From positions 1-64,000 of the forward strand of contig CAMDPK010000005.1 in assembly GCA_945904015.1 (NCBI GenBank): a DNA stretch of 64,000 nt, in the 5' to 3' direction. Under the pieces are notes generated by a model. The model saw nothing but the letters and a program-made list of their open reading frames with translations, had not been told where the DNA came from and ran no database searches. Both the position numbers and the translations under genes were made by a program. Below are positions 1 through 64,000 of the stretch, in pieces. Numbering within the stretch: the first letter of the stretch is position 1; every line of letters begins with the position of its first letter. The stretch comes from Candidatus Kuenenia stuttgartensis (GTDB taxonomy: Bacteria > Planctomycetota > Planctomycetia > Planctomycetales > Planctomycetaceae).

Positions 1-116
1 GTCATCGAGACCCACCGGAATGCCAACCAGCGATGGTGGGTCTCGATGACTCGACCCACCCTACGTTCAAGACCAATCCAGAGACCCTCACTTTCAATTC
101 TCGCGAGGATCGCGCC

Positions 117-1364
117 ATGTTTCGATTGCTGATTTCAACCGTCGCCGTCGGCCTGCTATTGAACGGCACCTGTCACGGTTTCGGCGATTGGCGACAGTTT
201 CGAGGCAACTTGTCGACCGCGGTGGAAGCGAATGCCAAACTGCCAACCGAATGGGTGGATGCCGAGCAATCCAAAAACATCCCCTGGAAAGTCGCCTTGC
301 CGGGACGTGGACTGGGGAGCCCGATCGTCGTCAGCAAGCGAGTCTTCGTGACGTGCAGCAGCGGCTTTCACCAGGACCGATTGCATGTGCTCTGCTTCGA
401 CGCAAAAAAGGGACAAAAGTTGTGGGAGCGTCAGTTCTGGGCGACCGGTCGCACGATGACGCATCCGAAGACGTGCGGAGCCGCCTCGTCGCCGTGCAGC
501 GATGGGCAGCGCATCTTCGCTCTGTTTTCCAGCAACGACGTCGCGTGTCTCGATCTCGAAGGGAACTTGCAGTGGTATCGCGGCATCTCGCATGACTTCC
601 CGAATTGCAGCAACAGTCTGGGCATGGCGTCTTCGCCGATCGTGATCGGCGACACGCTGATCGCTCAGACGGAAAACGATGCCGACTCTTTCGCCTCCGG
701 TCTGGATGTCTACACCGGGGAGACACGCTGGAAACGGACTCGTCCGAAGCGAGCAAATTGGACATCTCCTTCCCCACTGACGGATGCCTCTGGCGAAGTC
801 CTCGCGCTGCTTCAGGCATCGGCGGGAGTCGAGGCAGTTCGGCCGCAAACCGGCGAAGTTGTTTGGACCTACAAATCCGGCGCGTCCACGATTCCGTCGC
901 TGACCGTGGCTGACGGAGTGGCCTACGTTCCATCGAATGGCCTGACCGCTCTGCAACCAGAAGCGGGCAAATCGGAGCCGAAGCAACTTTGGAATGTCGC
1001 GAAACTGGGACCGGCAACTCCGAGTCCGCTGGTGCTCGGCAAGAAGATTTATGTAACGAGCGGGGCTGGCGTCGTGACGTGCGCGAGCCTCGATGACGGC
1101 CAGACCGAATGGCAACTGCGGCTCACGGGACCGTTCACCGCGTCACCGGTCGCTGCCGGAGACCGGCTGTATTTCGTCAACGAAGCGGGGGTCTGCCAAG
1201 TCGTTCAGCTCGGCGGCGAGAAAGGCGAACTGGTCGGCACGAGCGAATTGAAACTCGGCAAGGCGGAGCCAGCGGACTTGATCCAAGGGACTCCCGCCAT
1301 CAGCGACAACGCGCTGTTCATCCGCAGTGACGCCTTCCTGTGGAAGATCGCCGAGACGAAGTAG
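117..1364 (+). CDS. secreted PQQ-like (BamB-like) beta-propeller repeat protein
   Basis: Long ORF in track (33-1364). ATG at 117 begins MFRLLISTVAVGLLLNGTCHG, which looks like a signal peptide. Repeated blade-like blocks (VFVTCSSG, LYFVNEAGV, IYVTSGAGV, W/Y-x-DG) fit PQQ/BamB-type propellers. It resembles the N-terminal propellers of the four giant proteins in this window. Confidence 0.7.
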   Translation: MFRLLISTVAVGLLLNGTCHGFGDWRQFRGNLSTAVEANAKLPTEWVDAEQSKNIPWKVALPGRGLGSPIVVSKRVFVTCSSGFHQDRLHVLCFDAKKGQKLWERQFWATGRTMTHPKTCGAASSPCSDGQRIFALFSSNDVACLDLEGNLQWYRGISHDFPNCSNSLGMASSPIVIGDTLIAQTENDADSFASGLDVYTGETRWKRTRPKRANWTSPSPLTDASGEVLALLQASAGVEAVRPQTGEVVWTYKSGASTIPSLTVADGVAYVPSNGLTALQPEAGKSEPKQLWNVAKLGPATPSPLVLGKKIYVTSGAGVVTCASLDDGQTEWQLRLTGPFTASPVAAGDRLYFVNEAGVCQVVQLGGEKGELVGTSELKLGKAEPADLIQGTPAISDNALFIRSDAFLWKIAETK

Positions 1365-1442
1365 GTCGGCCTTTCCAGGCTGACCCGAACAGCGATCGGC
1401 GTGATTTTGACCATTCGGGTCAGGCTGGAAAGCCTGACCTAC
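1361..1442. repeat. 82-nt palindromic repeat element (family F2: GTAGGTCRGGCYTTCCAGCCTGAC...GTCAGGCTGGAAAGCCTGACCTAC)
   Basis: Terminal inverted repeats of ~29 nt read directly. A near-identical copy is at 26710-26791 and a related core at 27878-27937. Its first bases, G-TAG-GTC, provide the TAG stop of the upstream gene. Confidence 0.7.
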
Positions 1443-1455
1443 CTTCGAGGGAACC

Positions 1456-1848
1456 ATGCGTCCGTGGCTCGGCGTGTTGTTGGTGGCAGTCGGTGGCGCA
1501 CTCGGCGCAGTGGCGCGACATGCGGCCAACGAACTCTGTCGGCGATTGCTCGAAAGCAAACTCGGACGCTTCTGGCCGCTGAGCACACTGCTGGTCAACG
1601 TCATCGGCTGCTTCGCGATTGGATGGCTGATGGCGATGTTTCGGCGAGGCGAACTCAGCGATGGATGGCGGTTGCTGCTCGTCACCGGCGGACTCGGAGC
1701 GCTGACGACGTTCTCGGCCTTCAGCTTTGAAACGCTGATGCTTGCTCGCGACGACACATTCGCGCTGGCGACGCTCAACACGGCGGCGAATGTCGTGCTG
1801 TGCCTGCTGGCCGTGTGGCTGGGCTGGTGGCTGGGCGGCGGAAAATAG
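1456..1848 (+). CDS. crcB: fluoride ion channel CrcB/FluC
   Basis: 130 aa, four predicted TM segments. Motifs GGALGAVARH, LSTLLVNVIGCFAIG and GALTTFSAFSFE match the CrcB/FluC family. Confidence 0.8.
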   Translation: MRPWLGVLLVAVGGALGAVARHAANELCRRLLESKLGRFWPLSTLLVNVIGCFAIGWLMAMFRRGELSDGWRLLLVTGGLGALTTFSAFSFETLMLARDDTFALATLNTAANVVLCLLAVWLGWWLGGGK

Positions 1849-1954
1849 CCTCGATGGCGAGCGGGGGCGTCAGCTCAGTGCGTGCCGGCAACACGACGCT
1901 GTGCGAGTGGAGCACAGCCGAACGCCGAACGGCCCCCGATCGTCACCGGAAATC

Positions 1955-3388
1955 TCAAGTCAGGTTCGGCACGAGACGGCGGCGACGAGATCCCGGTCGC
2001 CAAATGCGGAGCGATGGTTCGGGAATCGCCGGCTCCTCTTCCAATCGCCGCAATCCATCTTCCGCTGCGAGGCGGTAGCACTCGGTCAACGCCGCATCGT
2101 GGAAGCACTCGTCTCGGAAGGCTTCGATGCTCCCGCTGAACGACATCACGGTCTGGCCAATCCGAATGAGTTCGCTCGCTGACTCGCCGAGGCAATGTAC
2201 GCCGAGCAATTGCAGCGACTCGCGATGAAACAGCAGCTTCAACATCCCCGTCGCGGGTCCGTCGATATGTCCGCACGAGCCGTCACGGAAGCGGCTGACA
2301 CCGACTTCGTAGGCAACCAGATCGTGAGCGAGTTGCTCCTCGGTTGCGCCGACCATCGCCAGTTCGGGAATCGTGGAAAATCTGAAAGACGCCAACGTCT
2401 CGGCGTTCGCCGCCTGACCGAACACATGCTGAGCGAATCGGCCGGCTTGATCCAAAGACGCGCTCGCGAATGTCGGAAAGCCCACCACGTCTCCGATGCC
2501 GTAGATGTGCTCAATCCAGGTTTGACCGTGCTCGTTGCACCACAAGCGGCCTTGTTCATCGACCATCAGACCAGCAGCCTTCAGATTCAATGCGTCGGTT
2601 CGGCCGCGCCGGCCGCAGGCGTACGAGACACACGCGGCGATCAGATTCTTGCCCCCCGCCAACCGCACGACCGCGCGATTGTCGAGTGTCTTTTCGATGG
2701 CATTGATCGAGCGGCCGAGTCGGAATTGCACCCCGTAGCGTTCGGCCTGCTGTCGCACCAGGTCGACCACTTGATGGTCGCAGAACTCCAGCAGTCGCGC
2801 CCCCGCATCCACAACTGCGACGCGCGTGCCGAGTACCGCGAAGATCATCGCCTGTTCCAATGCGAGCGGATCGCCGCCCACCACAATCATCGACTTCGGG
2901 ATGCGGTCGCGCAGCACAACCTCTTCGCTATCGAAGATCGTCTCGCCATCGAAGGGTACCCAGCTTGGACGAAGCGGGCGCGTGCCGACCGCCATCAGAA
3001 ACTTGTCACTGTGCAGCCGCCGCGATGCGTTCGAGACATCGACGACTTCCACCTCGTGCGGTCCCGTGAATCGCGCTTGTCCAGCGACGAGGTCCACACC
3101 ACTCTCCTGTAGACGGGTTTGAAGCGCTGCGGATGCTTGCGAGTCGATCTCCTGTGTCCGTTGCCGCAGTTGTTTCAGCGTCAACTCGCTGCGACGAGCA
3201 ACCAATTCCGCAGAATCGGCTCGATGCCGAATGCCGGTCAGCATCAATGCCGCCTCGTGAATTCCGTTGGTAGACACAACGAACTCGCCAGGCGCAACGA
3301 CCGCGACTCGCTTGTGGAGCTTGGCGGCCAGCAGCGCTGCTTCCCAGCCTTTGGGATCGTTGCCCAGAACGATCAGGTCGTATCGCAT
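1955..3388 (-). CDS. FAD-dependent pyridine nucleotide-disulfide oxidoreductase family protein (SthA/Lpd-like, redox-active cysteine pair not evident)
   Basis: 477 aa. N-terminal MRYDLIVLGNDPKGWEAALLAA is a Rossmann FAD-binding block. A second NAD(P) block is at MIVVGGDPLALEQA. C-terminal GIGDVVGFPTFASASLDQAGRFAQ resembles the transhydrogenase/dihydrolipoamide dehydrogenase dimerisation region. No CxxxxC is seen. Confidence 0.65.
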   Translation of the reverse strand: MRYDLIVLGNDPKGWEAALLAAKLHKRVAVVAPGEFVVSTNGIHEAALMLTGIRHRADSAELVARRSELTLKQLRQRTQEIDSQASAALQTRLQESGVDLVAGQARFTGPHEVEVVDVSNASRRLHSDKFLMAVGTRPLRPSWVPFDGETIFDSEEVVLRDRIPKSMIVVGGDPLALEQAMIFAVLGTRVAVVDAGARLLEFCDHQVVDLVRQQAERYGVQFRLGRSINAIEKTLDNRAVVRLAGGKNLIAACVSYACGRRGRTDALNLKAAGLMVDEQGRLWCNEHGQTWIEHIYGIGDVVGFPTFASASLDQAGRFAQHVFGQAANAETLASFRFSTIPELAMVGATEEQLAHDLVAYEVGVSRFRDGSCGHIDGPATGMLKLLFHRESLQLLGVHCLGESASELIRIGQTVMSFSGSIEAFRDECFHDAALTECYRLAAEDGLRRLEEEPAIPEPSLRIWRPGSRRRRLVPNLT

Positions 3389-3589
3389 GATGACTCCCGT
3401 CTGAGTTCTTTCATCGAGTGACTTGAGCGGTCAGCTAAACCCGTCTGATCAACGAGTCTGGCGAATCTGCAAAACGTGGTGGGATTGCGACGACATTACG
3501 GACAGGAGCCGGTCGTTACAGTTTTCCCTGTCGCTTCAGATTTCCTCAGTTTGCCCGCGATCACTCGCCGAAGAGTCAAGATTGGTAGA

Positions 3590-5350
3590 ATGACGTCGCA
3601 GCCGACGAATGCGTCGGATGTGATGAAGGCGGAAGGAATTCCGGCTTTGTCGTCGCTCGGATTCGCCACAGAGGCGGTCCCGCAAGCGATGGCTGAGCTA
3701 AGAAACGGGGACGAGTCGCGAAGGACTCGCAGATCACACACTGCGTTTGGAGCCTTGCTCATGGCCAGAAATGTTTTTCAAGAAGACGCCGACAAGCCCA
3801 CCAGCAAAGCGGGAGTCACGACCGGACTGATCGTCGCCGGCGGGTTCTTGCTGCTTGTCTTCGCTTGGTTGACCTACACGATGTTCCGCATCGATGTCGG
3901 CCAGGATGAGTTCGCGGTGCTGATTCACAAAACGGGGCTAGATCTCAAGAACACCGACGAGGTTGCTCCCAGCAAAGATCACAAGGGCATTCAACGGGAA
4001 GTGCTGACGACCGGACGGTACTTCTACGATCCGTTCAACTGGGATTGGGAAATCAAGAAGTTGGTGGAGATCAAGTCGAGCAACATGGGCGTGCTCGTGA
4101 GTTTGACGGGGGACGATTTGCCGTACGGCGAGTTTCTCGCGAAGGCCGCTGACGGCCAGCCGATCACCGATGTCACAGAGGTCATCAGCGGCCGCAAACT
4201 CATCACCAAGGGCATCGTGCCCAACGTGCTCAAGCCCGGCCCCTATCGGATCAATCCGTATTTGTTCAAAGTCGAAGACACGCACGAGCCGGTGACAATC
4301 TCGGCGGGCTTCAAAGGCATCGTGACGAACCTCACGGGGCCGGCCTCGAAGGAATCGAACAAACTGCTGGTCAAAGAAGGAGAACGAGGCGTCCAAGAAA
4401 AGACGCTCGACGCCGGCATGTACTACATCAATCCGTACATGACGCGGATCAGCAAGCTCGACTGCCGCAGCCAGCGATTCAACCTGGCGGAAAAGAAGGA
4501 CATGGGCTTCCCGTCGAAGGACGGCTTCTGGGTCACGATCGACGGCCGCATTGAGTTCAAGATCAATCCCGATAAGGCGGCCGAAGTCTTCGTGATTTAC
4601 AACGAGGATCTGAACGGCGACGCCATTGACGAGGAGATCATCCGCAAGGTGATTCTGCCGAACGCGCGCAGCATCTGTCGACTGGAGGGTTCCAGCAAAC
4701 TCGGACGCGAATTCATCGAAGGCGAGACGGCGATGACGTTCGAGAAGAAATTCGAATCCGCCATGAAGAAGGACTGTGATTCGCTCGGAGTCGAGATTGT
4801 TCAGGCGGTGATCACCAGCATTCATCCGCCGTCGCAAATCGCCGAGCCGATCAAGGCTCGCGAAACCGCGCGGCTCGACGAAAAGAAATTTCAACAGATG
4901 AAACGACAGCAGGAACAAGAGAAGAAGCTAGCCGAACAGAAGGAGCTTGTGAAACAGCGTGCGGGATTGGTCGCGGTTGATCGAGACATCATCAAGCTCA
5001 CGACCGAAGCGGAACGCGAACAGCAGATCACCGTCACAAAGGCGAACCAGGAATTGGCCGTCGCCAAGCTGAAGCTGGACGCCGCCAAAGATGAAGCCGC
5101 CGCCTTGGTCGCCAAGGGCCAGGGCGAGGCCGAAGTGATTCGCCTGCAAAACGAAGCTGAAGCGGCCGGTTGGAAACGAGCCGTCGCAGCGTTCAGCGGC
5201 AACGGCAACCAATACGCTCAATATGTCCTGTTCCAAAAACTATCGACCGCCTATCGCAAGATCATGGTCAACACGGCCGACAGCCCGATCATGAAAATCT
5301 TCGAAGGGTTCAACGACACGAAAGACGCCCCGGCGAAGAAAGAAAATTGA
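3590..5350 (+). CDS. SPFH/band-7 (flotillin/HflK-like) membrane protein, long form
   Basis: ORF 3476-5350. One TM (GLIVAGGFLLLVFAWLTYTMF), then a beta-rich region with duplicated GxYxINPY motifs, then an SPFH core, then a long Ala/Glu/Lys/Gln-rich coiled coil (flotillin-like). Start uncertain: candidates are 3476, 3590 (MTSQ) or 3761 (MARN). Confidence 0.65.
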   Translation: MTSQPTNASDVMKAEGIPALSSLGFATEAVPQAMAELRNGDESRRTRRSHTAFGALLMARNVFQEDADKPTSKAGVTTGLIVAGGFLLLVFAWLTYTMFRIDVGQDEFAVLIHKTGLDLKNTDEVAPSKDHKGIQREVLTTGRYFYDPFNWDWEIKKLVEIKSSNMGVLVSLTGDDLPYGEFLAKAADGQPITDVTEVISGRKLITKGIVPNVLKPGPYRINPYLFKVEDTHEPVTISAGFKGIVTNLTGPASKESNKLLVKEGERGVQEKTLDAGMYYINPYMTRISKLDCRSQRFNLAEKKDMGFPSKDGFWVTIDGRIEFKINPDKAAEVFVIYNEDLNGDAIDEEIIRKVILPNARSICRLEGSSKLGREFIEGETAMTFEKKFESAMKKDCDSLGVEIVQAVITSIHPPSQIAEPIKARETARLDEKKFQQMKRQQEQEKKLAEQKELVKQRAGLVAVDRDIIKLTTEAEREQQITVTKANQELAVAKLKLDAAKDEAAALVAKGQGEAEVIRLQNEAEAAGWKRAVAAFSGNGNQYAQYVLFQKLSTAYRKIMVNTADSPIMKIFEGFNDTKDAPAKKEN

Positions 5351-5420
5351 TCGTTGGCGATTTTTCAACGACCAATGATCAACGACGAATTCTGAATCGC
5401 ACACTCCAAAGGTCACCAAC

Positions 5421-7091
5421 ATGTCCACACTTTCGCGTGGTCAACGAATTCTCATCTCGACCGTCGTCTGTCTGGTGTTATTCGCCGCGGTCGGCTGGCA
5501 AGCGTTTCGATGGACCTTTTGTTACTGGTACGTTGACGAAGGTTTCTCGTTGCAACTGACCTACAAAGGTCCGCCGTTGCCGATTCCTGGACTGACTCTG
5601 CCGGCGTCTGCCGACACGGAGTTGGCGCAGGTCGATGACAAAGGACGCCCGAAGCAAATTGGCGTGCTGGCGGAGATGGTTGGACCGGGTCGTCACTTCT
5701 ACAACCCGTTCTTCTGGGAATGCAAAAAGGTTCCTGACGTCGTCGTCGAGGCCAAACAGGTGGCCGTGGTCACCAGCCGAATTGGCAAGGAAACCGGTGC
5801 CAAACAGAACTTGGTGGACGGCGAGTTGGGACAAACCGAGTTTCAAGGCAATCTGCGAAAGTTGCTTGGCCCCGGACGCTATCGCATCAACCCGCGCGCC
5901 TATGAAGTGACCGTCATCAAGGGCGAAGAAGTGGCACGCACCGCGGACGGACAAGAAACGCGATCAGGTTGGGTGGTCATCAATCCGGGCTACGTCGGAG
6001 TCGTCACCAATCTGACCAGCAATCCGATCACACAGGCGAAAGACGGACTGCAAAAAAACGTGTTGCCGCCGGGGATCTATCCGATCAACAAATGGGAGCA
6101 GCAGATCAACGTCGTCAACATCGGCTTTCGCGAGAAGAGCATCGAAACCAGTATCGCCGAACTGTCGGACGGACATGCCAAAGTCGATCCCAGCGGCGAG
6201 CCGATCGTGGCCGACGACGACAGTGGCATTGCCTTCACCTCGGACGACGGCTTTCCCATCCGACTCGATTTCACGGCCATCTGGGGCATCATGCCCGACC
6301 AGGCCGTCGATGTGATTGACAATTTCGGCAACGAAGCCGCCGTCGAAGACAAGGTGGTACTGACGCAGATGAGGAATCTCTGCCGCACCTACGGCGCGAA
6401 GCTCAAGGCCGCCGACTTGCTCGATGGCGAGACGCGGCAGAGCTACCAAGCGCAGGTCGCATTGGCCTTTCACGCGATCCTCGAAGGCAAAGGGCTGAGC
6501 GTGCAGCAGGGCTTGGTGCGCAACATTTACATCCCACAGGAAGTTCGCCTGCCGATTCAGCTTGGTTACATCTCCGACGAACTGAAGCTGACACGCGAGC
6601 AAGAACAACTCACCGCGATGACCGAAGGGGATCTGCGCGAGGCCGAGGAAAAGGTGAAGTTGCAGACCGAACAAATTCGCGTCGAGACCGAAAAGATGGT
6701 CGCGGTCAAGTTGGCCGAGGGCCAGAAGACGGCCGCCGAAACGAAAGGCGAGACCTCCAAACTGATCGCCGCGATCGCTCGCGAGACTGCCGAGATCGAC
6801 AAGGAGTCCACGATCACCTTGGGCGAAGCGACCTCCACCGCCAAAAAGGGCATCGAGGAAGCCAAGGCCGATAAATTCAAACTGGCGGTCGATGCCTTCG
6901 GCGGCGGCCAAGCCTACAACCAATGGGTCTTCGCCACCGGATTGCCGGAAGACATCGAGTTGAACTTGCTCTACGCCGGCGAAGGAACCTTCTGGACCGA
7001 CCTCAAAGGTTTCAGCGAGACGCTGCTCGGCAAGCAGGTGAAGCAGCAGTCGGCACCGCCGCCTCTGACAACGCCCGCAAGAAGCAAATAG
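5421..7091 (+). CDS. SPFH/band-7 membrane protein, paralogous partner of upstream gene
   Basis: 556 aa. N-terminal TM (ILISTVVCLVLFAAVGW), GRYRINP / GIYPINK motifs, C-terminal coiled coil. Same architecture as 3590-5350 and lies 70 nt downstream on the same strand. A tandem pair like HflK/HflC is an inference. Confidence 0.6.
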   Translation: MSTLSRGQRILISTVVCLVLFAAVGWQAFRWTFCYWYVDEGFSLQLTYKGPPLPIPGLTLPASADTELAQVDDKGRPKQIGVLAEMVGPGRHFYNPFFWECKKVPDVVVEAKQVAVVTSRIGKETGAKQNLVDGELGQTEFQGNLRKLLGPGRYRINPRAYEVTVIKGEEVARTADGQETRSGWVVINPGYVGVVTNLTSNPITQAKDGLQKNVLPPGIYPINKWEQQINVVNIGFREKSIETSIAELSDGHAKVDPSGEPIVADDDSGIAFTSDDGFPIRLDFTAIWGIMPDQAVDVIDNFGNEAAVEDKVVLTQMRNLCRTYGAKLKAADLLDGETRQSYQAQVALAFHAILEGKGLSVQQGLVRNIYIPQEVRLPIQLGYISDELKLTREQEQLTAMTEGDLREAEEKVKLQTEQIRVETEKMVAVKLAEGQKTAAETKGETSKLIAAIARETAEIDKESTITLGEATSTAKKGIEEAKADKFKLAVDAFGGGQAYNQWVFATGLPEDIELNLLYAGEGTFWTDLKGFSETLLGKQVKQQSAPPPLTTPARSK

Positions 7092-7163
7092 CACGACGCG
7101 CCAGCGAGTGGCCATTCGATGTCGATCACTCGCTGACAACAACCACTCGCTGGCGCGTCGTGC
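7091..7163. repeat. hairpin repeat (family F3: GCACGACGCGCCAGCGAGTGG ... CCACTCGCTGGCGCGTCGTGC)
   Basis: Perfect 21-nt inverted arms starting at the stop codon of the upstream gene. The same arm sequence recurs at 27785-27846. Confidence 0.6.
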
Positions 7164-7214
7164 TGGACTCGCAGGCTGACGCTGGCAGCGTCGGCCGCGA
7201 TTCGATCTGATGTA

Positions 7215-7249
7215 GGGGACTCGCGCGATGTCTCGCGAGTCCCCTTTTT
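7215..7249 (+). terminator. rho-independent terminator
   Basis: GGGGACTCGCG-cgatgtct-CGCGAGTCCCC followed by TTTTTGTT. It lies downstream of the SPFH pair and before the next gene. Confidence 0.7.
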
Positions 7250-7272
7250 GTTGGATCGTGGGAGCGTGAATC

Positions 7273-8940
7273 ATGCCTCGACTGTGCCGCTGGTTGCTCG
7301 CCGGAATTGTGCTCTGCTGTGTGTCGCCACTCATCGCACAAGACAATGTCGATCTTTACGGCGTTCGCGAAGAGCACACGATGATCCCGATGCGCGACGG
7401 AACAAAGCTCTCCGCGTATCTGTACTTCCCGGCGGGTGACGGCCCGTGGCCCGTGCTGTACGAGCAACGCTACGCCGACTTGAAGGGAGCGGGCACTCGG
7501 CAGGGAAACGCTCGGCTGGCGAAGGCGGGCTATGTCGTCTGTGCTGAGAACTATCGCGGAGCGGGCAAGTCGGAAGGGACATGGGTCGGCTACCGAGCAC
7601 TCGGCTGGGGTGAGTTGCAGGATGGCTACGACACCGTCGAATGGCTCTCCAAACAGAAATGGTCCACCGGAAAGATCGGGACGTTCGGCAGTTCGCAAGC
7701 AGGATTCGCTCAGAACTTTCTCGCAGTAACTCGGCCGCCGCATCTTGTCGCGCAGTACATGATCGACACGGGGCTGAGCCTGTACCAAGAGGGCTATCGC
7801 ATCGGTGGGACGACTCGGCCGGAGCGATTCAAAGGCATGGACGCCGTCTGTCGCGAGCCGGCTCACAACCTCGCGTTGCGGGTCGAGTGGTTCAAGCATC
7901 CAACCTTCGACGACTATTGGAAGCAGGAGGATTGCTCGCGGCACTTCGACAAGATGGATGTGCCGTGCTTCACGATCGGCAGTTGGTTTGACTTCATGAA
8001 CATTGGCTCGATCGAAAGTTATCGCGGCCGGCAGCATCGAGCCGGCCCGAACTCACGCGGCAAACAACAACTGCTGGTCGGCCCGTGGCTGCACGGTGGC
8101 TACCTCGGCAAGAACACGAACAGAGTCAGCGAGTTGACCTTTCCAGAGAACGCAAAGTTCGATGCCGAAAGCCATCTCGTCCGCTGGTTCGACTTCTGGC
8201 TCAAGGGCAAAGACAACCTCGTCGATCGTGATCCGGCGGTGCGGTACTACGTGACCGGGGCGACCGGCGAAGAACACGCGCCCGGCAACGTCTGGCGAGA
8301 AACGAACGATTGGCCGGTCTCATCGACGCCAACGTCCTATTTCTTGCGCGATGGCGGCAAGCTGACAACGTCATCGCCGACTGAAGCGGACGCGGTGGCG
8401 AGCTTCCTGGCTGATCCGCTCAAGCCTGCCAACATTCCGAACACGCGCGGGTTTCCGGGCGCGGCAGACGCTCGCAAGTTTGAAGAGCAAGCCGAAGTCC
8501 GCACCTTCACGACCGAGCCGCTGACCGAGCCGGTCGAATGGACCGGGATCGTCAACACAGAGTTGTTCGTCACGTCATCGGCGAAGGACACTGACTTCAT
8601 CGTCCGTGTCTGCGACGTGTACCCGGATGGCCGTTCGATCCTGTTGGTCGATTACATCCGCCGTGGCCGCTACCGCGACGGCTTCGAGCAGGAAGTCTTC
8701 TTCACACCCGGCAAGGTCGAAAAAGTCGCCTTCGAGGTCGGTTGGATCAGCCAAATCTTCGCGAAGGGACATCGCATCCGAGTCACCGTCGCCAGCACCG
8801 GTGCTCCGTTCTTCGAGCCGAATCCGAACACAGGCGAACCGCTCGCTCTCGAATTTCCGGCGAATGCAGTGGTGGCCAAGAACGTCGTGCAACTCAACCA
8901 GCAGCACGCCTCGCGAGTCATCGCACCGTTGCGGCCGTAG
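7273..8940 (+). CDS. CocE/NonD family hydrolase (S15 X-Pro dipeptidyl-peptidase-like alpha/beta hydrolase)
   Basis: 555 aa with an N-terminal signal peptide. Motifs LYFPAGDGPWPVL, GYVVCAENYRGAGKSEG and GTFGSSQAGF (nucleophile elbow) plus the C-terminal beta-sandwich are typical of the CocE/NonD family. Confidence 0.75.
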   Translation: MPRLCRWLLAGIVLCCVSPLIAQDNVDLYGVREEHTMIPMRDGTKLSAYLYFPAGDGPWPVLYEQRYADLKGAGTRQGNARLAKAGYVVCAENYRGAGKSEGTWVGYRALGWGELQDGYDTVEWLSKQKWSTGKIGTFGSSQAGFAQNFLAVTRPPHLVAQYMIDTGLSLYQEGYRIGGTTRPERFKGMDAVCREPAHNLALRVEWFKHPTFDDYWKQEDCSRHFDKMDVPCFTIGSWFDFMNIGSIESYRGRQHRAGPNSRGKQQLLVGPWLHGGYLGKNTNRVSELTFPENAKFDAESHLVRWFDFWLKGKDNLVDRDPAVRYYVTGATGEEHAPGNVWRETNDWPVSSTPTSYFLRDGGKLTTSSPTEADAVASFLADPLKPANIPNTRGFPGAADARKFEEQAEVRTFTTEPLTEPVEWTGIVNTELFVTSSAKDTDFIVRVCDVYPDGRSILLVDYIRRGRYRDGFEQEVFFTPGKVEKVAFEVGWISQIFAKGHRIRVTVASTGAPFFEPNPNTGEPLALEFPANAVVAKNVVQLNQQHASRVIAPLRP

Positions 8941-9137
8941 TCCGCGTGACTCGGTAGACTTCATTTGACGTTGCCGACTTTGCCGATTGCGAAAGACTGA
9001 CACGTATCGCCGAGATTGGCGATGACTCAGATCGTGTCAGCCGCCAAGCCCGGCAATGATCGGCATCGTGGCGCAGCGCGGAAATCCGCAATGGGCCGCA
9101 CAACGAATGCCGAGAGCCAAGAGAGTGGAAGCTCGAC

Positions 9138-10535
9138 TTGAGGACCGTCCTTGTGCCAAGTTCTGTTCGATCATTGATCGCTACTTGCCTGACGACTTGG
9201 TCGGCAATTTGCCTGCCGGTTCGTCTGCCCGCGGAAGAACCAGCCCCGCATCGAGTGATCGGCGTGGCTGGCTGCACCGCCGCAAGCTGTCACGGCGGCA
9301 AGTCGTTGGTCGGTGGCGAAGCGGCCGCCTGGCTAACTCGCGACGTCGCGCATCGGCGGGCGTTCGACGTGCTCTTCAACGAGTCGTCGGTTCGCATGGC
9401 GATGCAACTCGGACTCAAAGCCGCCCACACTGAGGCTCGCTGTTTGGCGTGTCATTCGACGCAAGAGGCTCATCCCGGCGGCGTGAAGGGTGAGCGATTC
9501 GCGGTCGAGTTCGGCGTCGGCTGCGAAAGCTGCCACGGCGTGGCTGGGGCTTGGGTCGCTCGACACACCGAGCGAACTTGGCGATCTCTGTCGATGTCGC
9601 AGAAAGCCGACCTCGGCTTCCACGACTTGCGACCAGTCAACGCTCGCGCCGAGAAGTGCGCCGAGTGCCATGTTGGTTCGCCACGAGCGACCGTCGATCA
9701 CGATCTCATTGCGGCGGGTCATCCGCGATTGGCGTTCGAGCTGTCGGCGTATCACGCGCTGTTGCCGAAACATTGGGACGCCGCGGCCGAGTTGCAGCGT
9801 GATCCCGCACAAGAACTTCGTCTGTGGGCGATCGGAAACGCAGTTTCGGCCAAGGCTCTGTCGGATGTCGCCGTTGCTCGCGCTGAGGCCGCGACCAAGA
9901 GCGGCACGAAGCATGTCACGCCCGACTTGGCTGAGTTCGATTGTCACGCTTGCCATCACGATCTCACCGAACCGACACGCGGCCGGCCGACGCTGCGCGA
10001 TTCGCTCGGCTCACCACGCTGGGGATCGTGGTCGGTTCCTCCTGCGAGAGTTGCGGCCCGTGAATCGCATCAACTGTTTGGTCAAGACGGCGCTGCCGCC
10101 GAGTCATCGCTGGGGCACCTGGCCAAATTGATGCAGCAGTCTCGGCTCGGAATCGCTCCGGCCGACCAACTTTCTCTGGCCGCTCGGCAAGCGAGTGCCG
10201 ATTTGGCGAACTGGTCACGCTCGTTGGAATACTCGACGACAGAGCCGGAACGAATGAATCAACTGCTGCATCGCCTGATCGCCACCGAATCCGAATCGGA
10301 ATGGCTGCCCACATGGGACGGACAAGTTCAACGCTATCTCGGCATCGTCGCCACCAGTCGCGCGCTGCGAGTCACGAGCGGCCACGAACCGTTTTCATTC
10401 GCCACGAATGCAGACGTGCTGGCCAAATTGCGCCGCCAACTCGCTTATCCGGTCGGCTATGCGACGCCAAGCAGTTTCGATCCGTCGGCGGTCAATCACG
10501 CCATTCAAGAGCTGCGCCAGAATCTGGCTCGCTGA
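9138..10535 (+). CDS. secreted multiheme cytochrome c (at least 4 CxxCH plus one CX4CH)
   Basis: Signal peptide, then motifs CLACH, CESCH, CAECH, CHACH and CTAASCH read from the translation. Confidence 0.7.
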   Translation: MRTVLVPSSVRSLIATCLTTWSAICLPVRLPAEEPAPHRVIGVAGCTAASCHGGKSLVGGEAAAWLTRDVAHRRAFDVLFNESSVRMAMQLGLKAAHTEARCLACHSTQEAHPGGVKGERFAVEFGVGCESCHGVAGAWVARHTERTWRSLSMSQKADLGFHDLRPVNARAEKCAECHVGSPRATVDHDLIAAGHPRLAFELSAYHALLPKHWDAAAELQRDPAQELRLWAIGNAVSAKALSDVAVARAEAATKSGTKHVTPDLAEFDCHACHHDLTEPTRGRPTLRDSLGSPRWGSWSVPPARVAARESHQLFGQDGAAAESSLGHLAKLMQQSRLGIAPADQLSLAARQASADLANWSRSLEYSTTEPERMNQLLHRLIATESESEWLPTWDGQVQRYLGIVATSRALRVTSGHEPFSFATNADVLAKLRRQLAYPVGYATPSSFDPSAVNHAIQELRQNLAR

Positions 10536-10556
10536 ACGCAGTCACTCGCCTGTCTT

Positions 10557-10602
10557 GATCGTTCTGCCCCATCGTTCTGCCAACTCGATTTGGCAGAACG
10601 AT
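10557..10602. repeat. repeat family F6 (CATCGTTCTGCC x2 ... TTGGCAGAACGATG); likely bidirectional terminator hairpin
   Basis: Inverted repeat between convergent stops at 10535 and 10616. The same motif set recurs at 27346-27425. Confidence 0.5.
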
Positions 10603-10615
10603 GAGACGGGAAAGC

Positions 10616-11905
10616 TCAGGCGGACTGGAGTTCCTGTACGAGACTGCGATCGTCGAGGATGTGCATCGGTCGCCTGTTGTGGTCGAGAATCGTGATCGCC
10701 GGATCGATGCCGAGGTGGCGGTACAAATTGGCGAGCACGTTGCTGGGCGTGTACGGCTGGCCGAGGGACTGGCCTCCGTGCGAGTCGGTTTCGCCAATGA
10801 CTTGGCCCATTCGGAATCCGCCGCCAGCGATCACGGCCGCACTAGCTTCTGGCCAGTGATCGCGGCCATCGCCGCGCGAGATGCGTGGTGCTCGGCCAAA
10901 CTCACCCCACAGGACGACGGCGACGTCTTTGTCCAAACCACGCTCGTGCAGATCGGTGACGAGTGCTTGGAAACCCAGATCGAGTTGTGGCAACTGCTCG
11001 CGCATCTCGCTGAAATTCTTCTCGTGAGTGTCCCAGTCGCCGACCTTCAGCGTCACGACCGAGACGCCCGCTTCAACCAGCCGCCGAGCCATCAGAAAGT
11101 TCTCACAGTACTTGCCGTACCGAGCATGCGTTTCCGGCAACTCGCGTGAGACATCGAACGCCTCGCGGACTTGTGGGGACGTGATCATCTCCAGCGCTCG
11201 TTGCGTGTAGGTGTCGATCACCGACAATCCGCTGGTCGCATCGACGTCCCGGCTGAGCGTGTCGAACTCTCGGAGGATTTGGCGGCGATCGCGCAGACGC
11301 TCCAGCGAAATCCCCTTCGCGAGACTCAGATTCGCGAGGCCGTCCGCTTTCGGGACGAATGGCCGATGCGCGGGGCCGAGATACGTCGGGCCTTCGTTGT
11401 CGTACAACCCCGGCGGCTTGTACATCAGGCTGACGTACGGCGGCATGCCACCAGAATGCGGACGTTGATGACTCACGACGGAACCAAGCACGGGACGCTT
11501 TCCTCGCTCGCCAAACCCGGTCAGGATGAAATGCGGCGTGTGGTCGCCGAGGTCGATCGACTTGATCCCGCGCACGATCGCGAGCTTGTCCAGCATCTGA
11601 GCGACCTTCGGCAGGTACTCGCAAATCTGCACGCCGGGCAGGTTCGTGGCGATCGGCTGGAACTCTCCGCGAATTTCGGCAGGAGCGTTCGGCTTCATGT
11701 CCAAGCTGTCGATGTGCGACATCGCGCCGCGCAGCCAAATCATGATGACCGATTTGGGACGTCCCGCGTCCGAACCTGCGATCGCCCGACTCCGCAACAC
11801 ATCCGCCAGCGTCAGGCCACCGAATGCCAAGCCGCCGACTCGTAACATTTCGCGGCGAGTGATTCCGTCACAGAGCTTTGTGCCTCGGCCATGAATACTC
11901 AGCAT
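10616..11905 (-). CDS. DUF1501 domain protein (sulfatase-like fold, Tat-type signal)
   Basis: N-terminus TRREMLRVGGLAFGGLTLADVL is a twin-arginine-like signal. Overall conservation pattern matches the DUF1501 family common in Planctomycetes. ATG chosen at 11905 (MLSIHG); the ORF runs to 11992. Confidence 0.7.
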   Translation of the reverse strand: MLSIHGRGTKLCDGITRREMLRVGGLAFGGLTLADVLRSRAIAGSDAGRPKSVIMIWLRGAMSHIDSLDMKPNAPAEIRGEFQPIATNLPGVQICEYLPKVAQMLDKLAIVRGIKSIDLGDHTPHFILTGFGERGKRPVLGSVVSHQRPHSGGMPPYVSLMYKPPGLYDNEGPTYLGPAHRPFVPKADGLANLSLAKGISLERLRDRRQILREFDTLSRDVDATSGLSVIDTYTQRALEMITSPQVREAFDVSRELPETHARYGKYCENFLMARRLVEAGVSVVTLKVGDWDTHEKNFSEMREQLPQLDLGFQALVTDLHERGLDKDVAVVLWGEFGRAPRISRGDGRDHWPEASAAVIAGGGFRMGQVIGETDSHGGQSLGQPYTPSNVLANLYRHLGIDPAITILDHNRRPMHILDDRSLVQELQSA

Positions 11906-12103
11906 CGCAAGTTCCTCGCTTTGAGAAGCTGTCCGAAAATCGACGGCAACGGGGTCGGGAAGATGATCTCGCAATCGGACCTGTCGGAGCAAGCCAAATC
12001 ACGAAATCGGGAGCCTCCCGCCGGACGGAATCGCTCGATATGGTGTTGATCGTCAAAGGCAAAACAGTTTGTGGAGAACGCAAACCTTTCGTTGGAGCAT
12101 TCC

Positions 12104-12652
12104 ATGCAAAGCAAAGCCACCACCGTCGAACAATACCTTGCGGAATTGCCCGAGGATCGTCGCGCGACCATTGCCGCCGTGCGGAAGGTGATCCTCAAGA
12201 ATCTCGACAAGGATTTCGAGGAAGGAATGCAGTACGGCGGCATCGGCTACTTCGTGCCGCACCGTGTATTCCCGGCCGGCTATCACTGCGATCCGACGAA
12301 GCCATTGTGTTTCGCGGGACTCGGGTCGCAGAAGAATTACATATCGCTGGGCCTGATGTGCGTCTACGGTTCGGAGAGCCATGCGAAATGGTTCCGAACC
12401 GCATGGGCAAAAACCGGGAAGAAGCTCGACATGGGCAAGTGTTGCATTCGATTCAAAAAGCTGGATGACGTGCCGCTCGAAGTCATCGGCGAGGCCATCC
12501 GTCGCGTGTCGGCCAAGAAGTACATTGAGATCTACGAGTCGTTGCTCAGGGACTCACGCAAGCGGTCGACCACGAAAACGGCCAAAGCTCGACGAACAGC
12601 AAAGCCCGCTGCCACGACAAAAGCTCCGCCTGCGAAGCGAGCCAAGAAATAG
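12104..12652 (+). CDS. DUF1801 (YdhG-like) domain protein
   Basis: MQSKATTVEQYLAELPEDRRATIAAVRKVILKNL resembles the DUF1801/YdhG family. Lys/Ala-rich basic C-terminal tail. Confidence 0.55.
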   Translation: MQSKATTVEQYLAELPEDRRATIAAVRKVILKNLDKDFEEGMQYGGIGYFVPHRVFPAGYHCDPTKPLCFAGLGSQKNYISLGLMCVYGSESHAKWFRTAWAKTGKKLDMGKCCIRFKKLDDVPLEVIGEAIRRVSAKKYIEIYESLLRDSRKRSTTKTAKARRTAKPAATTKAPPAKRAKK

Positions 12653-12674
12653 GACGGACAACCCTGTCCGTCCT
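12651..12674. terminator. stem-loop between convergent genes (AGGACGGACA-accc-TGTCCGTCCT)
   Basis: Perfect 10-bp stem immediately after the stop of the DUF1801 gene. A second weaker hairpin follows. No T-tract. Confidence 0.4.
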
Positions 12675-12730
12675 CAATGAGCAACGGACAGGACTGTCTG
12701 TCCCACCAACGAACCGCTGTCCGCGAACGA

Positions 12731-13018
12731 CTAGGCGTGCGTGCCTTGTTCGCTTTTGACCCGAGTCAACTCCGCTTGCAGCATCCGGTCTTTGAAGCCG
12801 GACGCGAAGACTCCGATCGCCACGACACCGTGAATTGCAACGCCCAACCCCCAACCCAGAAAGGGATACAAGCTCCAAGCCTTGTTGGGTGAAGATAGGT
12901 AATTGATCGCGAAGAGGACCAGCATGACGAGCACGAAGACCGAGGCGTGAATGTAAAACCCGATCTTGGAATTCGTCCGCGCGCGAGCCATGTCGAGAAG
13001 TTCTGTTTCTGTCATCAT
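12731..13018 (-). CDS. 2TM domain-containing small membrane protein
   Basis: 95 aa with two hydrophobic helices (FYIHASVFVLVMLVLFAINYL, LGWGLGVAIHGVVAIGVFASGF). The pattern resembles the 2TM family. Confidence 0.45.
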   Translation of the reverse strand: MMTETELLDMARARTNSKIGFYIHASVFVLVMLVLFAINYLSSPNKAWSLYPFLGWGLGVAIHGVVAIGVFASGFKDRMLQAELTRVKSEQGTHA

Positions 13019-13108
13019 TCCTCCTTGTGGAACCGTGTGAGTGCCTGAGTGGCTAAGTTTTCGATTTCAGTGGGACGGGCAACAGTACCCATCCTCCATT
13101 TCACTGCG

Positions 13109-16100
13109 TTACCTCCGGACCGTACTTGACGGCTTGGAAGTCCGATAGCCGGATCGGAAGAAGTCCGGTTGATTGTCGACCTTCCACGACTTGCCGTTGT
13201 GCAGGAAGAGCCGGCGTTGTTCTTCGAGATTGAACGGTCTGGCTCCGATGCGGCCGAAGACGCTGAGTTGATTGCCGGATTCGTCAACCGCTCGATCGCG
13301 GTCGACGCCCTCGGAAACGCACAGGGCGTGACCATCCTTCGGGAGCTTCTTCGTTGCGATCAGGGACGGAGCCGGACGTGTGGCGAAGCCCATGTTACCG
13401 GGGGTTTCGGGGCTGGTGAGTTGCACGACCCGCAGGCCGTTGTGGCCGTCGGCGAGGTACGCGAACTGGCTGTTGTAGGCGATGCCGAGCTTCACATCGT
13501 TCAGATCGTTGATGCAGCCGTCGGCGTTGAAGATTTGATCGACCTTCGGTTCGAGCGGGTTCTTGACATCGACGATGATCAGCCCATCGTGGCCGCCGGA
13601 AACGTAGGCGTATGTGCGAGCGACGTAGACGTTGCGAGCTTCGTGCAGCGGCAATGAGGCTCGCGGTTCGGGGGACGCGAGGTTGGTCACGTCGAGAATC
13701 TTCAAGCCCTCGCAGTCGGTGACGAAGGCATAACGAAACTGGACTTGGACGGCGTTCGGCTGGTTGAGGAACGGTGCTCCGATGACCGTCTCGATGCGCG
13801 GGTTCGTCGGATCGCGCAGATCGACGACAACCAGGCCGATGTCGGCACAAATGTAGGCGAAGGTGCCGACAATCGTGATGGCACGCGCGCCGCACAGGAT
13901 GCCATTCGGATTGAACGTGACGGCACGTTCCAAGAAGTTGTTGGTTGGATCGCCGTCGAGCAGCGTGCCGGCTCCGACAAGAATCAGTCCCTCTTGGCGG
14001 TCGGCGACGTAGAGGTAGGCGTAGATGCCGTGAACCGCTTGCTCTTCGTTTTCGGGGTCTTGTTTGCGAGTCGGATCGGGCGCGGTCGTGGCGGGTGCGG
14101 CGACGGCGGCGGCGTCTTTCGTCGGGACGTAGAATTTCTGACCGATCGGCGAGACCGGAGCAGTGACGATCCGCTCGGAGAATCCTTTGTGGTCGATGAA
14201 GGCGACATCGAACACACGCAAGCCAGCTTCACCGCAGGCCGCGTAGACGTACTCGCCGCGCAGTTGCAGGCTTTGGATGTTCGGCTTGCGAAGCGGATGC
14301 CGCACTCGGTCGCTGACGTCTCGGCCGGAGTGCTCGTGAGAGTGTTCGAGTTCGCCGCCGTGTTCGACGTGCTCGTGGTAGTTGTCGGGATACGCGAGTT
14401 TGTGCAGGCTGCTGCCGATGACAGTTTGCGGTTCGTCACGTTCGGTGACGACGACCGCTTCCATGCCGTGTTCTCCGGCACCGACCCAGCAATAGCGGCC
14501 CATCCAGTTCATGTAGTTGGTCCCCTGCATCAGCAACTGAGCCATGATGGCGTTGTTGTCCTCGGCAGCGGAGAGGTGGCAGTCGGCACATTGCTTGGTC
14601 CCGTCGCGTCCACGGACGGTGTGCGGCACGTTCGTCGAGAAGGCGACGCCGCTCATGCCGTCGGCGGAGATCGTCTGCTGCTGGACGTAAACCGATTCTC
14701 GGTTCTGGTTGTAGCTGCCGACATGGATCGCGCAAGCTGAGCGAGCCGGACTGACGCGATTGCCGGAAACGGTTCCGTCTTTGGCCAGCATGTAGATGTC
14801 GTCGCGCAGCGTCTGGAAGTTGTACGAGGTGTAGTTGCGGCTGACGTCTCCTTCGTTGTGCAGCGAAGGCATCTTCACGTTCGCTCGCTGGGGCAGGTGG
14901 CAGCCGTAACAGCTCGTGTTCCAGGACGAGTGGCAACTCGCGCAGCTCATCTTCTTGTTGTCGTGCGCGCATTTCGACGAGTCTTTCGGGCGTGTTCCCC
15001 AGGCGATCTCGTCCCCGTCGAAGCGGACGGTCTTGGCGAGATGGGACTTCGCGTTGTACCGCGGATGGCCGGGCGTGATGGTGTCGACAACCTGCGGGAC
15101 TTCCCACTGACGTGGCTGGTCGACGTCCTTCGTGACCATCGCGGTTTGGATGATCTTGTTGCCGACTCGGCGGAAGCGTGGCTTGCCAGACGGCGTGGAA
15201 AGCAGTTCGAGATTCGTGCCCCCTTCCGGTGCGGCGGGACCGGACGTGCGCAGCGAGGCGCGTCGATACGCATCGCCGTGGCAGTCTTCGCAGGCGATCT
15301 CGATGGCGGCGCGGACCTCGCCGTACAGCTTCGTGTTGCCGTGGTTGTCCTGTTTGAAATGACAATCGACGCAGTGCATCCCGCGTTCCAGGTGGATGTC
15401 CATGAAATGCACCGGCATGCCGTCCTTCTGCGGCCGGCAGTCAGGATGCAGCATCGCGTAGTTCAGCTTCGCAGTGGATTCGTCCTCGATGACTTTCTCT
15501 TTGTGATCGAGCAATCGTCCCTCACGGTCCTTTTTGAAGACGGCTCGAAAAACCCAACCGTGACCGTGGAAGTCGGCAAACTGCGTGTGCTTCAACTGCG
15601 GATTGAGGTCGGCCGTTTGATCGAGAAACGTCGGATCGGACCAGTTGCCGCGCAGCGAAGTTTCTTCCGGGTTGTTCATCGCGGCGCGGACGAACTCTTC
15701 GGCGGTCGGATTCTTTTGCTGCGGTGGGTACATGAACTCGCCGTCGGTCTCGTTGTCCCACCACATGAAGCCGAGGTAGCTGTTCATCACGGTCGTGCCG
15801 GGGTGCATGTGGCAGACGATGCACTGGCTACTCGGAATCGCGGTCGTGAACTCGTGCTTGATCGGATGGCCGGACTCGTTCTTTGGGATGGTCGGATCGG
15901 GATTGAGCGACAGTCCGCGATGGCCGGCTTCGGCGTGCGGTCCCGAATGGACGTGCGAACGATCGTTGGCATAGATGACGTGACACGCGGTGCAGCCGCT
16001 CGACCGATAATCGCCGGCGTGATCGTTCGTGCCGAGGAAATTCAGCGTCGGATCGAGCAGCCGCGTCTTCTGCAAGCCGATGAAGACGGGATCAGTGCGG

Positions 16101-17008
16101 TTCTCAGTGCCGAGTCCGCGATTGCTCAGCCGGCTGCGCGGGCGGCCCGGTTCTTCTTCACGTTCGGGGATGCCGATCTCGCCACGAAATCGCCCGCCCC
16201 GTTCAAAAATGCGGAGCACGTTGCCGGGCTGAGTCGTCTCAAAGCGCGGCAGCGGATCGAGAAACGGCACGACCCCTTTGTATTTCATCTCCCACTCAGT
16301 CGGAGCTGGCACGGTTTGCATTCGCTGCGGCGCGCCGTTCATCGAATAGCTCTCGCCGTAGCGCGATCGCTTCTTCGGCACCGCGCCGTTGTTGTACAGA
16401 GCCGCGCCCCACAGCATGCAGCCGTGAGTCATCATGCTCTTTTTCACTTCGAGCGTTTCTTTCGGATGACAGCCGGCCGTGCCGCACGACAAGTGCGCGA
16501 TCCGCAAGTCACCGGGATTCACGAAGCGGACGAAGTCCGGGCATTCGTGATTGAGCACCGTGTAGGACCGCGCGGGATTGGCTGATGTCGCCCACACGTC
16601 CGGGAATCTCGGCTGGACGTGAGCCTGCCACTTGTTGTTCGTGGTCGCATCCCCGCCGTGGCAGTCGACACAGCCGAGATGAGTTGTCCCTGGCTTGTGC
16701 ATGTCGCCGGTGTTCTTGTGGCATTGGATGCAGCCCCAACTCTTGACGTAAGCCTCGTCGGTCGTTTGCCGCATCAAACTGAACTCATCGAGTCGCAGCG
16801 GTTCGCGCGCTCCGCCGTGAACGCGCGGCTTGAGCGGCTCATCGGGCGCGGGCGGAATCAACTCTTGTTGCCGCATGCCTGCCGGCTGCACGGCAGAGTC
16901 TCGCCGCTTGAGCTTTTGAATTGCGGCCTTGAGCGTCGGCTCGCCGGCAAATGAGCTTCCGCCACCAAGCAGCAGCATCGCGAACAGAATGGAAAAGATA
17001 AGTCGCAT
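13109..17008 (-). CDS. secreted decaheme-type cytochrome c fused to a C-terminal LVIVD-repeat beta-propeller
   Basis: 1299 aa with a signal peptide. Nine CxxCH motifs (CIQCH, CVDCH, CTACH, CIVCH, CVDCH, CEDCH, CASCH, CYGCH, CADCH) plus CGTAGCH. The C-terminal ~400 aa carry repeated GL(R/I/V)(V/I)(F/V)DV..P..P blocks ([59 protein letters not shown]), which is the LVIVD repeat signature. Confidence 0.7.
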
Positions 17009-17032
17009 GGCAGAGACGTCCTTGTCTCAACA

Positions 17033-17145
17033 GTAGCCCTGTCGCTCCGCGACAGGAGAGCCGAACGTCTCTCGACGCCGGCGATGTTGTGTTGTTTGAG
17101 AGTCGCTGAATCCTCGGCTTTCCTGTCGCGGAGCGACAGGGCTAC
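17033..17145. repeat. REPIN (inverted REP doublet, family F1: GTAGCCCTGTCGCTCCGCGACAGG ... CCTGTCGCGGAGCGACAGGGCTAC)
   Basis: Two 24-nt REP hairpins in inverted orientation, ~65 nt apart. They fill the gap between the stop of the 17145-19385 gene and the start of the cytochrome gene. Two more copies flank the RAYT at 22846-22971 and 23725-23850. Confidence 0.8.
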
Positions 17146-19262
17146 TAATACGTGAGGTCGATTTGCAGGAAGCTGGCGAAGAATCCGTTTTGGCTACCGT
17201 TGTTGCGATTGAAGAGGTCGTTGAAGCCGCGATCCGGAATCAGTCCGGAGACGCCGCCGATGATGATCACGTTGTTGTTCAGGAACGGACGGTACTCGAC
17301 TCCGGTGCTCAGATCGGTGCCGATCTGCCTGCGGACTTTCTCTTGGAAGACGTACTGCTCCAGCACGTTGGTCTGATCGAACCACAGAAAATTGCAGTTG
17401 TTGACGAATCGCAGTTTCGGAGTGACGTCGAAGTCCACTCCGAAATTCAGCAGAAATAAACCGGGGTTCACGAAGTTTGATTGGCCTTGGAATTTGCTCG
17501 ACCGCAGGTCAGGCACGAGGCTCATGCGATTGACGAGGTTCACGCCGAACAGCCCGATGGTTTGCCGCTGCCAATAACTGAAGCCGCCGCCAGCGAAGTT
17601 GGGGTTGTCGAGAATCGTGTCAAAGCCGGTGGCTCTGTCGTCGTTGATGTCCTTGTCGCCGCTGGCCCAGAAGAATGAACTGCGGAAGCGCACCCAATCG
17701 CGATCGTACGACAACTCCAGCGCGGCCATCTGAGCGTCAATGTCCTGTGCCTTGCCCGCCAGCGGGTTGAGCGTGTCGTGACCGAGCACCCAATAAAACG
17801 CATGGCTGACATTGACCCGATTGATGTGCCCGTCCCCCGCCCAGCCCAGGTAATACGCATCGACCTTGTGCTCTTGAAATACACCGACCGGATCGGGGCG
17901 GACGAGAAAATCGTTTTTGTCAAACTCGGTGCTCGGCCCGTCGTGGTTCCAGTGAAAACTGGTCTGAGCCGTGTAGCCGGGAAACAGAAAATCCTGGCGG
18001 TAATAGTTGGCAATCAGCGTGTTCTGACGCCGGTCGTCGAACGTGTTGAGCAAGCTGTTGGTCTGCTTCTCGGTCTGATCGAAAAAGACGACGTTGTATT
18101 GGTCGCGATTGGCGTTGTTGTTGCCGAACAGTCGCACCCCGCGGTTGATGTCGCTGAAGATGAAGCCGCGAAAGTCGCTGACGAACTGCTGCGAACCGGC
18201 TCGCACCGAAACGAAATCGTAGTACGGGCTGGTGTCGGCCAGCTTGGTTTCGAAGAACCACTCTTCGAGTGCCCCGTCCGTTCGAAACCGCGTCTTGCCG
18301 TGATTGACGTTTGGGTTGACGATGCCCAACTCCCGCACGTCGAGGTAATTCAAGTTGAGGACCGGCGTCACTTTGATGCGCCAGTCCGCCGGCTTGAACG
18401 CTCCGTCGCCGTGAACGAGATCGAACGACAGGGAGAGGTTTTGCGAGACGAAGAATTGATTCGGGTTGCCGAAGAATTCCGTTTGCCCCGCTCCGCCAGT
18501 GCTCTCGAAAGGAGTCGTCGGCGTCGGCACTTGCCGAGCTTCGAGGATCGTCAAGTTCGTCGCGGTGAGGTTCAGAAACGTGTGCTGACCGAAGATCGGA
18601 AAATCACCCTTCAGCACGTTTTGGTTGTACGGATCGAGAATATTGCCCTGCATGTACGGGTAATCGTCTTCCGGCGGATAGCCCTTGCCGTAGCGATCCC
18701 ATTCGGGGAATCCGGATCGCCAGCGATCCTCCATCGGGACGAAATGGCTGCTCTCTTGGCCCTCGCTGGGGAGCACTCCGCTGCGGCCAGTGAAACCGAG
18801 CGGTGCATCCATCGGATAGGCGAAGAGCGTGCCCGGTTCGAGCGGCAATTCCGGCAGCAACAACGGATCGGACTCTGGAAACGTCGGCTCGAACGGCCGT
18901 CGTAGAACCGGTGGGCGAACGTCGTCACCAGCGGTGGGCAACGGTAGTTCTTTGAAAACGTCCTCTTCCTCGTCGGCAGTCACTTCCAATTCTTCCTCGG
19001 TCGCGATGGCCCACTCGACGAACGGGGGCTCCTCATCGGACTCGACGCCCGTGAGTAAATCCGCTCTTGGACTGAGGGGCGGAGTCGCCGCAAAAACCGC
19101 CTGCCAAGTGAGCAGCGTGAAGCAGGCAAAGGCCGCCAACATCAACATCCAGCGACGCGGGACGCTGAGTTCGGCGCGCACACGAACGGCTCGACGTCGC
19201 GCGTCGATTCGTAGCAACGGCAATCCGGACGTCTCCGAATGTCGCGGCACTGTGCGCCTCAT
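17145..19262 (-). CDS. putative outer-membrane beta-barrel protein (large, ~26-strand size class)
   Basis: ORF 17145-19385. Candidate signal peptide MLMLAAFACFTLLTWQAVFA (start 19148) or upstream MRRT (19262). Acidic N-terminal region. Alternating amphipathic beta-strand-like pattern with Asn/Asp/Gly turns. Terminal ...FLQIDLTY ends in an aromatic residue as in OMP barrels. This is an inference with no family match. Confidence 0.4.
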   Translation of the reverse strand: MRRTVPRHSETSGLPLLRIDARRRAVRVRAELSVPRRWMLMLAAFACFTLLTWQAVFAATPPLSPRADLLTGVESDEEPPFVEWAIATEEELEVTADEEEDVFKELPLPTAGDDVRPPVLRRPFEPTFPESDPLLLPELPLEPGTLFAYPMDAPLGFTGRSGVLPSEGQESSHFVPMEDRWRSGFPEWDRYGKGYPPEDDYPYMQGNILDPYNQNVLKGDFPIFGQHTFLNLTATNLTILEARQVPTPTTPFESTGGAGQTEFFGNPNQFFVSQNLSLSFDLVHGDGAFKPADWRIKVTPVLNLNYLDVRELGIVNPNVNHGKTRFRTDGALEEWFFETKLADTSPYYDFVSVRAGSQQFVSDFRGFIFSDINRGVRLFGNNNANRDQYNVVFFDQTEKQTNSLLNTFDDRRQNTLIANYYRQDFLFPGYTAQTSFHWNHDGPSTEFDKNDFLVRPDPVGVFQEHKVDAYYLGWAGDGHINRVNVSHAFYWVLGHDTLNPLAGKAQDIDAQMAALELSYDRDWVRFRSSFFWASGDKDINDDRATGFDTILDNPNFAGGGFSYWQRQTIGLFGVNLVNRMSLVPDLRSSKFQGQSNFVNPGLFLLNFGVDFDVTPKLRFVNNCNFLWFDQTNVLEQYVFQEKVRRQIGTDLSTGVEYRPFLNNNVIIIGGVSGLIPDRGFNDLFNRNNGSQNGFFASFLQIDLTY

Positions 19263-19548
19263 CCTTGAAGACACGTCGCCGCGCCAGCTTCGCGCGACCC
19301 GCATCCCTGCGTGAAAACACTCCGGCCGCGCTCTACCGATGAGCCACGGCTTTTCCGCTTTCATCGGTTCTGCCGACGGAAGCAAATCAATCCGTTGAGC
19401 ACGGTTCTAACGCCCGATGAAGGAAAGGCCCGATCTCGTGCGGATCGTGGAATGCACAAAAGTCGGGTGGCTTCGGGGGTCCGGGGCGAATAGTTTGTGC
19501 GAGCAACTGCCAATCCGAGAAATCTTCGGGCCACAGGGATTTTCGCTC

Positions 19549-21894
19549 ATGTCTCGGTTGTTCTCGTTCCTGTGCCGCACCCCGCGACCAGCACGTCGCA
19601 GAGCCTCGCGTGCGCTCGGCGCGGGTCTCCCGACCCCGCCGGTGGAATGTCTGGAGTCCCGGCAGCTTCTGGCCGCCACCCCCATCACCGCTGACGAAGT
19701 CACGCTGCTGCTGAATCGCGCGGCCGTCGCAACCAATTCGGAAGACGCCATCATCGCCGTCGTGGATCGCGGCGGACGAATCCTGGGAGTGCGTGTCGAA
19801 CAGTCGGTGATCACCGAGGACAAAAACGTCAACGGCATGTTGGATCCGGGCGAGGACAAGAACGCCAACGGCATCATTGACGGCATTGACGCCATGTCCA
19901 ACGGCGGTAACGGGAATGGACTGATCGATCCCGGTAGTGCCGAAGAAGAAACGCTCGTGTTTGCCATCGACGGAGCCGTTGCGAAAGCTCGCACCGCCGC
20001 GTTCTTCGCCAACGGCACGTCGGATTCTCGAATCGATCCCGAAACTGGAGTGGCCCCGGCCATCGGAACAGCGACGCCAACCGTCGGTCCACTGACATCG
20101 CGCACCGTGCGATTCATCAGTCAAACCACGATCACGCAGCGCGAGATGCAGTCGAACCCCAACGCCGACCCAATTCTGGAATCGGACGTCCGCGGCCCAG
20201 GCTATGTGGCTCCGGTCGGTATCGGCGGACACTTCCCGCCAGCGATTGCACACACGCCGCAGGTCGATCTGTTCGGCATCGAGCACACCAATCGCGACAG
20301 CATCGTGCATCCCGGAGCGAACTCAATCCGCGAAACCACGGACCCGACTCTGACCGTCCTCGGTGGAGTCGGCGACGGGAAAGACCTCCTGCTGCCGGGT
20401 CGCTTCAACACCACCTACGAGCCAGGCAAAGACATCGAGGCTCCCGAAAGTTACGGCTTCACTTCGCGGCGCATGACCGAAGCTCAGTCGCGCGGCATCG
20501 CGACTCTGCCCGGCGGAATTCCGCTGTACCGTGACTTTGATGTCGTCGGTGGCATCGGCGTCTTCTTCCCGGGCACGGTTGATGCGGACGGAGCCGGTCC
20601 GCAACAACTCGGCGACGCGACGTTCGAGCAAGGCTTCGTCCCCGGCATCAAACAAACCGAAGCTCAACGCACGAACGCTCCGAAGGTGCTGGAGGCGGAA
20701 TACATCGCGTTCGCGGCAGCCGGCGGCGCGACCTTCGGTGGACTCGCCGCGAAGGACAAAATCGGAGCGATCACCGGTTTGGACGGAATCCCCCTCGACC
20801 CTTCGCCGTTCCTGTTGCCGTTCGGACGGATTGATCTCGTTGGCATCACGCTGCAAATCATCGGCCCGACCGCGGGAGTCTCCGGCGTTCGCACGGTCGA
20901 AGCGCTCGGTAAAAAACTTGGAGTCGGCCACAACACTGGTGCCAACCAAGTCGTCGATCCTGGTGCGGACTTTGATCCGACGACGCTGGGCGACAACCTC
21001 ATCGTGCGAGATGGCGTCGATGTCCCCGAAGGTTGGCTCGTCATGCCACACGCGGGCAGCTCGCTGACCGAGGACAACGTGCGGGACATCATCGAGCAAG
21101 GCATTGCCACCGCCAACGCCACGCGAGCCGCAATTCGCCTCAAAGTCACGAACACAATAAAAGGGACGACGGTCTCCGGTGCGCGAACTCGCATGGTGTT
21201 TGCTGTCACCGATACGGATGGCAGCATTCTGGGCCTGTACCGCATGCACGACGCGACGGTCTTTTCGATCGATGTCGCCGTCGCGAAAGCTCGCAACACG
21301 GCCTACTACGCCGACGCCGCGCAACTGGCACTCAACCCCGGCGATAAGGTGGATGACGACAACGTTGGCGGAGCCGACGTGCCGCTCGGCACTGCGTTCA
21401 CCAACCGCACGTTTCGCTTCTTGGCCGAACCGCGTTATCCCCAAGGGGTCGATGGCAGCAAGCAAGGCGACTTCTCGATCCTCAACGACCCCGGCTTCAA
21501 GACCGATTTGCTGAAATCGAAAAATCCGACCATCGCCGCCGGAGCGGTCGAGAACCTCGCTGACCCCTTCTCTGCGTCGGTGTTCTCTTCGTCGACCACA
21601 TCGGTGTTCGGTTACGACTCGTTCAACCCAGGAAGCAATTTCCGACAGGTGGCAAACATCGCCAATCAAAACGGCGTCATTTTCTTCCCTGGCAGCGCAC
21701 CGGTCTACAACGCCCTCGGCACGCTGCTTGTCGGTGGCTTTGGCGTCAGCGGTGACGGCGTCGATCAAGACGACGTCGTGACCTTCTTCGGAGTGAACGG
21801 CTTCCGTCCGCCCGCAGCCATTCAGGCCGATCAGTTCCTCGTGCGTGGTACACGGTTGCCGTACCAAAAGTTCAACCGCAATCCGTTCGCATAG
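19549..21894 (+). CDS. secreted protein with two DUF336 (GlcG/HbpS-like, putative heme-binding) domains
   Basis: ORF 19417-21894. Likely start MSRLFSFLCRTPRPARRRASRALG (19549). Two segments, AIIAVVDRGGRILGVRVEQS...VFAIDGAVAKARTAAFFA and MVFAVTDTDGSILGLYRMHDATVFSIDVAVAKARNTAYYA, match the DUF336 pattern. Confidence 0.5.
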   Translation: MSRLFSFLCRTPRPARRRASRALGAGLPTPPVECLESRQLLAATPITADEVTLLLNRAAVATNSEDAIIAVVDRGGRILGVRVEQSVITEDKNVNGMLDPGEDKNANGIIDGIDAMSNGGNGNGLIDPGSAEEETLVFAIDGAVAKARTAAFFANGTSDSRIDPETGVAPAIGTATPTVGPLTSRTVRFISQTTITQREMQSNPNADPILESDVRGPGYVAPVGIGGHFPPAIAHTPQVDLFGIEHTNRDSIVHPGANSIRETTDPTLTVLGGVGDGKDLLLPGRFNTTYEPGKDIEAPESYGFTSRRMTEAQSRGIATLPGGIPLYRDFDVVGGIGVFFPGTVDADGAGPQQLGDATFEQGFVPGIKQTEAQRTNAPKVLEAEYIAFAAAGGATFGGLAAKDKIGAITGLDGIPLDPSPFLLPFGRIDLVGITLQIIGPTAGVSGVRTVEALGKKLGVGHNTGANQVVDPGADFDPTTLGDNLIVRDGVDVPEGWLVMPHAGSSLTEDNVRDIIEQGIATANATRAAIRLKVTNTIKGTTVSGARTRMVFAVTDTDGSILGLYRMHDATVFSIDVAVAKARNTAYYADAAQLALNPGDKVDDDNVGGADVPLGTAFTNRTFRFLAEPRYPQGVDGSKQGDFSILNDPGFKTDLLKSKNPTIAAGAVENLADPFSASVFSSSTTSVFGYDSFNPGSNFRQVANIANQNGVIFFPGSAPVYNALGTLLVGGFGVSGDGVDQDDVVTFFGVNGFRPPAAIQADQFLVRGTRLPYQKFNRNPFA

Positions 21895-21947
21895 TCCGCC
21901 ACCGGCGGATTGCCCGTCCCTGCCTTCACAACCAAAGACGGGCAAGA

Positions 21948-22358
21948 GTGCCCATCCTCCAAAACAAAGTCGCCATGATGGCCCACTCCAACTCTCTCGC
22001 TCGACTCATCGGGCTGATCTTGTTTGGCGTGCTCGTTTCAAGTTGTGCCGTGTTGCGAGCCGGCAATCACCACTGCGACACCTGCGAGCGCTATGACCGC
22101 CACGCCTGCGCCGGCTGGCCACAGTGCATCTCGCGCTGGGCACGCCCGTCCTACGGCTGCCACGAGTCAGGCTGCTACGTCGGCGGCGGCGCACCGTTTC
22201 ATGGCGACGGTCGCTGCGCCCACGAAGGGACATGGGGCTGGGACTACCACGGCCGCCTCTTCACCAAACGCATCTGGCTCGGCTGGCACCACGGCCGCCG
22301 CGATCAAGGCGGCACCGGAGCGTACAAGACCGACGGCCCGCACCTGCTGCATCACTGA
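21948..22358 (+). CDS. small Cys/His-rich putative lipoprotein
   Basis: Lipobox-like LVSSC after a hydrophobic segment. 8 Cys and 9 His in ~100 mature residues (CDTCERYDRHAC, CHESGC, HGDGRCAHEG, ends HLLHH). Metal binding is an inference. Confidence 0.35.
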   Translation: MPILQNKVAMMAHSNSLARLIGLILFGVLVSSCAVLRAGNHHCDTCERYDRHACAGWPQCISRWARPSYGCHESGCYVGGGAPFHGDGRCAHEGTWGWDYHGRLFTKRIWLGWHHGRRDQGGTGAYKTDGPHLLHH

Positions 22359-22771
22359 GGCGGAATGTTCTCGATACCAGAACCTGTTCGACAGCAGGTC
22401 GTCCCGAATGCGCTCTTGATGACGTCCGGCCGTCGCAAAGCGTAAGCGATCCACACGACGACTCCGATGATGATGGGCATGAAAAACGGATCACCGACCC
22501 GCACATGCGTCGCGGTGGCTCCGCCGAGATAACCCGTCAACAGGATCGCCCCGAGAAATGACGTCCGAGGGATCAGAAACACGACCGTCGCGACAACTTC
22601 CACAACACCGATTATGAGCATCGTGTCGGAGTCATAGCCGAGCTTCACGAACATCTCTTTCTTGCCTTCCCATTCCGTGAACTTCCCCGACGCGCTCGCT
22701 CCGATCAGCATCGCAGCGAGCAAACCGCTCAAAATCCAACCTGCAATTCGCTGCGTCTTCGATGCCACCAT
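22352..22771 (-). CDS. DoxX-like small membrane protein
   Basis: 139 aa, four hydrophobic helices. Pattern resembles the DoxX family. Confidence 0.45.
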   Translation of the reverse strand: MVASKTQRIAGWILSGLLAAMLIGASASGKFTEWEGKKEMFVKLGYDSDTMLIIGVVEVVATVVFLIPRTSFLGAILLTGYLGGATATHVRVGDPFFMPIIIGVVVWIAYALRRPDVIKSAFGTTCCRTGSGIENIPPQ

Positions 22772-22845
22772 GATGTCTCCTCTTTTGCGAAAATGGTTTC
22801 GAAACGGATGTCGCCCTTCCGCCCAATGTCGCCCTTCCGCCCAAT

Positions 22846-22971
22846 GTAGCCCTGTCGCTCCGCGACAGGAAAGCCGAACTGTCGGTTGACGTCATTCGCG
22901 CGACCGACCCGTAATAGCCAATCAGCGTCAATCGCGCGCTCGGCTATCCAGTCGCTGAGCGACAGGGCTAC
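22846..22971. repeat. REPIN (family F1) flanking RAYT, preceded by 18-bp tandem duplication
   Basis: GTAGCCCTGTCGCTCCGCGACAGG ... CCAGTCGCTGAGCGACAGGGCTAC. Immediately upstream, GTCGCCCTTCCGCCCAAT is repeated twice in tandem (22810-22845). Confidence 0.8.
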
Positions 22972-23690
22972 AACGGCTTCGAGTAATGCAAATACTCATT
23001 TGGCTTCAGCCACGCGTTCGGGCCGTTGTTCGCGATGTAGCGGCGAAAGGCGTCGAAGTGGTCGGGCGAGCGGATCAGGTGATCGAAGCCGTCTTGCTGC
23101 CAGAAGTGGCCGGAGGCTCCGAGTTGTCGGTTGATTTCGCGAGCGGTGAAGTGCTTCCACGATTCGCATTGGACCAGCATCCCGTCTTCATCGACGAAAG
23201 CCGCGAGCAAATGGACGTGGTTGGGCATGACCACGACATCGGTCAATTCATATCGCTCGCCGTCAAACTTGAGCAAGCTGTCGCCGACGATCTTCGCCAC
23301 CGACGGATCGCGCAGCACGCACGCGCCGTGGCAGGTACGGGTGGCACAGGTTCGCAGAACCTGTGTGCCGAAGGCATTGGAAACTCGGAGTCAGCGCGGA
23401 TTCCATGACCAGCCCTCAATCGCGATTGAGCACGAACTCCGAATTTCCAATGCTTCGCACACAGCTTGAAGCAAACTGTGCCACCCGCGCGAGTCGATGC
23501 CGTGTCGGCGAAGCCACTCCTCTCGATCCGCGTGCCAGCGATTGAGCACCGATTTGGGGATCGAGTCGATCGTTCGCCAAGTGATGAAGCAGACGGTTCC
23601 CGCCTGCGACCAATGCGGCAACTTGCGTTCGACGATGGAGAACTCGGCGTTCGGATCAAACACCTGCAACGGCCAAAGCGAAGAAGCCAT
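22968..23690 (-). mobile_element. REP-associated tyrosine transposase (RAYT/TnpA_REP, IS200-like HUH-Y1), disrupted
   Basis: N-terminal part RKLPHWSQAGTVCFITWRTIDSIP... (ORF 23391-23786) and C-terminal part ...LRDPSVAKIVGDSLLKFDGERYELTDVVVMPNHVHLLAAF...FWQQDGFDHL...FRRYIANN (ORF 22968-23318) are in the same frame. An in-frame TGA at 23391-23393 separates them. The HUH motif and C-terminal Tyr are present. REPINs flank both sides. Confidence 0.75.
23340..23487. repeat. hairpin-flanked ~148-nt insertion inside the RAYT reading frame (REPIN/MITE-like)
   Basis: Left end GGTGGCACAGGTTCGCAGAACCTGTGTGCC and right end GCACACAGCTTGAAGCAAACTGTGCCACC are inverted copies, and each is itself a hairpin. 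Internal perfect palindrome CTCAATCGCGATTGAG. The segment adds ~48 codons, including the stop, at the position where the RAYT ...WLRRH / GHGAC... regions should be closer. Confidence 0.5.
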
Positions 23691-23724
23691 GTCGAGTCTC
23701 GCGCGAAGGGAGGCGTCGCAAAAT

Positions 23725-23850
23725 GTAGCCCTGTCGCTCCGCGACAGGAAAGCCGAACGGTCGTTTGACGTCGTCCGCGCGATCAACCCACAACAGCCAA
23801 TCCACGTCGTTCGCGCGCTCGGCTAACCTGTCGCGGAGCGACAGGGCTAC
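23725..23850. repeat. REPIN (family F1) flanking RAYT
   Basis: GTAGCCCTGTCGCTCCGCGACAGG ... CCTGTCGCGGAGCGACAGGGCTAC. It overlaps the spurious N-terminal extension of the RAYT ORF. Confidence 0.8.
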
Positions 23851-23890
23851 TTTCACTCGCCAGGAATCTCTAGCAACACGAAATCACTTT

Positions 23891-24697
23891 TCAATGCCCG
23901 CTTTGGGCAGGCATCGTGATTCCAGAGACAGCAATCGAGAATGCGGAAATTGCAGGAACGACACACGTTCCGCTGATTGCTTGGACCGGGAGTGCCTCTG
24001 CTGACGGCATGTCAACAATCCGACGGCCATCAAAGTAGTTGTCCGCAGCCGGATAGATCTTCGGATGAAGACTTCCAATGAGCTTGAAAAACTCATCACG
24101 TAAAGTGCGGCAGAAATCGGCGAAGTAGACGAATGGGTTGAGGTCAACTTCATCCCAGATGCTCTTGTCGTCCCACTCACCAAAAGCTGCGTTTTGCATC
24201 GCGATTTTAGGGACCATTAACAGGCCATCGTTGACACGCGCAGGCATCCGTGGTCCATGCATGATGTGGCTACGAGCAGCGTAAAAATCTTGGAGGGGAC
24301 CGTAGAACGCACCACCCATCCCTAGAGTTTCGTCAATGAGTTTGAACATGTCTCGAATATGGCCGATCAAAGTCACCAATTGCATTAACCGCTGTTGCTC
24401 AACGAGAAACATGGACAAGTCACTCACCGCTCCGGAAGTAGCGTCCAACGAGGTGGCAAGATTGTCCAGTTGGTGAGCTTCGACAGCGAACGTGTAGTGT
24501 GCTTGCGAGAACTTCTTTCGTTTCCGCTCCTTATCCGCCGTCAACCCGTTGATCGGCAACGACCATCCGCGTCCATTGTGTCCGATGAAAGCTGCCCAAA
24601 TCGGCTCGTAGGACGGAAGACGCTCGCGAATCCATGTTGCGTACTGCGACTCGAAAGCATCGCCTTGCTCAAGTTTCATGGTGTGGGAGTACCTCAA
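23891..24697 (-). CDS. hypothetical protein in ~1-kb low-GC islet (possible HEPN-like Rx4H motif)
   Basis: 268 aa, no signal peptide. Local GC is visibly lower (~50%) than the flanks. Contains ...AARSHIMHGP, an R-x4-H arrangement as in HEPN nuclease motifs. Lies between the RAYT/REPIN and argG. Confidence 0.4.
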   Translation of the reverse strand: MRYSHTMKLEQGDAFESQYATWIRERLPSYEPIWAAFIGHNGRGWSLPINGLTADKERKRKKFSQAHYTFAVEAHQLDNLATSLDATSGAVSDLSMFLVEQQRLMQLVTLIGHIRDMFKLIDETLGMGGAFYGPLQDFYAARSHIMHGPRMPARVNDGLLMVPKIAMQNAAFGEWDDKSIWDEVDLNPFVYFADFCRTLRDEFFKLIGSLHPKIYPAADNYFDGRRIVDMPSAEALPVQAISGTCVVPAISAFSIAVSGITMPAQSGH

Positions 24698-24844
24698 GCT
24701 AAAGTCACTCTGGCGGTTAATCGTGGGCGAACTGCTTCGGAATGTGAAACTATCTATCTGTTAGCAGATTTCCTAGTAACCTCACTCTGCTTCGATTCGC
24801 TTGCCGCAGACTCTTCGCCCGGCCAGAATCGCAACTGCATCGTG

Positions 24845-24876
24845 AATTTGAAATCTCAATTTGAAATCTGAAATCT
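24845..24876 (+). promoter_or_regulatory. direct repeats AATTTGAAATCT x2 (plus partial third) 17-48 nt upstream of argG ATG
   Basis: Read directly. An AT-rich block in an otherwise GC-rich genome, inside the divergent intergenic region. Confidence 0.3.
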
Positions 24877-24892
24877 TCAGGAAGGTGCATTC

Positions 24893-26107
24893 ATGCCGTC
24901 GTGCGTTTTGGCTTATTCGGGTGGGCTCGACACGTCTGTGATTCTCTGTTGGCTGCAAGAGCAAGGTTACGACTGCCATGCGGTGTATGTGGACCTCGGC
25001 CAGCCGTGCGAGGATCGGCAGGCGATTTTGCAGAAGGCGAAGAACTGCGGAGCGAAGACTTCGCAGATCGTGGATGTGCAGGAAGAGCTGTGTCGCGACT
25101 TCGCGTTTCCGATCATGCAGTTTCAGGCGAAGTACGAAGGCTGGTACTTGCTGGGGACGTCGATCGCTCGGCCGCTGATCGCGAAGGAGTGCGTCCGCAT
25201 CTGCCGCGAGGTCGGGGCCGAGGCGTTCGCTCACGGAGCCACCGGCAAGGGGAACGATCAGTGCCGCTTTCAGCTCGCGGCCGAGGCGCTCAACCCGGCG
25301 GTGCAGATCATCGCTCCGTGGCGGATTGAAAAGTATCGAGCCGCGTTTCCCGGCCGGACGGCGATGATTGATTACTGTGCGAAGAAAAACATTCCGGTGA
25401 AGGCGTCGGTCTCGAAGCCGTACTCGTCCGACGAGAACTGTCTGCACATCAGCTATGAAGCGGGCCAGCTCGAAGAGCTAACGACCAACGGCGTCGAACT
25501 GGTCGAGTTCGGCATGTGCGTCACGCCAATGGCCGCTCCCGACAAACCGGAGACGATCACGATTCACTTCGAGTCGGGCGTGCCGGTGTCGCTTAACGGG
25601 CAGAAGAAGTCGGCGCTGGAGATGGTCAAGGACCTCAACACGATCGGCGGCCGGAACGGAGTCGGCATCATCGACATGGTCGAGAACCGCTTTGTCGGCA
25701 TGAAGAGCCGCGGCGTGTACGAGGCTCCCGGCATGACGATCCTGTATCACGCTCACCGCGTCGTCGAGCAACTGACGATGGACCGCGACCTGATGCACCT
25801 CCGCGACCGCCTCGCGCCGGAAGTCGCCGAGATGGTGTACTACGGCTTCTGGTATCACGCGAAGATGGACGCTCTGCTGGCCTTCAACCAGAACGCTCAA
25901 CGCTTCGTCACCGGCGACGTCACGCTGAAGCTCTACAAAGGCAACATCATCACCGCCGCGCGCAGCAGCCCGAACAGCCTCTACGACGAAGGCATCGCCA
26001 CGATGGAGGGGGGCGGGAGCTACAACCAAACCGACGCCGAAGGGTTCTTGCGGATTCAAGGCTTGCCAGGGCGAGTGCAAGGGCGAGTCACGCCGCGCAG
26101 TTATTGA
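24893..26107 (+). CDS. argG: argininosuccinate synthase
   Basis: MPSCVLAYSGGLDTSVILCWLQEQGYDCHAVYVDLGQ is the PP-loop ATP pyrophosphatase motif. Full-length 404 aa, with strong family-level conservation throughout. Confidence 0.9.
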   Translation: MPSCVLAYSGGLDTSVILCWLQEQGYDCHAVYVDLGQPCEDRQAILQKAKNCGAKTSQIVDVQEELCRDFAFPIMQFQAKYEGWYLLGTSIARPLIAKECVRICREVGAEAFAHGATGKGNDQCRFQLAAEALNPAVQIIAPWRIEKYRAAFPGRTAMIDYCAKKNIPVKASVSKPYSSDENCLHISYEAGQLEELTTNGVELVEFGMCVTPMAAPDKPETITIHFESGVPVSLNGQKKSALEMVKDLNTIGGRNGVGIIDMVENRFVGMKSRGVYEAPGMTILYHAHRVVEQLTMDRDLMHLRDRLAPEVAEMVYYGFWYHAKMDALLAFNQNAQRFVTGDVTLKLYKGNIITAARSSPNSLYDEGIATMEGGGSYNQTDAEGFLRIQGLPGRVQGRVTPRSY

Positions 26108-26129
26108 GCGGCATCGGCCTTGCCCGGTT

Positions 26130-26293
26130 CCCTCTCCCTTTGGGAGAGGGCTAAGGTGAGGGAGCCAAGCAACGTTTGACGTCCATCCACTCACCAAACT
26201 TGCCTTCTGATGCGGTTGATTTCGCGAATCGACATCAACTCACCGCTCGTCCCTCACCCGGCCTTCGGCCACCCTCTCCCAAAGGGAGAGGGA
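26130..26293. repeat. inverted pair of hairpins (family F4: CCCTCTCCCTTTGGGAGAGGG / CCCTCTCCCAAAGGGAGAGGG)
   Basis: Two self-complementary 21-mers in opposite orientation, ~120 nt apart, directly after the argG stop. Each translates as PLPKGEG in spurious ORFs. Confidence 0.55.
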
Positions 26294-26308
26294 CTTGGAA
26301 CTGCCCGA

Positions 26309-26713
26309 ATGGCAATTCATCGCATGTTTTTGAAAGGCCCGTGGGAGGTTCGGCGGTTGGATTGTGATGAGCCGTCACGCCGCGTCACGCTGCCGGCGAG
26401 TTGGCAGACAATCTTTGAAGGAAGCAGTTGCGAACGCGCCGAGTTCCGCAGGACGTTCAATCAGCCGACGAACCTCGAATCGCACGAGCATGTCTGGATC
26501 GTGTTCCAAGGCGTGCGCGGCGCGGCCTGGGTGGACATCAACGGCCAACGACTTGGCGGGATCGACATCGCTCAAGAAACGGCAGAGTTTGAAATCACTC
26601 CGCACCTCGCGCTGCACAACGAACTGGTCGTGCAACTCACGTTCGATGTCGGAAGCCCGACCGATCAGCCCGGCGGCTTATGGGGACCAGTGGCGTTGGA
26701 AATTCGCTCGTAG
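26309..26713 (+). CDS. small protein resembling the N-terminal sugar-binding (jelly-roll) domain of GH2 glycosidases
   Basis: ...LPASWQTIFEGSSCERAEFRRTFNQP...HVWIVFQGVRGAAWVDINGQRLGGIDIAQETAEFEITPHLALHNELVVQLTFD follows the GH2-N pattern (W...F..P......L.F.GV...A.V.vNG..vG...G...FEfdIT..L...N.L.V.v). No catalytic domain follows. Start uncertain (26309 or 26324). Confidence 0.45.
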   Translation: MAIHRMFLKGPWEVRRLDCDEPSRRVTLPASWQTIFEGSSCERAEFRRTFNQPTNLESHEHVWIVFQGVRGAAWVDINGQRLGGIDIAQETAEFEITPHLALHNELVVQLTFDVGSPTDQPGGLWGPVALEIRS

Positions 26714-26791
26714 GTCAGGCTTCCCAGCCTGACTCGAACGGGCATCGACGCGGGTAGCAGCATTCGAGTCAGGCTAGGAAGCCTGACCTAC
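26710..26791. repeat. 82-nt palindromic repeat element (family F2), second copy
   Basis: GTAGGTCAGGCTTCCCAGCCTGACTCGAAC...TTCGAGTCAGGCTAGGAAGCCTGACCTAC. It exactly fills the gap between convergent stop codons (26713 and 26793), and its TAG supplies the upstream stop. Confidence 0.7.
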
Positions 26792-26792
26792 G

Positions 26793-27224
26793 TCAATGAG
26801 CATCATGTCCGTGGCCGTGATCGCCATGCGCGTGCGGGTCGGGCATCGTGACTTCGCACCATTGGTTGCAGCAGCCGGAGAGTTGGACGCTGCCGCAGAG
26901 GAACATCAGGCAGAACAACGCAGTCACATAAACCAGCTTGCCGACAAAATTGCTAAGAGTCAGGCCCAGGATGAAGTGGCTTCCACTGTCCGGTGGAGCG
27001 ACGACGCCCCAAATCAGAACCCACACCGCACCGATCAGCAGCACTCCCAGCAAACCACCTTTGGAGACCAGTACCTCGCGCAGCTTGATCCAGTTGACGG
27101 CGCACAGCCAAAAACCGATCCACAGCGCCAACGGAAACCACGGCAGCAGCAACCCGCTGACAGCCCTCAACAAACTCCAGGCAGCGACGAGCAGGTCGCT
27201 CAAGCTGATCAGCAATTCCGACAT
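26793..27224 (-). CDS. membrane protein with Cys/His-rich C-terminus
   Basis: Four hydrophobic helices. Ends ...CCNQWCEVTMPDPHAHGDHGHGHDAH. ATG chosen at 27224 (MSELLISL). Confidence 0.4.
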   Translation of the reverse strand: MSELLISLSDLLVAAWSLLRAVSGLLLPWFPLALWIGFWLCAVNWIKLREVLVSKGGLLGVLLIGAVWVLIWGVVAPPDSGSHFILGLTLSNFVGKLVYVTALFCLMFLCGSVQLSGCCNQWCEVTMPDPHAHGDHGHGHDAH

Positions 27225-27345
27225 GGCAACTCCGAAAATCTCAGGGCGATTCAACCAGAGACCTAGTCTTATGAGGCAACACGGTCTCCTGTGGACGGCG
27301 TCGGACTTTCACAAGAACGACTTTGAAAATCAACCGTCCAATTCC

Positions 27346-27425
27346 AGAGGTTGGCAGAACGATGACAGAAGAGCAAACAACGCCCCGCCAGTCCATCATC
27401 GTTCTGCCCCCATCGTTCTGCCAAT
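27346..27425. repeat. repeat family F6, second copy (TTGGCAGAACGATG ... CATCGTTCTGCC x2)
   Basis: Same motifs as 10557-10602 but in the opposite relative order. Confidence 0.45.
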
Positions 27426-27780
27426 CGCAATACTGCCGAGTCTTCATCCGGTCGGTCTCGATCCGACACTCATCAATTGCTAATGTGAGCGAAACGAAAG
27501 GGCGTCCGATGTCCGAAGTAGAAGCGACTCCGTCACCAGCACCCGTTCCCCCTGAGGAACTCAAACTGGCTTTGAAGGCGTTCAAGAAACGCCTCAAAGC
27601 CACCCGGCTCGATGACGAATCGAGGGTGGGCCACAGCCCGATGTCCAGCGGTGGCAAGTCGAGCATCGATGCCATTATTCCGCCGAGCCAATATCCCGCC
27701 GCGGTCTGGCAAGAGTTGGCCAGGCAAGGCAAGCTGAAGTACGCCACCCAAGGGTTTTACGAATTGGGTGCTCCTTGATC

Positions 27781-27952
27781 TCTAGCACGACGCGCCAGCG
27801 AGTGGTCGAATGACCGGCGAATCTCATCTCTCGCTGGCGCGTCGAGCTAAGTGGACCCGCAGAGATCGGTAGGCAGTGGGATAGGCTTCCAGCCTGTCAT
27901 TTCTCGGAAACTTTGACAGGCTGGAAGCCTATCCCACGATGCGGGTCCACTT
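27781..27952. repeat. compound nested hairpin block (F3 arms + F2-like core GGGATAGGCTTCCAGCCTGTCA + outer AAGTGGACCCGCA/TGCGGGTCCACTT)
   Basis: Three nested perfect inverted repeats read directly. The block ends at the stop codon of the convergent amidohydrolase gene. Confidence 0.6.
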
Positions 27953-29669
27953 AGTTCTGTTGCGATCGGGGCTCCTCCGGGAAACTGCCATCGCGAAACA
28001 CGGCTTTGCCTTCCAGCAGTGTCAGCAGAACTTTGGCGAGATGAATTTCGTGCGCCGGGATCTCGAACAAATTTCGGTCGAGGACGACCAGATCGGCCGC
28101 TTTGCCGACTTCGATCGAACCGGTTTCGGCCTCCTCAAAATTCACAAACGCGCCGTTGATCGTGTAGCCGGCCAGCATGAGCGGCAGATCAACGGCCTCA
28201 TCGGGAATCCATGCCGCGCCGGGAGCCTCTTTGATTCCGCGGCGCGTCACGGCGACTTGAATCGCGTCGAGCGGATTCATTGACGACACGGACCAATCAC
28301 TTCCGCAGGCAATCACTGCCCCGGTCTTGGCGACGCTGCGAATCGGGTACAGCCAGCGTGAGCGTTCCGGGCCGAGCACAGGCAGTGTCATGTCAACGAT
28401 ATATGGGTCTGCTTGCGCCCAATACGGCTGGAAGTTGGCCACAACACCGAGCCGCCGAAAGCGTGCGATGTCCGGCGGGTCGAAGAGTTGGATGTGGGCG
28501 ATGTGATGCCGCGAATCGCGGTTGCCGTTGCGATCGCGAGCGAATTCCAGTGCGTCAAGCGAACTCTGAATCCCACGATCGCCAATCGCGTGAATGTGAA
28601 TCTGAAATCCGAGGCGGTCCAGTTCGGCGGCGAGCGGCTTCAGCACTTCTGGTTCGAGATTCAACCAGCCGCGATCATCGCCACCACCGAGATACGGCTG
28701 GAGCAACGCCGCGGTGCGTGATTCGATGACGCCATCTTGGAAAATCTTCACGGCGGTCGTCCGTAGTCGTTTGCTCTGAAACTTCGTGCGCCACTCGACG
28801 AACTGCGGCACCTGAGACATGCCTTTGGCGTTATCGATCCCCATCGCTGCGACCGTTCGCACAGTCAGCTCGCCGGACTTGTCGAGTTCCGCGAAGGCGT
28901 TGAGATGCTGGTCGGTGACTCGCGCCTCCTGCACGGAGGTGATGCCAAAACGGTTGGCAATCTCCAAGCCGCGACGAAGTCCAGTGACGAATTCTTCGTG
29001 TGAGTACGGCGGAGTTTTGAGAATGACCAGCCGCGCCGCCGACTCGCGAAGCGTGCCGGTCGCCTCGCCGGTTTTGGGATCGCGCTCGATGCGTCCACGC
29101 GGCGGGTCGGGAGTCTCTTTCGTGATCCCGGCGATTTCCAAAGCTCGCGAGTTCACCCACGACGAATGCCCGTCGAACGCATCGAGAATCACCGGCCGAT
29201 CCGGCACGATCTTGTCGAGCAACTCTTTGTGCGGATTGCCCCCGCTCAACGTCAACGGCCACCCGCCGCCGCGAATCCATTTCTTGTCGGGATGTCGCTT
29301 CGCAAACTGGCGCACCGCCTCAAGGACTTGGTCCATCGTCACCAATCCGTTGAGATTGCACTCGTCCAACTCGATGCCGCCACCCACCAGATGCACATGC
29401 GAGTCGTGAAAGCCCGGCAGCAGCATTTTGCCGTGAAGATCAATGCTGCGAGTCTGTGCTCCGATCCACGGCGCGAGGCCGGCATCAGTCCCAACGTACA
29501 CAATTCGTCCCGCGCGAATCGCGACAGCCTCGGCCCAGCTCCGTGCCGCATCAACGGTGTACACGCCACCGCCTCGGAACACGCAGTCGGCCGGCAGCGG
29601 CACGGCAGATTGGGCCGCGGCGACCGAGTGAAGTCCGATCAGCAACAACAGAACAGGCCGTGCCAACAT
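27951..29669 (-). CDS. secreted metal-dependent amidohydrolase (Amidohydro_3-like)
   Basis: ATG at 29669 (MLARPVLLLLIGLHSVAAAQS, signal peptide). GFHDSHVHL is the HxH metal motif. ...HIHAIGDRG and C-terminal ...ACGSDW are typical amidohydrolase-superfamily ligand motifs. Confidence 0.7.
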   Translation of the reverse strand: MLARPVLLLLIGLHSVAAAQSAVPLPADCVFRGGGVYTVDAARSWAEAVAIRAGRIVYVGTDAGLAPWIGAQTRSIDLHGKMLLPGFHDSHVHLVGGGIELDECNLNGLVTMDQVLEAVRQFAKRHPDKKWIRGGGWPLTLSGGNPHKELLDKIVPDRPVILDAFDGHSSWVNSRALEIAGITKETPDPPRGRIERDPKTGEATGTLRESAARLVILKTPPYSHEEFVTGLRRGLEIANRFGITSVQEARVTDQHLNAFAELDKSGELTVRTVAAMGIDNAKGMSQVPQFVEWRTKFQSKRLRTTAVKIFQDGVIESRTAALLQPYLGGGDDRGWLNLEPEVLKPLAAELDRLGFQIHIHAIGDRGIQSSLDALEFARDRNGNRDSRHHIAHIQLFDPPDIARFRRLGVVANFQPYWAQADPYIVDMTLPVLGPERSRWLYPIRSVAKTGAVIACGSDWSVSSMNPLDAIQVAVTRRGIKEAPGAAWIPDEAVDLPLMLAGYTINGAFVNFEEAETGSIEVGKAADLVVLDRNLFEIPAHEIHLAKVLLTLLEGKAVFRDGSFPEEPRSQQN

Positions 29670-30108
29670 GGTTCGTCCTCGACTGAGAAACCCTCCAACG
29701 ACAACTCTATCGCGTGGGACAAGCACGCTTCGAACGCCGCCCCCCAATCTCACTGCTATTACGGCATTGGTCAACTCGTGGTCAGAGCGATTGCGCGACG
29801 TTGGGCGACCTGCGAATTGGAGTATAGCAATTTGAGGAGTCGGCTTGGCAGGATGCTGGGCGATCAAATGGCGTTCGCGTTTCAGGATAAGCATCGTGCC
29901 CTCAAGTGTGAGTGTCGCGATTCGGAAACTTTTCTCGGAGTTGACATCCCAGACGGCGAGCGGTGATCTATACGTTGATCAACGTGGTAACGATTGCGGT
30001 GCGCGCGGTGGTCTGCGGAGCGGACGACTTCGTGGCCATCGCCGCATGGGACGCACCAAGCAGGAGTGGCTAGCGAAGTTTCTGGATGCGAACTGAAAGG
30101 ACCGATTC

Positions 30109-31533
30109 GTGGACCAACAACGATGGCGTTTTCAAGACGGGATCTCGCTGGCCGCGTTCGTCGCGATGAGCTTGGTTTCACTTTCGATCTTCCCCTCTAC
30201 GGCGATCCTCGCCGCGGAGACTCCGTCGTCGCGGCCGAACGTCGTGCTCATCATGGCGGATGATCTCGGCTACGAGACGATCGGCGCGAATGGCGGCACG
30301 TCGTATCGGACTCCGGTGCTCGACAAGCTGGCGACCGGGGGCGTGCGGTTCGATCAGTGTTATGTGCAGCCGCTCTGTACGCCGACGCGAGTGCAATTGA
30401 TGACCGGGGCGTACAACGTCCGCAACTACATCACGTTTGGCAAGATGGACCCGGAGCTGACCACGTTCGGCAATCTCTTCAAGACTGCCGGCTACGCGAC
30501 CTGCATCACCGGCAAGTGGCAGCTTGGTCAAGACCCCGATCTGCCGAAGAAATACGGCTTCGATGAGTACTGCCTGTGGCAACACACGCGCCGCCCGCCG
30601 CGGTACGCGAACGCCGGGCTAGAGATCAACGGCGTCGAGAAGGATTCCTCGAACGGCGAGTACGGTCCCGATCTGGTCAACGACTACGCTCGCGATTTCA
30701 TCGGGCGGCACAAGGACAAGCCGTTCTTCCTGTATTACCCGATGATGCTGACTCACTCGCCGTATCAGCCGACGCCCGATAGCAAGACGTGGGATCCGCA
30801 GGCGAAAGGCGAGAATGTGAATCAGCGGCCCGAGCACTTCGGCGACATGGTCGAATACATGGACAAGCTGATTGGCCGGCTGATCGGGACGCTCGACGAG
30901 CACGGTCTGCGACGGAACACGCTGCTGATTTTCCTGGGCGACAACGGGACCGGCAATGGGACGAAGTCGATGATGGGAGACCGCATCGTCATCGGCGGCA
31001 AAGGGACCACGACTGCCGCTGGCATGCACGTCCCCGGCATCGTGAGCTGGCCCACCGTCATCACGACCGGCCGAGTCTGCCACGATCTGTTGGACAGCAC
31101 CGATTTCCTGCCGACGATCTGCGAAGCCGCAGGAGTCAAGATTCCCGCGAGCCTGACGCTCGACGGACACAGCGTGCTGCCGCAGCTTCGCGGCGACAAA
31201 GGGGAACCGCGCGAGTGGATTTACTCGTGGTACTCGCCGCGCGGCGAGCGGTTGCGCGAGTTCGCGTTCGATCAGCTTTTCAAACTGTACCGCAACGGTG
31301 AGTTCTTCGATCTGACCGCCGACCGTGACGAGAAACATCCGCTGCCAGTCGCCTCGCTGAAAGAGGATGCCGCCGCAACCGCCAAACGATTGCAGGCGGC
31401 ACTCAACGGGTTCGACAACGCCCGGCCCGCCAAGCTGCTTCGGCCGGAAGCGAGCGAAGCTCCCGCGGACAAGCCGACCAAGAAAGCCCAGAAGAAGGCC
31501 AACAAGAAAGGGGCCGCCACGAAAGCCCGCTGA
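30109..31533 (+). CDS. formylglycine-dependent sulfatase (arylsulfatase family)
   Basis: Signal peptide. IMADDLGY and [11 protein letters not shown] form the C-x-P-x-R sulfatase signature. Lys-rich C-terminal tail. Confidence 0.8.
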
Positions 31534-31572
31534 ACACGATCCCGCCTCTGGACGCTGTGTCGCGTTTCGCGA

Positions 31573-32679
31573 TCACCGTTTCGCAATCACAATCGAGGAC
31601 GCCATCACGGCGAGCACTGCGAGCGCGAACAAAAGGCTGAGGTGACCTCCGGCAGAAGAAGTGTGGGTGAGATTGGCCGGAGTTGGCTGTGAAGCGTGTG
31701 ATGCGTGGCCGGAGGGGATTGCGATTAAGGTTGGCTCGGAGTCGGTTGTGGAATCGCTCGCGGTGTCTGGTGAAGGCTCGGAGGTCTCGCCATAGAGTCG
31801 CTCTTCCCAGTTCATCTCGCAGAGCAAATCGAAGCCTGGGTTTTGTTGTTTGACCTGACAGGAGCAGGCACCGCACAGATACCGAGTCAGGTCGCTGATG
31901 GAATCGGGATCGACTTCGCGAGCGGATTGCACATTCAGCACTCGTCCGCGACCGAAGACAGGGGCGAGATACGAATCGCTCGCCAGCGGTGGCTTCGCGA
32001 AGCCTCCATGCAGCAGCTTGATGAGAGCTTGCTCGGCGCGCGAGTCCGTGGAAAGTTCAACGACGGAGAACTTCAGGTGCAGCGGAATCCTGGCACGCAA
32101 CTCGGAGCCGGGTTGGCCGACACCGGGAGGCAGCTCGATCTGATCGGCGAGGTTTTCGAGTGCAGAGTCGAGAGCTGCTTTCGCGCGGGCGGCTTGCTGT
32201 TTGTCGGTGCCTCGCACGAGCAGCCAGACGACGGCGTCCCCTTGAAGCAAGCGTTGCGCGACGTCGCGACGTGCGGGTGACGTCGCGAGTGTGTCCAAGA
32301 AGGGGTCGCTCAAACGTCCTTGCCACACGATGGATTGCCCGGTGGCTTTGCGTGGCGTTCGCACGACGACGGCCGGCAGCGGGGCGTCCTTCAGCGATTG
32401 CCACAGGGCGAGCAAATCGGCCGGCACGCGGCCATCCAGATCGCAGCGCACGACTTCCAGATTCACCTGGCCGCCATTGTGAACAGCGAGGTCTTCCAAT
32501 TGATTCAGGCATTTCGCATCCGTGCCGTTCAAGGGTCCGCGGTAGAAGACGGAGACCTCAAACAAGTCGGGGGACCAGCGCTCCAACGCAAATCGAAATA
32601 CCGGGATCGAGCACGCGGGAAGCGTTTGTGCCGACGCCAAGAACGCCAGCAGAGTCAGAACGAAGAGACGCAGCGACAT
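31573..32679 (-). CDS. partner protein A: secreted protein with C-terminal TM anchor, paralog of 40884-42146
   Basis: Signal peptide. Conserved blocks shared with partner B are PVFRFALERW.PD, AVWLLL, PVFGRGR and CGACSCQVKQQNPGFDLL. C-terminal hydrophobic segment LLFALAVLAVMASSIVIAKR. No family recognised. Confidence 0.6.
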   Translation of the reverse strand: MSLRLFVLTLLAFLASAQTLPACSIPVFRFALERWSPDLFEVSVFYRGPLNGTDAKCLNQLEDLAVHNGGQVNLEVVRCDLDGRVPADLLALWQSLKDAPLPAVVVRTPRKATGQSIVWQGRLSDPFLDTLATSPARRDVAQRLLQGDAVVWLLVRGTDKQQAARAKAALDSALENLADQIELPPGVGQPGSELRARIPLHLKFSVVELSTDSRAEQALIKLLHGGFAKPPLASDSYLAPVFGRGRVLNVQSAREVDPDSISDLTRYLCGACSCQVKQQNPGFDLLCEMNWEERLYGETSEPSPDTASDSTTDSEPTLIAIPSGHASHASQPTPANLTHTSSAGGHLSLLFALAVLAVMASSIVIAKR

Positions 32680-32732
32680 GATTCACAACCAAAATGGACG
32701 GGCAAAGAGGATAGCGCGGCGAAACCGCAAAT

Positions 32733-32846
32733 CAGTGCAAAGTGAAGAGTGCAGACTGCAAAGTGCAAAGTGCAAAATTGGGGTGACGGAATGATTGCTT
32801 GTTCGACATTTTTCACTTTGCAGTCTGCACTCTTCACTTTGCACTC
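32733..32846. repeat. large inverted repeat (33-nt arms, ~48-nt loop) with internal GCAAAGTG tandem repeats
   Basis: CAGTGCAAAGTGAAGAGTGCAGACTGCAAAGTG ... CACTTTGCAGTCTGCACTCTTCACTTTGCACTC. Located in the 197-nt gap between giant gene A (stop 32877) and partner A (start 32679). Confidence 0.6.
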
Positions 32847-32876
32847 TCAATCCATCTGGCGAACGTGGCTACAAAC

Positions 32877-35800
32877 CTACTGCCCAAGGCACAGCACTTT
32901 GCCGTCGATGGTGGCGACGAAGATGCGGCCGTAGGCGGTGGACATGCCGTCCCAGACGGGCGTGCTTTTGAATTGAACGTTGCTGACGGCGCGGCCATCT
33001 TTCAACGAGACGGCGAACAACTGGAAGCCGAGTTTGCCTTCCAGCGCGTCATCTTGTTTTTGAAGCTGCGCGTGAATCGCCGGGTCTTTCGCGGCGAGAC
33101 GTTCAAAGGCGTATTCCTCGTCGAGGAAATCCGGCGGGCCGGCGTACAGCAGCGAATCTTTGCCGAGCACCATGCTGCGGCAAAACACCGGACTGAACTG
33201 AGTCCATTGATGCTCGAAGTGCAGGCCGCCCGGTTTTGCATTGCCGCCAGTCGCTGCTGCGGCCAGCTTCGGGAACAGCACGCAGGTTCCGATGCGACCT
33301 TGTCCGGTCGGCTGGCCGCCGAGATCGCCGTCGTTCTTGTGTCCCGAATCATCTCGCGCCGAGCCGTTATCGAACGTCAGTGCGACCTGAGCTTGAGCCG
33401 TCAGCCGCCGGGACTTTTCGGGATCGTCATGCGCTTCGGTAATTTCGGTGGCGGTCAGTTCGCGATGGAAGATGCGCACCTCGTCAACGGCTCCGACCAA
33501 TGGCGACGGACTTTTGTAATCTCCCACCGAGCCGCCGTTGTCGCCGCCGATCTCCAAAGGCTGAGCGGGATTGGTCGCGATCAACGCCTTGCTTTCGGAC
33601 TTCGCTTGCAGCTTGCCATTCACGTAAAGCTTCATCGACTTGTCCGCGCCGAGCACTCCGGCCAGATGACACCAGCCGTTCGGCAGCCGAATGTCGGCCG
33701 TCGCCGTCGCGAGTTCATTGGCGGCTCGGACATGGAACGACGGTTTGCGACCTTCAAACGTCAAGGCGTATCCGTTCGTCGGGCCGCCGTGCGCCACGAC
33801 GACTCCGGCCGGAGCGTCGGCCTTCACCCAGGCTTCGACGGTCAACGCCGTCTTGGCTGGATCGAGCGAATCGGTCTTCTCGAAGGAGACGGTGAAGGCG
33901 TCGCCGACAGCGCGTTTGCCTTTCGCGCCCGGCTTAGCACCGGCTCCTGCGACTGGCGCGTCACCGGCGGCATCGCGACTGGAGGAGAAGAGCTGATGTT
34001 CGAGCGTCGTGGTCCAGCGGTAGTACTGCGGCTGTCGTGCGTAGCCGAAGACGTCTTTGTCATTGAAGACCAGGATGCGGCCGGATGGCGTGTACTTGCC
34101 GGCTTGGTAGTAGCCGTTGTGTCCTCCGGCGAAGCTTTTGCCATAGACCCAATACGAACGATGGAACCAACTGTCGTCGAGGTAGCCCATCGGCGCGAAC
34201 AAATGCCGGCCGGGGCCTTTTTGATCTCCCCCTTGTTCCTCCGCATTGCCGGAGATCGGACCAATGTCGATGCGTTGGCCCTGAGCGTCAAACTTTTGAG
34301 ACCGCAGATAAATGAACTCGTTGTCGGACGAGAGGAGGTCGTTCAAGCCGACCGGCATCTGCAAGGTCTTCAGGCGGACTTGAATGTCCTCGCCGGTAAC
34401 TGGATCGCGATCGTCCATCACCGTCTCCGACAACTTCGTGCCGGTACGCGGATCGAGCCGCATGTAGCGCATGCCTTGATCGAGGAAGCTCGATCGTCCG
34501 CAGACGAATGTTGCAATGTCTTTTTCGACCAGCACCGATCCATGCACGGGCCAGACCGATTCAATCTGCTCGAACGAACCCAAGCGGCGATCGACCGGGG
34601 CGGCTCGGTAGCGCCACGCCAGCGCCCCATCGGACGCGCGCAGGCAATAGACCCAGCCGTCCACCGAGCCGAACAGCAGCCGGCCTTTCCAGTACGTCGG
34701 CGGCGAATCGACACGCCCGCCGGCCGTGAAGGTCCAGCGCGATTTCCCGTTGGCCACGTCGAGCGCATGCACGGTGTGCTGGTCAATCTGCGCGACGAAC
34801 ACGAGCCTTTCGGCAATCGTGAGCGCGGACAGACGACCCGGCAGCTTGATCTCCCAAGCCATGCTCAAGTCTTCGAGCAGTTCCTGTCCGGAAGAGCCAC
34901 TGCGGGCGTTATCGTGCCGATACGCCGGCCACTCCTCGACGGTCGCGTCACGCTCTTTGATCGAGTCGAACGCCAGACCTTTCTCCAAACGATCGGCCTC
35001 GGAAATCTCCTTCGGCAGCCGAGCGGACTTCAACGGCGGAGCCAGCGCGTTCAGCCCATACAGCTTTGCTTCGGGATAGCAGGCGCAGTCGTGCGGCGGA
35101 GCGTAGATCAAACCGTTGCACGGCATGACTCCGTACAAACAACCGCCGCGCACCCAGTGGTTGATGTCCCAGTGCTTGGCATTGAAGTCCACCAACTCGA
35201 TCCCCGTTCGCGACGGAATTAAGAAGCGATCGGTCGCCTTAGCGATGTAGCAGCGATGGTGAAACCAGTACGTGTCGATGTCGGGAGCAAACTGCGATTT
35301 CACTTCGCCCGATTTCGGATCGCGACCGGTGTAGATGCCCGAGTCTCGTCCGCTCGTCGTGGGAGCAACCCACACCAACCCGCCAGTGCAAATCAAATCC
35401 TGCGGCGATTGATAGCCGGACGGAGCATGCTCGGATTCCCACAGCAGTTTGCCATCGGACGCCGAACACGACTGCATCCGACCATCGCCGCCGGCATGCA
35501 GAACGACCTCGCCGTGCAGCACCAGCCGCGGAGCGAAATGGAACGGCAGCGCCTTGCGTCGCGCCGTCGGCTCGCTAGTCCATTGTTTCTGCCCCGTCAC
35601 GCGGTCGAGGCTCACGATCTCCTTGCCGTTCGAGTAGACCAGCCGCTGGTCGTTGACCGCCATCGTCAGCGGCACGATCGTCCCTTCGATCTTCCACAGG
35701 CGCTTGCCGGTCGCGGCATCGTGAGCCTGAATCTCGCGCGGGCCTTCGTTCCAGGTGAACTCACCGGCAACGCGGCCTTGATCGCCGGTGTTCAGCTTCG

Positions 35801-36785
35801 GGGCAAAGTCTTCCAACTCGGACGGGTTCGGATTGACGAGCGTGAACATCACGCTGTTGCTCAGCACAATCTCTTCCGCACCCTTCGTCGATTCGTAGAC
35901 CAACTCCGTTTTGCCCGTCGCGGCATCGAGCCGACTGACCGGGTCTTTGATCCCCATCGTCACATAGACGTGTTCGTCATCCGCGACCAACCGGCGAGCC
36001 AATTGCGTCGGCCCGCTCTTGAGCGGCCACATTTGATTGTGCCACTTGGCGATCGGCCGCTTCCACAGAATCGTGCCGTTGAAGCCGTCGCGCGAGATGA
36101 GGTTCCACTTCGACGGAAGCTGGATCGAAATCCGCGAGCCTTCATCCATGATGTAAGTCATGCGTCCCTTGGCCGAGACCAGAGCACTCATGCTCGCCAT
36201 GCGATCGTGATGCCGCGACCAACGGGGCGACCCGACCCACTGCAACCGCTCCGGCGTATCGACCACGCTATCGTGAGCAACCGGATTGCCGCTCGCGTCG
36301 TGAAAGTAGTGCGTCCAATCGTCGATGTCCTTCGGCCACGGCTTGGCGAGCTTGGTCCATTCGCCGCTCTGTTTGAGATAACCGACTCCATTCGGACAAA
36401 GCACTCGCAGCACTTCGTCCGTCGAAACGCCCAGCAACTCTTCCGCAACTACCAGATTCACGAAATTGTCGATGTAAGGCAGCGACGTTCCACTGAGCCG
36501 ATCGACGGAGACCGGCCCATAAACTCCCTTCGCTCGCAGATTGCGGCGTGCCTTCGCCACGTCGTCAGCATCCGGATCAAGTCCTTGCACCTGATAGCTG
36601 TCACTCGCCCGCAGCGCGGCCGTGAGTACTCCATCGCCGCTCCCCAAATGGACGACGATGCCTCCCTTGATCCCGGTCGCCTTGAGAATCTCCGCCGCTC
36701 GTTCCTTGGGAGCGACATTCTCTTGAGCCACCGCGACGGCCCCCAACACGATCCAGCAACCGACCGAGCATTTCCAAAAAGTCAT
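32877..36785 (-). CDS. giant secreted protein A: methyltransferase-like Rossmann domain + PQQ-like beta-propellers + LamG/concanavalin-like lectin domain
   Basis: ORF 32877-36797; ATG at 36785. Signal peptide. N-terminal class-I MTase-like motifs (VVHLGSGDG, VQGLDPD). Propeller blades with the conserved motif WTHYFHDASGNPV...LQWVGS and Cys cluster HHRCY...GGCLYGVMPCNGLIYAPPHDCACY. C-terminal LamG-like segment (EAWVKADAPAGVVVAHG...LYVNGKL...VDEVRIF). Confidence 0.7.
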   Translation of the reverse strand: MTFWKCSVGCWIVLGAVAVAQENVAPKERAAEILKATGIKGGIVVHLGSGDGVLTAALRASDSYQVQGLDPDADDVAKARRNLRAKGVYGPVSVDRLSGTSLPYIDNFVNLVVAEELLGVSTDEVLRVLCPNGVGYLKQSGEWTKLAKPWPKDIDDWTHYFHDASGNPVAHDSVVDTPERLQWVGSPRWSRHHDRMASMSALVSAKGRMTYIMDEGSRISIQLPSKWNLISRDGFNGTILWKRPIAKWHNQMWPLKSGPTQLARRLVADDEHVYVTMGIKDPVSRLDAATGKTELVYESTKGAEEIVLSNSVMFTLVNPNPSELEDFAPKLNTGDQGRVAGEFTWNEGPREIQAHDAATGKRLWKIEGTIVPLTMAVNDQRLVYSNGKEIVSLDRVTGQKQWTSEPTARRKALPFHFAPRLVLHGEVVLHAGGDGRMQSCSASDGKLLWESEHAPSGYQSPQDLICTGGLVWVAPTTSGRDSGIYTGRDPKSGEVKSQFAPDIDTYWFHHRCYIAKATDRFLIPSRTGIELVDFNAKHWDINHWVRGGCLYGVMPCNGLIYAPPHDCACYPEAKLYGLNALAPPLKSARLPKEISEADRLEKGLAFDSIKERDATVEEWPAYRHDNARSGSSGQELLEDLSMAWEIKLPGRLSALTIAERLVFVAQIDQHTVHALDVANGKSRWTFTAGGRVDSPPTYWKGRLLFGSVDGWVYCLRASDGALAWRYRAAPVDRRLGSFEQIESVWPVHGSVLVEKDIATFVCGRSSFLDQGMRYMRLDPRTGTKLSETVMDDRDPVTGEDIQVRLKTLQMPVGLNDLLSSDNEFIYLRSQKFDAQGQRIDIGPISGNAEEQGGDQKGPGRHLFAPMGYLDDSWFHRSYWVYGKSFAGGHNGYYQAGKYTPSGRILVFNDKDVFGYARQPQYYRWTTTLEHQLFSSSRDAAGDAPVAGAGAKPGAKGKRAVGDAFTVSFEKTDSLDPAKTALTVEAWVKADAPAGVVVAHGGPTNGYALTFEGRKPSFHVRAANELATATADIRLPNGWCHLAGVLGADKSMKLYVNGKLQAKSESKALIATNPAQPLEIGGDNGGSVGDYKSPSPLVGAVDEVRIFHRELTATEITEAHDDPEKSRRLTAQAQVALTFDNGSARDDSGHKNDGDLGGQPTGQGRIGTCVLFPKLAAAATGGNAKPGGLHFEHQWTQFSPVFCRSMVLGKDSLLYAGPPDFLDEEYAFERLAAKDPAIHAQLQKQDDALEGKLGFQLFAVSLKDGRAVSNVQFKSTPVWDGMSTAYGRIFVATIDGKVLCLGQ

Positions 36786-37016
36786 CGCCGACCTCAACCA
36801 TATCGAGTGCAGAATCGACCGGAATTGGACATTTTTGATCCGCTGCAGAGTACCCCGTCTGCTCGTGATCTTGAACCGTGCAAGGAATTCACAGGCGACT
36901 CTTTGGGCAATTGGCTGGGAAGTGGCCGGAACTCTGAGTATTTTGCATGTGCCGTAAACGGCCTGCCGCGTTCTCTGCTCTGTCGAATGCCCGCCCCGAG
37001 AAATTGAGATTGTCGG

Positions 37017-40000
37017 ATGTCACCATCGCCCCGCCGCCTGTTATCCATCGTGATATTGGCCGCACTTCTCTCGCCACTGGCGGCTGAGGGGGGCGATTGG
37101 CCGATCTGGCGCTACGACGCACAGCGCAGCGCGGCTTCGCCCGATGAGCTTCCGGCGCGATTGAGTCTGCAATGGGTGCGTCAGTTGCCGCGCTTGCAGC
37201 CCGCTTGGCCCGATCAGCCCAAGATGCAGTTCGATGCGGCTTATGAGCCGATCGTCGCGGGACAACGGTTGTTCGTTGGCTCGTCGCAGGACGGCAGCGT
37301 CGCCGCCTACGATACGCAGACCGGATCAGAGGCTTGGCGGTTCTTCACCGACGGGCCGGTTCGATTCGCGCCGCTGGCTTGGCAGGAGCGACTCTATTTC
37401 GCTTCTGACGACGGCTACCTGTATTGCTTGCGAGCGCACGACGGTTCGATCGTGTGGCGATTCCGAGGCGGCCCTTCGGATCGGAAGGTTCTGGGGAACG
37501 AGCGGCTCATTTCGACGTGGCCCGCGCGAGGCGCGCCGCTCCTGACCGACGGGAAGATTTATTTCGCGGCTGGCATCTGGCCGTTCATGGGGATCTTCCT
37601 GCACGCGCTCGACGCCACGACGGGGCAAGTACTGTGGACCAACGACGGCGACGGCTCGCTCTACATCAAGCAGCCGCACAACAGCGATTCGTTTGCGGGA
37701 GTCGCACCGCAAGGGCCGCTGGTGGCGATTGGTGGCAAGTTGCTGATCCCTGGCGGCCGTTCGGTCCCGGCCTGCTACGACCGCGCGACCGGGCAGATGA
37801 TTTATTATCAACTCGCCGAGAACGGCAAACGTGGCGGCGGTTCGAGCGTCGCGGCCGTCGATCAATTGCTCTTCAACGGCGGCGCGGCGTTTGATTTGGA
37901 AACGGAGAAGTACCTCGGCGCGATCGGTGAGTTACTGACGTTCGCCGACGGACGGCTCTACGACTACCGCGATCGCACGCTGCACACACAAGAATTGGCG
38001 ACCTCGCAGGTCAAGCTCGCGGACAGCATTGACCGCAAAGGAGTGGTGACGAAAGTCGCCAAGTGGACGATGCGCGAGCTGGGCAAAGTCGAGACTCCAA
38101 AATTGACCGCGCTCATCAAAGCTGGCTCGCGACTGTACGCCGGTTCGGCCGGCCGAGTGTTGTCAGTCAATCTGCCGCTGCCGGAAAAAGGGAAGCCAGT
38201 CATTGCTTGGGAAACGACGGTCGAAGGAACTCCCACCGGTATGATCGCGGCGGATGACAAGCTGTTCGTCGTCACGCTGGAAGGCCAACTGCATTGCTTT
38301 GGCGACACGAGGGACGCTCCCGCGTCACCGCGTCGGCATGACCTCGCGACGCAGCCGCTCGTTGCAGACACCGCTTGGTCGGACAAGGCCGCAGCGCTTC
38401 TCAAGGCCACGCGAGTCGAGCAGGGTTATTGCTTGGCTTGGGGTGTCGGGTCCGGTGGGCTGGTGCGCGAACTTGCCAGGCAAACGGAGTTGCGAATCAT
38501 CGTCATCGAACCAGATTCCGCGAAAGCCAATGCGTTTCGCGAACGAATGCAAAGCAACGGCCTGAGCGAGAGAGTTTCCGTGATCGTCGCCGATCCGCAA
38601 ACGATTTCTCTGCCCCCGTATCTGGCCAGCTTGATCGTCGCGGAATCGCTGCCGCCATTGGCCGACGAAGATCGCGCGAAGTTCCTGAACCAGACGTTTG
38701 ACGCACTGCGGCCGTATGGCGGTGTCGCGTGTTTGCCAATCCCGGCCGAGGAGCGTGCGGCGTACACAATTCCATTTGGCGAGCCGGAGGGCGTCAGCCC
38801 CCGGACGACGTCGCTCAGTCCGGGGGCTGACGCCCTCCGGCTCACCGGTGCCGTTTGGAGGCATGACGGTGAATGGACGCTGCTGATCCGCGATGGAGCC
38901 TTGCCGGACAGTGCCAATTGGACTCACGAACACGCCGACGCCGCCAACACGCGCGTCTCGAAAGACAAGCGAGTGAAAGCGCCGCTCGGCCTGTTGTGGT
39001 TCGGCGGATCGTCAAACGATGCGATCCTGCCCCGACACGGACACGGGCCGCAGCCGCAAGTGGTCGACGGCCGGCTGTTCATCGAAGGAGTCGATCTCTT
39101 GCGGGCGATGGATATCTACACGGGTCGCGTGTTGTGGGAATCGCCGCTGCCCGGAGTTGGCGCGCTGTACGACAACACGGCTCATCAACCGGGAGCGAAC
39201 GCCAGCGGCACGAATTACATCGCGACGCCAGAAGGCATCTACGTGGCGCATCGCAATGCCTGCCTGAAACTCGACCCAACCAACGGCAAGAAAATTGCCG
39301 AGTTCACGCTGCCGAACTCTCCCGGAGCCAAGTCAGCTCCGCTGTGGGGCTATCTCAACGTCGATGGCGACCACTTGATCGGTGGGGCCGATCCGGTGTT
39401 CGATCCGACACAGCTCAAGAATTCCAGCAAATCGAAAACTCCCGGCGGCAGCGACGACGATGACGACGCCAAAAAGAAAACGGCGGCGGTCAAATCGGCG
39501 GTGGCCGACGCGACGGCCGCGGTTGAGAAGCTGCTCAAGATCGACAATGACAACTATGTGTCGAGCAACCGGTTGGTCGTCATGAACCGCGCGACGGGCA
39601 ACGTGTTGTGGACCGCAACGGCGCGCAGCAGCTTCCGGCACAACGCGATTTGTCTCGGCGGCGGGCGGATGTACTGCATTGATCGCGCGTCGGGAGCAGA
39701 AGTGTCTCGCTTGAAGCGGCGCGGCGAGACGCCGAAGCATGAGCCGCGTCTTGTGGTCTTTGATCTCAAAACCGGTCAAGAACTCTGGAGCACGGAGAAC
39801 GACGTCTTCGGCACCTGGCTGAGCTACTCGGCCGAGCGTGACGTGTTGGTCGAGGCCGGACGCAACGCCAGCGATACGCTCGGCGACGAGCCGAAAGGGA
39901 TGCGCACGTATCGCGCAACGAGCGGCGACGCGTTGTGGTCCAGCAAGACCTTCACAGGTCCGGCGATGATTCATCACGACACGATTCTGATGGCCGGCAA

Positions 40001-40880
40001 GGCCTGCAACTTGCAGACCGGCACGCCGCGACTGCGCGAGCACCCGCTCAGCGGCGAGCCGGTCGAATGGACGTGGTCACGTAACTACGGCTGCAACACG
40101 CCAATGGCTTCCGAGCATTTGCTGACGTTCCGCTCCGGAGCCGCCGGCTATCTGGATTTCTGCAACGACGGCGGGACCGGAAACTTCGGCGGCTTCCGCT
40201 CCAGTTGCACGAACAACTTGATCGTGGCCGGCGGAGTACTCACCGCACCCGATTACACTCGGACCTGCGTGTGCAACTATCAAAACCAAACGTCGCTGGC
40301 GCTGGTTCACATGCCGGAGGTCGAAACGTGGACCTCGTTCGGTTCGCAAACTCCGAAGCAGCCAGTGCGACGAGTCGGCATCAACCTCGGCGCTCCCGGC
40401 GACCGCAAAGCCGACGATGGCACGCTGTGGCTGGAGTATCCCAGTGTCGGCGGTTCGTCGCCGACGGTCGCAGTCACGATCACTCCGGAGAAACCGGAGT
40501 GGTTCCGTCGTCACAGTTCGCAGATCGAGGGGCCGGGACTGGCTTGGGTCGCAGCTTCAGGAGCGAAGGGCTTGACCTCGCTGAAAGTCAAACTCGGCAC
40601 GTCGGACAAACACCCGCGAATTTACACGGTGCGGTTGCACTTCGCCGAACCGGATGATGTGCAGCCCGGCGAGCGAATCTTCAATGTCAGCCTGCAAGGC
40701 AAGCCGGCATTGATGTCGTTCGACATCGCGAAGGAAGCCGGCGGCCGCAACCGCACGTTGGTCAAACAATTGTCTGGCGTACAAGTCGGTGACGAACTCG
40801 TGGTCGAACTGACTCCGACAACCTCGAAACTTCGTGCCGCCATCCTCAGCGGCGTCGAGATTCAATCGGAAGGCTGGTGA
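37017..40880 (+). CDS. giant secreted protein B: PQQ-like propeller / MTase-like Rossmann domain / second propeller with Cys-His motifs / malectin-like C-terminal domain
   Basis: 1287 aa with a signal peptide. Central GVGSGGL...IVIEPD...VIVADP MTase-like motifs. Conserved NWTHEHADAANT...LLWFGG and ...FCNDGG...RSSCTNN...TRTCVCNYQN in propeller 2. C-terminal RIFNVSLQGK...FDIAKEAGG...VELTP...LSGVEI resembles malectin-type carbohydrate-binding domains. Confidence 0.7.
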   Translation: MSPSPRRLLSIVILAALLSPLAAEGGDWPIWRYDAQRSAASPDELPARLSLQWVRQLPRLQPAWPDQPKMQFDAAYEPIVAGQRLFVGSSQDGSVAAYDTQTGSEAWRFFTDGPVRFAPLAWQERLYFASDDGYLYCLRAHDGSIVWRFRGGPSDRKVLGNERLISTWPARGAPLLTDGKIYFAAGIWPFMGIFLHALDATTGQVLWTNDGDGSLYIKQPHNSDSFAGVAPQGPLVAIGGKLLIPGGRSVPACYDRATGQMIYYQLAENGKRGGGSSVAAVDQLLFNGGAAFDLETEKYLGAIGELLTFADGRLYDYRDRTLHTQELATSQVKLADSIDRKGVVTKVAKWTMRELGKVETPKLTALIKAGSRLYAGSAGRVLSVNLPLPEKGKPVIAWETTVEGTPTGMIAADDKLFVVTLEGQLHCFGDTRDAPASPRRHDLATQPLVADTAWSDKAAALLKATRVEQGYCLAWGVGSGGLVRELARQTELRIIVIEPDSAKANAFRERMQSNGLSERVSVIVADPQTISLPPYLASLIVAESLPPLADEDRAKFLNQTFDALRPYGGVACLPIPAEERAAYTIPFGEPEGVSPRTTSLSPGADALRLTGAVWRHDGEWTLLIRDGALPDSANWTHEHADAANTRVSKDKRVKAPLGLLWFGGSSNDAILPRHGHGPQPQVVDGRLFIEGVDLLRAMDIYTGRVLWESPLPGVGALYDNTAHQPGANASGTNYIATPEGIYVAHRNACLKLDPTNGKKIAEFTLPNSPGAKSAPLWGYLNVDGDHLIGGADPVFDPTQLKNSSKSKTPGGSDDDDDAKKKTAAVKSAVADATAAVEKLLKIDNDNYVSSNRLVVMNRATGNVLWTATARSSFRHNAICLGGGRMYCIDRASGAEVSRLKRRGETPKHEPRLVVFDLKTGQELWSTENDVFGTWLSYSAERDVLVEAGRNASDTLGDEPKGMRTYRATSGDALWSSKTFTGPAMIHHDTILMAGKACNLQTGTPRLREHPLSGEPVEWTWSRNYGCNTPMASEHLLTFRSGAAGYLDFCNDGGTGNFGGFRSSCTNNLIVAGGVLTAPDYTRTCVCNYQNQTSLALVHMPEVETWTSFGSQTPKQPVRRVGINLGAPGDRKADDGTLWLEYPSVGGSSPTVAVTITPEKPEWFRRHSSQIEGPGLAWVAASGAKGLTSLKVKLGTSDKHPRIYTVRLHFAEPDDVQPGERIFNVSLQGKPALMSFDIAKEAGGRNRTLVKQLSGVQVGDELVVELTPTTSKLRAAILSGVEIQSEGW
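38781..38843. repeat. REP-like hairpin (family F5: GAGCCGGAGGGCGTCAGCCCCCGGAC ... GTCCGGGGGCTGACGCCCTCCGGCTC) inserted in-frame inside giant gene B
   Basis: 63 nt, exactly 21 codons (EPEGVSPRTTSLSPGADALRL). The paralogs lack this segment at the aligned position. The same hairpin occurs intergenically at 48133-48203. Confidence 0.6.
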
Positions 40881-40883
40881 ACC

Positions 40884-42146
40884 ATGCGACAACATGCCTC
40901 ATTTCCGGCCGACCGCCGAAAGCCGACAGCAGATCGCCGCGATACCGTATTCTTTCGTTTGATAAAAAACAGTATCTCGGCGATCAGCCATCGGCTTCCG
41001 GACATCGGCCGAGCTGTATTGATCGTGTTGGGATTCGCCGCCGCCGCGCACGCCTGCAACGTGCCGGTCTTCCGCTTCGCGCTGGAGCGTTGGCGTCCCG
41101 ATCCGTATCGCGTGACGCTGTTTCATCGCGGGTCGCTCGCCGAGGCAGAGCGGGCATTGATCGGAACAGTCGAAGATCAATCTGAGAAGTCGTCGATCAA
41201 TCTCGCCGTCCGCACAGTCGATGTAAACAAGCTGAACGAGGCGGAACAGGAACTATTCTCGTCGTTGGGCAAGCCTCAGATTCCGTCACTCGTTGTGCAG
41301 TACCCGGCGCACCTGCGCATCGCTGCGCCGGTTTGGTCGGGATTGCTCGGCAAAGAGTCGATCGCTCGATTGACCGATTCACCAATTCGCAACGCGCTGG
41401 TCCGCCGCCTCGCCGATGGGCAAACCGCCGTCTGGCTGCTGTTGGAAAGCGGGCAAGCCGAGAAGGACGATGCCGCCGCGATGCTCGTGCAGGAGCAATT
41501 GAAGAAGCTCGAACAAGTCTTGAAGTTGCCGGAGCTCACCGATTCGTCCGAGGACAAGCTGCTGTCTGCCACGCCGCTGCAAGTCGCGTTCTCACTGCTG
41601 CGCGTCCCGCGCGGCGATGCCGAGCAACCGCTCATCCAAATGCTGCTGCACAGCGAATCCGATCTGGCCGAGCGATCCGATCCGATGGTCTTCCCGGTCT
41701 TCGGCCGCGGCCGCGCGCTCCTGCCGTTGATCGGCGCGGGAGTCACGGCGGAGAACATTCACGACTCGGCTGCGTTCCTCGTCGGCGCGTGCTCGTGTGA
41801 AGTGAAGGAACAGAACCCCGGCTTCGACCTGCTGCTCGCCGCCGATTGGGACGTGCTGCTGGCTCAGGACGGCGTGCCACTGCTTGCCAGCCAAACTCGG
41901 AACTCAACTCCGACCGGCGAAGCGGAGTTGGTGCCGATCCCCAGCGGATCGGCGAAGGCGATAGAGACGAACGGTCTCCCGCCAGGGGCTCGCAACCACC
42001 CATGGTACGTTCCCGTGTTGGTCATAGCCGGTGTCGCGATCCTCATTGCCGTCGCGGCTCGCCGCACACGAGTCCAGTTGCTCCGCAAAGAGACTGCCGG
42101 TGAGCGACTGGTGCATGACCCTCCCACAACGAACACAGAACGGTAA
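40884..42146 (+). CDS. partner protein B: secreted protein with C-terminal TM anchor, paralog of 31573-32679
   Basis: ATG is 4 nt after the stop of giant B, so likely co-transcribed. Conserved PVFRFALERWRPD, AVWLLL, PVFGRGR and VGACSCEVKEQNPGFDLL. C-terminal TM WYVPVLVIAGVAILIAVAA. Confidence 0.6.
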   Translation: MRQHASFPADRRKPTADRRDTVFFRLIKNSISAISHRLPDIGRAVLIVLGFAAAAHACNVPVFRFALERWRPDPYRVTLFHRGSLAEAERALIGTVEDQSEKSSINLAVRTVDVNKLNEAEQELFSSLGKPQIPSLVVQYPAHLRIAAPVWSGLLGKESIARLTDSPIRNALVRRLADGQTAVWLLLESGQAEKDDAAAMLVQEQLKKLEQVLKLPELTDSSEDKLLSATPLQVAFSLLRVPRGDAEQPLIQMLLHSESDLAERSDPMVFPVFGRGRALLPLIGAGVTAENIHDSAAFLVGACSCEVKEQNPGFDLLLAADWDVLLAQDGVPLLASQTRNSTPTGEAELVPIPSGSAKAIETNGLPPGARNHPWYVPVLVIAGVAILIAVAARRTRVQLLRKETAGERLVHDPPTTNTER

Positions 42147-42162
42147 CTCCGCCCGGCTCTTC

Positions 42163-42185
42163 AGTCGCGGTGCGACAGGGCTACT
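42163..42185. repeat. single REP unit of family F1 (CGCGGTGCGACAGGGCTAC)
   Basis: Half of the F1 doublet. It overlaps the stop of giant gene C, between convergent genes. Confidence 0.5.
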
Positions 42186-45100
42186 GATCATTGCTTCCCG
42201 ACAGTGCCATCCACGAGCGGTTCTGATAGCTGCACGCACAACCGGCGGACGCATCGGGGACGAGCACCAATCCTCCGACGGGCAACGCGTTGATCCAGCA
42301 GCCGGGGCGAATGCCGCCGACGTTTTCCACGCCTGAGCCGCGTGTCAGATCGAGATACCCCAACGTCGCCGAGCGAAACAGAAGCATGTGTTTCGAGCCG
42401 GCGAGTTGACCACAGCCGTAAGACCGGTTCAACGTGAAGGGCTGATCCTCGCCGGTCAGAAGGTTCCAGGCTCCCCCTTGAGCGTAGATCGTGCGGTCGT
42501 TGATGAGCGGACGCGTGACGTACTTGGCTTCTTTGTCCCACAGCGATTTGCCGGTGCTGCCGCGAAACACCGCCAGGCGTCCGCCGACTTCCGACGGCAG
42601 TTTGAATCGCGTCGATTGAAAGCCCATCAGCAGCGCATCGTGTTGCGGACTGAAGGCGAGCATCGTGCCGAAGGCATCGCGGTCAGACTTCCAGATTTGT
42701 TTTCCGGTTGCGACATCGAGCGCGATCAACTGTCCCGGTGCATGTTTCACTTTCGTCACGGGGGGCAGCTTCGTGGACTTGTCGGAGCCATCCCATTTGT
42801 CGTCGTCGGACAACGGCCGGTCGATCAAGAACACTCGCCCCGCGCCGATCGCGATCGCGTTGTGACGGATTGAGTGCTCGGCATCGTACCGCCAGCGGAG
42901 TTCGCCGGTCTGAGCGTCGAGCGCAAAGAACGTCGAGGACTCGCCCAGCAGTTCGCTCGTGTCGGCTCGCACGTAGGCGAACCGCACTTGATGTTTCGGA
43001 TTGGCGAGCGAGCCGAACAGCCGTTTGCCATCGCAGGCGATGTATCCCCACGACCCTGCCTTGCCGTCCGGTTGAACCGGCGCGGGGAACTCGCCAAGTT
43101 TGCGGCCGGTGGCGGCATCCAATCGGTAGCAGCGCTGCTTGTCGTGAACGAAGACATTGCCGCTCGCGACGCAAAAGTTGCTGCCGGTCACGGCTGTGCC
43201 TGACAGGTGATCCGCGCTGTACGCTTTCTGAATGTTGGGCAACGGGAACTCCCACAAATTGCGGCCGTTGTAGGCATCGACTGCACGCAGCGCCGCGATT
43301 CCCTCGACGAACATGCGTCCGTCTTGAAACAGCGGAGCATGACCTCGGCCGTGCCGCTGCGGCATTTCCAAATCCACGTCGCGGAACCAGAGCGGGCTCA
43401 ACTGCCCTTTGACGATCTCGTCGGTCGAGCACGAACTGTTGCCGAGGTCCGAATACTGATGCGTCCAACTGCCAGACTTCGCCAACGCCCCACGCGTGAC
43501 GACGCGCATCTCGCCGAGCCGCCCTGAACAGACTTGACCACCAAACGGTCGCAACGGCTTGGGCGGATTTTCCGCAGACACGTCGAGCGGCCCGGCATCG
43601 AGCGACCGTGACGAGATCACCAAGTCGGCGAAATACTTGCCGTAACGAACATGCTCCGCGTCCCCTTGATGGACGGTGATCCGCACGCCGTACAAGCCGA
43701 GCGCACTCAACTTCTTTCGCAGCGACGCGACCGCCTCCGCGTCGGGATGCAGCACATAGATTTGCAGATTCGTCCGCTGAGCCAACGCCACGGCCAACTC
43801 GCCGTCACCACCATCGAGGTCCAAACAAAAACCCTCTTTGACTCCCGTGCGACGGATGATTTCATCAGCCGCTTTTGCGAACCGATCGGCCACGCGCGGT
43901 TGTTCTCGCGGCGGCGCGATCTCAGCCGGTGTCGCGTGTTGCTCGCCGTCAAAACAGAAAATCGAACCGCGATCGGTACTGACGTAAAGCCTGCCATTAG
44001 CCACCGCCAGCCCGTGCGGCACGCCATCAACCGGCGTGGACCAAACCGCTTGATGCGACTTGGCGTCGATGACCGTCACAGTGGTGCCGCCTCCCGCGAT
44101 GATCGAGTCACCCGCGACCATCACCGCCGCACTGCCATCGACTCCGGCCAGAGACCAGACGACTTGATGCTCCTGCGACGTCGTCGGCACGCCCTTGCGA
44201 TCCGGCGCGGTCTTCTCGACCAGCTTCAAAACGCGCACGTCCTTCTTGCCGCCGTACGCGATTCCGTCCGGCATCGCTGCGACCGCACCAAGGCCGAGCT
44301 TCGATTCCAGCGTTCCGGTCGCCAAGTTGAAGGCGACTCCGCCATTGTAGAAGCTCGTGCCTGACACGACCGTCTGCGTTCCGCCGGTGTGGCCGTTCGC
44401 TTGCAAGTGATAGTACAGAAACTTTCCATCGCCTCTCGCGAAGCCGGCCGGCACCGCTCGGCCGGTCGGCACGAGCAACTGATCTTCGGTCGCCACCAAG
44501 TACCCCTGAGCCGATACACCGCTGTTCGCCATCGCTCCGCCATGCGGCTGCGGCATGTAGATGCGGCCCGCCTCATCGTTTCGCCAAACCTCGTCTCCGG
44601 TCTTGGCGTCGATGGCTCGAATGAACACACCCTCGGACTGCCACACGCCCGCCGCGAAATACACAATACCATCACGAATCACCGGCCCACCACGAGCCGG
44701 CCAACGCGAGACCATGCGACCGTTCCCCAAAATCAACTCGTCGCTCTGCCCACCGTGCCATTTCTTTTGCAGCGCTCCATCGGACACGGCCAAGCAGTAC
44801 AGAAATCCGTCGTCGCTGACGACGAACACTCGATCCTTCCACACCGCCGGAGCGAACCGCACCGGAGCGTCCGTGAAGAACGTCCAGCGTTCTTGCCCCG
44901 TCACCGCGTCGAGCGCGACCACTTTGCAATCGGCCGCACTCCCAAAGAACAGCAAACCGCCAGCGACGACGACATCATTGGCTCGATCAAACATCATGCG
45001 ATCATCGCGCGGCCAAGCGGGAGTCGGCGCGTGCATCGGCCGATAAGTCCAAGCGTGCGAGAGCTTCTTCGGCAACGCTTCCGACGTGTAACCACTACGA

Positions 45101-45192
45101 GCCGCGTTGCCACGATACATCGCCCAATCGGCGGCGTGCGCGGCGGAAAGACATCCCAGAGCGAGCAGTAGGCAAGTCGCGATCTTGAGCAT
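42181..45192 (-). CDS. giant secreted protein C: PQQ-like propeller / MTase-like domain / second propeller with Cys-His motifs (no lectin tail)
   Basis: ORF 42181-45222; ATG at 45192 (MLKIATCLLLALGCLSAAHA). MTase-like CLDLDGGDG...YVLHPD...VHQGD. Conserved SWTHQYSDLGN...PLWFRD and GCWINALPVGGLVLVPDASAGCACSYQN. Confidence 0.7.
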   Translation of the reverse strand: MLKIATCLLLALGCLSAAHAADWAMYRGNAARSGYTSEALPKKLSHAWTYRPMHAPTPAWPRDDRMMFDRANDVVVAGGLLFFGSAADCKVVALDAVTGQERWTFFTDAPVRFAPAVWKDRVFVVSDDGFLYCLAVSDGALQKKWHGGQSDELILGNGRMVSRWPARGGPVIRDGIVYFAAGVWQSEGVFIRAIDAKTGDEVWRNDEAGRIYMPQPHGGAMANSGVSAQGYLVATEDQLLVPTGRAVPAGFARGDGKFLYYHLQANGHTGGTQTVVSGTSFYNGGVAFNLATGTLESKLGLGAVAAMPDGIAYGGKKDVRVLKLVEKTAPDRKGVPTTSQEHQVVWSLAGVDGSAAVMVAGDSIIAGGGTTVTVIDAKSHQAVWSTPVDGVPHGLAVANGRLYVSTDRGSIFCFDGEQHATPAEIAPPREQPRVADRFAKAADEIIRRTGVKEGFCLDLDGGDGELAVALAQRTNLQIYVLHPDAEAVASLRKKLSALGLYGVRITVHQGDAEHVRYGKYFADLVISSRSLDAGPLDVSAENPPKPLRPFGGQVCSGRLGEMRVVTRGALAKSGSWTHQYSDLGNSSCSTDEIVKGQLSPLWFRDVDLEMPQRHGRGHAPLFQDGRMFVEGIAALRAVDAYNGRNLWEFPLPNIQKAYSADHLSGTAVTGSNFCVASGNVFVHDKQRCYRLDAATGRKLGEFPAPVQPDGKAGSWGYIACDGKRLFGSLANPKHQVRFAYVRADTSELLGESSTFFALDAQTGELRWRYDAEHSIRHNAIAIGAGRVFLIDRPLSDDDKWDGSDKSTKLPPVTKVKHAPGQLIALDVATGKQIWKSDRDAFGTMLAFSPQHDALLMGFQSTRFKLPSEVGGRLAVFRGSTGKSLWDKEAKYVTRPLINDRTIYAQGGAWNLLTGEDQPFTLNRSYGCGQLAGSKHMLLFRSATLGYLDLTRGSGVENVGGIRPGCWINALPVGGLVLVPDASAGCACSYQNRSWMALSGSNDQ

Positions 45193-45234
45193 GGGAGACA
45201 CCTCTGAAATTAAAAACCCCACCCCACTTGCCGG

Positions 45235-45317
45235 GGTGGCTCGCGGGCTTTTGCACTACATTTTTCTCTGATTGGCGATTGCCTGTTGTTGAGTAGTGCA
45301 AAAGCCTGCGAGCCACC
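45235..45317. repeat. inverted repeat (GGTGGCTCGCGGGCTTTTGCACTAC ... GTAGTGCAAAAGCCTGCGAGCCACC)
   Basis: 25-nt arms with 1 mismatch and a 33-nt spacer, preceded by the small hairpin CCACCCCACTTGCCGGGGTGG. It lies between the moeB-like stop and the start of giant C. Confidence 0.5.
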
Positions 45318-45370
45318 GGGACAAGCCCGGAGGGGTGAAAATGCAGGTGCAGCTTATCCTGCGGATGAAC

Positions 45371-46129
45371 TCACGGCGACAAAGCGCTACAGACTGGACA
45401 ATCGAGTTGCCGAGCAATGGGGACCGTGCGAAACGACATGTCTCGTAAATCGAACGTCAGCAGACGACCGGTCAGCGGTTCTCCGATGCCGGCGATCAGC
45501 TTGATGACCTCCATCGCCGCCAGCGACCCGACAGCCGAAGACACCGCGCTGAAGACCGGGAACTCGCGCTTCCAGTTCGGCGGCGGCTCTGGATACAGAC
45601 AACTCAGGCAGGGCGAACGACCGGGAATGATCGTCGTCAGCCGGCCTTCGAGTTCGTACATCGCCGAATCGACCAGCGGCTTCCGTTGACGGACTGCCTC
45701 GCGATTCATCAGCAAACGCTCGGCAAATAGCGGAGCGGCGCTGACCGCAACATCGCAGCGGCTGACCAACTCGGCGGCGTTCGAGTCGTTGATGTTCTCG
45801 GCGATGGTTTCGATTTCGACATGCGGATTTAGATCGTGCAATCGGCGAGACGCCGATTCGACGCGCGGCTTGCCGATCCAATCGGTCGTCATCAACAACT
45901 GGCGATTGAGGTCATTCAGCCGCACATTGCCGGCATGAGCAAGGATTAGCCGGCCAATCCCCGCAGCCGCGAGCTGCATCGCGGCCGAACCGCCGACTCC
46001 GCCGATGCGCGAGACCAGGACTGTGGCCTGCTTCAAACGGCGTTGGCCTTCTTCGCCGAAGTCGCGCACCCAGAGTTGCCACTCGTAGCGGCTACGTTCG
46101 TCAGGGGTGAGTTCTGGAAGGTGAGACAT
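45371..46129 (-). CDS. ThiF/MoeB-family E1-like adenylyltransferase
   Basis: VLVSRIGGVGGSAAMQLAAAGIGRLILAHAGNVRLNDLNRQ is the Rossmann ATP-binding motif of ThiF/MoeB. C-terminal CxxC pairs (CLSC, CPVC) form the zinc site. Confidence 0.75.
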   Translation of the reverse strand: MSHLPELTPDERSRYEWQLWVRDFGEEGQRRLKQATVLVSRIGGVGGSAAMQLAAAGIGRLILAHAGNVRLNDLNRQLLMTTDWIGKPRVESASRRLHDLNPHVEIETIAENINDSNAAELVSRCDVAVSAAPLFAERLLMNREAVRQRKPLVDSAMYELEGRLTTIIPGRSPCLSCLYPEPPPNWKREFPVFSAVSSAVGSLAAMEVIKLIAGIGEPLTGRLLTFDLRDMSFRTVPIARQLDCPVCSALSP

Positions 46130-46273
46130 TGTGGAGTGCGTTGCTGAAGGAATTCACGAAGCGAAAACTAACCCGAAGCGTCAGCGAGGGCGAGCGCTTC
46201 ACGGAGACTCGATGACAAATTCATTGTCACTTGGAGCGTCCGCCCTCGCTGACGCTTCGGGTTACAAATCATC

Positions 46274-46555
46274 TCAACCGCCGGCGATCGGCGGCAACAA
46301 GGTCACGACGTCATTCGTGTGCAGTACGGTGGTCGCCGCGTCGCGGGCTGACACGGCGGAATCATTCACGACGATGAGCAAACTCGGACGTGCTTGTCTG
46401 GCTTCCGTCACGAAGTGCGAACTCGCCGCGCCATACGTTGTCGCCAACTGGTTGAGCAAATCGGCCAAGCTGCCTCCCTCCGACAATTCCATCTCTTCCT
46501 CGGCGCGCCCCACGACCGCGCGAAGTTGTGCCATGTATTGCACCCGCAACTTCAT
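46274..46555 (-). CDS. MoaD/ThiS-family ubiquitin-like sulfur-carrier protein (ends in Gly-Gly)
   Basis: 93 aa from MKLRVQYMAQL..., ending ...VVTLLPPIAGG. Lies 140 nt upstream of the E1-like gene. Confidence 0.6.
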   Translation of the reverse strand: MKLRVQYMAQLRAVVGRAEEEMELSEGGSLADLLNQLATTYGAASSHFVTEARQARPSLLIVVNDSAVSARDAATTVLHTNDVVTLLPPIAGG

Positions 46556-47235
46556 GATTCCGTGCTCCCGGCCAGCGGCGTGTTCAGGCTCGCGAGCGGT
46601 TGCTCGCACAGTTGGCCGGACTCCAAAACGAACAACTTCTCGGCCAGAGCACGAGCCTCGACTCGGCTGTGCGTGATGTGCAGTGTCGTCAAGCCGCTTT
46701 GCTTTTGCACCGAACGGAGTAACTCGCAGAGCCGGTCGCGAGTCGCTTCGTCCAGCGCGTTCAACGGCTCGTCGAGCAGCAGGACTCGCGGCCGGAACGA
46801 CAACGCTCGGCCGAGTGCGACTCGCTGGGCTTCGCCGCCGCTGAGGTTTGTGACTCGGCGAGTCAGCAGCGACTCGATTCCCAGGACATGAGCCAGTTCG
46901 GCAACTCGGTCACGCATCAGAATCTTCGAGCAGTGACGGACTCGCAATGCGAATTCCAGATGTCCGCGCACCGTCATCATCGGGAACAGGGCAAGGTCTT
47001 GCGGCACATAGCCGACGCCTCGGTCGCCCGGTTTCCAGCGCGTGATGTCGCTGCCGTTCAAAAGAACTCGGCCGCTGGTCACGGTGCGTAGTCCGCAGAT
47101 TGCTTCGAGGATGGTTGTCTTGCCTTGGCCTGTGCCGCCCATCAGCACCGCGTATGTGCCTTCGGGAATCGACAAGCCGACGTTCGTCAGCGAGAACGGG
47201 CCGGAGCGGATCGTGATGTCGCGTAGTTCGATCAT
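46552..47235 (-). CDS. modC: ABC transporter ATP-binding protein (molybdate/tungstate ModC-like)
   Basis: Walker A GGTGQGKTT, signature LSGGEAQRV, Walker B LLLDEP. 227 aa, short like ModC. The ModC identity is inferred from the neighbouring genes. Confidence 0.65.
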   Translation of the reverse strand: MIELRDITIRSGPFSLTNVGLSIPEGTYAVLMGGTGQGKTTILEAICGLRTVTSGRVLLNGSDITRWKPGDRGVGYVPQDLALFPMMTVRGHLEFALRVRHCSKILMRDRVAELAHVLGIESLLTRRVTNLSGGEAQRVALGRALSFRPRVLLLDEPLNALDEATRDRLCELLRSVQKQSGLTTLHITHSRVEARALAEKLFVLESGQLCEQPLASLNTPLAGSTES

Positions 47236-48125
47236 CGGATCACCTTCGTTCCGACCAGCCGCACAACTCCGAGCACCGCCATCGCGGCCAACACCATCAG
47301 CAGCGACACCGCCACCGCCGCTTCGAGCTGCCCAACGCTCAGTTCGAGGAACACCGTCGTCGAGAGGACTTCGGTGCGCATGCGAGTCGCTCCGGCGAAG
47401 ACCAGGATCGGGCCGAACTCGCCGAGTGACCGTGCCCAAGCGATCGTCAGCGCCGCGATAATCCCGCGCCAGGCTTGAGGCAACGCGATTTGCAGAAACG
47501 CCTGGCTGCGTCGACAACCGAGAGTCATCGCGACTTGCTCGGCGCGCGCGTCGATCTGGTCGAACGTCACACGCATCGTCTGCACAGCGAACGCGCAGGC
47601 CACGGAAAACTGAGCCAACACAACCGCCGGCTCGGCGTAGGTAATCCGGGGCCTCCAGCGGCACTGCGCGAACGGAATCCAGTTGTTCCAAAAACGAATC
47701 AATGCGCCCAACAACTGCTGGATCAGCTTCTCAAGATTCGTGTCGTCCGGCGGCTCCAGATTCGTATCGCCGAGCGGCAGATGGAACAGGATCAACAGAC
47801 TCAATCCAATCACCAGCGGAGGCAACACCACGGGGATGTCGATGAGCGTGTCGATCAACCAGCGCCCGCGAAACGAGAATCGCGACAACAAATATCCCAG
47901 CGGCGTCGCCACACAAATCGACAGCAGCGCCGAAATCGTGCATGTGATCAGCGTGAGTTGGATGGCATATTGAATCTCTGGCTTGCGCAGTGCGGCCACA
48001 AAGTGCTTCGGTGATGTGAAGGCGAGATCGGCCGCAAGCATCGCAACGATCAACAAAACAAAACTGCCGCCAAGTCCGCCCATCACAACAAAGAACGGCA
48101 CGTCCGAACCGGCGCGATGCGCCAT
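47232..48125 (-). CDS. modB: ABC transporter permease (ModB-like)
   Basis: Six hydrophobic helices. EAA-type loop AWARSLGEFGPILVFAG. ATG chosen at 48125 (MAHRAGS); the ORF extends to 48311 through the hairpin repeat. Confidence 0.65.
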   Translation of the reverse strand: MAHRAGSDVPFFVVMGGLGGSFVLLIVAMLAADLAFTSPKHFVAALRKPEIQYAIQLTLITCTISALLSICVATPLGYLLSRFSFRGRWLIDTLIDIPVVLPPLVIGLSLLILFHLPLGDTNLEPPDDTNLEKLIQQLLGALIRFWNNWIPFAQCRWRPRITYAEPAVVLAQFSVACAFAVQTMRVTFDQIDARAEQVAMTLGCRRSQAFLQIALPQAWRGIIAALTIAWARSLGEFGPILVFAGATRMRTEVLSTTVFLELSVGQLEAAVAVSLLMVLAAMAVLGVVRLVGTKVIR

Positions 48126-48132
48126 TCCTGGC

Positions 48133-48203
48133 GAGCCGGAGGGCGTTAGCCCCCGGACATCCACGGATCCTGTCGCAGTCCGGGGGCTAACGCCCGCCGG
48201 CTC
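48133..48203. repeat. REP-like hairpin family F5, intergenic copy between modA and modB
   Basis: GAGCCGGAGGGCGTTAGCCCCCGGAC ... GTCCGGGGGCTAACGCCCGCCGGCTC. It fills the modA-stop to modB-start gap. Confidence 0.6.
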
Positions 48204-49743
48204 ACTTGGTCGTGTTGACATGCGACCTCTCGCCGACCCACTGAAATCCCTCGCTGGTGAATCGCTCCTTCGAAGAGTCCGCACGAATCGCCTGCCGCAA
48301 CCGTTCAGCAAGTTGCTTGTTGGCGGAATCCTTGGCCACCCCGAACGGCTGCGTCGCGACCGAGCAGGGGATGCCCTTGATGCGGATCGCGTCGAGAAAT
48401 TCTCCCGATCCGGCCGCGTTGCTGAGATACGCCACGGCCGCGTCGAGCGAACCCGATCGCATTTGATTGACCAGCATGTCCCCGGTCGGCGTCTGCACGA
48501 CGACGTTCTTCATGACCTCTTCCTTCACGCCACCCTCGTCGAAGGTCTTCTGCGTCAGCCAGCCCATCGCGCACTGCTTCTCGTGACCGACGCCGACTCG
48601 CAGTCCCGGCTTGGCGAGGTCGTGCAGCGACTTGATGCCGTGTGGGTTCCCCTTCTTCACGATGATGACCAACTCGTTTTGCGAGACATTTTCGGATTCG
48701 GGGAACAGTCCGCGCACCTGATTCATGAACTCGACGTCGCAAGCGAAGTAGGCGTCCGGCACCTGTCCCGCTTTCATCTGCGCGACCAGAATCCCGCAGC
48801 CGTTGTAAACGCGAGTGACTCGCACCCCTTCGCGTTTCTCAAAGTCGGTGATGGTCGCCTCGATCGCCGGCCGCAGCATCGATCCCGAATACAACGTGAT
48901 CTCCGGCTGCTCGCTCCACACATCGCCGTCCACCGGCTGAAACCCGAACTCGCGGTACTTCGCCAAGCCTTTGTCGCGTGCCGCCAGATAGCGTGCGAAG
49001 TGCAATGCTCGTTGCGGCTGACCGCTCGACTTCAACACGGCCACGGCAACGTGAGCTTGCACCGCCGCCAATTCCGACATCGCGACCGCTTCGAGCGAGT
49101 CGTAATCATGCAAGACGGCGTCGAACACGATGCCGGCATCGACCGCGCCGACCTTCACATCGTTGGCCACTTCATTGACGGTCGTCTTGTAGACCGTCGT
49201 GCGAGCATGCAGCTTGTCCCACTGACCGCTCGCCGTGAGCGCGGCGCATGTCAGCTTGCCGATCGCCGACGCTTCCACGCTGGCTTGGGCCAACCGCATG
49301 TCGTCCTGCAACAAGTCTTCCAGGCGAGCGATCCGTTTGGGATTCCCTTTCGCCACCGCGACGACCGCCTGCATCTTCGCCAGCGGAAACTCGGACGTCT
49401 CACTGGCGAGCAACTTTCGCTCGCGAGCGATTGCCAGATAGCTGTCGTCCGCCGGCAAGTAGAGATCGCCCGTGCCCGACACTTCCAGCGACGCGAGCAA
49501 AGTCTGCGACGGCCCATATTGGATTTGCAGAGTCGTCTTGCAGTCCCGCTCGTAATCGCTGCGAATAGCTTCCAGCACGCTCTTGTTGCTGGCGGCGCAA
49601 TAAATGACGAGCGGCTCGTTCGTCTCCGCCACGGTCGTTGTTCGAGGCTGGCGAACGAGGCCTGCCACCAGAACAATCACAAGCGCGAGCGACGCCAGCA
49701 TGACCGCCATTGTGCGTGTGATTGAACCGTGGTGCCGACCCAT
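48202..49743 (-). CDS. modA: tandem-fused periplasmic molybdate/tungstate-binding protein (two ModA-like domains)
   Basis: ATG at 49743 (MGRHHG..., then TM/signal MAVMLASLALVIVLVAGL). Two consecutive ~250-aa type-2 periplasmic-binding domains, each opening with an (L/P)(V/I)(I/T)LY..(A/S).. block (PLVIYCAASNKSVLEAI... and EITLYSGSMLRPAIEAT...). Confidence 0.6.
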   Translation of the reverse strand: MGRHHGSITRTMAVMLASLALVIVLVAGLVRQPRTTTVAETNEPLVIYCAASNKSVLEAIRSDYERDCKTTLQIQYGPSQTLLASLEVSGTGDLYLPADDSYLAIARERKLLASETSEFPLAKMQAVVAVAKGNPKRIARLEDLLQDDMRLAQASVEASAIGKLTCAALTASGQWDKLHARTTVYKTTVNEVANDVKVGAVDAGIVFDAVLHDYDSLEAVAMSELAAVQAHVAVAVLKSSGQPQRALHFARYLAARDKGLAKYREFGFQPVDGDVWSEQPEITLYSGSMLRPAIEATITDFEKREGVRVTRVYNGCGILVAQMKAGQVPDAYFACDVEFMNQVRGLFPESENVSQNELVIIVKKGNPHGIKSLHDLAKPGLRVGVGHEKQCAMGWLTQKTFDEGGVKEEVMKNVVVQTPTGDMLVNQMRSGSLDAAVAYLSNAAGSGEFLDAIRIKGIPCSVATQPFGVAKDSANKQLAERLRQAIRADSSKERFTSEGFQWVGERSHVNTTK

Positions 49744-50188
49744 GATGGCGACGCCTTTCACAGAGTCGTCAGAGGCCCGTGACGGCGATTGGCTTGGGGC
49801 AACGTGGCGGACAAGCATATTTAGACCACACGAAATCAGGCGGGATCGACCAATACCAGGACGCGATTTGCATCCTAAGTCGCTCCCGTTGAGCGTGCAA
49901 CGAGTGGCTCGGTCGATCCCACGGCTGGCGAATTTGTGAATGTGGCTCGTAGCCACGCTCGCCAAGAGCGTGGGGAACGTGTCCCAAGCGTGGTCGTCCC
50001 ACGCTCTTGGCGAGCGTGGCTACAACTGCAAACCCAACGCAAACCAAACTTCTAGCCAGCCGTGGGTCGATCCCCTCGGCGATACTCGCGAAGCATCTGC
50101 CGCTGTATGCTGTTCGGCGATCTTGAATCGAATCCTCTGGCCGAAAGGCCGCTCCTGATTGGCGACTCCAAAATTGAGAGGACGACCG

Positions 50189-53100
50189 ATGCGACAACTT
50201 TCTACGGCTCATTTTCGCAGTCTAGTTTTGGGTTGGATGTTGTGGGGAGCGATCTCCGGCGGTGTCTGCGTCGCCGCTGATTGGCCCACCTATCGTGGCG
50301 ACAACGCTCGCGGCGGTACGTCGGCGGAGACGGTTCGAGTTCCGCTGAAGCCGCGTTGGATCGCGAGCGCTCCCGGCTCTCCGCAGCTTTCGTTTTCGAG
50401 CGCCGAAGGGCGAGTGATCGAAGGACATTTGCTGGGACATCGGGCCAAGTACGATGACGCCATTCATCCGGTCGTGGTCGGACAGCGAGTGTTCTTTGGG
50501 TCGTCGGTCGATCATCAGTTGCACTGCGTCGATCTGGTCAGCGGCGCGGAACTGTGGACGTTCTTCAGTGGCGGGCCGATTCGGCTCGCACCGACGGTGA
50601 ATGGAGGACGAGTCTATTTCGGTTCCGACGATGGCTGCGCCTATTGCCTCGACGCTGCTGACGGCCGGCTGTTGTGGAAGTTGCGGGGCGGCCCGGCGGA
50701 CGAGTGGTTGCTAGCGCGCGGCGAGATGGTCTCTCGCTGGCCGGTTCGCACGAGCGTGCTCTTGGATCGAGGGACCGCCTACTTCGGTGCGGGGATCTTT
50801 CCGCATGATGACGTTTATCTCTACGCCGTGAACGCGGCGGATGGTTCGATCGTCTGGAAGCAGGACAACATCAGTTCGCTCGATGCCGGGCGAAACGATC
50901 TTTCGCCGCAGGGATATCTGCTGGCGAGCGAAGAGCTGCTGTTCGTCCCGTCCGGGCGGACGCTGCCGGCGGCGATTGATCGCGCGACCGGGAAGTTGCT
51001 GCACAAGCGCGAATTCGGTTGGCGTTCAACAGCGGGCGGAGTGGTCGGCAGCGTGCAGGCGCTGCTGTCGGATGGGCAGATTTATTCGGCGGGGCCACAT
51101 CATCTGCTCGCGATGGAGCAGAAGACCGGCGACGTCGGCTTCGGCTGGTTCGCGGGGCGGCAGATGGTCGTGGGAGGTGACGCGGCCTACGTTGCTACCG
51201 GCGAAGTCATCGCGCGGCTCGATCGTCAGGAATACGCGGTTAACAGCCGCCGCCGGCATCAATTGGAATTGGACATCACTAGCTTCAACACGCAGCTTCG
51301 CGCGGCTGGTGCCAAGACGGATGAAATCAAGAAGAAGCTCAGCGAGGCTCAGGCGGAGCTGAAGCGCATCGCGGACGTCGGCTTCGTCTGGCAGACGAAG
51401 ACCAACGACGACTCGTCCCTGCTCGCTGCGGGCGACTTGGTTTTTCTGGGAGGACAAGGCCGCGTGACCGCGTACTCGTCGAAGACTGGCGAGAACCTCT
51501 GGCAGAACAACGTGGAGGGGGAAGTGCGCGGGCTGGTTGTCGCGGCCGGGCATCTGCTCGTCAGCACGAGCACCGGTCGCATCTACAACTTTGCCTCGGC
51601 CGAACTCCAGTTGGCGGAGGTGCCGCCGACCGCGAAGCTCGTCAGCAATCCATTTCCCGACGACAACCTCACGGCGGTGTATCGGCAGGCGGCCGAGGAG
51701 ATTCTCAAGCAGAGCGGAGCGCGGCGCGGTTTCGGACTGATCGTCGGCAATGAACAAGGCCGGCTGGCTTTTGAACTCGCCAAACGGAGCGAGTTGAAAA
51801 TCTACGCCGTTGAACCGGATGCGAAGAACGTCGCCGCGGCGCGAGCCAACCTGTCGCGAGCCGGACTCTACGGCACGCGGATCGTTGTGCATCAGGGCGA
51901 TCCCGCTGATGTCCCGTACTCGAACTACTTCGCCAACGTCATCGTGTCCGACACGTTCGTGAAGACCGGCGTGTTGGTCGGCGATGCGAAGAAACTCGTC
52001 CGACATCTCAAACCATTGGGCGGCACGATCGTCGTGGGTCGCCCGGCGTCGGCTCCCGGAAAGTCTGTCGAGATGTCCGCCGTCACCGACTGGCTGCGGC
52101 AGACCGCGCTTGATGACCAATCTCAAGTCGCAGACGACAACGGCTGGGCCACGCTCAAGCGCGGCGCGCTTCCGGGTGCCGGCAGTTGGTCGCATCAGTA
52201 CGGCAATGCCGCCAACACGGCGGTCAGTCTCGACACGCGGCTGAAGGGAGATCTCGGCGTGCTCTGGTTCGGCGACCCGGGTCCGGGGGACATGGTCAAC
52301 CGCCACGAGGGCGCAGTCGGTCCGCTTGCCACGGGCGGAAGGTTGTTCGTGCAGGGAGAAGATTCCATCTCGGCCTACGACGCTTACAACGGAACCTCAC
52401 TCTGGAAGTACGAGAACCCGAAGGCCCTCCGCACGGGTGTCTTTCAAAATCAGAACCCCGGCAACCTGGCGGCGTCCGACGATAGGCTGTTCCACTTCAT
52501 CAAGGAGCAATGCTTTGAACTCGACGCGGCCACGGGCGAGACGAAGCGCGTCCATCGCCTGCCGCCCGACAAGGACAGTGAAACCCACGAATGGGGCTAC
52601 GTCGCGACCGAGAACGGCGTGCTCTTTGGCACCGCCACGATGCGCAAGGAATTGGAAGCGAAGCTGAAACGGCGCGGACTGAAGACCGCCGACGCGACCG
52701 ACGGCATCTTCGCCATCGACATCGCCACTGGAAAACATCTCTGGAGCTACCAGGGCCAGAGCATCTCGCATCACACGATCGCCATCAGCCCTGAGAACGT
52801 CTATTTCATCGACAGCTCGATCACGCCCGAACAACGCGCGGAGTTGCTGCGAGCCGACAAAACCGATCTCGCCAAGTTGACGGACAAGGAGCGTGAGATC
52901 GCCGAAGATCGCGCGAAGAACGCCGACATCCGCCGAGCCGTCGCGTTGAACGCTCGCACCGGCAAGCTGCTCTGGGCCAATCCGGTGGACGTGACCGATT
53001 GCAGCGACATCGGCATCGGCGGCGGCAAGCTCACGCTGATGTATCACGACAACGTCCTGATCCTCGGCGGTGCCAACGCCAACGGTCACTATTGGAAGCA

Positions 53101-54169
53101 GTTCGTCGCCGGCGAGTTCTCGCGACGCCGGCTGGTCGCGCTGTCCGCTCTGCACGGCTACAAGCTCTGGGCCAAGGACGCCAACTACCGCCACCGTCCC
53201 ATCGTCGTCGGCAGCCAAGTCATTGCCGAGCCGTGGTCGTTCGACCTCGGCAGCGGCGAGCAGAAGACGCGGTCACATCCGCTGACCGGCGCGGAAGAGC
53301 CGTGGAGCATCATGCGCACCGGACACCACTGCGGCATGTTGACCGGCTGCGAATCGGGAATGCTGATGTTCCGCTCCGGCAACACCGGTTTCTACGACCT
53401 GAATACCGACTCCGGCACGCGACACTTCGCCGGTCATCGCCTGGGCTGTTGGATCAACGCCATCCCGGCCGGTGGACTGGTGATGATTCCCGAAGCCAGC
53501 GCCGGCTGCGTCTGCCTGTTCTCAATCGCCTCGACGATCGTCATGGAACCGCGCGAGACGCGCCGACCGTGGATGATTACCAGCGCCGTCGGCGCGCAGA
53601 CACCGGTGCAGACAATGGCCCTCAACCTCGGAGCACCCGGCGACCGCAAAGACGCCCAAGGCAAACTCTGGCTGTCGTACCCACGTCACAAGGCGTACCA
53701 GGAAACATCGCTCGACGTGAAACTCGATCTCAAGCCCAAGTTCAAAGCGGGCGGGCAATTCACCAGCGTCGGCGAAACATCGCAACCCATCGACGGCACC
53801 GAAACTCCCTGGCTCTACACCTCCTGGGCCGAAGGTCTGGAACAACTCACACTGCCGCTCCTCGGCCCGAAGGACGAGCCGGCCACCTACACCGTGCGAC
53901 TGCACTTCGCGCGGCTCGGCAATGACACCGGTAACGCTGAGCCGATTGTGTTCAACGTCCAATTGCAGGGCAAAACGGTGCAGGCCGACGTGTCGTTGCC
54001 CGTCGTCCCCGCGTCTCAAGAGGCCAACGCGGCCAGTCGCGCGACGGCCATCGTTCGCGAATTCGAAAACGTGCGAGTGACCGCCAACCTGGTCGTTGAC
54101 CTCGTTGGCAAGCAGGGCCGATCCAGATTGAGCGCAATCGAAGTGGTGAGGACCGAAGCCGGACGGTGA
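50189..54169 (+). CDS. giant secreted protein D: PQQ-like propeller / coiled-coil insert / MTase-like domain / second propeller with Cys-His motifs / malectin-like C-terminal domain
   Basis: ORF 50159-54169; ATG at 50189 (MRQLSTAHFRSLVLGWMLWGAISGGVCVAA). Conserved SWSHQYGNAANT...VLWFGD and GCWINAIPAGGLVMIPEASAGCVC. C-terminal TYTVRLHFARLGND...IVFNVQLQGK...AIEVVR resembles the tail of giant B. Confidence 0.7.
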   Translation: MRQLSTAHFRSLVLGWMLWGAISGGVCVAADWPTYRGDNARGGTSAETVRVPLKPRWIASAPGSPQLSFSSAEGRVIEGHLLGHRAKYDDAIHPVVVGQRVFFGSSVDHQLHCVDLVSGAELWTFFSGGPIRLAPTVNGGRVYFGSDDGCAYCLDAADGRLLWKLRGGPADEWLLARGEMVSRWPVRTSVLLDRGTAYFGAGIFPHDDVYLYAVNAADGSIVWKQDNISSLDAGRNDLSPQGYLLASEELLFVPSGRTLPAAIDRATGKLLHKREFGWRSTAGGVVGSVQALLSDGQIYSAGPHHLLAMEQKTGDVGFGWFAGRQMVVGGDAAYVATGEVIARLDRQEYAVNSRRRHQLELDITSFNTQLRAAGAKTDEIKKKLSEAQAELKRIADVGFVWQTKTNDDSSLLAAGDLVFLGGQGRVTAYSSKTGENLWQNNVEGEVRGLVVAAGHLLVSTSTGRIYNFASAELQLAEVPPTAKLVSNPFPDDNLTAVYRQAAEEILKQSGARRGFGLIVGNEQGRLAFELAKRSELKIYAVEPDAKNVAAARANLSRAGLYGTRIVVHQGDPADVPYSNYFANVIVSDTFVKTGVLVGDAKKLVRHLKPLGGTIVVGRPASAPGKSVEMSAVTDWLRQTALDDQSQVADDNGWATLKRGALPGAGSWSHQYGNAANTAVSLDTRLKGDLGVLWFGDPGPGDMVNRHEGAVGPLATGGRLFVQGEDSISAYDAYNGTSLWKYENPKALRTGVFQNQNPGNLAASDDRLFHFIKEQCFELDAATGETKRVHRLPPDKDSETHEWGYVATENGVLFGTATMRKELEAKLKRRGLKTADATDGIFAIDIATGKHLWSYQGQSISHHTIAISPENVYFIDSSITPEQRAELLRADKTDLAKLTDKEREIAEDRAKNADIRRAVALNARTGKLLWANPVDVTDCSDIGIGGGKLTLMYHDNVLILGGANANGHYWKQFVAGEFSRRRLVALSALHGYKLWAKDANYRHRPIVVGSQVIAEPWSFDLGSGEQKTRSHPLTGAEEPWSIMRTGHHCGMLTGCESGMLMFRSGNTGFYDLNTDSGTRHFAGHRLGCWINAIPAGGLVMIPEASAGCVCLFSIASTIVMEPRETRRPWMITSAVGAQTPVQTMALNLGAPGDRKDAQGKLWLSYPRHKAYQETSLDVKLDLKPKFKAGGQFTSVGETSQPIDGTETPWLYTSWAEGLEQLTLPLLGPKDEPATYTVRLHFARLGNDTGNAEPIVFNVQLQGKTVQADVSLPVVPASQEANAASRATAIVREFENVRVTANLVVDLVGKQGRSRLSAIEVVRTEAGR

Positions 54170-54235
54170 CGGCGTCGAAGAAGTCACGAGTTCCCGTCGT
54201 TGGATGAACCAGCTTGTCGGAAGCTTGTTCGCTGA

Positions 54236-54844
54236 CAAGTCGGCCACGATCGGACTGACAATCTCGGCAATCTCAATTCGGACTCGCTTTTCTCGACCGG
54301 TGACAAGAACGAAGGACACGGCAGCTCGAACGCGATGATTCATGAACTCACGGCGGACAACGACGGAAATGTCTGGGCGTCGGGGATGTTTCAGGGCGAG
54401 CTAAAACTCGCAGATCGCAACGTCGCGAATTAGGGACAACACGACCTGCTGCTGACGAGCTTCGACTCATCGGGCAAGAGGCTGTGGACGAAGACGGCCG
54501 GCGGAGCGGGCATCGATTACGGCTTGGGTGTCGCCACCGACGGCCACGGCAACAGCTACCTCACCGGCTCGTTCACAGGCCGCGTCGAATTCGACGGAAC
54601 GCCTCACACCAGCAGCAGCCCTGCCTCGGATATCCACATCGTGAAGTACGACCGATCCGGAACGCTGCGCTGGTTCCAACAAGCGGGAAGCGACAAGACC
54701 GACCACGCTTATACGATCGTGTCAGACAGCCAAGGCAACCTGTATCTCTCCGGAGCCTGCAGCGGAGCCGCGAAGTTCGGCAGCCACTCGTTCCCCAATC
54801 GAGGCAGCAACGACATCTTCCTGGCCAAGCTGCGAGCGAACTGA
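54236..54844 (+). pseudogene. fragment of an SBBP-type beta-propeller repeat gene with internal TAG stop
   Basis: One frame reads QVGHDRTDNLG...GDKNEGHGSSNAMIHELTADNDGNVWASGMFQGELKLADRNVAN*GQHDLLLTSFDSSGKRLWTKTAGGAGIDYGLGVATDGHGNSYLTGSFTGRVEFDG...SDSQGNLYLSGACSGAAKFG... This is three SBBP-like repeats with no start or signal peptide and a stop at 54431. Confidence 0.5.
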
Positions 54845-54871
54845 AGTGCTAGCGACCATCAGGAGGCTGCC

Positions 54872-55285
54872 ATGAAGAACGAGAAAACCAATGGGAATGA
54901 TGGGAAGCATGGGAATGATGAAAATCATAACTCCCATTCCTCCCAGAAATCCCATCAACCAGCGCAACCACAGCCAGCACCACCACCCGACGCCACCCGC
55001 GTGCTACCGCCGCGCGGCGACTATCAAACGCTGCTGTCCTTCCAGAAAGCGGAAGTCGTCTACGACATCACCTTTCGCTTTGCCCACAAACATCTTTCCA
55101 GAGGCGATTGCACGATCGACCAGATGATTCAGTCCGCTCGGTCGGGAAAGCAGAACATCTTGGAAGGGAGCAAAGCCGGGACGACGTCCAAGGAACTGTC
55201 TTATCGATGACGCGCGACGCAACTTTGTTGACACAATCACACTTGGATCGCACGATGCTCTTCAATCCGACCGCAGCAAGCAACT
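54872..55285 (+). pseudogene. four-helix-bundle (23S rRNA IVS-type) protein gene, apparently frameshifted/truncated, with unusual Asn/His-rich N-terminal extension
   Basis: YQTLLSFQKAEVVYDITFRFAHKHL...IDQMIQSARSGKQNILEGS matches the first two helices of the family. The ORF stops after KELSYR. The expected continuation (ARRNFVDTITLGSHDALQSD) appears in another frame and then terminates. Confidence 0.4.
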
Positions 55286-55378
55286 GATCATTCCGTGATC
55301 TCCCGCCATCGGGATACCCAACTGTTCGCTATCAAGCTCCGTTGCGCGGACTATTCGATTGTTGATTGAGAAAAAGCT

Positions 55379-56878
55379 ATGAAGTTCGATTCACCTCTCC
55401 CGGATGCAGCACGTCAGATGCTGGCTCGGTTCGGGAGCCAAATCGAGTACACCGAAAACGAACCCAATGGTCTCGTCAACCTCGCTAGGTCGGAAGTTGG
55501 AGATGAAGATCTGCGTCATCTGGTCTTCTATCCGGGCATCAATGCGTTGGTTCTGGACAATACCGATATCTCCGATTCCGGTCTGAAGTTCATTGGCGAA
55601 ATGAGTGACCTCGAAGGTGTTCGACTGTACGACACGCTTGTTTCTGATGACGGACTGAAACACCTGCTGGGACTCTCGAAACTCGAACGACTCAACATCG
55701 CGTGTGAACCTGGTTGACTGCCAGCCGGACTGCGGCCAGTTCCGGCCGTACAAGTGAGACGAAATCAGATAACAGACAGGGGACTCGGTTATTTGACCGA
55801 GTTGTCTGCTCTCCGCAGTCTGAGCCTGAAGGCGACGCGAGTTACTGACGACGGTTTGTTGCAGCACATCCCACAGTTGGCGGGATTGCAGGGTCTATCG
55901 CTCGCGTATCTCGACATATCTGACGCCTCACTGTTGGCACTCGAAAGCGTAGCGTGGCTTGAACGCATCAACCTGAGGCACACGGCGATCACAAACGACG
56001 GCATTGTGAATCTTGTGTGTGGGAAGGCGCACACGCTGCGTCAGTTGAATCTATCCAACACGGCGATTAGCGATGAGGCACTTGCTGAGTGCCTGCCGAA
56101 CTCCCAACTCAATCACCTGTCGTTGATTGACACCGGCATCACGGATGCCGCCTGCAAAGAATGCGGTAGTTGCGAATGGCTCGCAGACCTTAGGTTGGAT
56201 TTGACAGACATCACCGATGATGGTGTCCGCCACTTAACGAATTGTGCGCACCTGCAAACTCTTGATCTGTTCAGGACGAAGGTCACCGATACAAGCCTTG
56301 TGTGGCTGTCGGACACAAGGGTCGAACATCTGGGTCTAGGCTACACATCTGTAACCGACGCCGGCATTCCAGCTTTGACAGAATTCCCCGCTCTGCAGAG
56401 CTTGGATCTGCAAGGGACATCGCTCACTGACAGAGGCCTGCGATTTTTGGGGTCGGTGGCAAGCTTGAGTCGGCTGCATCTGGAACATACCAAAATCGCA
56501 AATGCGGGAATCGAATTCTTACTGCAACTCCCCCTGGAATCGCTATCCCTTAATCCGAAGATTGACAATGCCGGATTGAATACGCTGTCTAACCACAAGA
56601 GTCTGCGGCGACTGGCGATTTGGAATTGCAGAGTGACTGGCTGGCAGCCTCTCAAGAATCTTGACCGTCTTCAGGTGTTGCTGATCGACGATTCAGTCAT
56701 CGACTTGTCGCCTCTGCGATTGTTGAACCAACTCGAGGTTTTGCTTTTATGGGGAGACCAGTTCTCCCCAACGGAGGTTGCCAGGCTGCGTCTCGCTCTT
56801 CCCCAATGTCAAATAAAGACGCTCGCAGCGTGCGAACGTGCGGTCGACGAGTTTTGGAATTTGTGCCGAGGCAGTTGA
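55379..56878 (+). CDS. leucine-rich repeat protein (RNI-like LRR), reading frame interrupted by in-frame TGA at 55715-55717
   Basis: Two ORFs (55379-55717, 55754-56878) share a frame. Both show ~24-aa repeats L..L..L..L.L..T.(I/V)TD.GL. Roughly 20 non-repeat residues surround the stop, suggesting a small insertion or decay. Confidence 0.5.
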
Positions 56879-57234
56879 CCAAAGTCCGGCAAATGCTTTG
56901 GCGGGCCGAATCAATCACCGAATGAGGCGATGCACGCGTGTGGCCGATCGCGTTGAAATCGAAAGGGTGATCGCTCGGCGGCCAACGGGTGATCGTTGTC
57001 GTTCATACCGGCCTGCTTCGGTCACATCGACTGGCGCGTCCAGCACGTCCAGAATTATCTCTGTGCCGCCGTTCGTCGGTACTGCCTTTGTCTAATGTTG
57101 ATGCCAGCTAGGCAGTCAACTTCTTGATCCGGGCGAGTTTGTCCTGAAGGACTTGCTCATTGAATCCCTCTGGCCTTCCTGTCCAAACTGCGAGCGAAAT
57201 GGCGTCCCCGCGAACTTACCTTGTTCCAGATTTG

Positions 57235-58017
57235 TCAGCGCTTGCGGAGTTGCGTGAAGGACTGCTCCAGCGATTCGCGAAGCAATGAGCCGTCGTTGGA
57301 ATAGACCACGAACCGCGAGCCTTGTTTGATCGTGCGTTCCATTTGCTCGCGTTTGCCGAACCAGCTTCCGGCGGCCACATGCGAGCGATTGGCGACATCA
57401 ATAATCCGCTGGATCATCGCGACGAGGTCCGGGTGGTCGTACTCGTTGGGGATGCCCATGTTGGTGGTCAGATCGTTGGGTCCGACAAACACCGCGTTCA
57501 CTCCGGGGATCGAGCAGATCTTTTCGAGGTTCTCGACCGCCAGGACCGATTCGATCATCGGGACGAAGACCGCGTTCGCGCAGCGTTCCTCGATGGCGTA
57601 CTTTCGCGTTTTCTCGCTGGGCCATTTCCCTTCGGCCAGGACGCGCTCCAGAGCCTGTCCTTTCAACGGCCGATAGATCGCGGCCGCCGCGAGACGTCGA
57701 GCGTGTTCCACATCCTCGACATAGGGCACGACCACACCGTCGAACGAATCGCACACCTTCGACACATCATCCGGTTCGCGGCTGTGAGTCCGCGCCAAGC
57801 ACGCGATCCCTTTGGCGGCCAGTGCGTACCGAACCGGTAAGAACTCGGCCAAGTCGAGCGCGTTGTGCTCGGCCGTGACAATCACAAAGTCGAGCGCATC
57901 GTCCGGCAAGACATCGACGATCGCTGGATTGACGGTGTATTGAAAAAAAGTGCCGTAGACGGTTTGCCCGCGCTGCATCTTTTCCTTGAGTGCCTTGCCG
58001 AGTTTGGGTGCGGCCAT
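57235..58017 (-). CDS. HpcH/HpaI aldolase / citrate-lyase beta-like family protein
   Basis: 260 aa. TIM-barrel aldolase pattern (GTFFQYTVNPAIVDVL..., ...FVGPNDL..., metal-binding E/D positions). Family-level call only. Confidence 0.65.
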   Translation of the reverse strand: MAAPKLGKALKEKMQRGQTVYGTFFQYTVNPAIVDVLPDDALDFVIVTAEHNALDLAEFLPVRYALAAKGIACLARTHSREPDDVSKVCDSFDGVVVPYVEDVEHARRLAAAAIYRPLKGQALERVLAEGKWPSEKTRKYAIEERCANAVFVPMIESVLAVENLEKICSIPGVNAVFVGPNDLTTNMGIPNEYDHPDLVAMIQRIIDVANRSHVAAGSWFGKREQMERTIKQGSRFVVYSNDGSLLRESLEQSFTQLRKR

Positions 58018-58091
58018 GAGAGGACAATTCCTTGAAAGAGGTTTTCAACAAGTCATCGGAGACAAGTGCCAGACGAACCGTGGCAGCGTCG

Positions 58092-59402
58092 TCAGGCGGC
58101 CGCTTTGGCCTTTCGCTTCGCTTTCTTGGCAGCCTTTTTGGCTCCGCCACCCTGGTCGGTCTTGCCGGCGGCAGGATCGAGTCCGGCCAGCGCGGCGGTG
58201 AGACGGGTGCGGGCGGCTTTGCTCGATTCGGTATCGGCCTCTTTCGCGACGAGCTTTTCGACAAACGGCGCATCGCGCATGTCGAACAGTTCGCCTTGCT
58301 CGTTCATTTTGAAGCCCTGCTCGCGGACGAACCAGTGCGGGCCGAGTTGCACGTAGGCCCACTCGCGCGGCTGGCCGGGTTTGCCGAGCAGTTGCGGAGC
58401 GAAGCTGCGTCCGTCGAACTTCAGACTTCCGGGTTGTTTCACACCGGCCAGTTCCGCGAACGTCGCGTGGGGATCGGCGAAGCTGAGGATGTCCTGCGAG
58501 ACCTTGCCCGCCGGAGTCGTCCCCGGCCAGCTCGCGATGAACGGGACGCGCGAGCCCCCCTCCAGCAGCGACCCTTTCTTGCCGTTGATCATCCGCCCGC
58601 CGATCTCGCTCGGATGCGCCAACGCCGTGCCGTTGTCGGTCGTGAAGATGACGAGCGTCTTCTCACGCAAGCCCAGCTTTTCGAGTTCTGCGACAACTGC
58701 TCCGACTTGCTTGTCCATGTACGCGATGTTGTCGTCGTAGTGCGTGTCTTTGCCATTCTTCGAGTCGGGCGTACGCAGGATCGGAGCATGGACGTGGTGC
58801 ATCGAATAATAAAAGAAGAACGGCTGCTGCTTGTTCTGCTTGAGGAAGTCGATCGCGAACGCATGCACGAGGTCCGGCGCGTACGCTCCCTCCGGCACGC
58901 TGATCGACTCGCCGTTTTTGAGCAGCGTCTTCTCCCAGAACCAACCGCCGGCGGTCGGGTCGGTGATGTATTCGTCGAAGCCCCAGTCGCGCGGCGTCTC
59001 ACCGACCTGCCGCCACTTGCCTCCCATGCCGGTCGCGTAGCCGGCTTGCTTGAGTAACTTGGCCATCGAGAATTCATCCGCCGATTTCGCTCCCGGCCCG
59101 CCGTTCCGCCACGAACCATTCGTGATGCCACCGGTGCGAAACGCATAGCGGCCCGTCATCAACAAGCCTCGCGTCGGCCCACATAGCGGCGAGGCGTAAC
59201 AGGTCTCGAACCGAGTCCCCGATGCCGCCAGCTTGTCGATGTTCGGCGTCTTGTGCTTGTCCGAGCAATAACAGCTCACGCCATCCAGTCCGAGATCATC
59301 GGCCAGAATGAAAACGATGTTCGGCTTCGTCGCCTCGGCGGCGAACACCGAACCTCCAAAGACGCCGAGCGTGACGAGAAGAAGATTCAGAATACGTCTC
59401 AT
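58092..59402 (-). CDS. formylglycine-dependent sulfatase
   Basis: ATG at 59402 (MRRILNLLLVTLGVFGGSVFA, signal peptide). ILADDLG and CGPTRGLLMTGR form the sulfatase signature. Lys/Ala-rich C-terminal tail like the other sulfatase. Confidence 0.8.
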   Translation of the reverse strand: MRRILNLLLVTLGVFGGSVFAAEATKPNIVFILADDLGLDGVSCYCSDKHKTPNIDKLAASGTRFETCYASPLCGPTRGLLMTGRYAFRTGGITNGSWRNGGPGAKSADEFSMAKLLKQAGYATGMGGKWRQVGETPRDWGFDEYITDPTAGGWFWEKTLLKNGESISVPEGAYAPDLVHAFAIDFLKQNKQQPFFFYYSMHHVHAPILRTPDSKNGKDTHYDDNIAYMDKQVGAVVAELEKLGLREKTLVIFTTDNGTALAHPSEIGGRMINGKKGSLLEGGSRVPFIASWPGTTPAGKVSQDILSFADPHATFAELAGVKQPGSLKFDGRSFAPQLLGKPGQPREWAYVQLGPHWFVREQGFKMNEQGELFDMRDAPFVEKLVAKEADTESSKAARTRLTAALAGLDPAAGKTDQGGGAKKAAKKAKRKAKAAA

Positions 59403-59563
59403 GAGCGCCCCCTGCGATCGTCCAAGATGGTGAGAACATTCCGACCGGCCGAAATCAGCCGCGAGCCATCGGCATGATAATCCATCGCTCGTCGGAATGC
59501 GGTGATTGATGCCACCGCAGCTCAAGTCGGGTGCGACAATACTTTCTGGCAACTCAATCAACC

Positions 59564-59613
59564 GCAGGGCGCTAGCCCCGGTTCATGCCGTGTAACCGGG
59601 GCTAGCGCCCTGC
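59564..59613. repeat. perfect 20-bp-stem hairpin (GCAGGGCGCTAGCCCCGGTT-catgccgtgt-AACCGGGGCTAGCGCCCTGC)
   Basis: Read directly. Located in the divergent intergenic region between the sulfatase and the 59727 gene. Confidence 0.5.
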
Positions 59614-59726
59614 GGCTAATTTCTGCCAGGATTGTTTGTCGCGCCCTTCAAGTCTGGATTACTCACCGAGATGAAGGGTGAGGTATATTGCTCGCCGTTC
59701 AATCTCACCCGGCCGGAGAACGCCCC

Positions 59727-61997
59727 ATGCGCTTCAAGACAGTTTCTCTCGCGTTGCTTGTCCTGAGTCTGAGCCACCTCAGTCATGCCGCTGACGTGCC
59801 GGCGCTGCCCGTCGTCACGAAGGTGGAACAGCAGCCGCTGGTTTCGCAGGTCGAGCGGTTGGTGGAATCGCTGGACTTTCTCGGCACGCCCATGAGCAAG
59901 CCCGATCGCGACGCTCTGAAGACGGCGATGATTGACGCCGATGCCGAGCAGGCGGTCGCGGGCATTCAGAAGGTGCTCGATCCGTATTGCCTGATGGGGG
60001 TCGAACTGCGTTCGGAGAAGGAACTGACGGTGCAAGTCGGTTCGGTAAAGAAGCAGCTCGTCGAGCAAGGCTGGAGTCAGTTTCTCGTAAAGGTCCATAA
60101 CTCGGCGGAGTTGACGGGCGTGCTGCGAGCGGCCAGTCCGAACGCGCAGCGGCTGCACGGATCGCCGAAGGACGATGTGAAGAACCGTTGGCTCGACTTG
60201 CAGACGTTCGACCGGCAGCCGCTGAAACCACAGTTGAGTGGCCTGAAGCTGGAATACCGGATCATCCAGCTCTACAGCCGCGATGCCGGACCACACGAAG
60301 CGGCGATGTCGCTGGAGTACGTCGTGCGCGGCGGAGTTCCTCAAAGGGCCGATGTTCGCGGCGAGCCGGAAGTGGTCACGAGAGGCAAACCGGTCAGCAT
60401 CGCGTTTGATTGTTCGCCGTCGCACGACGTGACATTCCGCGTCGTTGATGAAAGCGGCAAGCCGACCACGGCGGCGTTCCTGATTCGCGATCCGCAGAAC
60501 CGCATCTATCCGTCGCAAGCCAAGCGGCTGGCTCCGGACTTCGCTTTTCATCCGCAGGTTTATCGAAGCGATCGCGAGACCGTGAAACTGCCGGCGGGGA
60601 AGTACACGATCCTCTGCTTGCGCGGTCCCGAGTCGGTCCCTGAAGCGAAATCCCTGACCGTCACCGATCAGCCGACGGTGTTCACCTACGACGTGAAACG
60701 CTGGGTCGATCCGATGCTGCTGGGCTGGTACTCCGGCGACCATCACATTCACGCGGCCGGCTGTGCTCACTATTCCAACCCGACCGAAGGGGTCCATGCC
60801 GACGACATGATGCGGCACTGCCTGGGTGAAGACTTGAAGGTCGGTTGCAATCTGACCTGGGGACCGTGCTTCGATTACCAACTGAAATTCTTCACGGGCA
60901 AGGATGACAAGGTCTCGCAGTTCCCGTACCTGCTGCGCTACGACATCGAAGTCTCCGGCTTCGGCTCGCATCGTTCCGGCCACCTGTGCCTGCTGCGACT
61001 GACCGATCGCAATTACCCCGGCGGCGAATCGAATCAACACTGGCCAACGCTGGGATTGAACACGCTCAAGTGGGCCAAGAAGCAAGGGGCGATCACCGGG
61101 CCGGCGCATTCCGGATCGGGCCTGGCTCCGTCGCCGCAGCGAGTCGACGGCCCCGACGGTCCGAACAATCTGCCGAGCTATGCGATTCCGCAATACAACG
61201 GCATCGGTGCGAACGAGTACATCGTCGATATCACGCACAACGTCCCCGGCCCGGACGGCAAGCCTGTCCCGGCCGTCGACTTCATCTCCACGATGGACAC
61301 CAATCGGCAGCAAGAATTCAACATGTGGTACCACACGCTCAACTGCGGCTTCCGTGTGCGAGCCAGCGGCGAGACCGACTTCCCGTGCATCTCCGGCCAG
61401 CGCGTCGGCATGGGCCGCGTCTATGTGAAAGTGAACGGCAGGCTGAATTACGAAGACTGGTGCGAAGGCATCCGCGAGGGCCGCAGCTATGTCAGCGACG
61501 GCACCTGCCACCTGATGGAGTTCGCCGTTCATCCGGCCACGAACGCAAAGCAGATCGTGCCGGTTGGTTATCACGGCAGCGAATTGAAACTCGACAAGCC
61601 GGCGACGGTACATCTCTCTGCGAAAGTCGCCGCGCGACTAGATGGCAAGACGGTTCCGATCGAAGTCATCGTCAACGGCTACCCGGTGGCGAAACAAGAG
61701 ATTGTTGCCGACGGCACGACGCGAGACGTGTCGTTCGACGTGCCGATCGACCGCAGCAGTTGGGTGGCGTTGCGACTGTTCCCCAACGCGCACACGAATC
61801 CGGTGTTTGTGCTGATCGGCGACAAACCGATCCGCGCCTCGCGGCGCAGCGCCGAATGGTGTCTGCGCGGAGTCGATCAATGCTGGGAACAGAAACAGCC
61901 GACTTACGCCGCCGCCGAAAAAGACGAAGCGACGAAAGCCTACGAACATGCGCGCGTCGTCTATCGTCAGATCGTCAGCGAAAGCGAAATCAACTGA
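59727..61997 (+). CDS. secreted hypothetical protein with C-terminal PHP-like (CehA/McbA-type) metallohydrolase domain
   Basis: Signal peptide MRFKTVSLALLVLSLSHLSHA. WYSGDHHIHAAGCAHYS resembles the HxH start of PHP-fold metallohydrolases. Later blocks are NMWYHTLNCGFRVRASGETDF and RVYVKVNGRLNYEDW. The N-terminal ~350 aa are unassigned. Confidence 0.4.
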   Translation: MRFKTVSLALLVLSLSHLSHAADVPALPVVTKVEQQPLVSQVERLVESLDFLGTPMSKPDRDALKTAMIDADAEQAVAGIQKVLDPYCLMGVELRSEKELTVQVGSVKKQLVEQGWSQFLVKVHNSAELTGVLRAASPNAQRLHGSPKDDVKNRWLDLQTFDRQPLKPQLSGLKLEYRIIQLYSRDAGPHEAAMSLEYVVRGGVPQRADVRGEPEVVTRGKPVSIAFDCSPSHDVTFRVVDESGKPTTAAFLIRDPQNRIYPSQAKRLAPDFAFHPQVYRSDRETVKLPAGKYTILCLRGPESVPEAKSLTVTDQPTVFTYDVKRWVDPMLLGWYSGDHHIHAAGCAHYSNPTEGVHADDMMRHCLGEDLKVGCNLTWGPCFDYQLKFFTGKDDKVSQFPYLLRYDIEVSGFGSHRSGHLCLLRLTDRNYPGGESNQHWPTLGLNTLKWAKKQGAITGPAHSGSGLAPSPQRVDGPDGPNNLPSYAIPQYNGIGANEYIVDITHNVPGPDGKPVPAVDFISTMDTNRQQEFNMWYHTLNCGFRVRASGETDFPCISGQRVGMGRVYVKVNGRLNYEDWCEGIREGRSYVSDGTCHLMEFAVHPATNAKQIVPVGYHGSELKLDKPATVHLSAKVAARLDGKTVPIEVIVNGYPVAKQEIVADGTTRDVSFDVPIDRSSWVALRLFPNAHTNPVFVLIGDKPIRASRRSAEWCLRGVDQCWEQKQPTYAAAEKDEATKAYEHARVVYRQIVSESEIN

Positions 61998-62414
61998 CGT
62001 CATCCCTTCGGTTCCGTAGTTTGAGACAGACTTGTTTGAGTTGCAGCCAAAACACCTTTGTGGTGCGTGCCTCACAGCAATTTGAAGGTTGTTGCAAACC
62101 ATCGCAAGTCGTCGCAAGCAATAGTCGTATTTGGCAGTATGGCGCACTTTTCTTCGTAGGTGTTCCATAGAAACTGAGCGGTGCTGCGAAGCAAAGATGT
62201 TGCCAACGCGACAGTGGATTTCGATGTGCATTCTGAGATGTTGCATCGAGGTGGACCTGCGTGGCCGCACTGCTGAGTCGTGGTTGCCACACGCTGCGGT
62301 TCAAGCAATGCGTTTATCGTCGTCCGAAGCCGCCGGTCACGAACGCTCCGCTGCATGTTGTTCAGGCTCGCGAAGTGGTTTTCCAAAACGAGCACGACTT
62401 ACCAGCGAGCGAAT

Positions 62415-63308
62415 TCAGCCAAGGAGCTTGGCAACTCGCGCGGTGATGTTCGAAACGAGTTCCAGCGGCAATGGCCCACGTCGGGCCGCCGCCAGGTTCT
62501 CGGCCAGATGAGCGAGGTTGCAGGTGCCGATGATCGCCGTCTGGCAGTGCGGATGCGAGAGCGTGTATCGCAAGATGAGTTCCGATCGTGTCATGTCGTT
62601 CGGACAGAGTTCGTCGAGCTTGGCTTTGTCCCACACGTCATTGAGCGCCGGTCGCTGGATTTCCGCATCCGGGCCACCTTGGGCGATCCCGCCCCGCAGA
62701 ATGATGCCGGCACCTGACTCGGCGGCTCGACAGACGAGGTCGTGATGCTGCGGGGCCAGACAGGAATACGGAATCTGAAACGTGTCGAACACACCGAGGT
62801 CGATCAAGGCCGAGAGACTCGGCAGAGAACTGGAGACGCCGATGAACCGGACCAAGCCCTGATCTGGAAGACTTGTCAGGACATCAATCAGTCCTTCGCG
62901 TTGCAGCGTTTCGGCATCGCCACAGTGGAATTGCAGCACGTCCACATAATCAGTGCGCAGACGCTGGAGGCTCGTTTCCAGATTTCGCCGAATGACATTT
63001 GGCTTCCAGACGTGATCGAGTTCCAGATGGTCCTCCCGTTGCGTGTAAACACACCCACATTTGGTGGCGAGATAAAACTCACGGCGACGTGACCCGATGA
63101 AGCGACCGATCCGTTCTTCGCTGGCCCCATAATCGGGAGACGTGTCGATGAAATTGATGCCCGCATCCAGCACGGCATTGAGAAACCGCTCGGCATCGTG
63201 GTCGCTCACGACTCGGACGCCCCAAGTCCGCGGCCCACGCAATCCCCTGCTGCCATAACCGAGTTGTGTGACAGCCAGCCCCGTGCGTCCGAGAATTCGG
63301 CGTTCCAT
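62415..63308 (-). CDS. aldo/keto reductase
   Basis: MERRILGRTGLAVTQLGYGS...INFIDTSPDYGASEERIGRF...LATKCG shows the AKR active-site and cofactor motifs. Confidence 0.8.
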   Translation of the reverse strand: MERRILGRTGLAVTQLGYGSRGLRGPRTWGVRVVSDHDAERFLNAVLDAGINFIDTSPDYGASEERIGRFIGSRRREFYLATKCGCVYTQREDHLELDHVWKPNVIRRNLETSLQRLRTDYVDVLQFHCGDAETLQREGLIDVLTSLPDQGLVRFIGVSSSLPSLSALIDLGVFDTFQIPYSCLAPQHHDLVCRAAESGAGIILRGGIAQGGPDAEIQRPALNDVWDKAKLDELCPNDMTRSELILRYTLSHPHCQTAIIGTCNLAHLAENLAAARRGPLPLELVSNITARVAKLLG

Positions 63309-63310
63309 CG

Positions 63311-63922
63311 TCAGAAGTTCTTTCGTGTTGGCTCGAGGATCAGGTCGTCGTGCCTTGGCATGTCTCCCAACAACGGGGCCATGTTCCGGTCAAAGTCACG
63401 TTTTGCGCCGGCCAGGACCACTACCAGCGGAATCGCAACCAGCGCCAATCGAAGCGAGCCAACGAGCCACGGTTTCCGGTGCCGAAGGAACGGCACCTCG
63501 GCCGTCCAGCACAAGAGTGGAATCAGCAGCAGCGCCAGCGCGCAGCCTGTCGAGAGCCGGCCAAAGAACCGTCCGATCAACAGCACGCCGAACAAGCCGA
63601 TCACCCCGATTCCAATGATTGCCGGTGAGCCGAGTTTTGCCGGTATGCCGGACCGCATCGTGATCAGCTTGGCTGCGATGGCCGTCGCGACGATGGTCGC
63701 AGCCAACGGAAATGCCGTTGCGCCTCCCTTGAGATAACCAGCCAGCATCACAGTCAGGCCGGCGCACTGCGTCGTTAGGCCGAGAGCCAATGGAATCGAG
63801 ATCCCTTCAGAACGCAGTGACAACAAGAGAAGCAGTCCCCAAGTGCCAGCCAACAAGAGACCACAGACCACTAAAGCCACGCCGGCCTCCCACCGAGTCC
63901 ACTGGTTGCCGGCACCAGTCAA
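63311..63922 (-). CDS. hypothetical integral membrane protein (possibly longer at N-terminus)
   Basis: 203-aa ORF with at least 5 hydrophobic helices. Its stop lies 3 nt from the AKR start. The upstream boundary near the window end is unclear. Confidence 0.35.
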   Translation of the reverse strand: MTGAGNQWTRWEAGVALVVCGLLLAGTWGLLLLLSLRSEGISIPLALGLTTQCAGLTVMLAGYLKGGATAFPLAATIVATAIAAKLITMRSGIPAKLGSPAIIGIGVIGLFGVLLIGRFFGRLSTGCALALLLIPLLCWTAEVPFLRHRKPWLVGSLRLALVAIPLVVVLAGAKRDFDRNMAPLLGDMPRHDDLILEPTRKNF

Positions 63923-64000
63923 GTAAACGGAGCCGTGCAGCAGAATTCTCGGAATCGCCGCGGCAAGACTCGCCCGCAGGAACCACGCGATCCAACGCGG

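Follow-up and report, generated by a model that had tools for sequence, protein, structure and literature searches.

Molybdate uptake is usually described as the work of ModABC alone. In fold and operon logic, the locus reported here resembles AztD-AztABC, in which a periplasmic propeller zinc metallochaperone accompanies an ABC importer, and the nearest kinds of propeller are the eight-bladed BamB/PQQ-like ones (YxaL, Rv3035, quinoprotein dehydrogenases, and tetrathionate hydrolase). Here, we show the gene content, protein families, folds, invariant residues, and cross-genome linkage of a locus at positions 31573 to 54169 of the window, the whole 64,000-nucleotide stretch of DNA that was analyzed. 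Across much of two phyla, the genes of a ModABC-type importer come after those of two additional extracytoplasmic proteins, a giant propeller protein and its partner. We tentatively propose that the locus is one conserved Planctomycetes-Verrucomicrobia supercluster and not four loose paralogues, and that its giants and partners may serve a molybdate/tungstate (Mo/W)-type ABC importer. In a literature search, no prior description of the cluster was found.

The locus differs from these systems in several respects. With three to four times the size of AztD, the giants contain two propellers in addition to methyltransferase-like and lectin domains; the transporter falls into the ModABC oxyanion class, whereas AztABC belongs to the zinc cluster A-I class; and the cluster has an additional thioredoxin-fold partner. 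The AztD model (NF038015) was matched by giant C only, at 15.7 bits versus a cut-off of 400. BamB is a lipoprotein of about 390 amino acids, whereas the giants have 1,000 to 1,300 amino acids and extra domains, and they reach only 45.9 to 72.3 bits with the BamB model (TIGR03300; cut-off, 285). Their 33.9 to 63.7 bits with the quinoprotein dehydrogenase model (TIGR03075; cut-off, 480) represent generic propeller-repeat similarity. The giants therefore score far under the cut-offs for specific BamB/PQQ-like families, and the structural neighbors of their propellers are generic folds of this kind, with no specific enzyme match. We know of no BamB/PQQ-like family that has the invariant Cys/His loop motifs of the giants.

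Architecture and conserved residues of the giants

ORFs, Pfam matches, and BLASTP paralogy agree with the original prediction of four paralogous secreted giants. All six ORFs, those of the giants and of their two partners, occur where the original prediction placed them. The giants are A (32877 to 36785, minus strand, 1,302 amino acids), B (37017 to 40880, plus strand, 1,287 amino acids), C (42181 to 45192, minus strand, 1,003 amino acids), and D (50189 to 54169, plus strand, 1,326 amino acids). Giants A and B face apart, divergent as predicted, across a 219-nt spacer (36798 to 37016). The profile-HMM comparison recovered the expected PQQ, methyltransferase, LamG, and malectin models: all four giants match PQQ_2 (E values of 1e-27 to 6e-39) and Methyltransf_25 (27.3 to 33.5 bits; cut-off, 27), giant A matches Laminin_G_3 (82.1 bits; gathering cut-off, 27.6), and giant B matches Malectin (42.3 bits; cut-off, 23). 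The tail of giant D scores 18 bits with Malectin, under the cut-off of 23, but is homologous to that of giant B, because the B-D BLASTP alignment extends to B 1282 and D 1319. Another giant, unrelated to these and containing LVIVD repeats, is located at 13109 to 17008 of the window.

Giant B is composed of a signal peptide, a PQQ-like propeller, a methyltransferase-like domain (residues 474 to 568), a motif propeller with the W-x-H and C...CxC motifs, and a malectin-like tail (residues 1181 to 1282). Propeller, methyltransferase-like domain, and motif propeller follow in the same order in giant D (methyltransferase-like domain at residues 519 to 611), which also ends in a malectin-like tail, and in giant C (residues 457 to 531), which has no lectin tail. 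In giant A, the signal peptide precedes the methyltransferase-like domain (residues 44 to 131), the Cys/His-motif propeller (residues ~140 to 600), and a second PQQ-like propeller, into which a LamG domain is inserted (residues 976 to 1115). Thus, the methyltransferase-like domain is embedded and the motif set lies on the second propeller, as originally described, in B, C, and D, but in A the domain is N-terminal and the first propeller carries the motifs; lectin-like domains occur in all giants except C. Full-length identity is 33.5% between B and C, 28.6% between B and D, and 31% between C and D. Giant A is a domain-order permutation of B, C, and D, with which it aligns at 22 to 34% identity in two blocks (A 23 to 569 with residues ~442 to 987 and A 618 to 785 with residues ~27 to 206). 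The A type, which is highly conserved, is the canonical form and the one found ahead of the partner in other genomes.

W-x-H and four Cys residues (C512, C549, C567, and C569 in A numbering) are the only motifs common to all four types. The predicted set of invariant Cys/His positions holds to this extent, but the many invariant His residues are specific to the A type. All four Cys are invariant in the 121 A-type giants compared (121/121), and so are RHHDR, YWFHHRCY, and PPHxCACYPE among the A-type Cys/His loop motifs. At least 95% identity is found at 420 of the 1,302 A-type positions, and A-type giants of Planctomycetes and Verrucomicrobia are 54 to 66% identical. In the predicted model of giant A, which is otherwise good, the Cys/His loops have pLDDT values below 50.

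The methyltransferase-like domain was considered as the catalytic core and set aside, since it is the least conserved part of the A type and its SAM motifs are degenerate in about one-quarter of the orthologues. Class I SAM-dependent methyltransferases have a SAM-binding motif I (GxGxG), whose glycines are retained by 111, 94, and 96 of 121 A-type orthologues, and an acidic residue that ends strand 2, where 89 of the 121 have D or E; several species have lost motif I. Moreover, the domain would be exported to a compartment in which SAM is not expected. On these residue patterns, it is probably not the conserved catalytic core.

Partner proteins and transporter genes

Partner P1 (31573 to 32679, minus strand, 368 amino acids) follows giant A, and its paralogue P2 (40884 to 42146, plus strand, up to 420 amino acids, with a true start possibly further downstream) follows giant B; the longest P2 ORF begins 3 nt past the B stop codon. 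P1, which contains the motifs PVFRFALERW, PVFGRGR, and CGACSCQVKQQNPGFD, is 34% identical to P2 (E value of 2e-51), and each carries a signal peptide and, at the C terminus, a hydrophobic membrane anchor, in line with the pair of secreted, anchored paralogues noted originally. The proteins had also been described as unplaceable in any family, and indeed no Pfam or NCBIfam model matched P1 or P2, nor did a partner-family profile match any PDB sequence, even at E values up to 1. At a clustering threshold of 50% identity, the family comprises about 3,600 clusters.

The predicted model of the partner consists of two thioredoxin-like domains. The fold is like that of Sco1/SenC, MauD, DsbD-C, and PDI b domains, but the partner has neither CxxC nor CxxxC: no CxxC exists at the start of helix 1, with no Cys at either expected position, and the Sco1/SenC-type CxxxC and distal His that act as copper ligands are not present. 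Unlike in thioredoxin-fold assembly factors, the invariant Cys residues of the partner sit at the mature N terminus (C23, the predicted first mature residue) and in a C-S-C past the second domain (C272 and C274). In P1, the signal peptide cleavage site is A-x-A|C. A role of the N-terminal Cys as a lipoprotein anchor was judged less likely, as a classical lipobox occurs in just 21 of 255 family members; positions -3 and -1 of the family agree with cleavage by signal peptidase I at A-x-A, and position -2 is often charged.

The genes at 45371 to 49743, between giants C and D, belong to the same conserved cluster, which the original prediction overlooked. All are on the minus strand. A membrane-anchored tandem ModA-like substrate-binding protein (48202 to 49743, start taken at MGRHHG) is followed by an ABC permease of the molybdate/sulfate porter class (47232 to 48221, with a start at 48221 or 48125), an ABC ATPase without a TOBE domain (46552 to 47235, start taken at MIELRD), a MoaD/ThiS-family sulfur-carrier protein (46274 to 46555, 93 amino acids), and a MoeB/ThiF-family adenylyltransferase (45371 to 46129, 252 amino acids). 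The binding protein scores 101 bits with the modA model (TIGR01256), above the cut-off of 62.5. The permease scores 184.6 bits with TIGR01581 (cut-off, 210) and 134.2 bits with modB (cut-off, 182.6), and the best NCBIfam match of the ATPase is the tungstate transporter ATPase WtpC (199.6 bits; cut-off, 440); judged by these models, the class of both proteins appears right, yet the scores are under the equivalog cut-offs. The MoaD/ThiS protein matches PF02597 (ThiS) at 55.4 bits (cut-off, 22.5; E value of 9e-15) and has the C terminus ...PPIAGG. The MoeB/ThiF protein matches PF00899 at 186 bits, and its best NCBIfam matches are MoeB models, under the equivalog cut-offs. Giant C lies 148 nt 3' of MoeB on the same strand and may form the end of the transporter operon. 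Giant D is divergent from the ModA-like gene, an arrangement also found in one other locus (L074). Neither partner gene adjoins the transporter in the window.

The likeness to ModABC with MoaD/MoeB consists of the passed modA model, the porter-class permease, and the adjoining MoaD- and MoeB-family genes. The differences are the membrane-anchored tandem of two ModA-like domains, four invariant Cys in the second of them, an ATPase lacking TOBE, and an operon that opens with giant and partner genes. For both domains of the binding protein, the best solved relatives in the PDB are molybdate-binding proteins. Its invariant Cys residues are C49, C316, C335, C391, and C460, the four of domain 2 included; two of those four are close to positions aligned with anion-contacting residues of Escherichia coli ModA. 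The aligned E. coli ModA ligand positions are partly kept, with equivalents of S12, S39, and V152 in domain 1 and of Y170 in domain 2. Sulfate or thiosulfate as a cargo was set aside, because every model or structure matched by the binding protein is a molybdate-binding one; Mo/W is preferred, although unproven.

Linkage across genomes

Linkage was counted in loci from different species, in a collection with one genome per species. In 61 of 79 species loci, the gene immediately 5' of the partner encodes a giant and lies on the same strand; the remaining 18 partner genes have no upstream giant. The original prediction would have been refuted by a lack of cross-genome linkage between partner and giant genes, and it withstands this check. 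Directly downstream of the partner, a tandem ModA-like gene, followed by permease and ATPase genes, is present in 37 of 72 loci, and both neighbors (giant upstream, tandem ModA-like gene downstream) occur together in 35 of 70. MoaD and MoeB often accompany the importer: both genes neighbor the transporter in 11 loci as well as in the window. Elsewhere, the core operon consists of an A-type giant, the partner, the tandem ModA-like binding protein, a ModB-like permease, and an ABC ATPase, to which MoaD and MoeB are often added. The partner is followed in 24 loci by an FtsX-type permease and ATPase; in five of these, a ModA-type transporter exists further downstream.

Pairing follows the paralogues. 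In 48 of the 51 full cases, the giant that a P1-like partner follows is of the A type, and P2-like partners adjoin giants of the B, C, and D types, which argues for a specific giant-partner relationship. Unsupervised clustering of the ORFs of 82 loci returned only giant, partner, binding protein, permease, ATPase, and ThiF as widely recurrent neighbors. When the search was started from the giant, the same operon was recovered in Roseibacillus (Verrucomicrobiota), on a metagenome contig, and on a contig of a Planctomycetaceae bacterium assembly. Synteny persists at 35 to 45% partner identity, across orders and two phyla. The adjacency and the paralogue-specific pairing strongly support the original notion of a fixed module as opposed to a random propeller expansion.

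Possible roles and intergenic elements

If the cluster serves Mo/W import, the giants and partners would form a module for capture, processing, and hand-off on the outer side of the cytoplasmic membrane and would supply the tandem binding protein of the importer with an oxyanion of the molybdate/tungstate type or a closely related, thiol-reactive one, while MoaD and MoeB would perform molybdopterin sulfur chemistry inside the cell. The cargo is suggested by family membership and by MoaD/MoeB. We infer both the direction of the hand-off, from giant to partner to binding protein, and catalysis by the invariant Cys/His loops of the giant. The putative metal handling proposed originally is indirectly supported by the conserved linkage to an importer of the ModA/ModB/ModC type, to MoaD, and to MoeB, and the invariant extracytoplasmic Cys residues in giant, partner, and binding protein also support the idea. 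For the carbohydrate handling proposed alongside it, the analysis confirmed the lectin-like domains, so that sugar binding would be a candidate role. Several observations count against Mo/W hand-off: the FtsX-type pair that comes after the partner in 24 loci is no oxyanion importer, neither partner gene of the window adjoins the transporter, 18 of 79 partner genes lack an upstream giant, the window contains no Moco riboswitch recognized by Rfam, and Cys residues in or near a ModA-type anion site are atypical for molybdate binding.

The conservation of the A type also counts against this reading, as it goes beyond the need of a simple chaperone and favors an enzyme. It is conceivable, although unlikely, that the A-type giant is an unrecognized periplasmic enzyme acting on Mo/W species, with the product passed to the importer by a thiol relay. 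A Mo/W species, e.g., thio- or organically bound molybdate, would be bound or converted at its Cys/His loops, and the relay would run from the N-terminal Cys and C-S-C of the partner to the Cys-lined domain 2 of the tandem ModA and on to the ABC importer. Such a system would be a new extracytoplasmic step of Mo/W acquisition specific to Planctomycetes and Verrucomicrobia.

Alternatively, the giants may be end users, i.e., periplasmic redox or metalloenzymes whose Cys/His loops hold a metal center or a Cys-derived cofactor, with the partner as a dedicated maturation factor or metallochaperone and the ABC systems (FtsX or ModABC type) supporting maturation or merely coregulated. We regard this as doubtful but a serious candidate. 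Parallels exist in Sco, which serves copper enzymes, and MauD, which serves methylamine dehydrogenase, although the partner lacks CxxC as well as the Sco-type CxxxC and His. The extreme A-type conservation with its three fully invariant loop motifs, the paralogue-specific pairing, and the FtsX-type pairs adjoining the partner all fit end users, and low-confidence loops in an otherwise good model are expected of a site that requires a ligand. However, the generic structural neighbors of the propellers point to no specific enzyme, and it would be unexplained why a complete ModA/B/C importer with MoaD/MoeB is the commonest downstream neighbor in two phyla.

It is improbable that the giants are BamB-like, lectin-bearing scaffolds that organize envelope or polysaccharide biogenesis, with the binding-protein fold as a structural partner by analogy to the mycobacterial Rv3035-FecB complex. 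The LamG and malectin domains would suit such scaffolds, and sulfatase and 3-keto-disaccharide-hydrolase genes are frequent neighbors, but sulfatases are very common in these genomes and take no fixed position here. Furthermore, the binding protein is followed by permease and ATPase, which makes a complete importer, the highest BamB score (72 bits) is far from the cut-off of 285, and the invariant Cys/His loops would be left unexplained. Planctomycete genomes contain many large propeller proteins, the LVIVD-repeat giant of the window among them, so an ordinary lineage-specific expansion with a small hitchhiking gene and no functional coupling might also be imagined. This is very improbable: it is contradicted by the linkage counts, since the loci are not near identical, by synteny that outlasts the divergence of the partner, and by the specific pairing and extremely conserved residues.

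If the giants and partners feed the transporter, a new step would be added to Mo/W acquisition, and there would be a first functional handle on two large families whose sole present annotations are "PQQ-binding-like beta-propeller repeat protein" and "hypothetical protein," respectively. If the giants are instead enzymes matured by the partner, they would form a new family of periplasmic Cys/His enzymes. Under either reading, the cluster is clearly delimited and lends itself to tests in planctomycetes that are amenable to genetics.

When the complete window was compared with Rfam, neither a Moco riboswitch nor any other family was recovered. A perfect 26-nt inverted repeat with a 23-nt loop (49949 to 50023) lies between giant D and the divergent binding-protein gene.

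Two linked protein families without annotation

Four giant secreted propeller proteins, A (32877-36785, minus strand), B (37017-40880, plus), C (42181-45192, minus), and D (50189-54169, plus), and two small partners that follow A and B, P1 (31573-32679, minus) and P2 (40884-42146, plus), are all present as open reading frames where the original prediction had placed them. Together with the transporter genes between C and D, which that prediction had overlooked as part of the same set, we rate the cluster, which is built on two large families without annotation, as an ABC metal/oxyanion importer that has accessory proteins outside the cytoplasm.

All window proteins were used to search 82 loci from different species; the loci were picked by partner similarity, and the linkage fractions therefore describe partner genes, not all giants. 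In 61 of the 79 loci with at least 1.5 kb of upstream sequence, the partner is immediately preceded by the end of a giant gene on the same strand; of the 51 such giants that are full length, 48 are A-type. P2-like partners recovered from metagenomes adjoin B-type giants in the nearest relatives and B-, C-, or D-type giants further out. Thus, the pairing is paralog specific, which is hard to explain other than by a functional relationship between giant and partner. Unrelated genes (encoding PSCyt/PSD proteins, EamA, or a peptidase) lie upstream of about one-fifth of the partner genes, and among seven giants seen in giant-side or incidental checks, a partner follows immediately downstream in five and not in two. 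Unsupervised clustering of open reading frames in the 82 loci returned few widely recurrent neighbors: the giant (62 loci), the binding protein (45), the ATPase (34), the permease (27), and ThiF (11). These linkage counts rule out chance paralog expansion, in agreement with the original prediction that the giants are not a random propeller expansion, for which linkage of partner and giant across genomes had been set as a test.

The partners had been described as impossible to place in any family, and indeed neither P1 nor P2 has a Pfam or NCBIfam match. They are 34% identical to each other (E, 2e-51), and each carries a signal peptide and a hydrophobic C-terminal anchor; a C-terminal hydrophobic stretch is found in about 58% of the members analyzed. 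A word-indexed search gave at least 1,610 relatives, every one unnamed or "hypothetical," an exhaustive profile search gave 3,610 clusters at 50% identity (2,262 with E <= 1e-30), and at least 586 species had a relative when one genome was scanned for each. Invariant among 22 diverse members are A22-C23, P-V-F-R-x-A-L-E-R-W, F-G-R-x-R, and A-C-S-C-x-V-K-x-x-N-P-G-F-D. The first Cys lies at about position 27 in 255 of 262 members. Because the preceding residue is Ala in 238 of these 255, position -3 is A, L, or V (position -2 is variable and often charged), and only 21 of 255 fit a lipobox, this Cys is most likely the first residue of the mature protein.

Domain order and invariant residues of the giants

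In Pfam scans, the propeller and methyltransferase-like domains predicted for A to D were recovered (PQQ_2, E of 1e-27 to 6e-39; Methyltransf_25, 27.3 to 33.5 bits, barely over the cutoff of 27), as were the LamG domain of A (Laminin_G_3, 82 bits) and the Malectin domain of B (42 bits), whereas the Malectin domain claimed for D scores 18 bits, below the cutoff of 23. The D tail is homologous to that of B, since the B-D alignment extends to both C termini; the scan found no lectin tail in C. Judged by reading the sequences, A to D each begin with what resembles a Sec signal peptide.

Full-length identity among B, C, and D is 29 to 34%. Two blocks of A align with them in swapped order, residues 23 to 569 with about 442 to 987 of B/C/D and residues 618 to 785 with about 27 to 206. 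By this alignment, the domains of A are permuted relative to those of the others, which contradicts the earlier description of its methyltransferase domain as embedded, and the unit common to all four consists of the methyltransferase-like domain plus a propeller with W-x-H ... C ... C ... CxC. Of the invariant residues, W-x-H and the four Cys alone are common to all four paralog types.

The A-type family has at least 4,743 matches at E <= 1e-20, a figure that takes in paralogous giant types. The best 120 matches to A are all about 1,270 to 1,360 residues long and 54 to 66% identical across their full length; they come from Planctomycetota, Verrucomicrobiota, and bins labeled Phycisphaerae and are annotated as nothing more than "PQQ-binding-like beta-propeller repeat protein" or "BamB." In 46 A-type orthologs from the loci, 420 of 1,302 positions are at least 95% identical. 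The methyltransferase-like domain is the least conserved part: among 121 A-type orthologs, the three motif I glycines are retained in 111, 94, and 96, no more than 89 have D or E at the acidic position following strand 2, and the motif is gone in several species. W157-T-H159, R191-H-H-D-R195, Y506-W-F-H-H-R-C-Y513, H543-W-V-R, C549-L-Y-G, and P564-H-x-C-A-C-Y-P-E572 are invariant in all 121. A predicted model of A residues 25 to 610 is good overall (pLDDT, 79; pTM, 0.84), with pLDDT below 50 precisely at the invariant loops (185-196, 507-510, 545-550, and 565-594, numbered on full-length A), as might be expected of a site needing a ligand or partner.

The transporter set and the role of the giants

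The interval between C and D holds minus-strand genes for a membrane-anchored tandem ModA-like binding protein (48202-49743), then a permease and an ATPase, a 93-residue ThiS/MoaD-family protein with a Gly-Gly end (46274-46555; Pfam, 9e-15), encoded by a small unlisted frame between ATPase and MoeB, and MoeB (45371-46129), with giant C 148 nt beyond on the same strand. In 37 of 72 loci, the next gene after the partner encodes a tandem SBP_bac_11 protein and is followed by permease and ATPase genes, the same set as in the window; transporter set and upstream giant occur together in 35 of 70. The window order B-P2-C-MoeB-MoaD-ATPase-permease-binding protein is repeated in locus L088; L083 has B-P2, the transporter set, and A-P1 in one contiguous block; and D is divergent from the binding-protein gene in the window as in L074, whose second giant is D-type. 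The MoaD/MoeB pair is also present in 11 of the loci and in a Roseibacillus (Verrucomicrobiota) genome (L144, 9597-9872). Starting from giants, the same operon was found in this genome, where the MoaD-MoeB pair is divergent, in one metagenome contig, and in one Planctomycetaceae bacterium assembly contig.

In NCBIfam, the binding protein passes modA (101 bits; cutoff, 62.5), the permease is of the Mo_ABC_porter/modB class with scores a little under both cutoffs (184.6 and 134.2 bits), and the ATPase is closest to WtpC, a tungstate ATPase. For each of the two binding-protein domains, the best relatives in the PDB are molybdate-binding proteins. Across 42 orthologs, domain 2 is the more conserved half, and C49 in domain 1 and C316, C335, C391, and C460 in domain 2 are invariant. 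C316 and C391 align 1 to 2 residues away from ModA positions that are anion contacts in the Escherichia coli protein; invariant Cys residues beside such positions are unusual in an oxyanion-binding protein.

The conserved operon, the paralog-specific pairing, the ModABC-class importer with MoaD and MoeB, and the invariant extracytoplasmic Cys residues of giant, partner, and binding protein lead us to propose, tentatively but as the best-supported reading, that giants and partners may form a module outside the cytoplasm for capture, processing, and hand-off that serves an oxyanion importer of the Mo/W type. Giant and partner would capture and process the cargo outside the cytoplasm, and the cargo would then be handed to the importer; we infer its identity, the direction of transfer, and any catalysis. 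In the main rival reading, which we consider somewhat less likely, the roles would be reversed, the giants acting as Cys/His enzymes of the periplasm and the partner as the thioredoxin-fold factor that matures them. The extreme conservation of the giants would fit such enzymes, as would the FtsX-type ABC pairs: genes for an FtsX-type permease (PF02687) and ABC ATPase follow the partner in 24 loci (L063, L076, L096, L102-L105, L111, L112, L120, L121, L123-L125, L127-L135, and L140), with a ModA-type transporter next in 5 of them (L123, L124, L125, L129, and L132) and a methyltransferase-like/PQQ-like giant in L105 and L130; the window has no FtsX gene. However, maturation of an enzyme gives no explanation for the near-constant ModA/B/C-MoaD-MoeB neighborhood. 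A scaffold or envelope role, modeled on Rv3035-FecB (PMC13041763), is possible by analogy but weaker, and we regard it as improbable.

For the hand-off module, the nearest parallel in operon logic is AztD-AztABC, in which the binding protein receives its zinc directly from a periplasmic propeller (PMC6689063). The component superfamilies are known (PQQ/BamB-like propeller, class I methyltransferase fold, LamG/malectin, thioredoxin fold, ModA/B/C, MoaD, and MoeB); the proteins belong to none of the function-implying families tested (quinoprotein dehydrogenase, BamB, AztD, Sco, and CxxC thioredoxin), and no prior description of the cluster was found in the literature searched.

Other neighboring genes and repeats

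In L145, a contig labeled Phycisphaerae, a 126-residue rhodanese (5205-5585) replaces the partner after an A-type giant, and in several Pirellulales loci (L020, L026, and L074) the neighboring MoeB is a MoeB-rhodanese fusion. A sulfatase gene (30109-31533, plus) lies directly beside P1; sulfatases occur near the cluster, at no fixed position, in 12 of 82 loci (listed for L026, L027, L031, L038, L059, L066, L080, L081, L105, L147, and L148), and 3-keto-disaccharide-hydrolase (DUF1080-type) genes also recur (L002, L019, and L146). Both may just mirror gene abundance in these genomes.

A fifth giant (13109-17008, minus; 1,299 residues) has LVIVD repeats and is unrelated to A to D; the adjoining 746-residue frame (17145-19385, minus) has no Pfam match. 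In the nearest relative of the window, L003 (a metagenome-assembled genome labeled Planctomyces sp. SH-PL62, with a 93% identical partner), A is divergent from an ortholog of D (1404-5390, minus; 85% identity) and not from one of B, which indicates that the supercluster was recently rearranged. In the 445 nt that separate the divergent ModA-like and giant D genes lies a perfect inverted repeat of 26 nt with a loop of 23 nt (49949-50023), enclosed by a 12-nt inverted repeat (49918-49929/50055-50066). The 26-nt repeat is unique in the window, with 0 matches expected by chance, and may act as a shared regulatory site or form an RNA hairpin.

Follow-up and report, generated by a model that had tools for sequence, protein, structure and literature searches.

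An in-frame palindromic repeat in a giant planctomycete gene: a dispersed REP-like doublet, probably selfish and translated as a tolerated loop

How a perfect palindrome comes to lie inside the coding sequence of a giant gene, and whether it does anything there, is the question raised by positions 38781-38843 of the window, the whole 64-kb stretch of DNA analysed here. Two perfectly complementary 26-nt arms enclose an 11-nt loop, and they can be extended to 29 nt (38778-38806 / 38818-38846) at the cost of one mismatch, which leaves them 97% complementary. The chance expectation for the 26-mer, allowing up to three mismatches, was 0.00 in 100 shuffles. The RNA hairpin is predicted at -71.3 kcal/mol, versus -37.1 +/- 3.4 for shuffled sequences (z = -10.1), and the DNA hairpin at -41.2 kcal/mol (z = -9.4). 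The 5' arm alone also forms an imperfect hairpin, CCGGAGGGC-GTCA-GCCCCCGG. The features are collected in Table 1.

The open reading frame that contains the palindrome, here called giant B, is a real gene, as attested by its Pfam domains and by the known protein P0001, identical over 1,287 residues. It has more than 100 orthologues. Its domains are a PQQ beta-propeller, a methyltransferase-like domain, a second propeller and malectin, and the Pfam matches (PQQ_2, Methyltransf_25, Malectin) flank the palindrome on both sides. The palindrome is aligned with the codons (38781 - 37017 = 1764 = 588 x 3) and occupies codons 589-609, so that the gene reads ...IPFG-EPEGVSPRTTSLSPGADALRL-TGAVW... across it. 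The original prediction of an in-frame element, a multiple of three in length and inside a genuine CDS, is therefore borne out. The site is found about 20 residues downstream of the Methyltransf_25 match; in the AlphaFold2 model it comes after the last helix of a Rossmann-like domain and before a strand. In the modelled segment, a helix (138-144) is followed by coil (145-172, pLDDT 49-61) and by a strand (173-178), and the core of the methyltransferase-like domain exceeds a pLDDT of 90. The 21 encoded residues are predicted to be an unstructured, low-confidence coil or loop in an otherwise confident fold, in agreement with the earlier proposal that the peptide is tolerated as a loop.

Table 1. 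Coordinates of the palindromic elements and of their host gene in the window
Feature	Position	Strand	Remarks
Host gene giant B	37017..40880	+	1,287-residue secreted-type protein; identical protein P0001 known
Methyltransf_25 match (Pfam)	38436..38720	+	residues 474-568
Whole palindromic element (REP doublet)	38778..38846		29-nt arms GGCGAGCC...GGCTCACC; encodes G-EPEGVSPRTTSLSPGADALRL-T
5' arm (REP unit 1)	38781..38806	+	GAGCCGGAGGGCGTCAGCCCCCGGAC; reads EPEGVSPR(T)
Loop/spacer	38807..38817	+	GACGTCGCTCA (T-S-L-S)
3' arm (REP unit 2)	38818..38843	+	exact reverse complement of the 5' arm; reads (S)PGADALRL
Second copy of the palindrome family, intergenic	48133..48203		arms 48133-48158 / 48178-48203
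Sister-family copy, intergenic	59556..59621		arms AATCAACCGCAGGGCGCTAGCCCCGGTT

The comparison with related genes bears on how the palindrome arrived. It is absent from the paralogues (50159-54169, 42181-45222 and 32877-36797), as had been claimed for two of them (C and D), and it is absent from the distant orthologues as well. From LRPxGG to WTHEH, nearly all distant orthologues have 59 residues, as do L003 and L007, two close orthologues with an empty site; the palindrome bearers have 65-83. Since this length is constant in the distant orthologues and the palindrome is borne by a clade of close ones, it is an insertion. The distance from LRPYGG to GALP is 201 nt versus 150 nt in the ancestral state, a net gain of 17 codons. 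The insert of 21 codons announced by the original prediction is thus correct for what is encoded and not for the gain over the ancestor, because flanking host codons were lost. Such losses occurred independently in L001, L004, L008 and the window; L006, which has 31-nt arms, retains both flanks and gained 24 codons. The ancestral helix adjoining the insert is deleted in several lineages, the whole region is deleted in P0009, and the copies of P0014, P0019 and L010 are decayed or truncated. L004 and L005 are 92-95% identical gene-wide and only 64% identical at the patch, where they carry different repeat families. After the insertion, the site thus underwent flank deletions that differ between lineages, decay of the palindrome and its exchange for a repeat of a sister family. 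Orthologues showing the same residues without a palindromic nucleotide structure, which would have contradicted the initial interpretation, were not what was found: L004, L006, L132 and L008 retain the nucleotide palindrome. One ancient insertion followed by simple vertical descent is rejected as the whole story, because P0007/L006 bears the palindrome yet groups within orthologues that lack it, L006 is a mosaic, and the difference between L004 and L005 is confined to the patch.

The element is also one member of a dispersed family. As originally proposed, the repeat recurs in intergenic DNA at 48133-48203, where its arms differ from the 26-mer at 38781 by one and two mismatches, around a 19-nt loop. 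This copy takes up the space that separates the stop of a gene for a solute-binding protein (48202-49710, minus strand) from the start of a permease gene (47232-48125, minus strand), and the TGA stop of the former falls within the end of the element. Orthologous copies were found in L109 and L185. These two copies are the only ones of the family within the 64-kb window, which also contains a copy of the sister family; the latter sits at the giant-B site in the orthologues L005 and L002.

The family was then scanned in about 20 related freshwater Planctomycetaceae MAGs, all fragmented and none a complete genome. At least 111 stretches carry it; among the matches listed, all belong to freshwater Planctomycetaceae MAGs, several of which have more than ten contigs bearing the family. 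The same matches comprise 87 doublets and 37 singletons, and the doublets combine identical arms with unrelated loops of 1-76 nt. The loop in giant B is likewise locus-specific: apart from those of orthologous copies (GACGACGTCCA in L004, GACGTTACCCA in L006, GACGTCACCCA in L132), no loop is homologous to it. In a flank logo of 80 copies, palindromic conservation reaches wGGYGAGCC...GGCTCRCCw and does not extend beyond. Each 26-29-nt arm holds CCGGAGGGC-GTYA-GCCCCCGG, with a stem of 8-9 bp and a 4-nt loop. A short stem-loop unit, dispersion with unrelated flanks and inverted pairing are all characters of REP dimers; the mainly extragenic location that also characterizes REPs is not observed. 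Indeed, among the matches listed, 31 of the 76 scorable doublets are in frame inside genes, a number that may include three or four same-phase neighbours by coincidence and does include at least four orthologous duplicates; the resulting fraction (41%) comes from a fragmented MAG sample containing some of these duplicates. More than half of the scorable copies are not read through in the gene frame, their flanks being non-coding or in different phases. In-frame copies with Pfam domains on both sides occur in HrpA, AcrB, a Ser/Thr kinase, PSD/PSCyt and cytochrome c/GSDH proteins, and the in-gene hosts are unrelated in function and cellular location. A synthetic 52-residue concatenate of the element-encoded peptide searched against a collection of 5.8 billion proteins returned only three candidates.

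The in-gene copies follow a reading rule. Among the matches listed, 30 of 31 use one frame (GEPEGVSPRT...), and the 3' arm is read in two (18 a, 10 c); the frames in use are the three that score positive for codon usage. The spacing class that puts a TGA or TAA of the 3' arm in frame accounts for 2 of 31 copies in genes versus 18 of 45 outside, again among the matches listed. Since stop-bearing configurations are excluded from genes, the insert is probably translated, and a bypass of the hairpin by the ribosome is rejected on the same ground. Random insertion filtered by stop codons alone does not predict 30 single-frame copies out of 31. GGYGAG-like microhomology in these genes falls in the Gly-Glu phase in 77% of cases, and the single frame may partly reflect integration at such places. 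The microhomology phase and the frame-3 stops together explain most, and not clearly all, of the rule. Insertion at a GGC|GCC target was rejected as a general model, because length modulo 3 fits it only for the ...PGADALRLA class.

The arms are much better conserved than neutral sites. Between giant-B orthologues, 53-57 of their 58 nt are identical while third codon positions are 59-78% identical, and at other loci, over ten orthologous pairs, identity is 94.8% for the arms, 86.1% for the flanks and 69% for the loops. Because purely neutral passengers should decay, a putative conversion, re-insertion or selection must be invoked. In the alignment of 80 copies, no direct repeat indicative of a target-site duplication was found on either side. 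For the insert in the kinase catalytic core there is a related site that is empty, and the comparison with it gave no clean junction. RAYT-like genes are recognizable from Y1_Tnp matches in the window (22968-23318) and in L113 (3388-4215), and both are flanked by other, GTAG/GTGG-tagged families (GTAGCCCTGTCGC..., GTGGCGCACGCGG...). No transposase flanked by the palindrome family was found in about 0.8 Mb of fragmented sequence.

The palindrome is likely a selfish REP-doublet (REPIN-like) repeat that was inserted and is translated as a tolerated loop, either without host function or mildly deleterious. The element would be a dispersed non-coding repeat made of two inverted REP-like stem-loops, with arms of about 29 nt and a free spacer. 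The host is a giant protein of periplasmic type, and the element would have entered it in a surface loop that tolerates insertions, where the methyltransferase-like domain ends on its C-terminal side. As its length and phase keep the frame open, it would be transcribed and translated with the gene, adding a flexible loop of 21-23 residues. For the host, the function would be none and the effect mildly deleterious at most; decay and deletion in several orthologues point to neutrality. The arms would be kept because other copies of the family repeatedly convert them or insert anew, and not by host function. A selfish repeat explains the frame restriction and the conservation of the arms only partly.

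A more elaborate scenario, possible but rather unlikely, is that of a palindrome adapted to coding sequences. One of its frames would be codon-optimal and stop-free, it would integrate at GGYGAG / CTCRCC microhomologies or be copied by template switching or conversion, and its arms would be homogenised. In GC3-rich genes, such microhomologies would fix that frame. In a stronger form, a conserved trans-acting protein may bind the arms and the in-gene copies may be regulatory. If the palindrome were adapted in this manner, gene interiors, and not intergenic DNA, would be its main niche, and conserved proteins of planctomycetes would steadily acquire new loops, nested inserts and local deletions from it.

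It is distinctly improbable that the hairpin is a nucleic-acid element under selection (a ribosome pausing signal, an RNase III site, an mRNA stabilizer, or a DNA site for gyrase, IHF or RAYT), the loop being merely the price paid. The arms do evolve much more slowly than synonymous sites, the fold is very stable, and the copy at 48133-48203 occupies a classic malE-malF-like position between binding protein and permease, conserved in three genomes. However, unrelated loci are equally conserved, and what is conserved is the arm sequence and not the pairing alone; several orthologues have lost or degraded the element with the gene intact, and close relatives carry different repeat families at the giant-B site. 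The effect on mRNA structure suggested at the outset is likewise unsupported: no terminator with a T-tract was detected by a terminator/promoter scan around the palindrome, the whole 64-kb window gave no Rfam match, and mismatches in the arms reveal no sense-strand preference for G:U (18 versus 15 A:C).

Selection on the peptide instead of the DNA, GEPEGVSPRT...(VRGLTPSGSP or PGADALRLA) being a mobile linker or short motif (a site of proteolysis or modification, say, or a flexible hinge), is very unlikely. The nearly invariant frame of the in-gene copies does yield one conserved peptide, in frames favorable for codon usage. This constraint would not need the exact nucleotide palindrome, which is nevertheless kept, nor does it agree with the two frames of the 3' arm, the hypervariable loops, the disorder predicted for the peptide, the disparate host proteins or the large share of copies that are not read through. 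Finally, although such repeats often break short-read assemblies (29 of the 124 elements among the matches listed lie at contig ends), the view that the palindrome is a chimera of the assembly, or an inverted repeat outside any family that arose locally or by chance, is effectively refuted by a zero chance expectation and by the presence of the same palindrome at the same codon position in independent ENA, NCBI and JGI assemblies (L001, L004, L006, L008, L009, L132).

The selfish repeat favored here has well-described counterparts. According to published accounts (PMC2229807, PMC10969869), the palindromic repeats RPE-1 to RPE-10 (Ogata et al. 2000, 2002) have nearly half of their copies in frame in genes, inserted in fold-compatible places; they are thought to be selfish, neutral or slightly harmful, and have been described as a peculiarity of Rickettsia. 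RPEs and the present family share in-frame copies in unrelated conserved genes and a family-specific peptide. RPEs are AT-rich, 100-150 bp long and found in the reduced genomes of obligate intracellular alphaproteobacteria, whereas the present family is GC-rich, 58-124 bp long with a free spacer, and found in the large genomes of free-living freshwater Planctomycetaceae. It is an analogue of the RPEs and not a member, a distinction based on length, GC content and host phylum.

A second parallel is provided by Di Nocera, De Gregorio and Rocco (2013, PMC3733652). There, intragenic GTAG/CGTC REP dimers, notably those of Opitutus terrae (PVC superphylum), contribute 20-30 residues to the ORFs that contain them; hosts include genes for repair and for DNA/RNA helicases, dimers may be nested within other palindromes, and several REP families coexist per genome, including that of the planctomycete R. 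baltica. The present family resembles these dimers by its inverted stem-loop pairs with variable spacers and differs by being about 40% in-gene, whereas the majority of REPs are stated there to be intergenic. A keyword search of the same text for a single-frame rule found none. Its CGTC REPs are defined by a terminal CGTC, A-T pairs at stem positions 1-2 and a CCA tail. The present family, in contrast, has no terminal GTAG/CGTC tag, ends in GGYGAG / CTCRCC and has an all-G-C stem; CGTC is internal only, where stem meets loop in the GTCA variant. The doublet-hairpin architecture is the same as in the REPIN-RAYT system, whose REP doublets are mobilised by IS200/IS605-like Y1 transposases, and RAYT-like genes with REP doublets occur in the same genomes, but REPINs are typically extragenic with conserved spacers.

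MITEs such as the 107-bp form of Correia/NEMIS, ERIC and YPAL are translated in frame within host ORFs (Delihas, PMC2229807). Like them, the present elements are small non-autonomous palindromes with open frames, probably translated in host ORFs. MITEs, however, have terminal inverted repeats, target-site duplications (often TA) and a conserved IS-derived interior, whereas the present family has a variable interior and showed no duplication. Hairpin inserts in coding sequences can also be skipped by the ribosome, as for the byp elements of Magnusiomyces mitochondria and gene 60 of T4. Byps are GC-rich and mobile, are flanked by matching Gly codons and may contain stops. Matching Gly codons (GGC...GGC) similarly flank the commonest class of the present family; unlike byps, its stop-bearing configurations are kept out of genes, which argues for read-through.

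Translated palindromes inside genes are therefore already known in Rickettsia and a few other bacteria (PMC3733652, PMC10969869). The original description of such an insert as uncommon holds for bacteria in general and not for this lineage, given the in-gene share among the matches listed. What is new is a GC-rich family with RPE-like behaviour, on a comparable scale, in free-living freshwater Planctomycetaceae, with copies in helicase, RND-pump, kinase and giant exported proteins. For annotation, it accounts for odd low-complexity inserts of 20-30 residues, short spurious ORFs and some contig breaks in planctomycete MAGs. Evolutionary work gains from it a tractable system of dated alleles at orthologous sites, some filled and others empty, decayed or replaced; this series can address how hairpins enter genes, why a single frame survives, how the arms stay uniform and how neighbouring protein segments are remodelled. 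The sister family and two GTAG families have few copies in the loci analysed; two of three apparent in-frame GTAG cases contained stops, and in HrpA a GTAG-type doublet is nested inside a degenerate copy of the present family, at the same spot.

The palindrome at 38781-38843 consists of the arm GAGCCGGAGGGCGTCAGCCCCCGGAC, an 11-nt spacer and the exact reverse complement of that arm (read from 38600-39020). A mismatch-tolerant search with the 26-mer arm returned four matches in the window, namely both arms of this element and both arms of the intergenic copy at 48133-48203, for a chance expectation of 0.00; the identity proposed between the two elements is thereby established. A repeat finder gives longer arms, of 29 nt with one mismatch (38778-38846), and the 83-nt neighbourhood, folded alone, reaches -71.3 kcal/mol as RNA (z = -10.1) and -41.2 kcal/mol as DNA (z = -9.4). 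The palindrome, whose absence had been noted for paralogues C and D, is missing from all three other paralogues of the window. These four paralogous genes all lie within 22 kb, with added malectin domains in 37017-40880 and 50159-54169 and a laminin-G domain in 32877-36797.

Features of the window considered in this analysis
Feature	Position	Strand	Remarks
Palindromic element in giant B	38781-38843		29-nt arms at 38778-38846
Intergenic copy of the same family	48133-48203		occupies exactly the space (48125-48204) that separates a solute-binding-protein gene from its permease gene; both genes are on the minus strand
Copy of the sister family	59556-59621		
Giant paralogues	32877-36797, 37017-40880, 42181-45222, 50159-54169		PQQ beta-propellers with an embedded methyltransferase-like domain
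IS200-like Y1 transposase (RAYT-type), C-terminal ORF	22968-23318	minus	PF01797, 26 bits; HVHLL and YIANN motifs
GTAG-tagged GTAGCCCTGTCGCTCCGCGACAGG doublets	22845-22972 and 23722-23853		either side of the Y1 transposase fragment
Other doublets	1361-1442, 7090-7164, 17032-17146, 26709-26792, 27783-27957, 32734-32845, 45216-45336, 46169-46264, 49949-50023		intergenic

The element begins exactly at codon 589 of giant B (ORF 37017-40880), which is translated around it as ...AAYTIPFG EPEGVSPRTTSLSPGADALRL TGAVWRHDGEW.... Giant B is a real gene, because PQQ_2, Methyltransf_25 (residues 474-568) and Malectin domains flank the insert on both sides in Pfam, and because the protein records contain one identical 1,287-residue protein together with more than 100 full-length orthologues. 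The original prediction, a palindromic repeat lying in frame within a coding sequence and tolerated as a protein loop, is correct both as an observation and as an interpretation. In an AlphaFold2 model of residues 440-720 built with 63 orthologues, the Rossmann-like domain is confident (pLDDT about 90-98) and the insert, model residues 150-170, is predicted as a coil (pLDDT 49-61) that joins helix 138-144 to strand 173-178, a position that fits a tolerated surface loop.

Comparison with orthologues indicates that the element is an insertion, old and unstable. Among 60 aligned orthologues, the distant ones read ...LRPYGGVACLPIPAEERAACVTIAEESKLAGAVWKQDGDW... without insert, and a group of the closest ones has EPEGVSPR...PGADALRL or the variant QP.GASPRF...GASALRLMA. 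In 60 further metagenome loci, most distant orthologues by far have 59 residues between LRPxGG and WTHEH and the rest have 43-61, against 65-83 in the bearers of the insert. The site was compared at the DNA level in seven orthologues and found empty in L003 and L007. The fullest form, in L006, has 31-nt arms (TTGGCGAGCC...GGCTCGCCAA), keeps the host flanks on both sides and adds 24 codons. In the window copy, about 21 nt of the right-hand host sequence are gone; the 21-codon insertion is in frame as predicted, but with this loss its net gain is 17 codons. The upstream helix codons (PAEERAAYTI) are missing in L001, L004 and L008, the whole region is deleted in P0009, and the copies in P0014, P0019 and L010 are truncated or decayed. 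The copies of the window, L004, L006 and L132 have loops in which homology can be recognised (ACGACG...AGT), and loops at unrelated loci have nothing in common; these four copies therefore come from one event.

The history of the site is nevertheless more than simple vertical descent. In a neighbour-joining tree built on the rest of the protein, the bearer P0007/L006 groups among empty orthologues and the two arm types are interleaved. Sliding-window identity between L004 and L005 is 92-95% along the gene but drops to 64% at the patch, which is occupied by the studied family in one of them and by the sister family (arms ATCAGCCGCAGGGCGCTAGCCCCGGTT) in the other; L006 is a mosaic, more similar to the window sequence than to L003 over alignment columns 840-990. 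This pattern is repeated in the linker between the HA2 and OB domains of the HrpA helicase, which contains the studied family in P0122/L088 and, at the same spot in the 88% identical P0123/L194, a GTAG-type doublet (GTAGGACGGGCACTCTTGCCCGTC..., L194 2400-2620) nested within an apparently degenerate copy of the studied family. Taken together, the giant-B and HrpA patterns show repeated hits on, or overwriting of, permissive loops, and recombination probably exchanges alleles as well. This linker is a hot spot in planctomycetes, with insert peptides that differ between orthologues and are often of low complexity (P0122-P0153; for example SLECGGSTPP...GGRRQAAALQ, EAPAEPVRD...HRGSAGASPS and ISNLKSQISN). 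DNA palindromes are established for L088 and L194, and the inserts of the other orthologues are suspected to derive from further repeat families.

The arms are conserved beyond their surroundings. Between giant-B orthologues, 53-57 of 58 arm bases are identical. Over 600 nt of coding sequence further downstream, identity at third codon positions is 59-78%, a rate at which such arm identity would have a probability of 6e-4 to 5e-11. Ten orthologous pairs at other loci give 94.8% identity for arms, 86.1% for flanks and 69.4% for loops, some loops being fully replaced with the frame retained. Arm mismatches have no sense-strand G:U preference (18 sense-compatible vs 15 antisense), and neither a terminator tail nor an Rfam match was found at the element. 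These results favour homogenisation of the arms, with other copies as the source for conversion or re-insertion, or DNA recognition by a family-specific protein, over a function in the mRNA.

An exact-pattern scan limited to one genome per species detected at least 111 stretches. The matches listed, all from freshwater 'Planctomyces sp.', Schlesneria and Planctomycetaceae MAGs, comprise 87 doublets, whose spacers measure 1-76 nt, and 37 single units. Conservation is symmetric out to wGGYGAGCC...GGCTCRCCw, with none beyond, and the aligned copies among these matches have no flanking direct repeat. Very long ORFs span many copies. Long spurious antisense ORFs are present in these genomes, and a codon-usage classifier (97% correct on held-out genes) was therefore built; in the window genome, ORF length alone is no proof of coding. 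With copies at contig ends set aside, 76 listed doublets remain. In 31 of them (41%) the sequence on both sides is coding, in the same strand and phase; of these 31, 3-4 could be chance same-phase neighbours and a minimum of 4 represent orthologous duplicates. One or both flanks are non-coding in 38, and in 7 the flanks share the strand with differing phases. The source of this census is fragmented MAGs. The repeat evidently breaks short-read assemblies, which may bias the count of its locations. As side observations, 29 of the 124 listed copies are no more than about 190 nt away from a contig end (L083-L193), the spurious antisense ORFs reach 807 codons opposite real genes (32799-35222 (+) vs gene 32877-36797 (-)), and copies just upstream of a gene can consequently appear intragenic.

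Pfam domains on both sides of the copy were found in the HrpA helicase, an AcrB-type pump, a Ser/Thr kinase with LRRs, a PSD/PSCyt protein and a cytochrome c/GSDH protein with three copies; in a VWA/TPR protein the matches are weak, at or below cut-off. In one kinase, the doublet is placed between HRDIKPANLL and VKILDMG, where three related kinases are empty. In a cytochrome c/glucose-sorbosone-dehydrogenase-type gene (L169 479-5191), one doublet and two single units are all in frame, at codons 280, 446 and 676. A 1,640-codon ORF (L127 802-5721) has an in-frame copy at codon 676 and, downstream of it only, a C2c1 (Cas12b) RuvC-like domain (PF22126, E = 3e-21).

Of the 31 listed in-gene copies, 30 have the 5' arm read as (G)EPEGVSPRT. 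The 3' arm encodes VRGLTPSGS(P) in 18 copies, PGADALRL(A/T), the reading of the window copy, in 10, SRRASAPG in one and AGGRQPPD in none. Spacings that place TGA or TAA in frame in the 3' arm occur in 2 of these 31 versus 18 of the 45 listed elsewhere, and this exclusion argues that the insert is translated, not skipped. The bias is partly mechanical, since stops arise in the third frame: TAG from the GTTA loop variant (about 55% of arms) and TGA from the GGTGA end variant (about 25%). With these stops allowed for, a hand calculation for third-frame copies still yields about 4-5/18 expected vs 0 observed (P about 0.006). In host genes, GGCGAG is in GGC-GAG phase in 66 of 86 occurrences, so that integration or copying at end microhomology would yield about 80% frame 1; the empty giant-B allele has an in-phase CTC GCC GGT coinciding with the right end of the element. 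Positive codon-usage scores are confined to the three frames in use. The frame rule is thus largely, but not securely, explained.

Rickettsia RPEs are palindromic repeats with nearly half of their copies in frame in unrelated ORFs, each family yields a conserved peptide, and the one host enzyme tested retained activity (PMC2229807, PMC10969869). Di Nocera et al. describe intragenic REP dimers coding for 20-30 residues, with the highest numbers in Opitutus terrae and R. conorii, spacers of variable length between partners, REPs inserted inside other palindromes, and several REP families side by side in R. baltica (PMC3733652). On these descriptions, the studied family works like RPEs and intragenic REP dimers; however, it has no sequence relationship with RPEs, lacks the tag of GTAG/CGTC REPs as presented there, and does not have the characters of MITEs. 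Its high in-gene fraction, single reading frame and strongly conserved arms deserve follow-up.

The studied family is absent beside both RAYT/Y1 genes, that of the window (22968-23318) and the intact RAYT-like gene of L113, which has a GTGG-tagged family on its flanks. The Y1 fragment lies in a REPtron-like unit (22845-23853) and has its TAG stop inside a GTAG repeat. A plausible N-terminal part (23690-23421) is split from it by a small palindrome (23374-23453), and the gene may therefore be disrupted. At least five further families of 60-130-nt palindromic doublets are present in the window, all between genes, the giant-B element being the sole strong palindrome within one; several of these doublets start with GTAG (GTAGGTCAGGC..., GTAGCCCTGTCGC..., GTAGCCACGCTCG...). 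GGCGCC occurs 0 times in the window vs 43 +/- 6 expected from shuffles, and 0 times in 83 kb of pooled coding sequence from the window and related loci; such a lack suggests either a restriction-modification system or strong avoidance of the hexamer palindrome of some other kind. At the intergenic copy of the studied family, the end of the repeat supplies the TGA stop of the solute-binding-protein gene (AAG TGA GCC), and the start of the permease gene lies 8 nt beyond the repeat. This arrangement is kept in L109 and L185, and is similar to that of the E. coli malE-malF REP.
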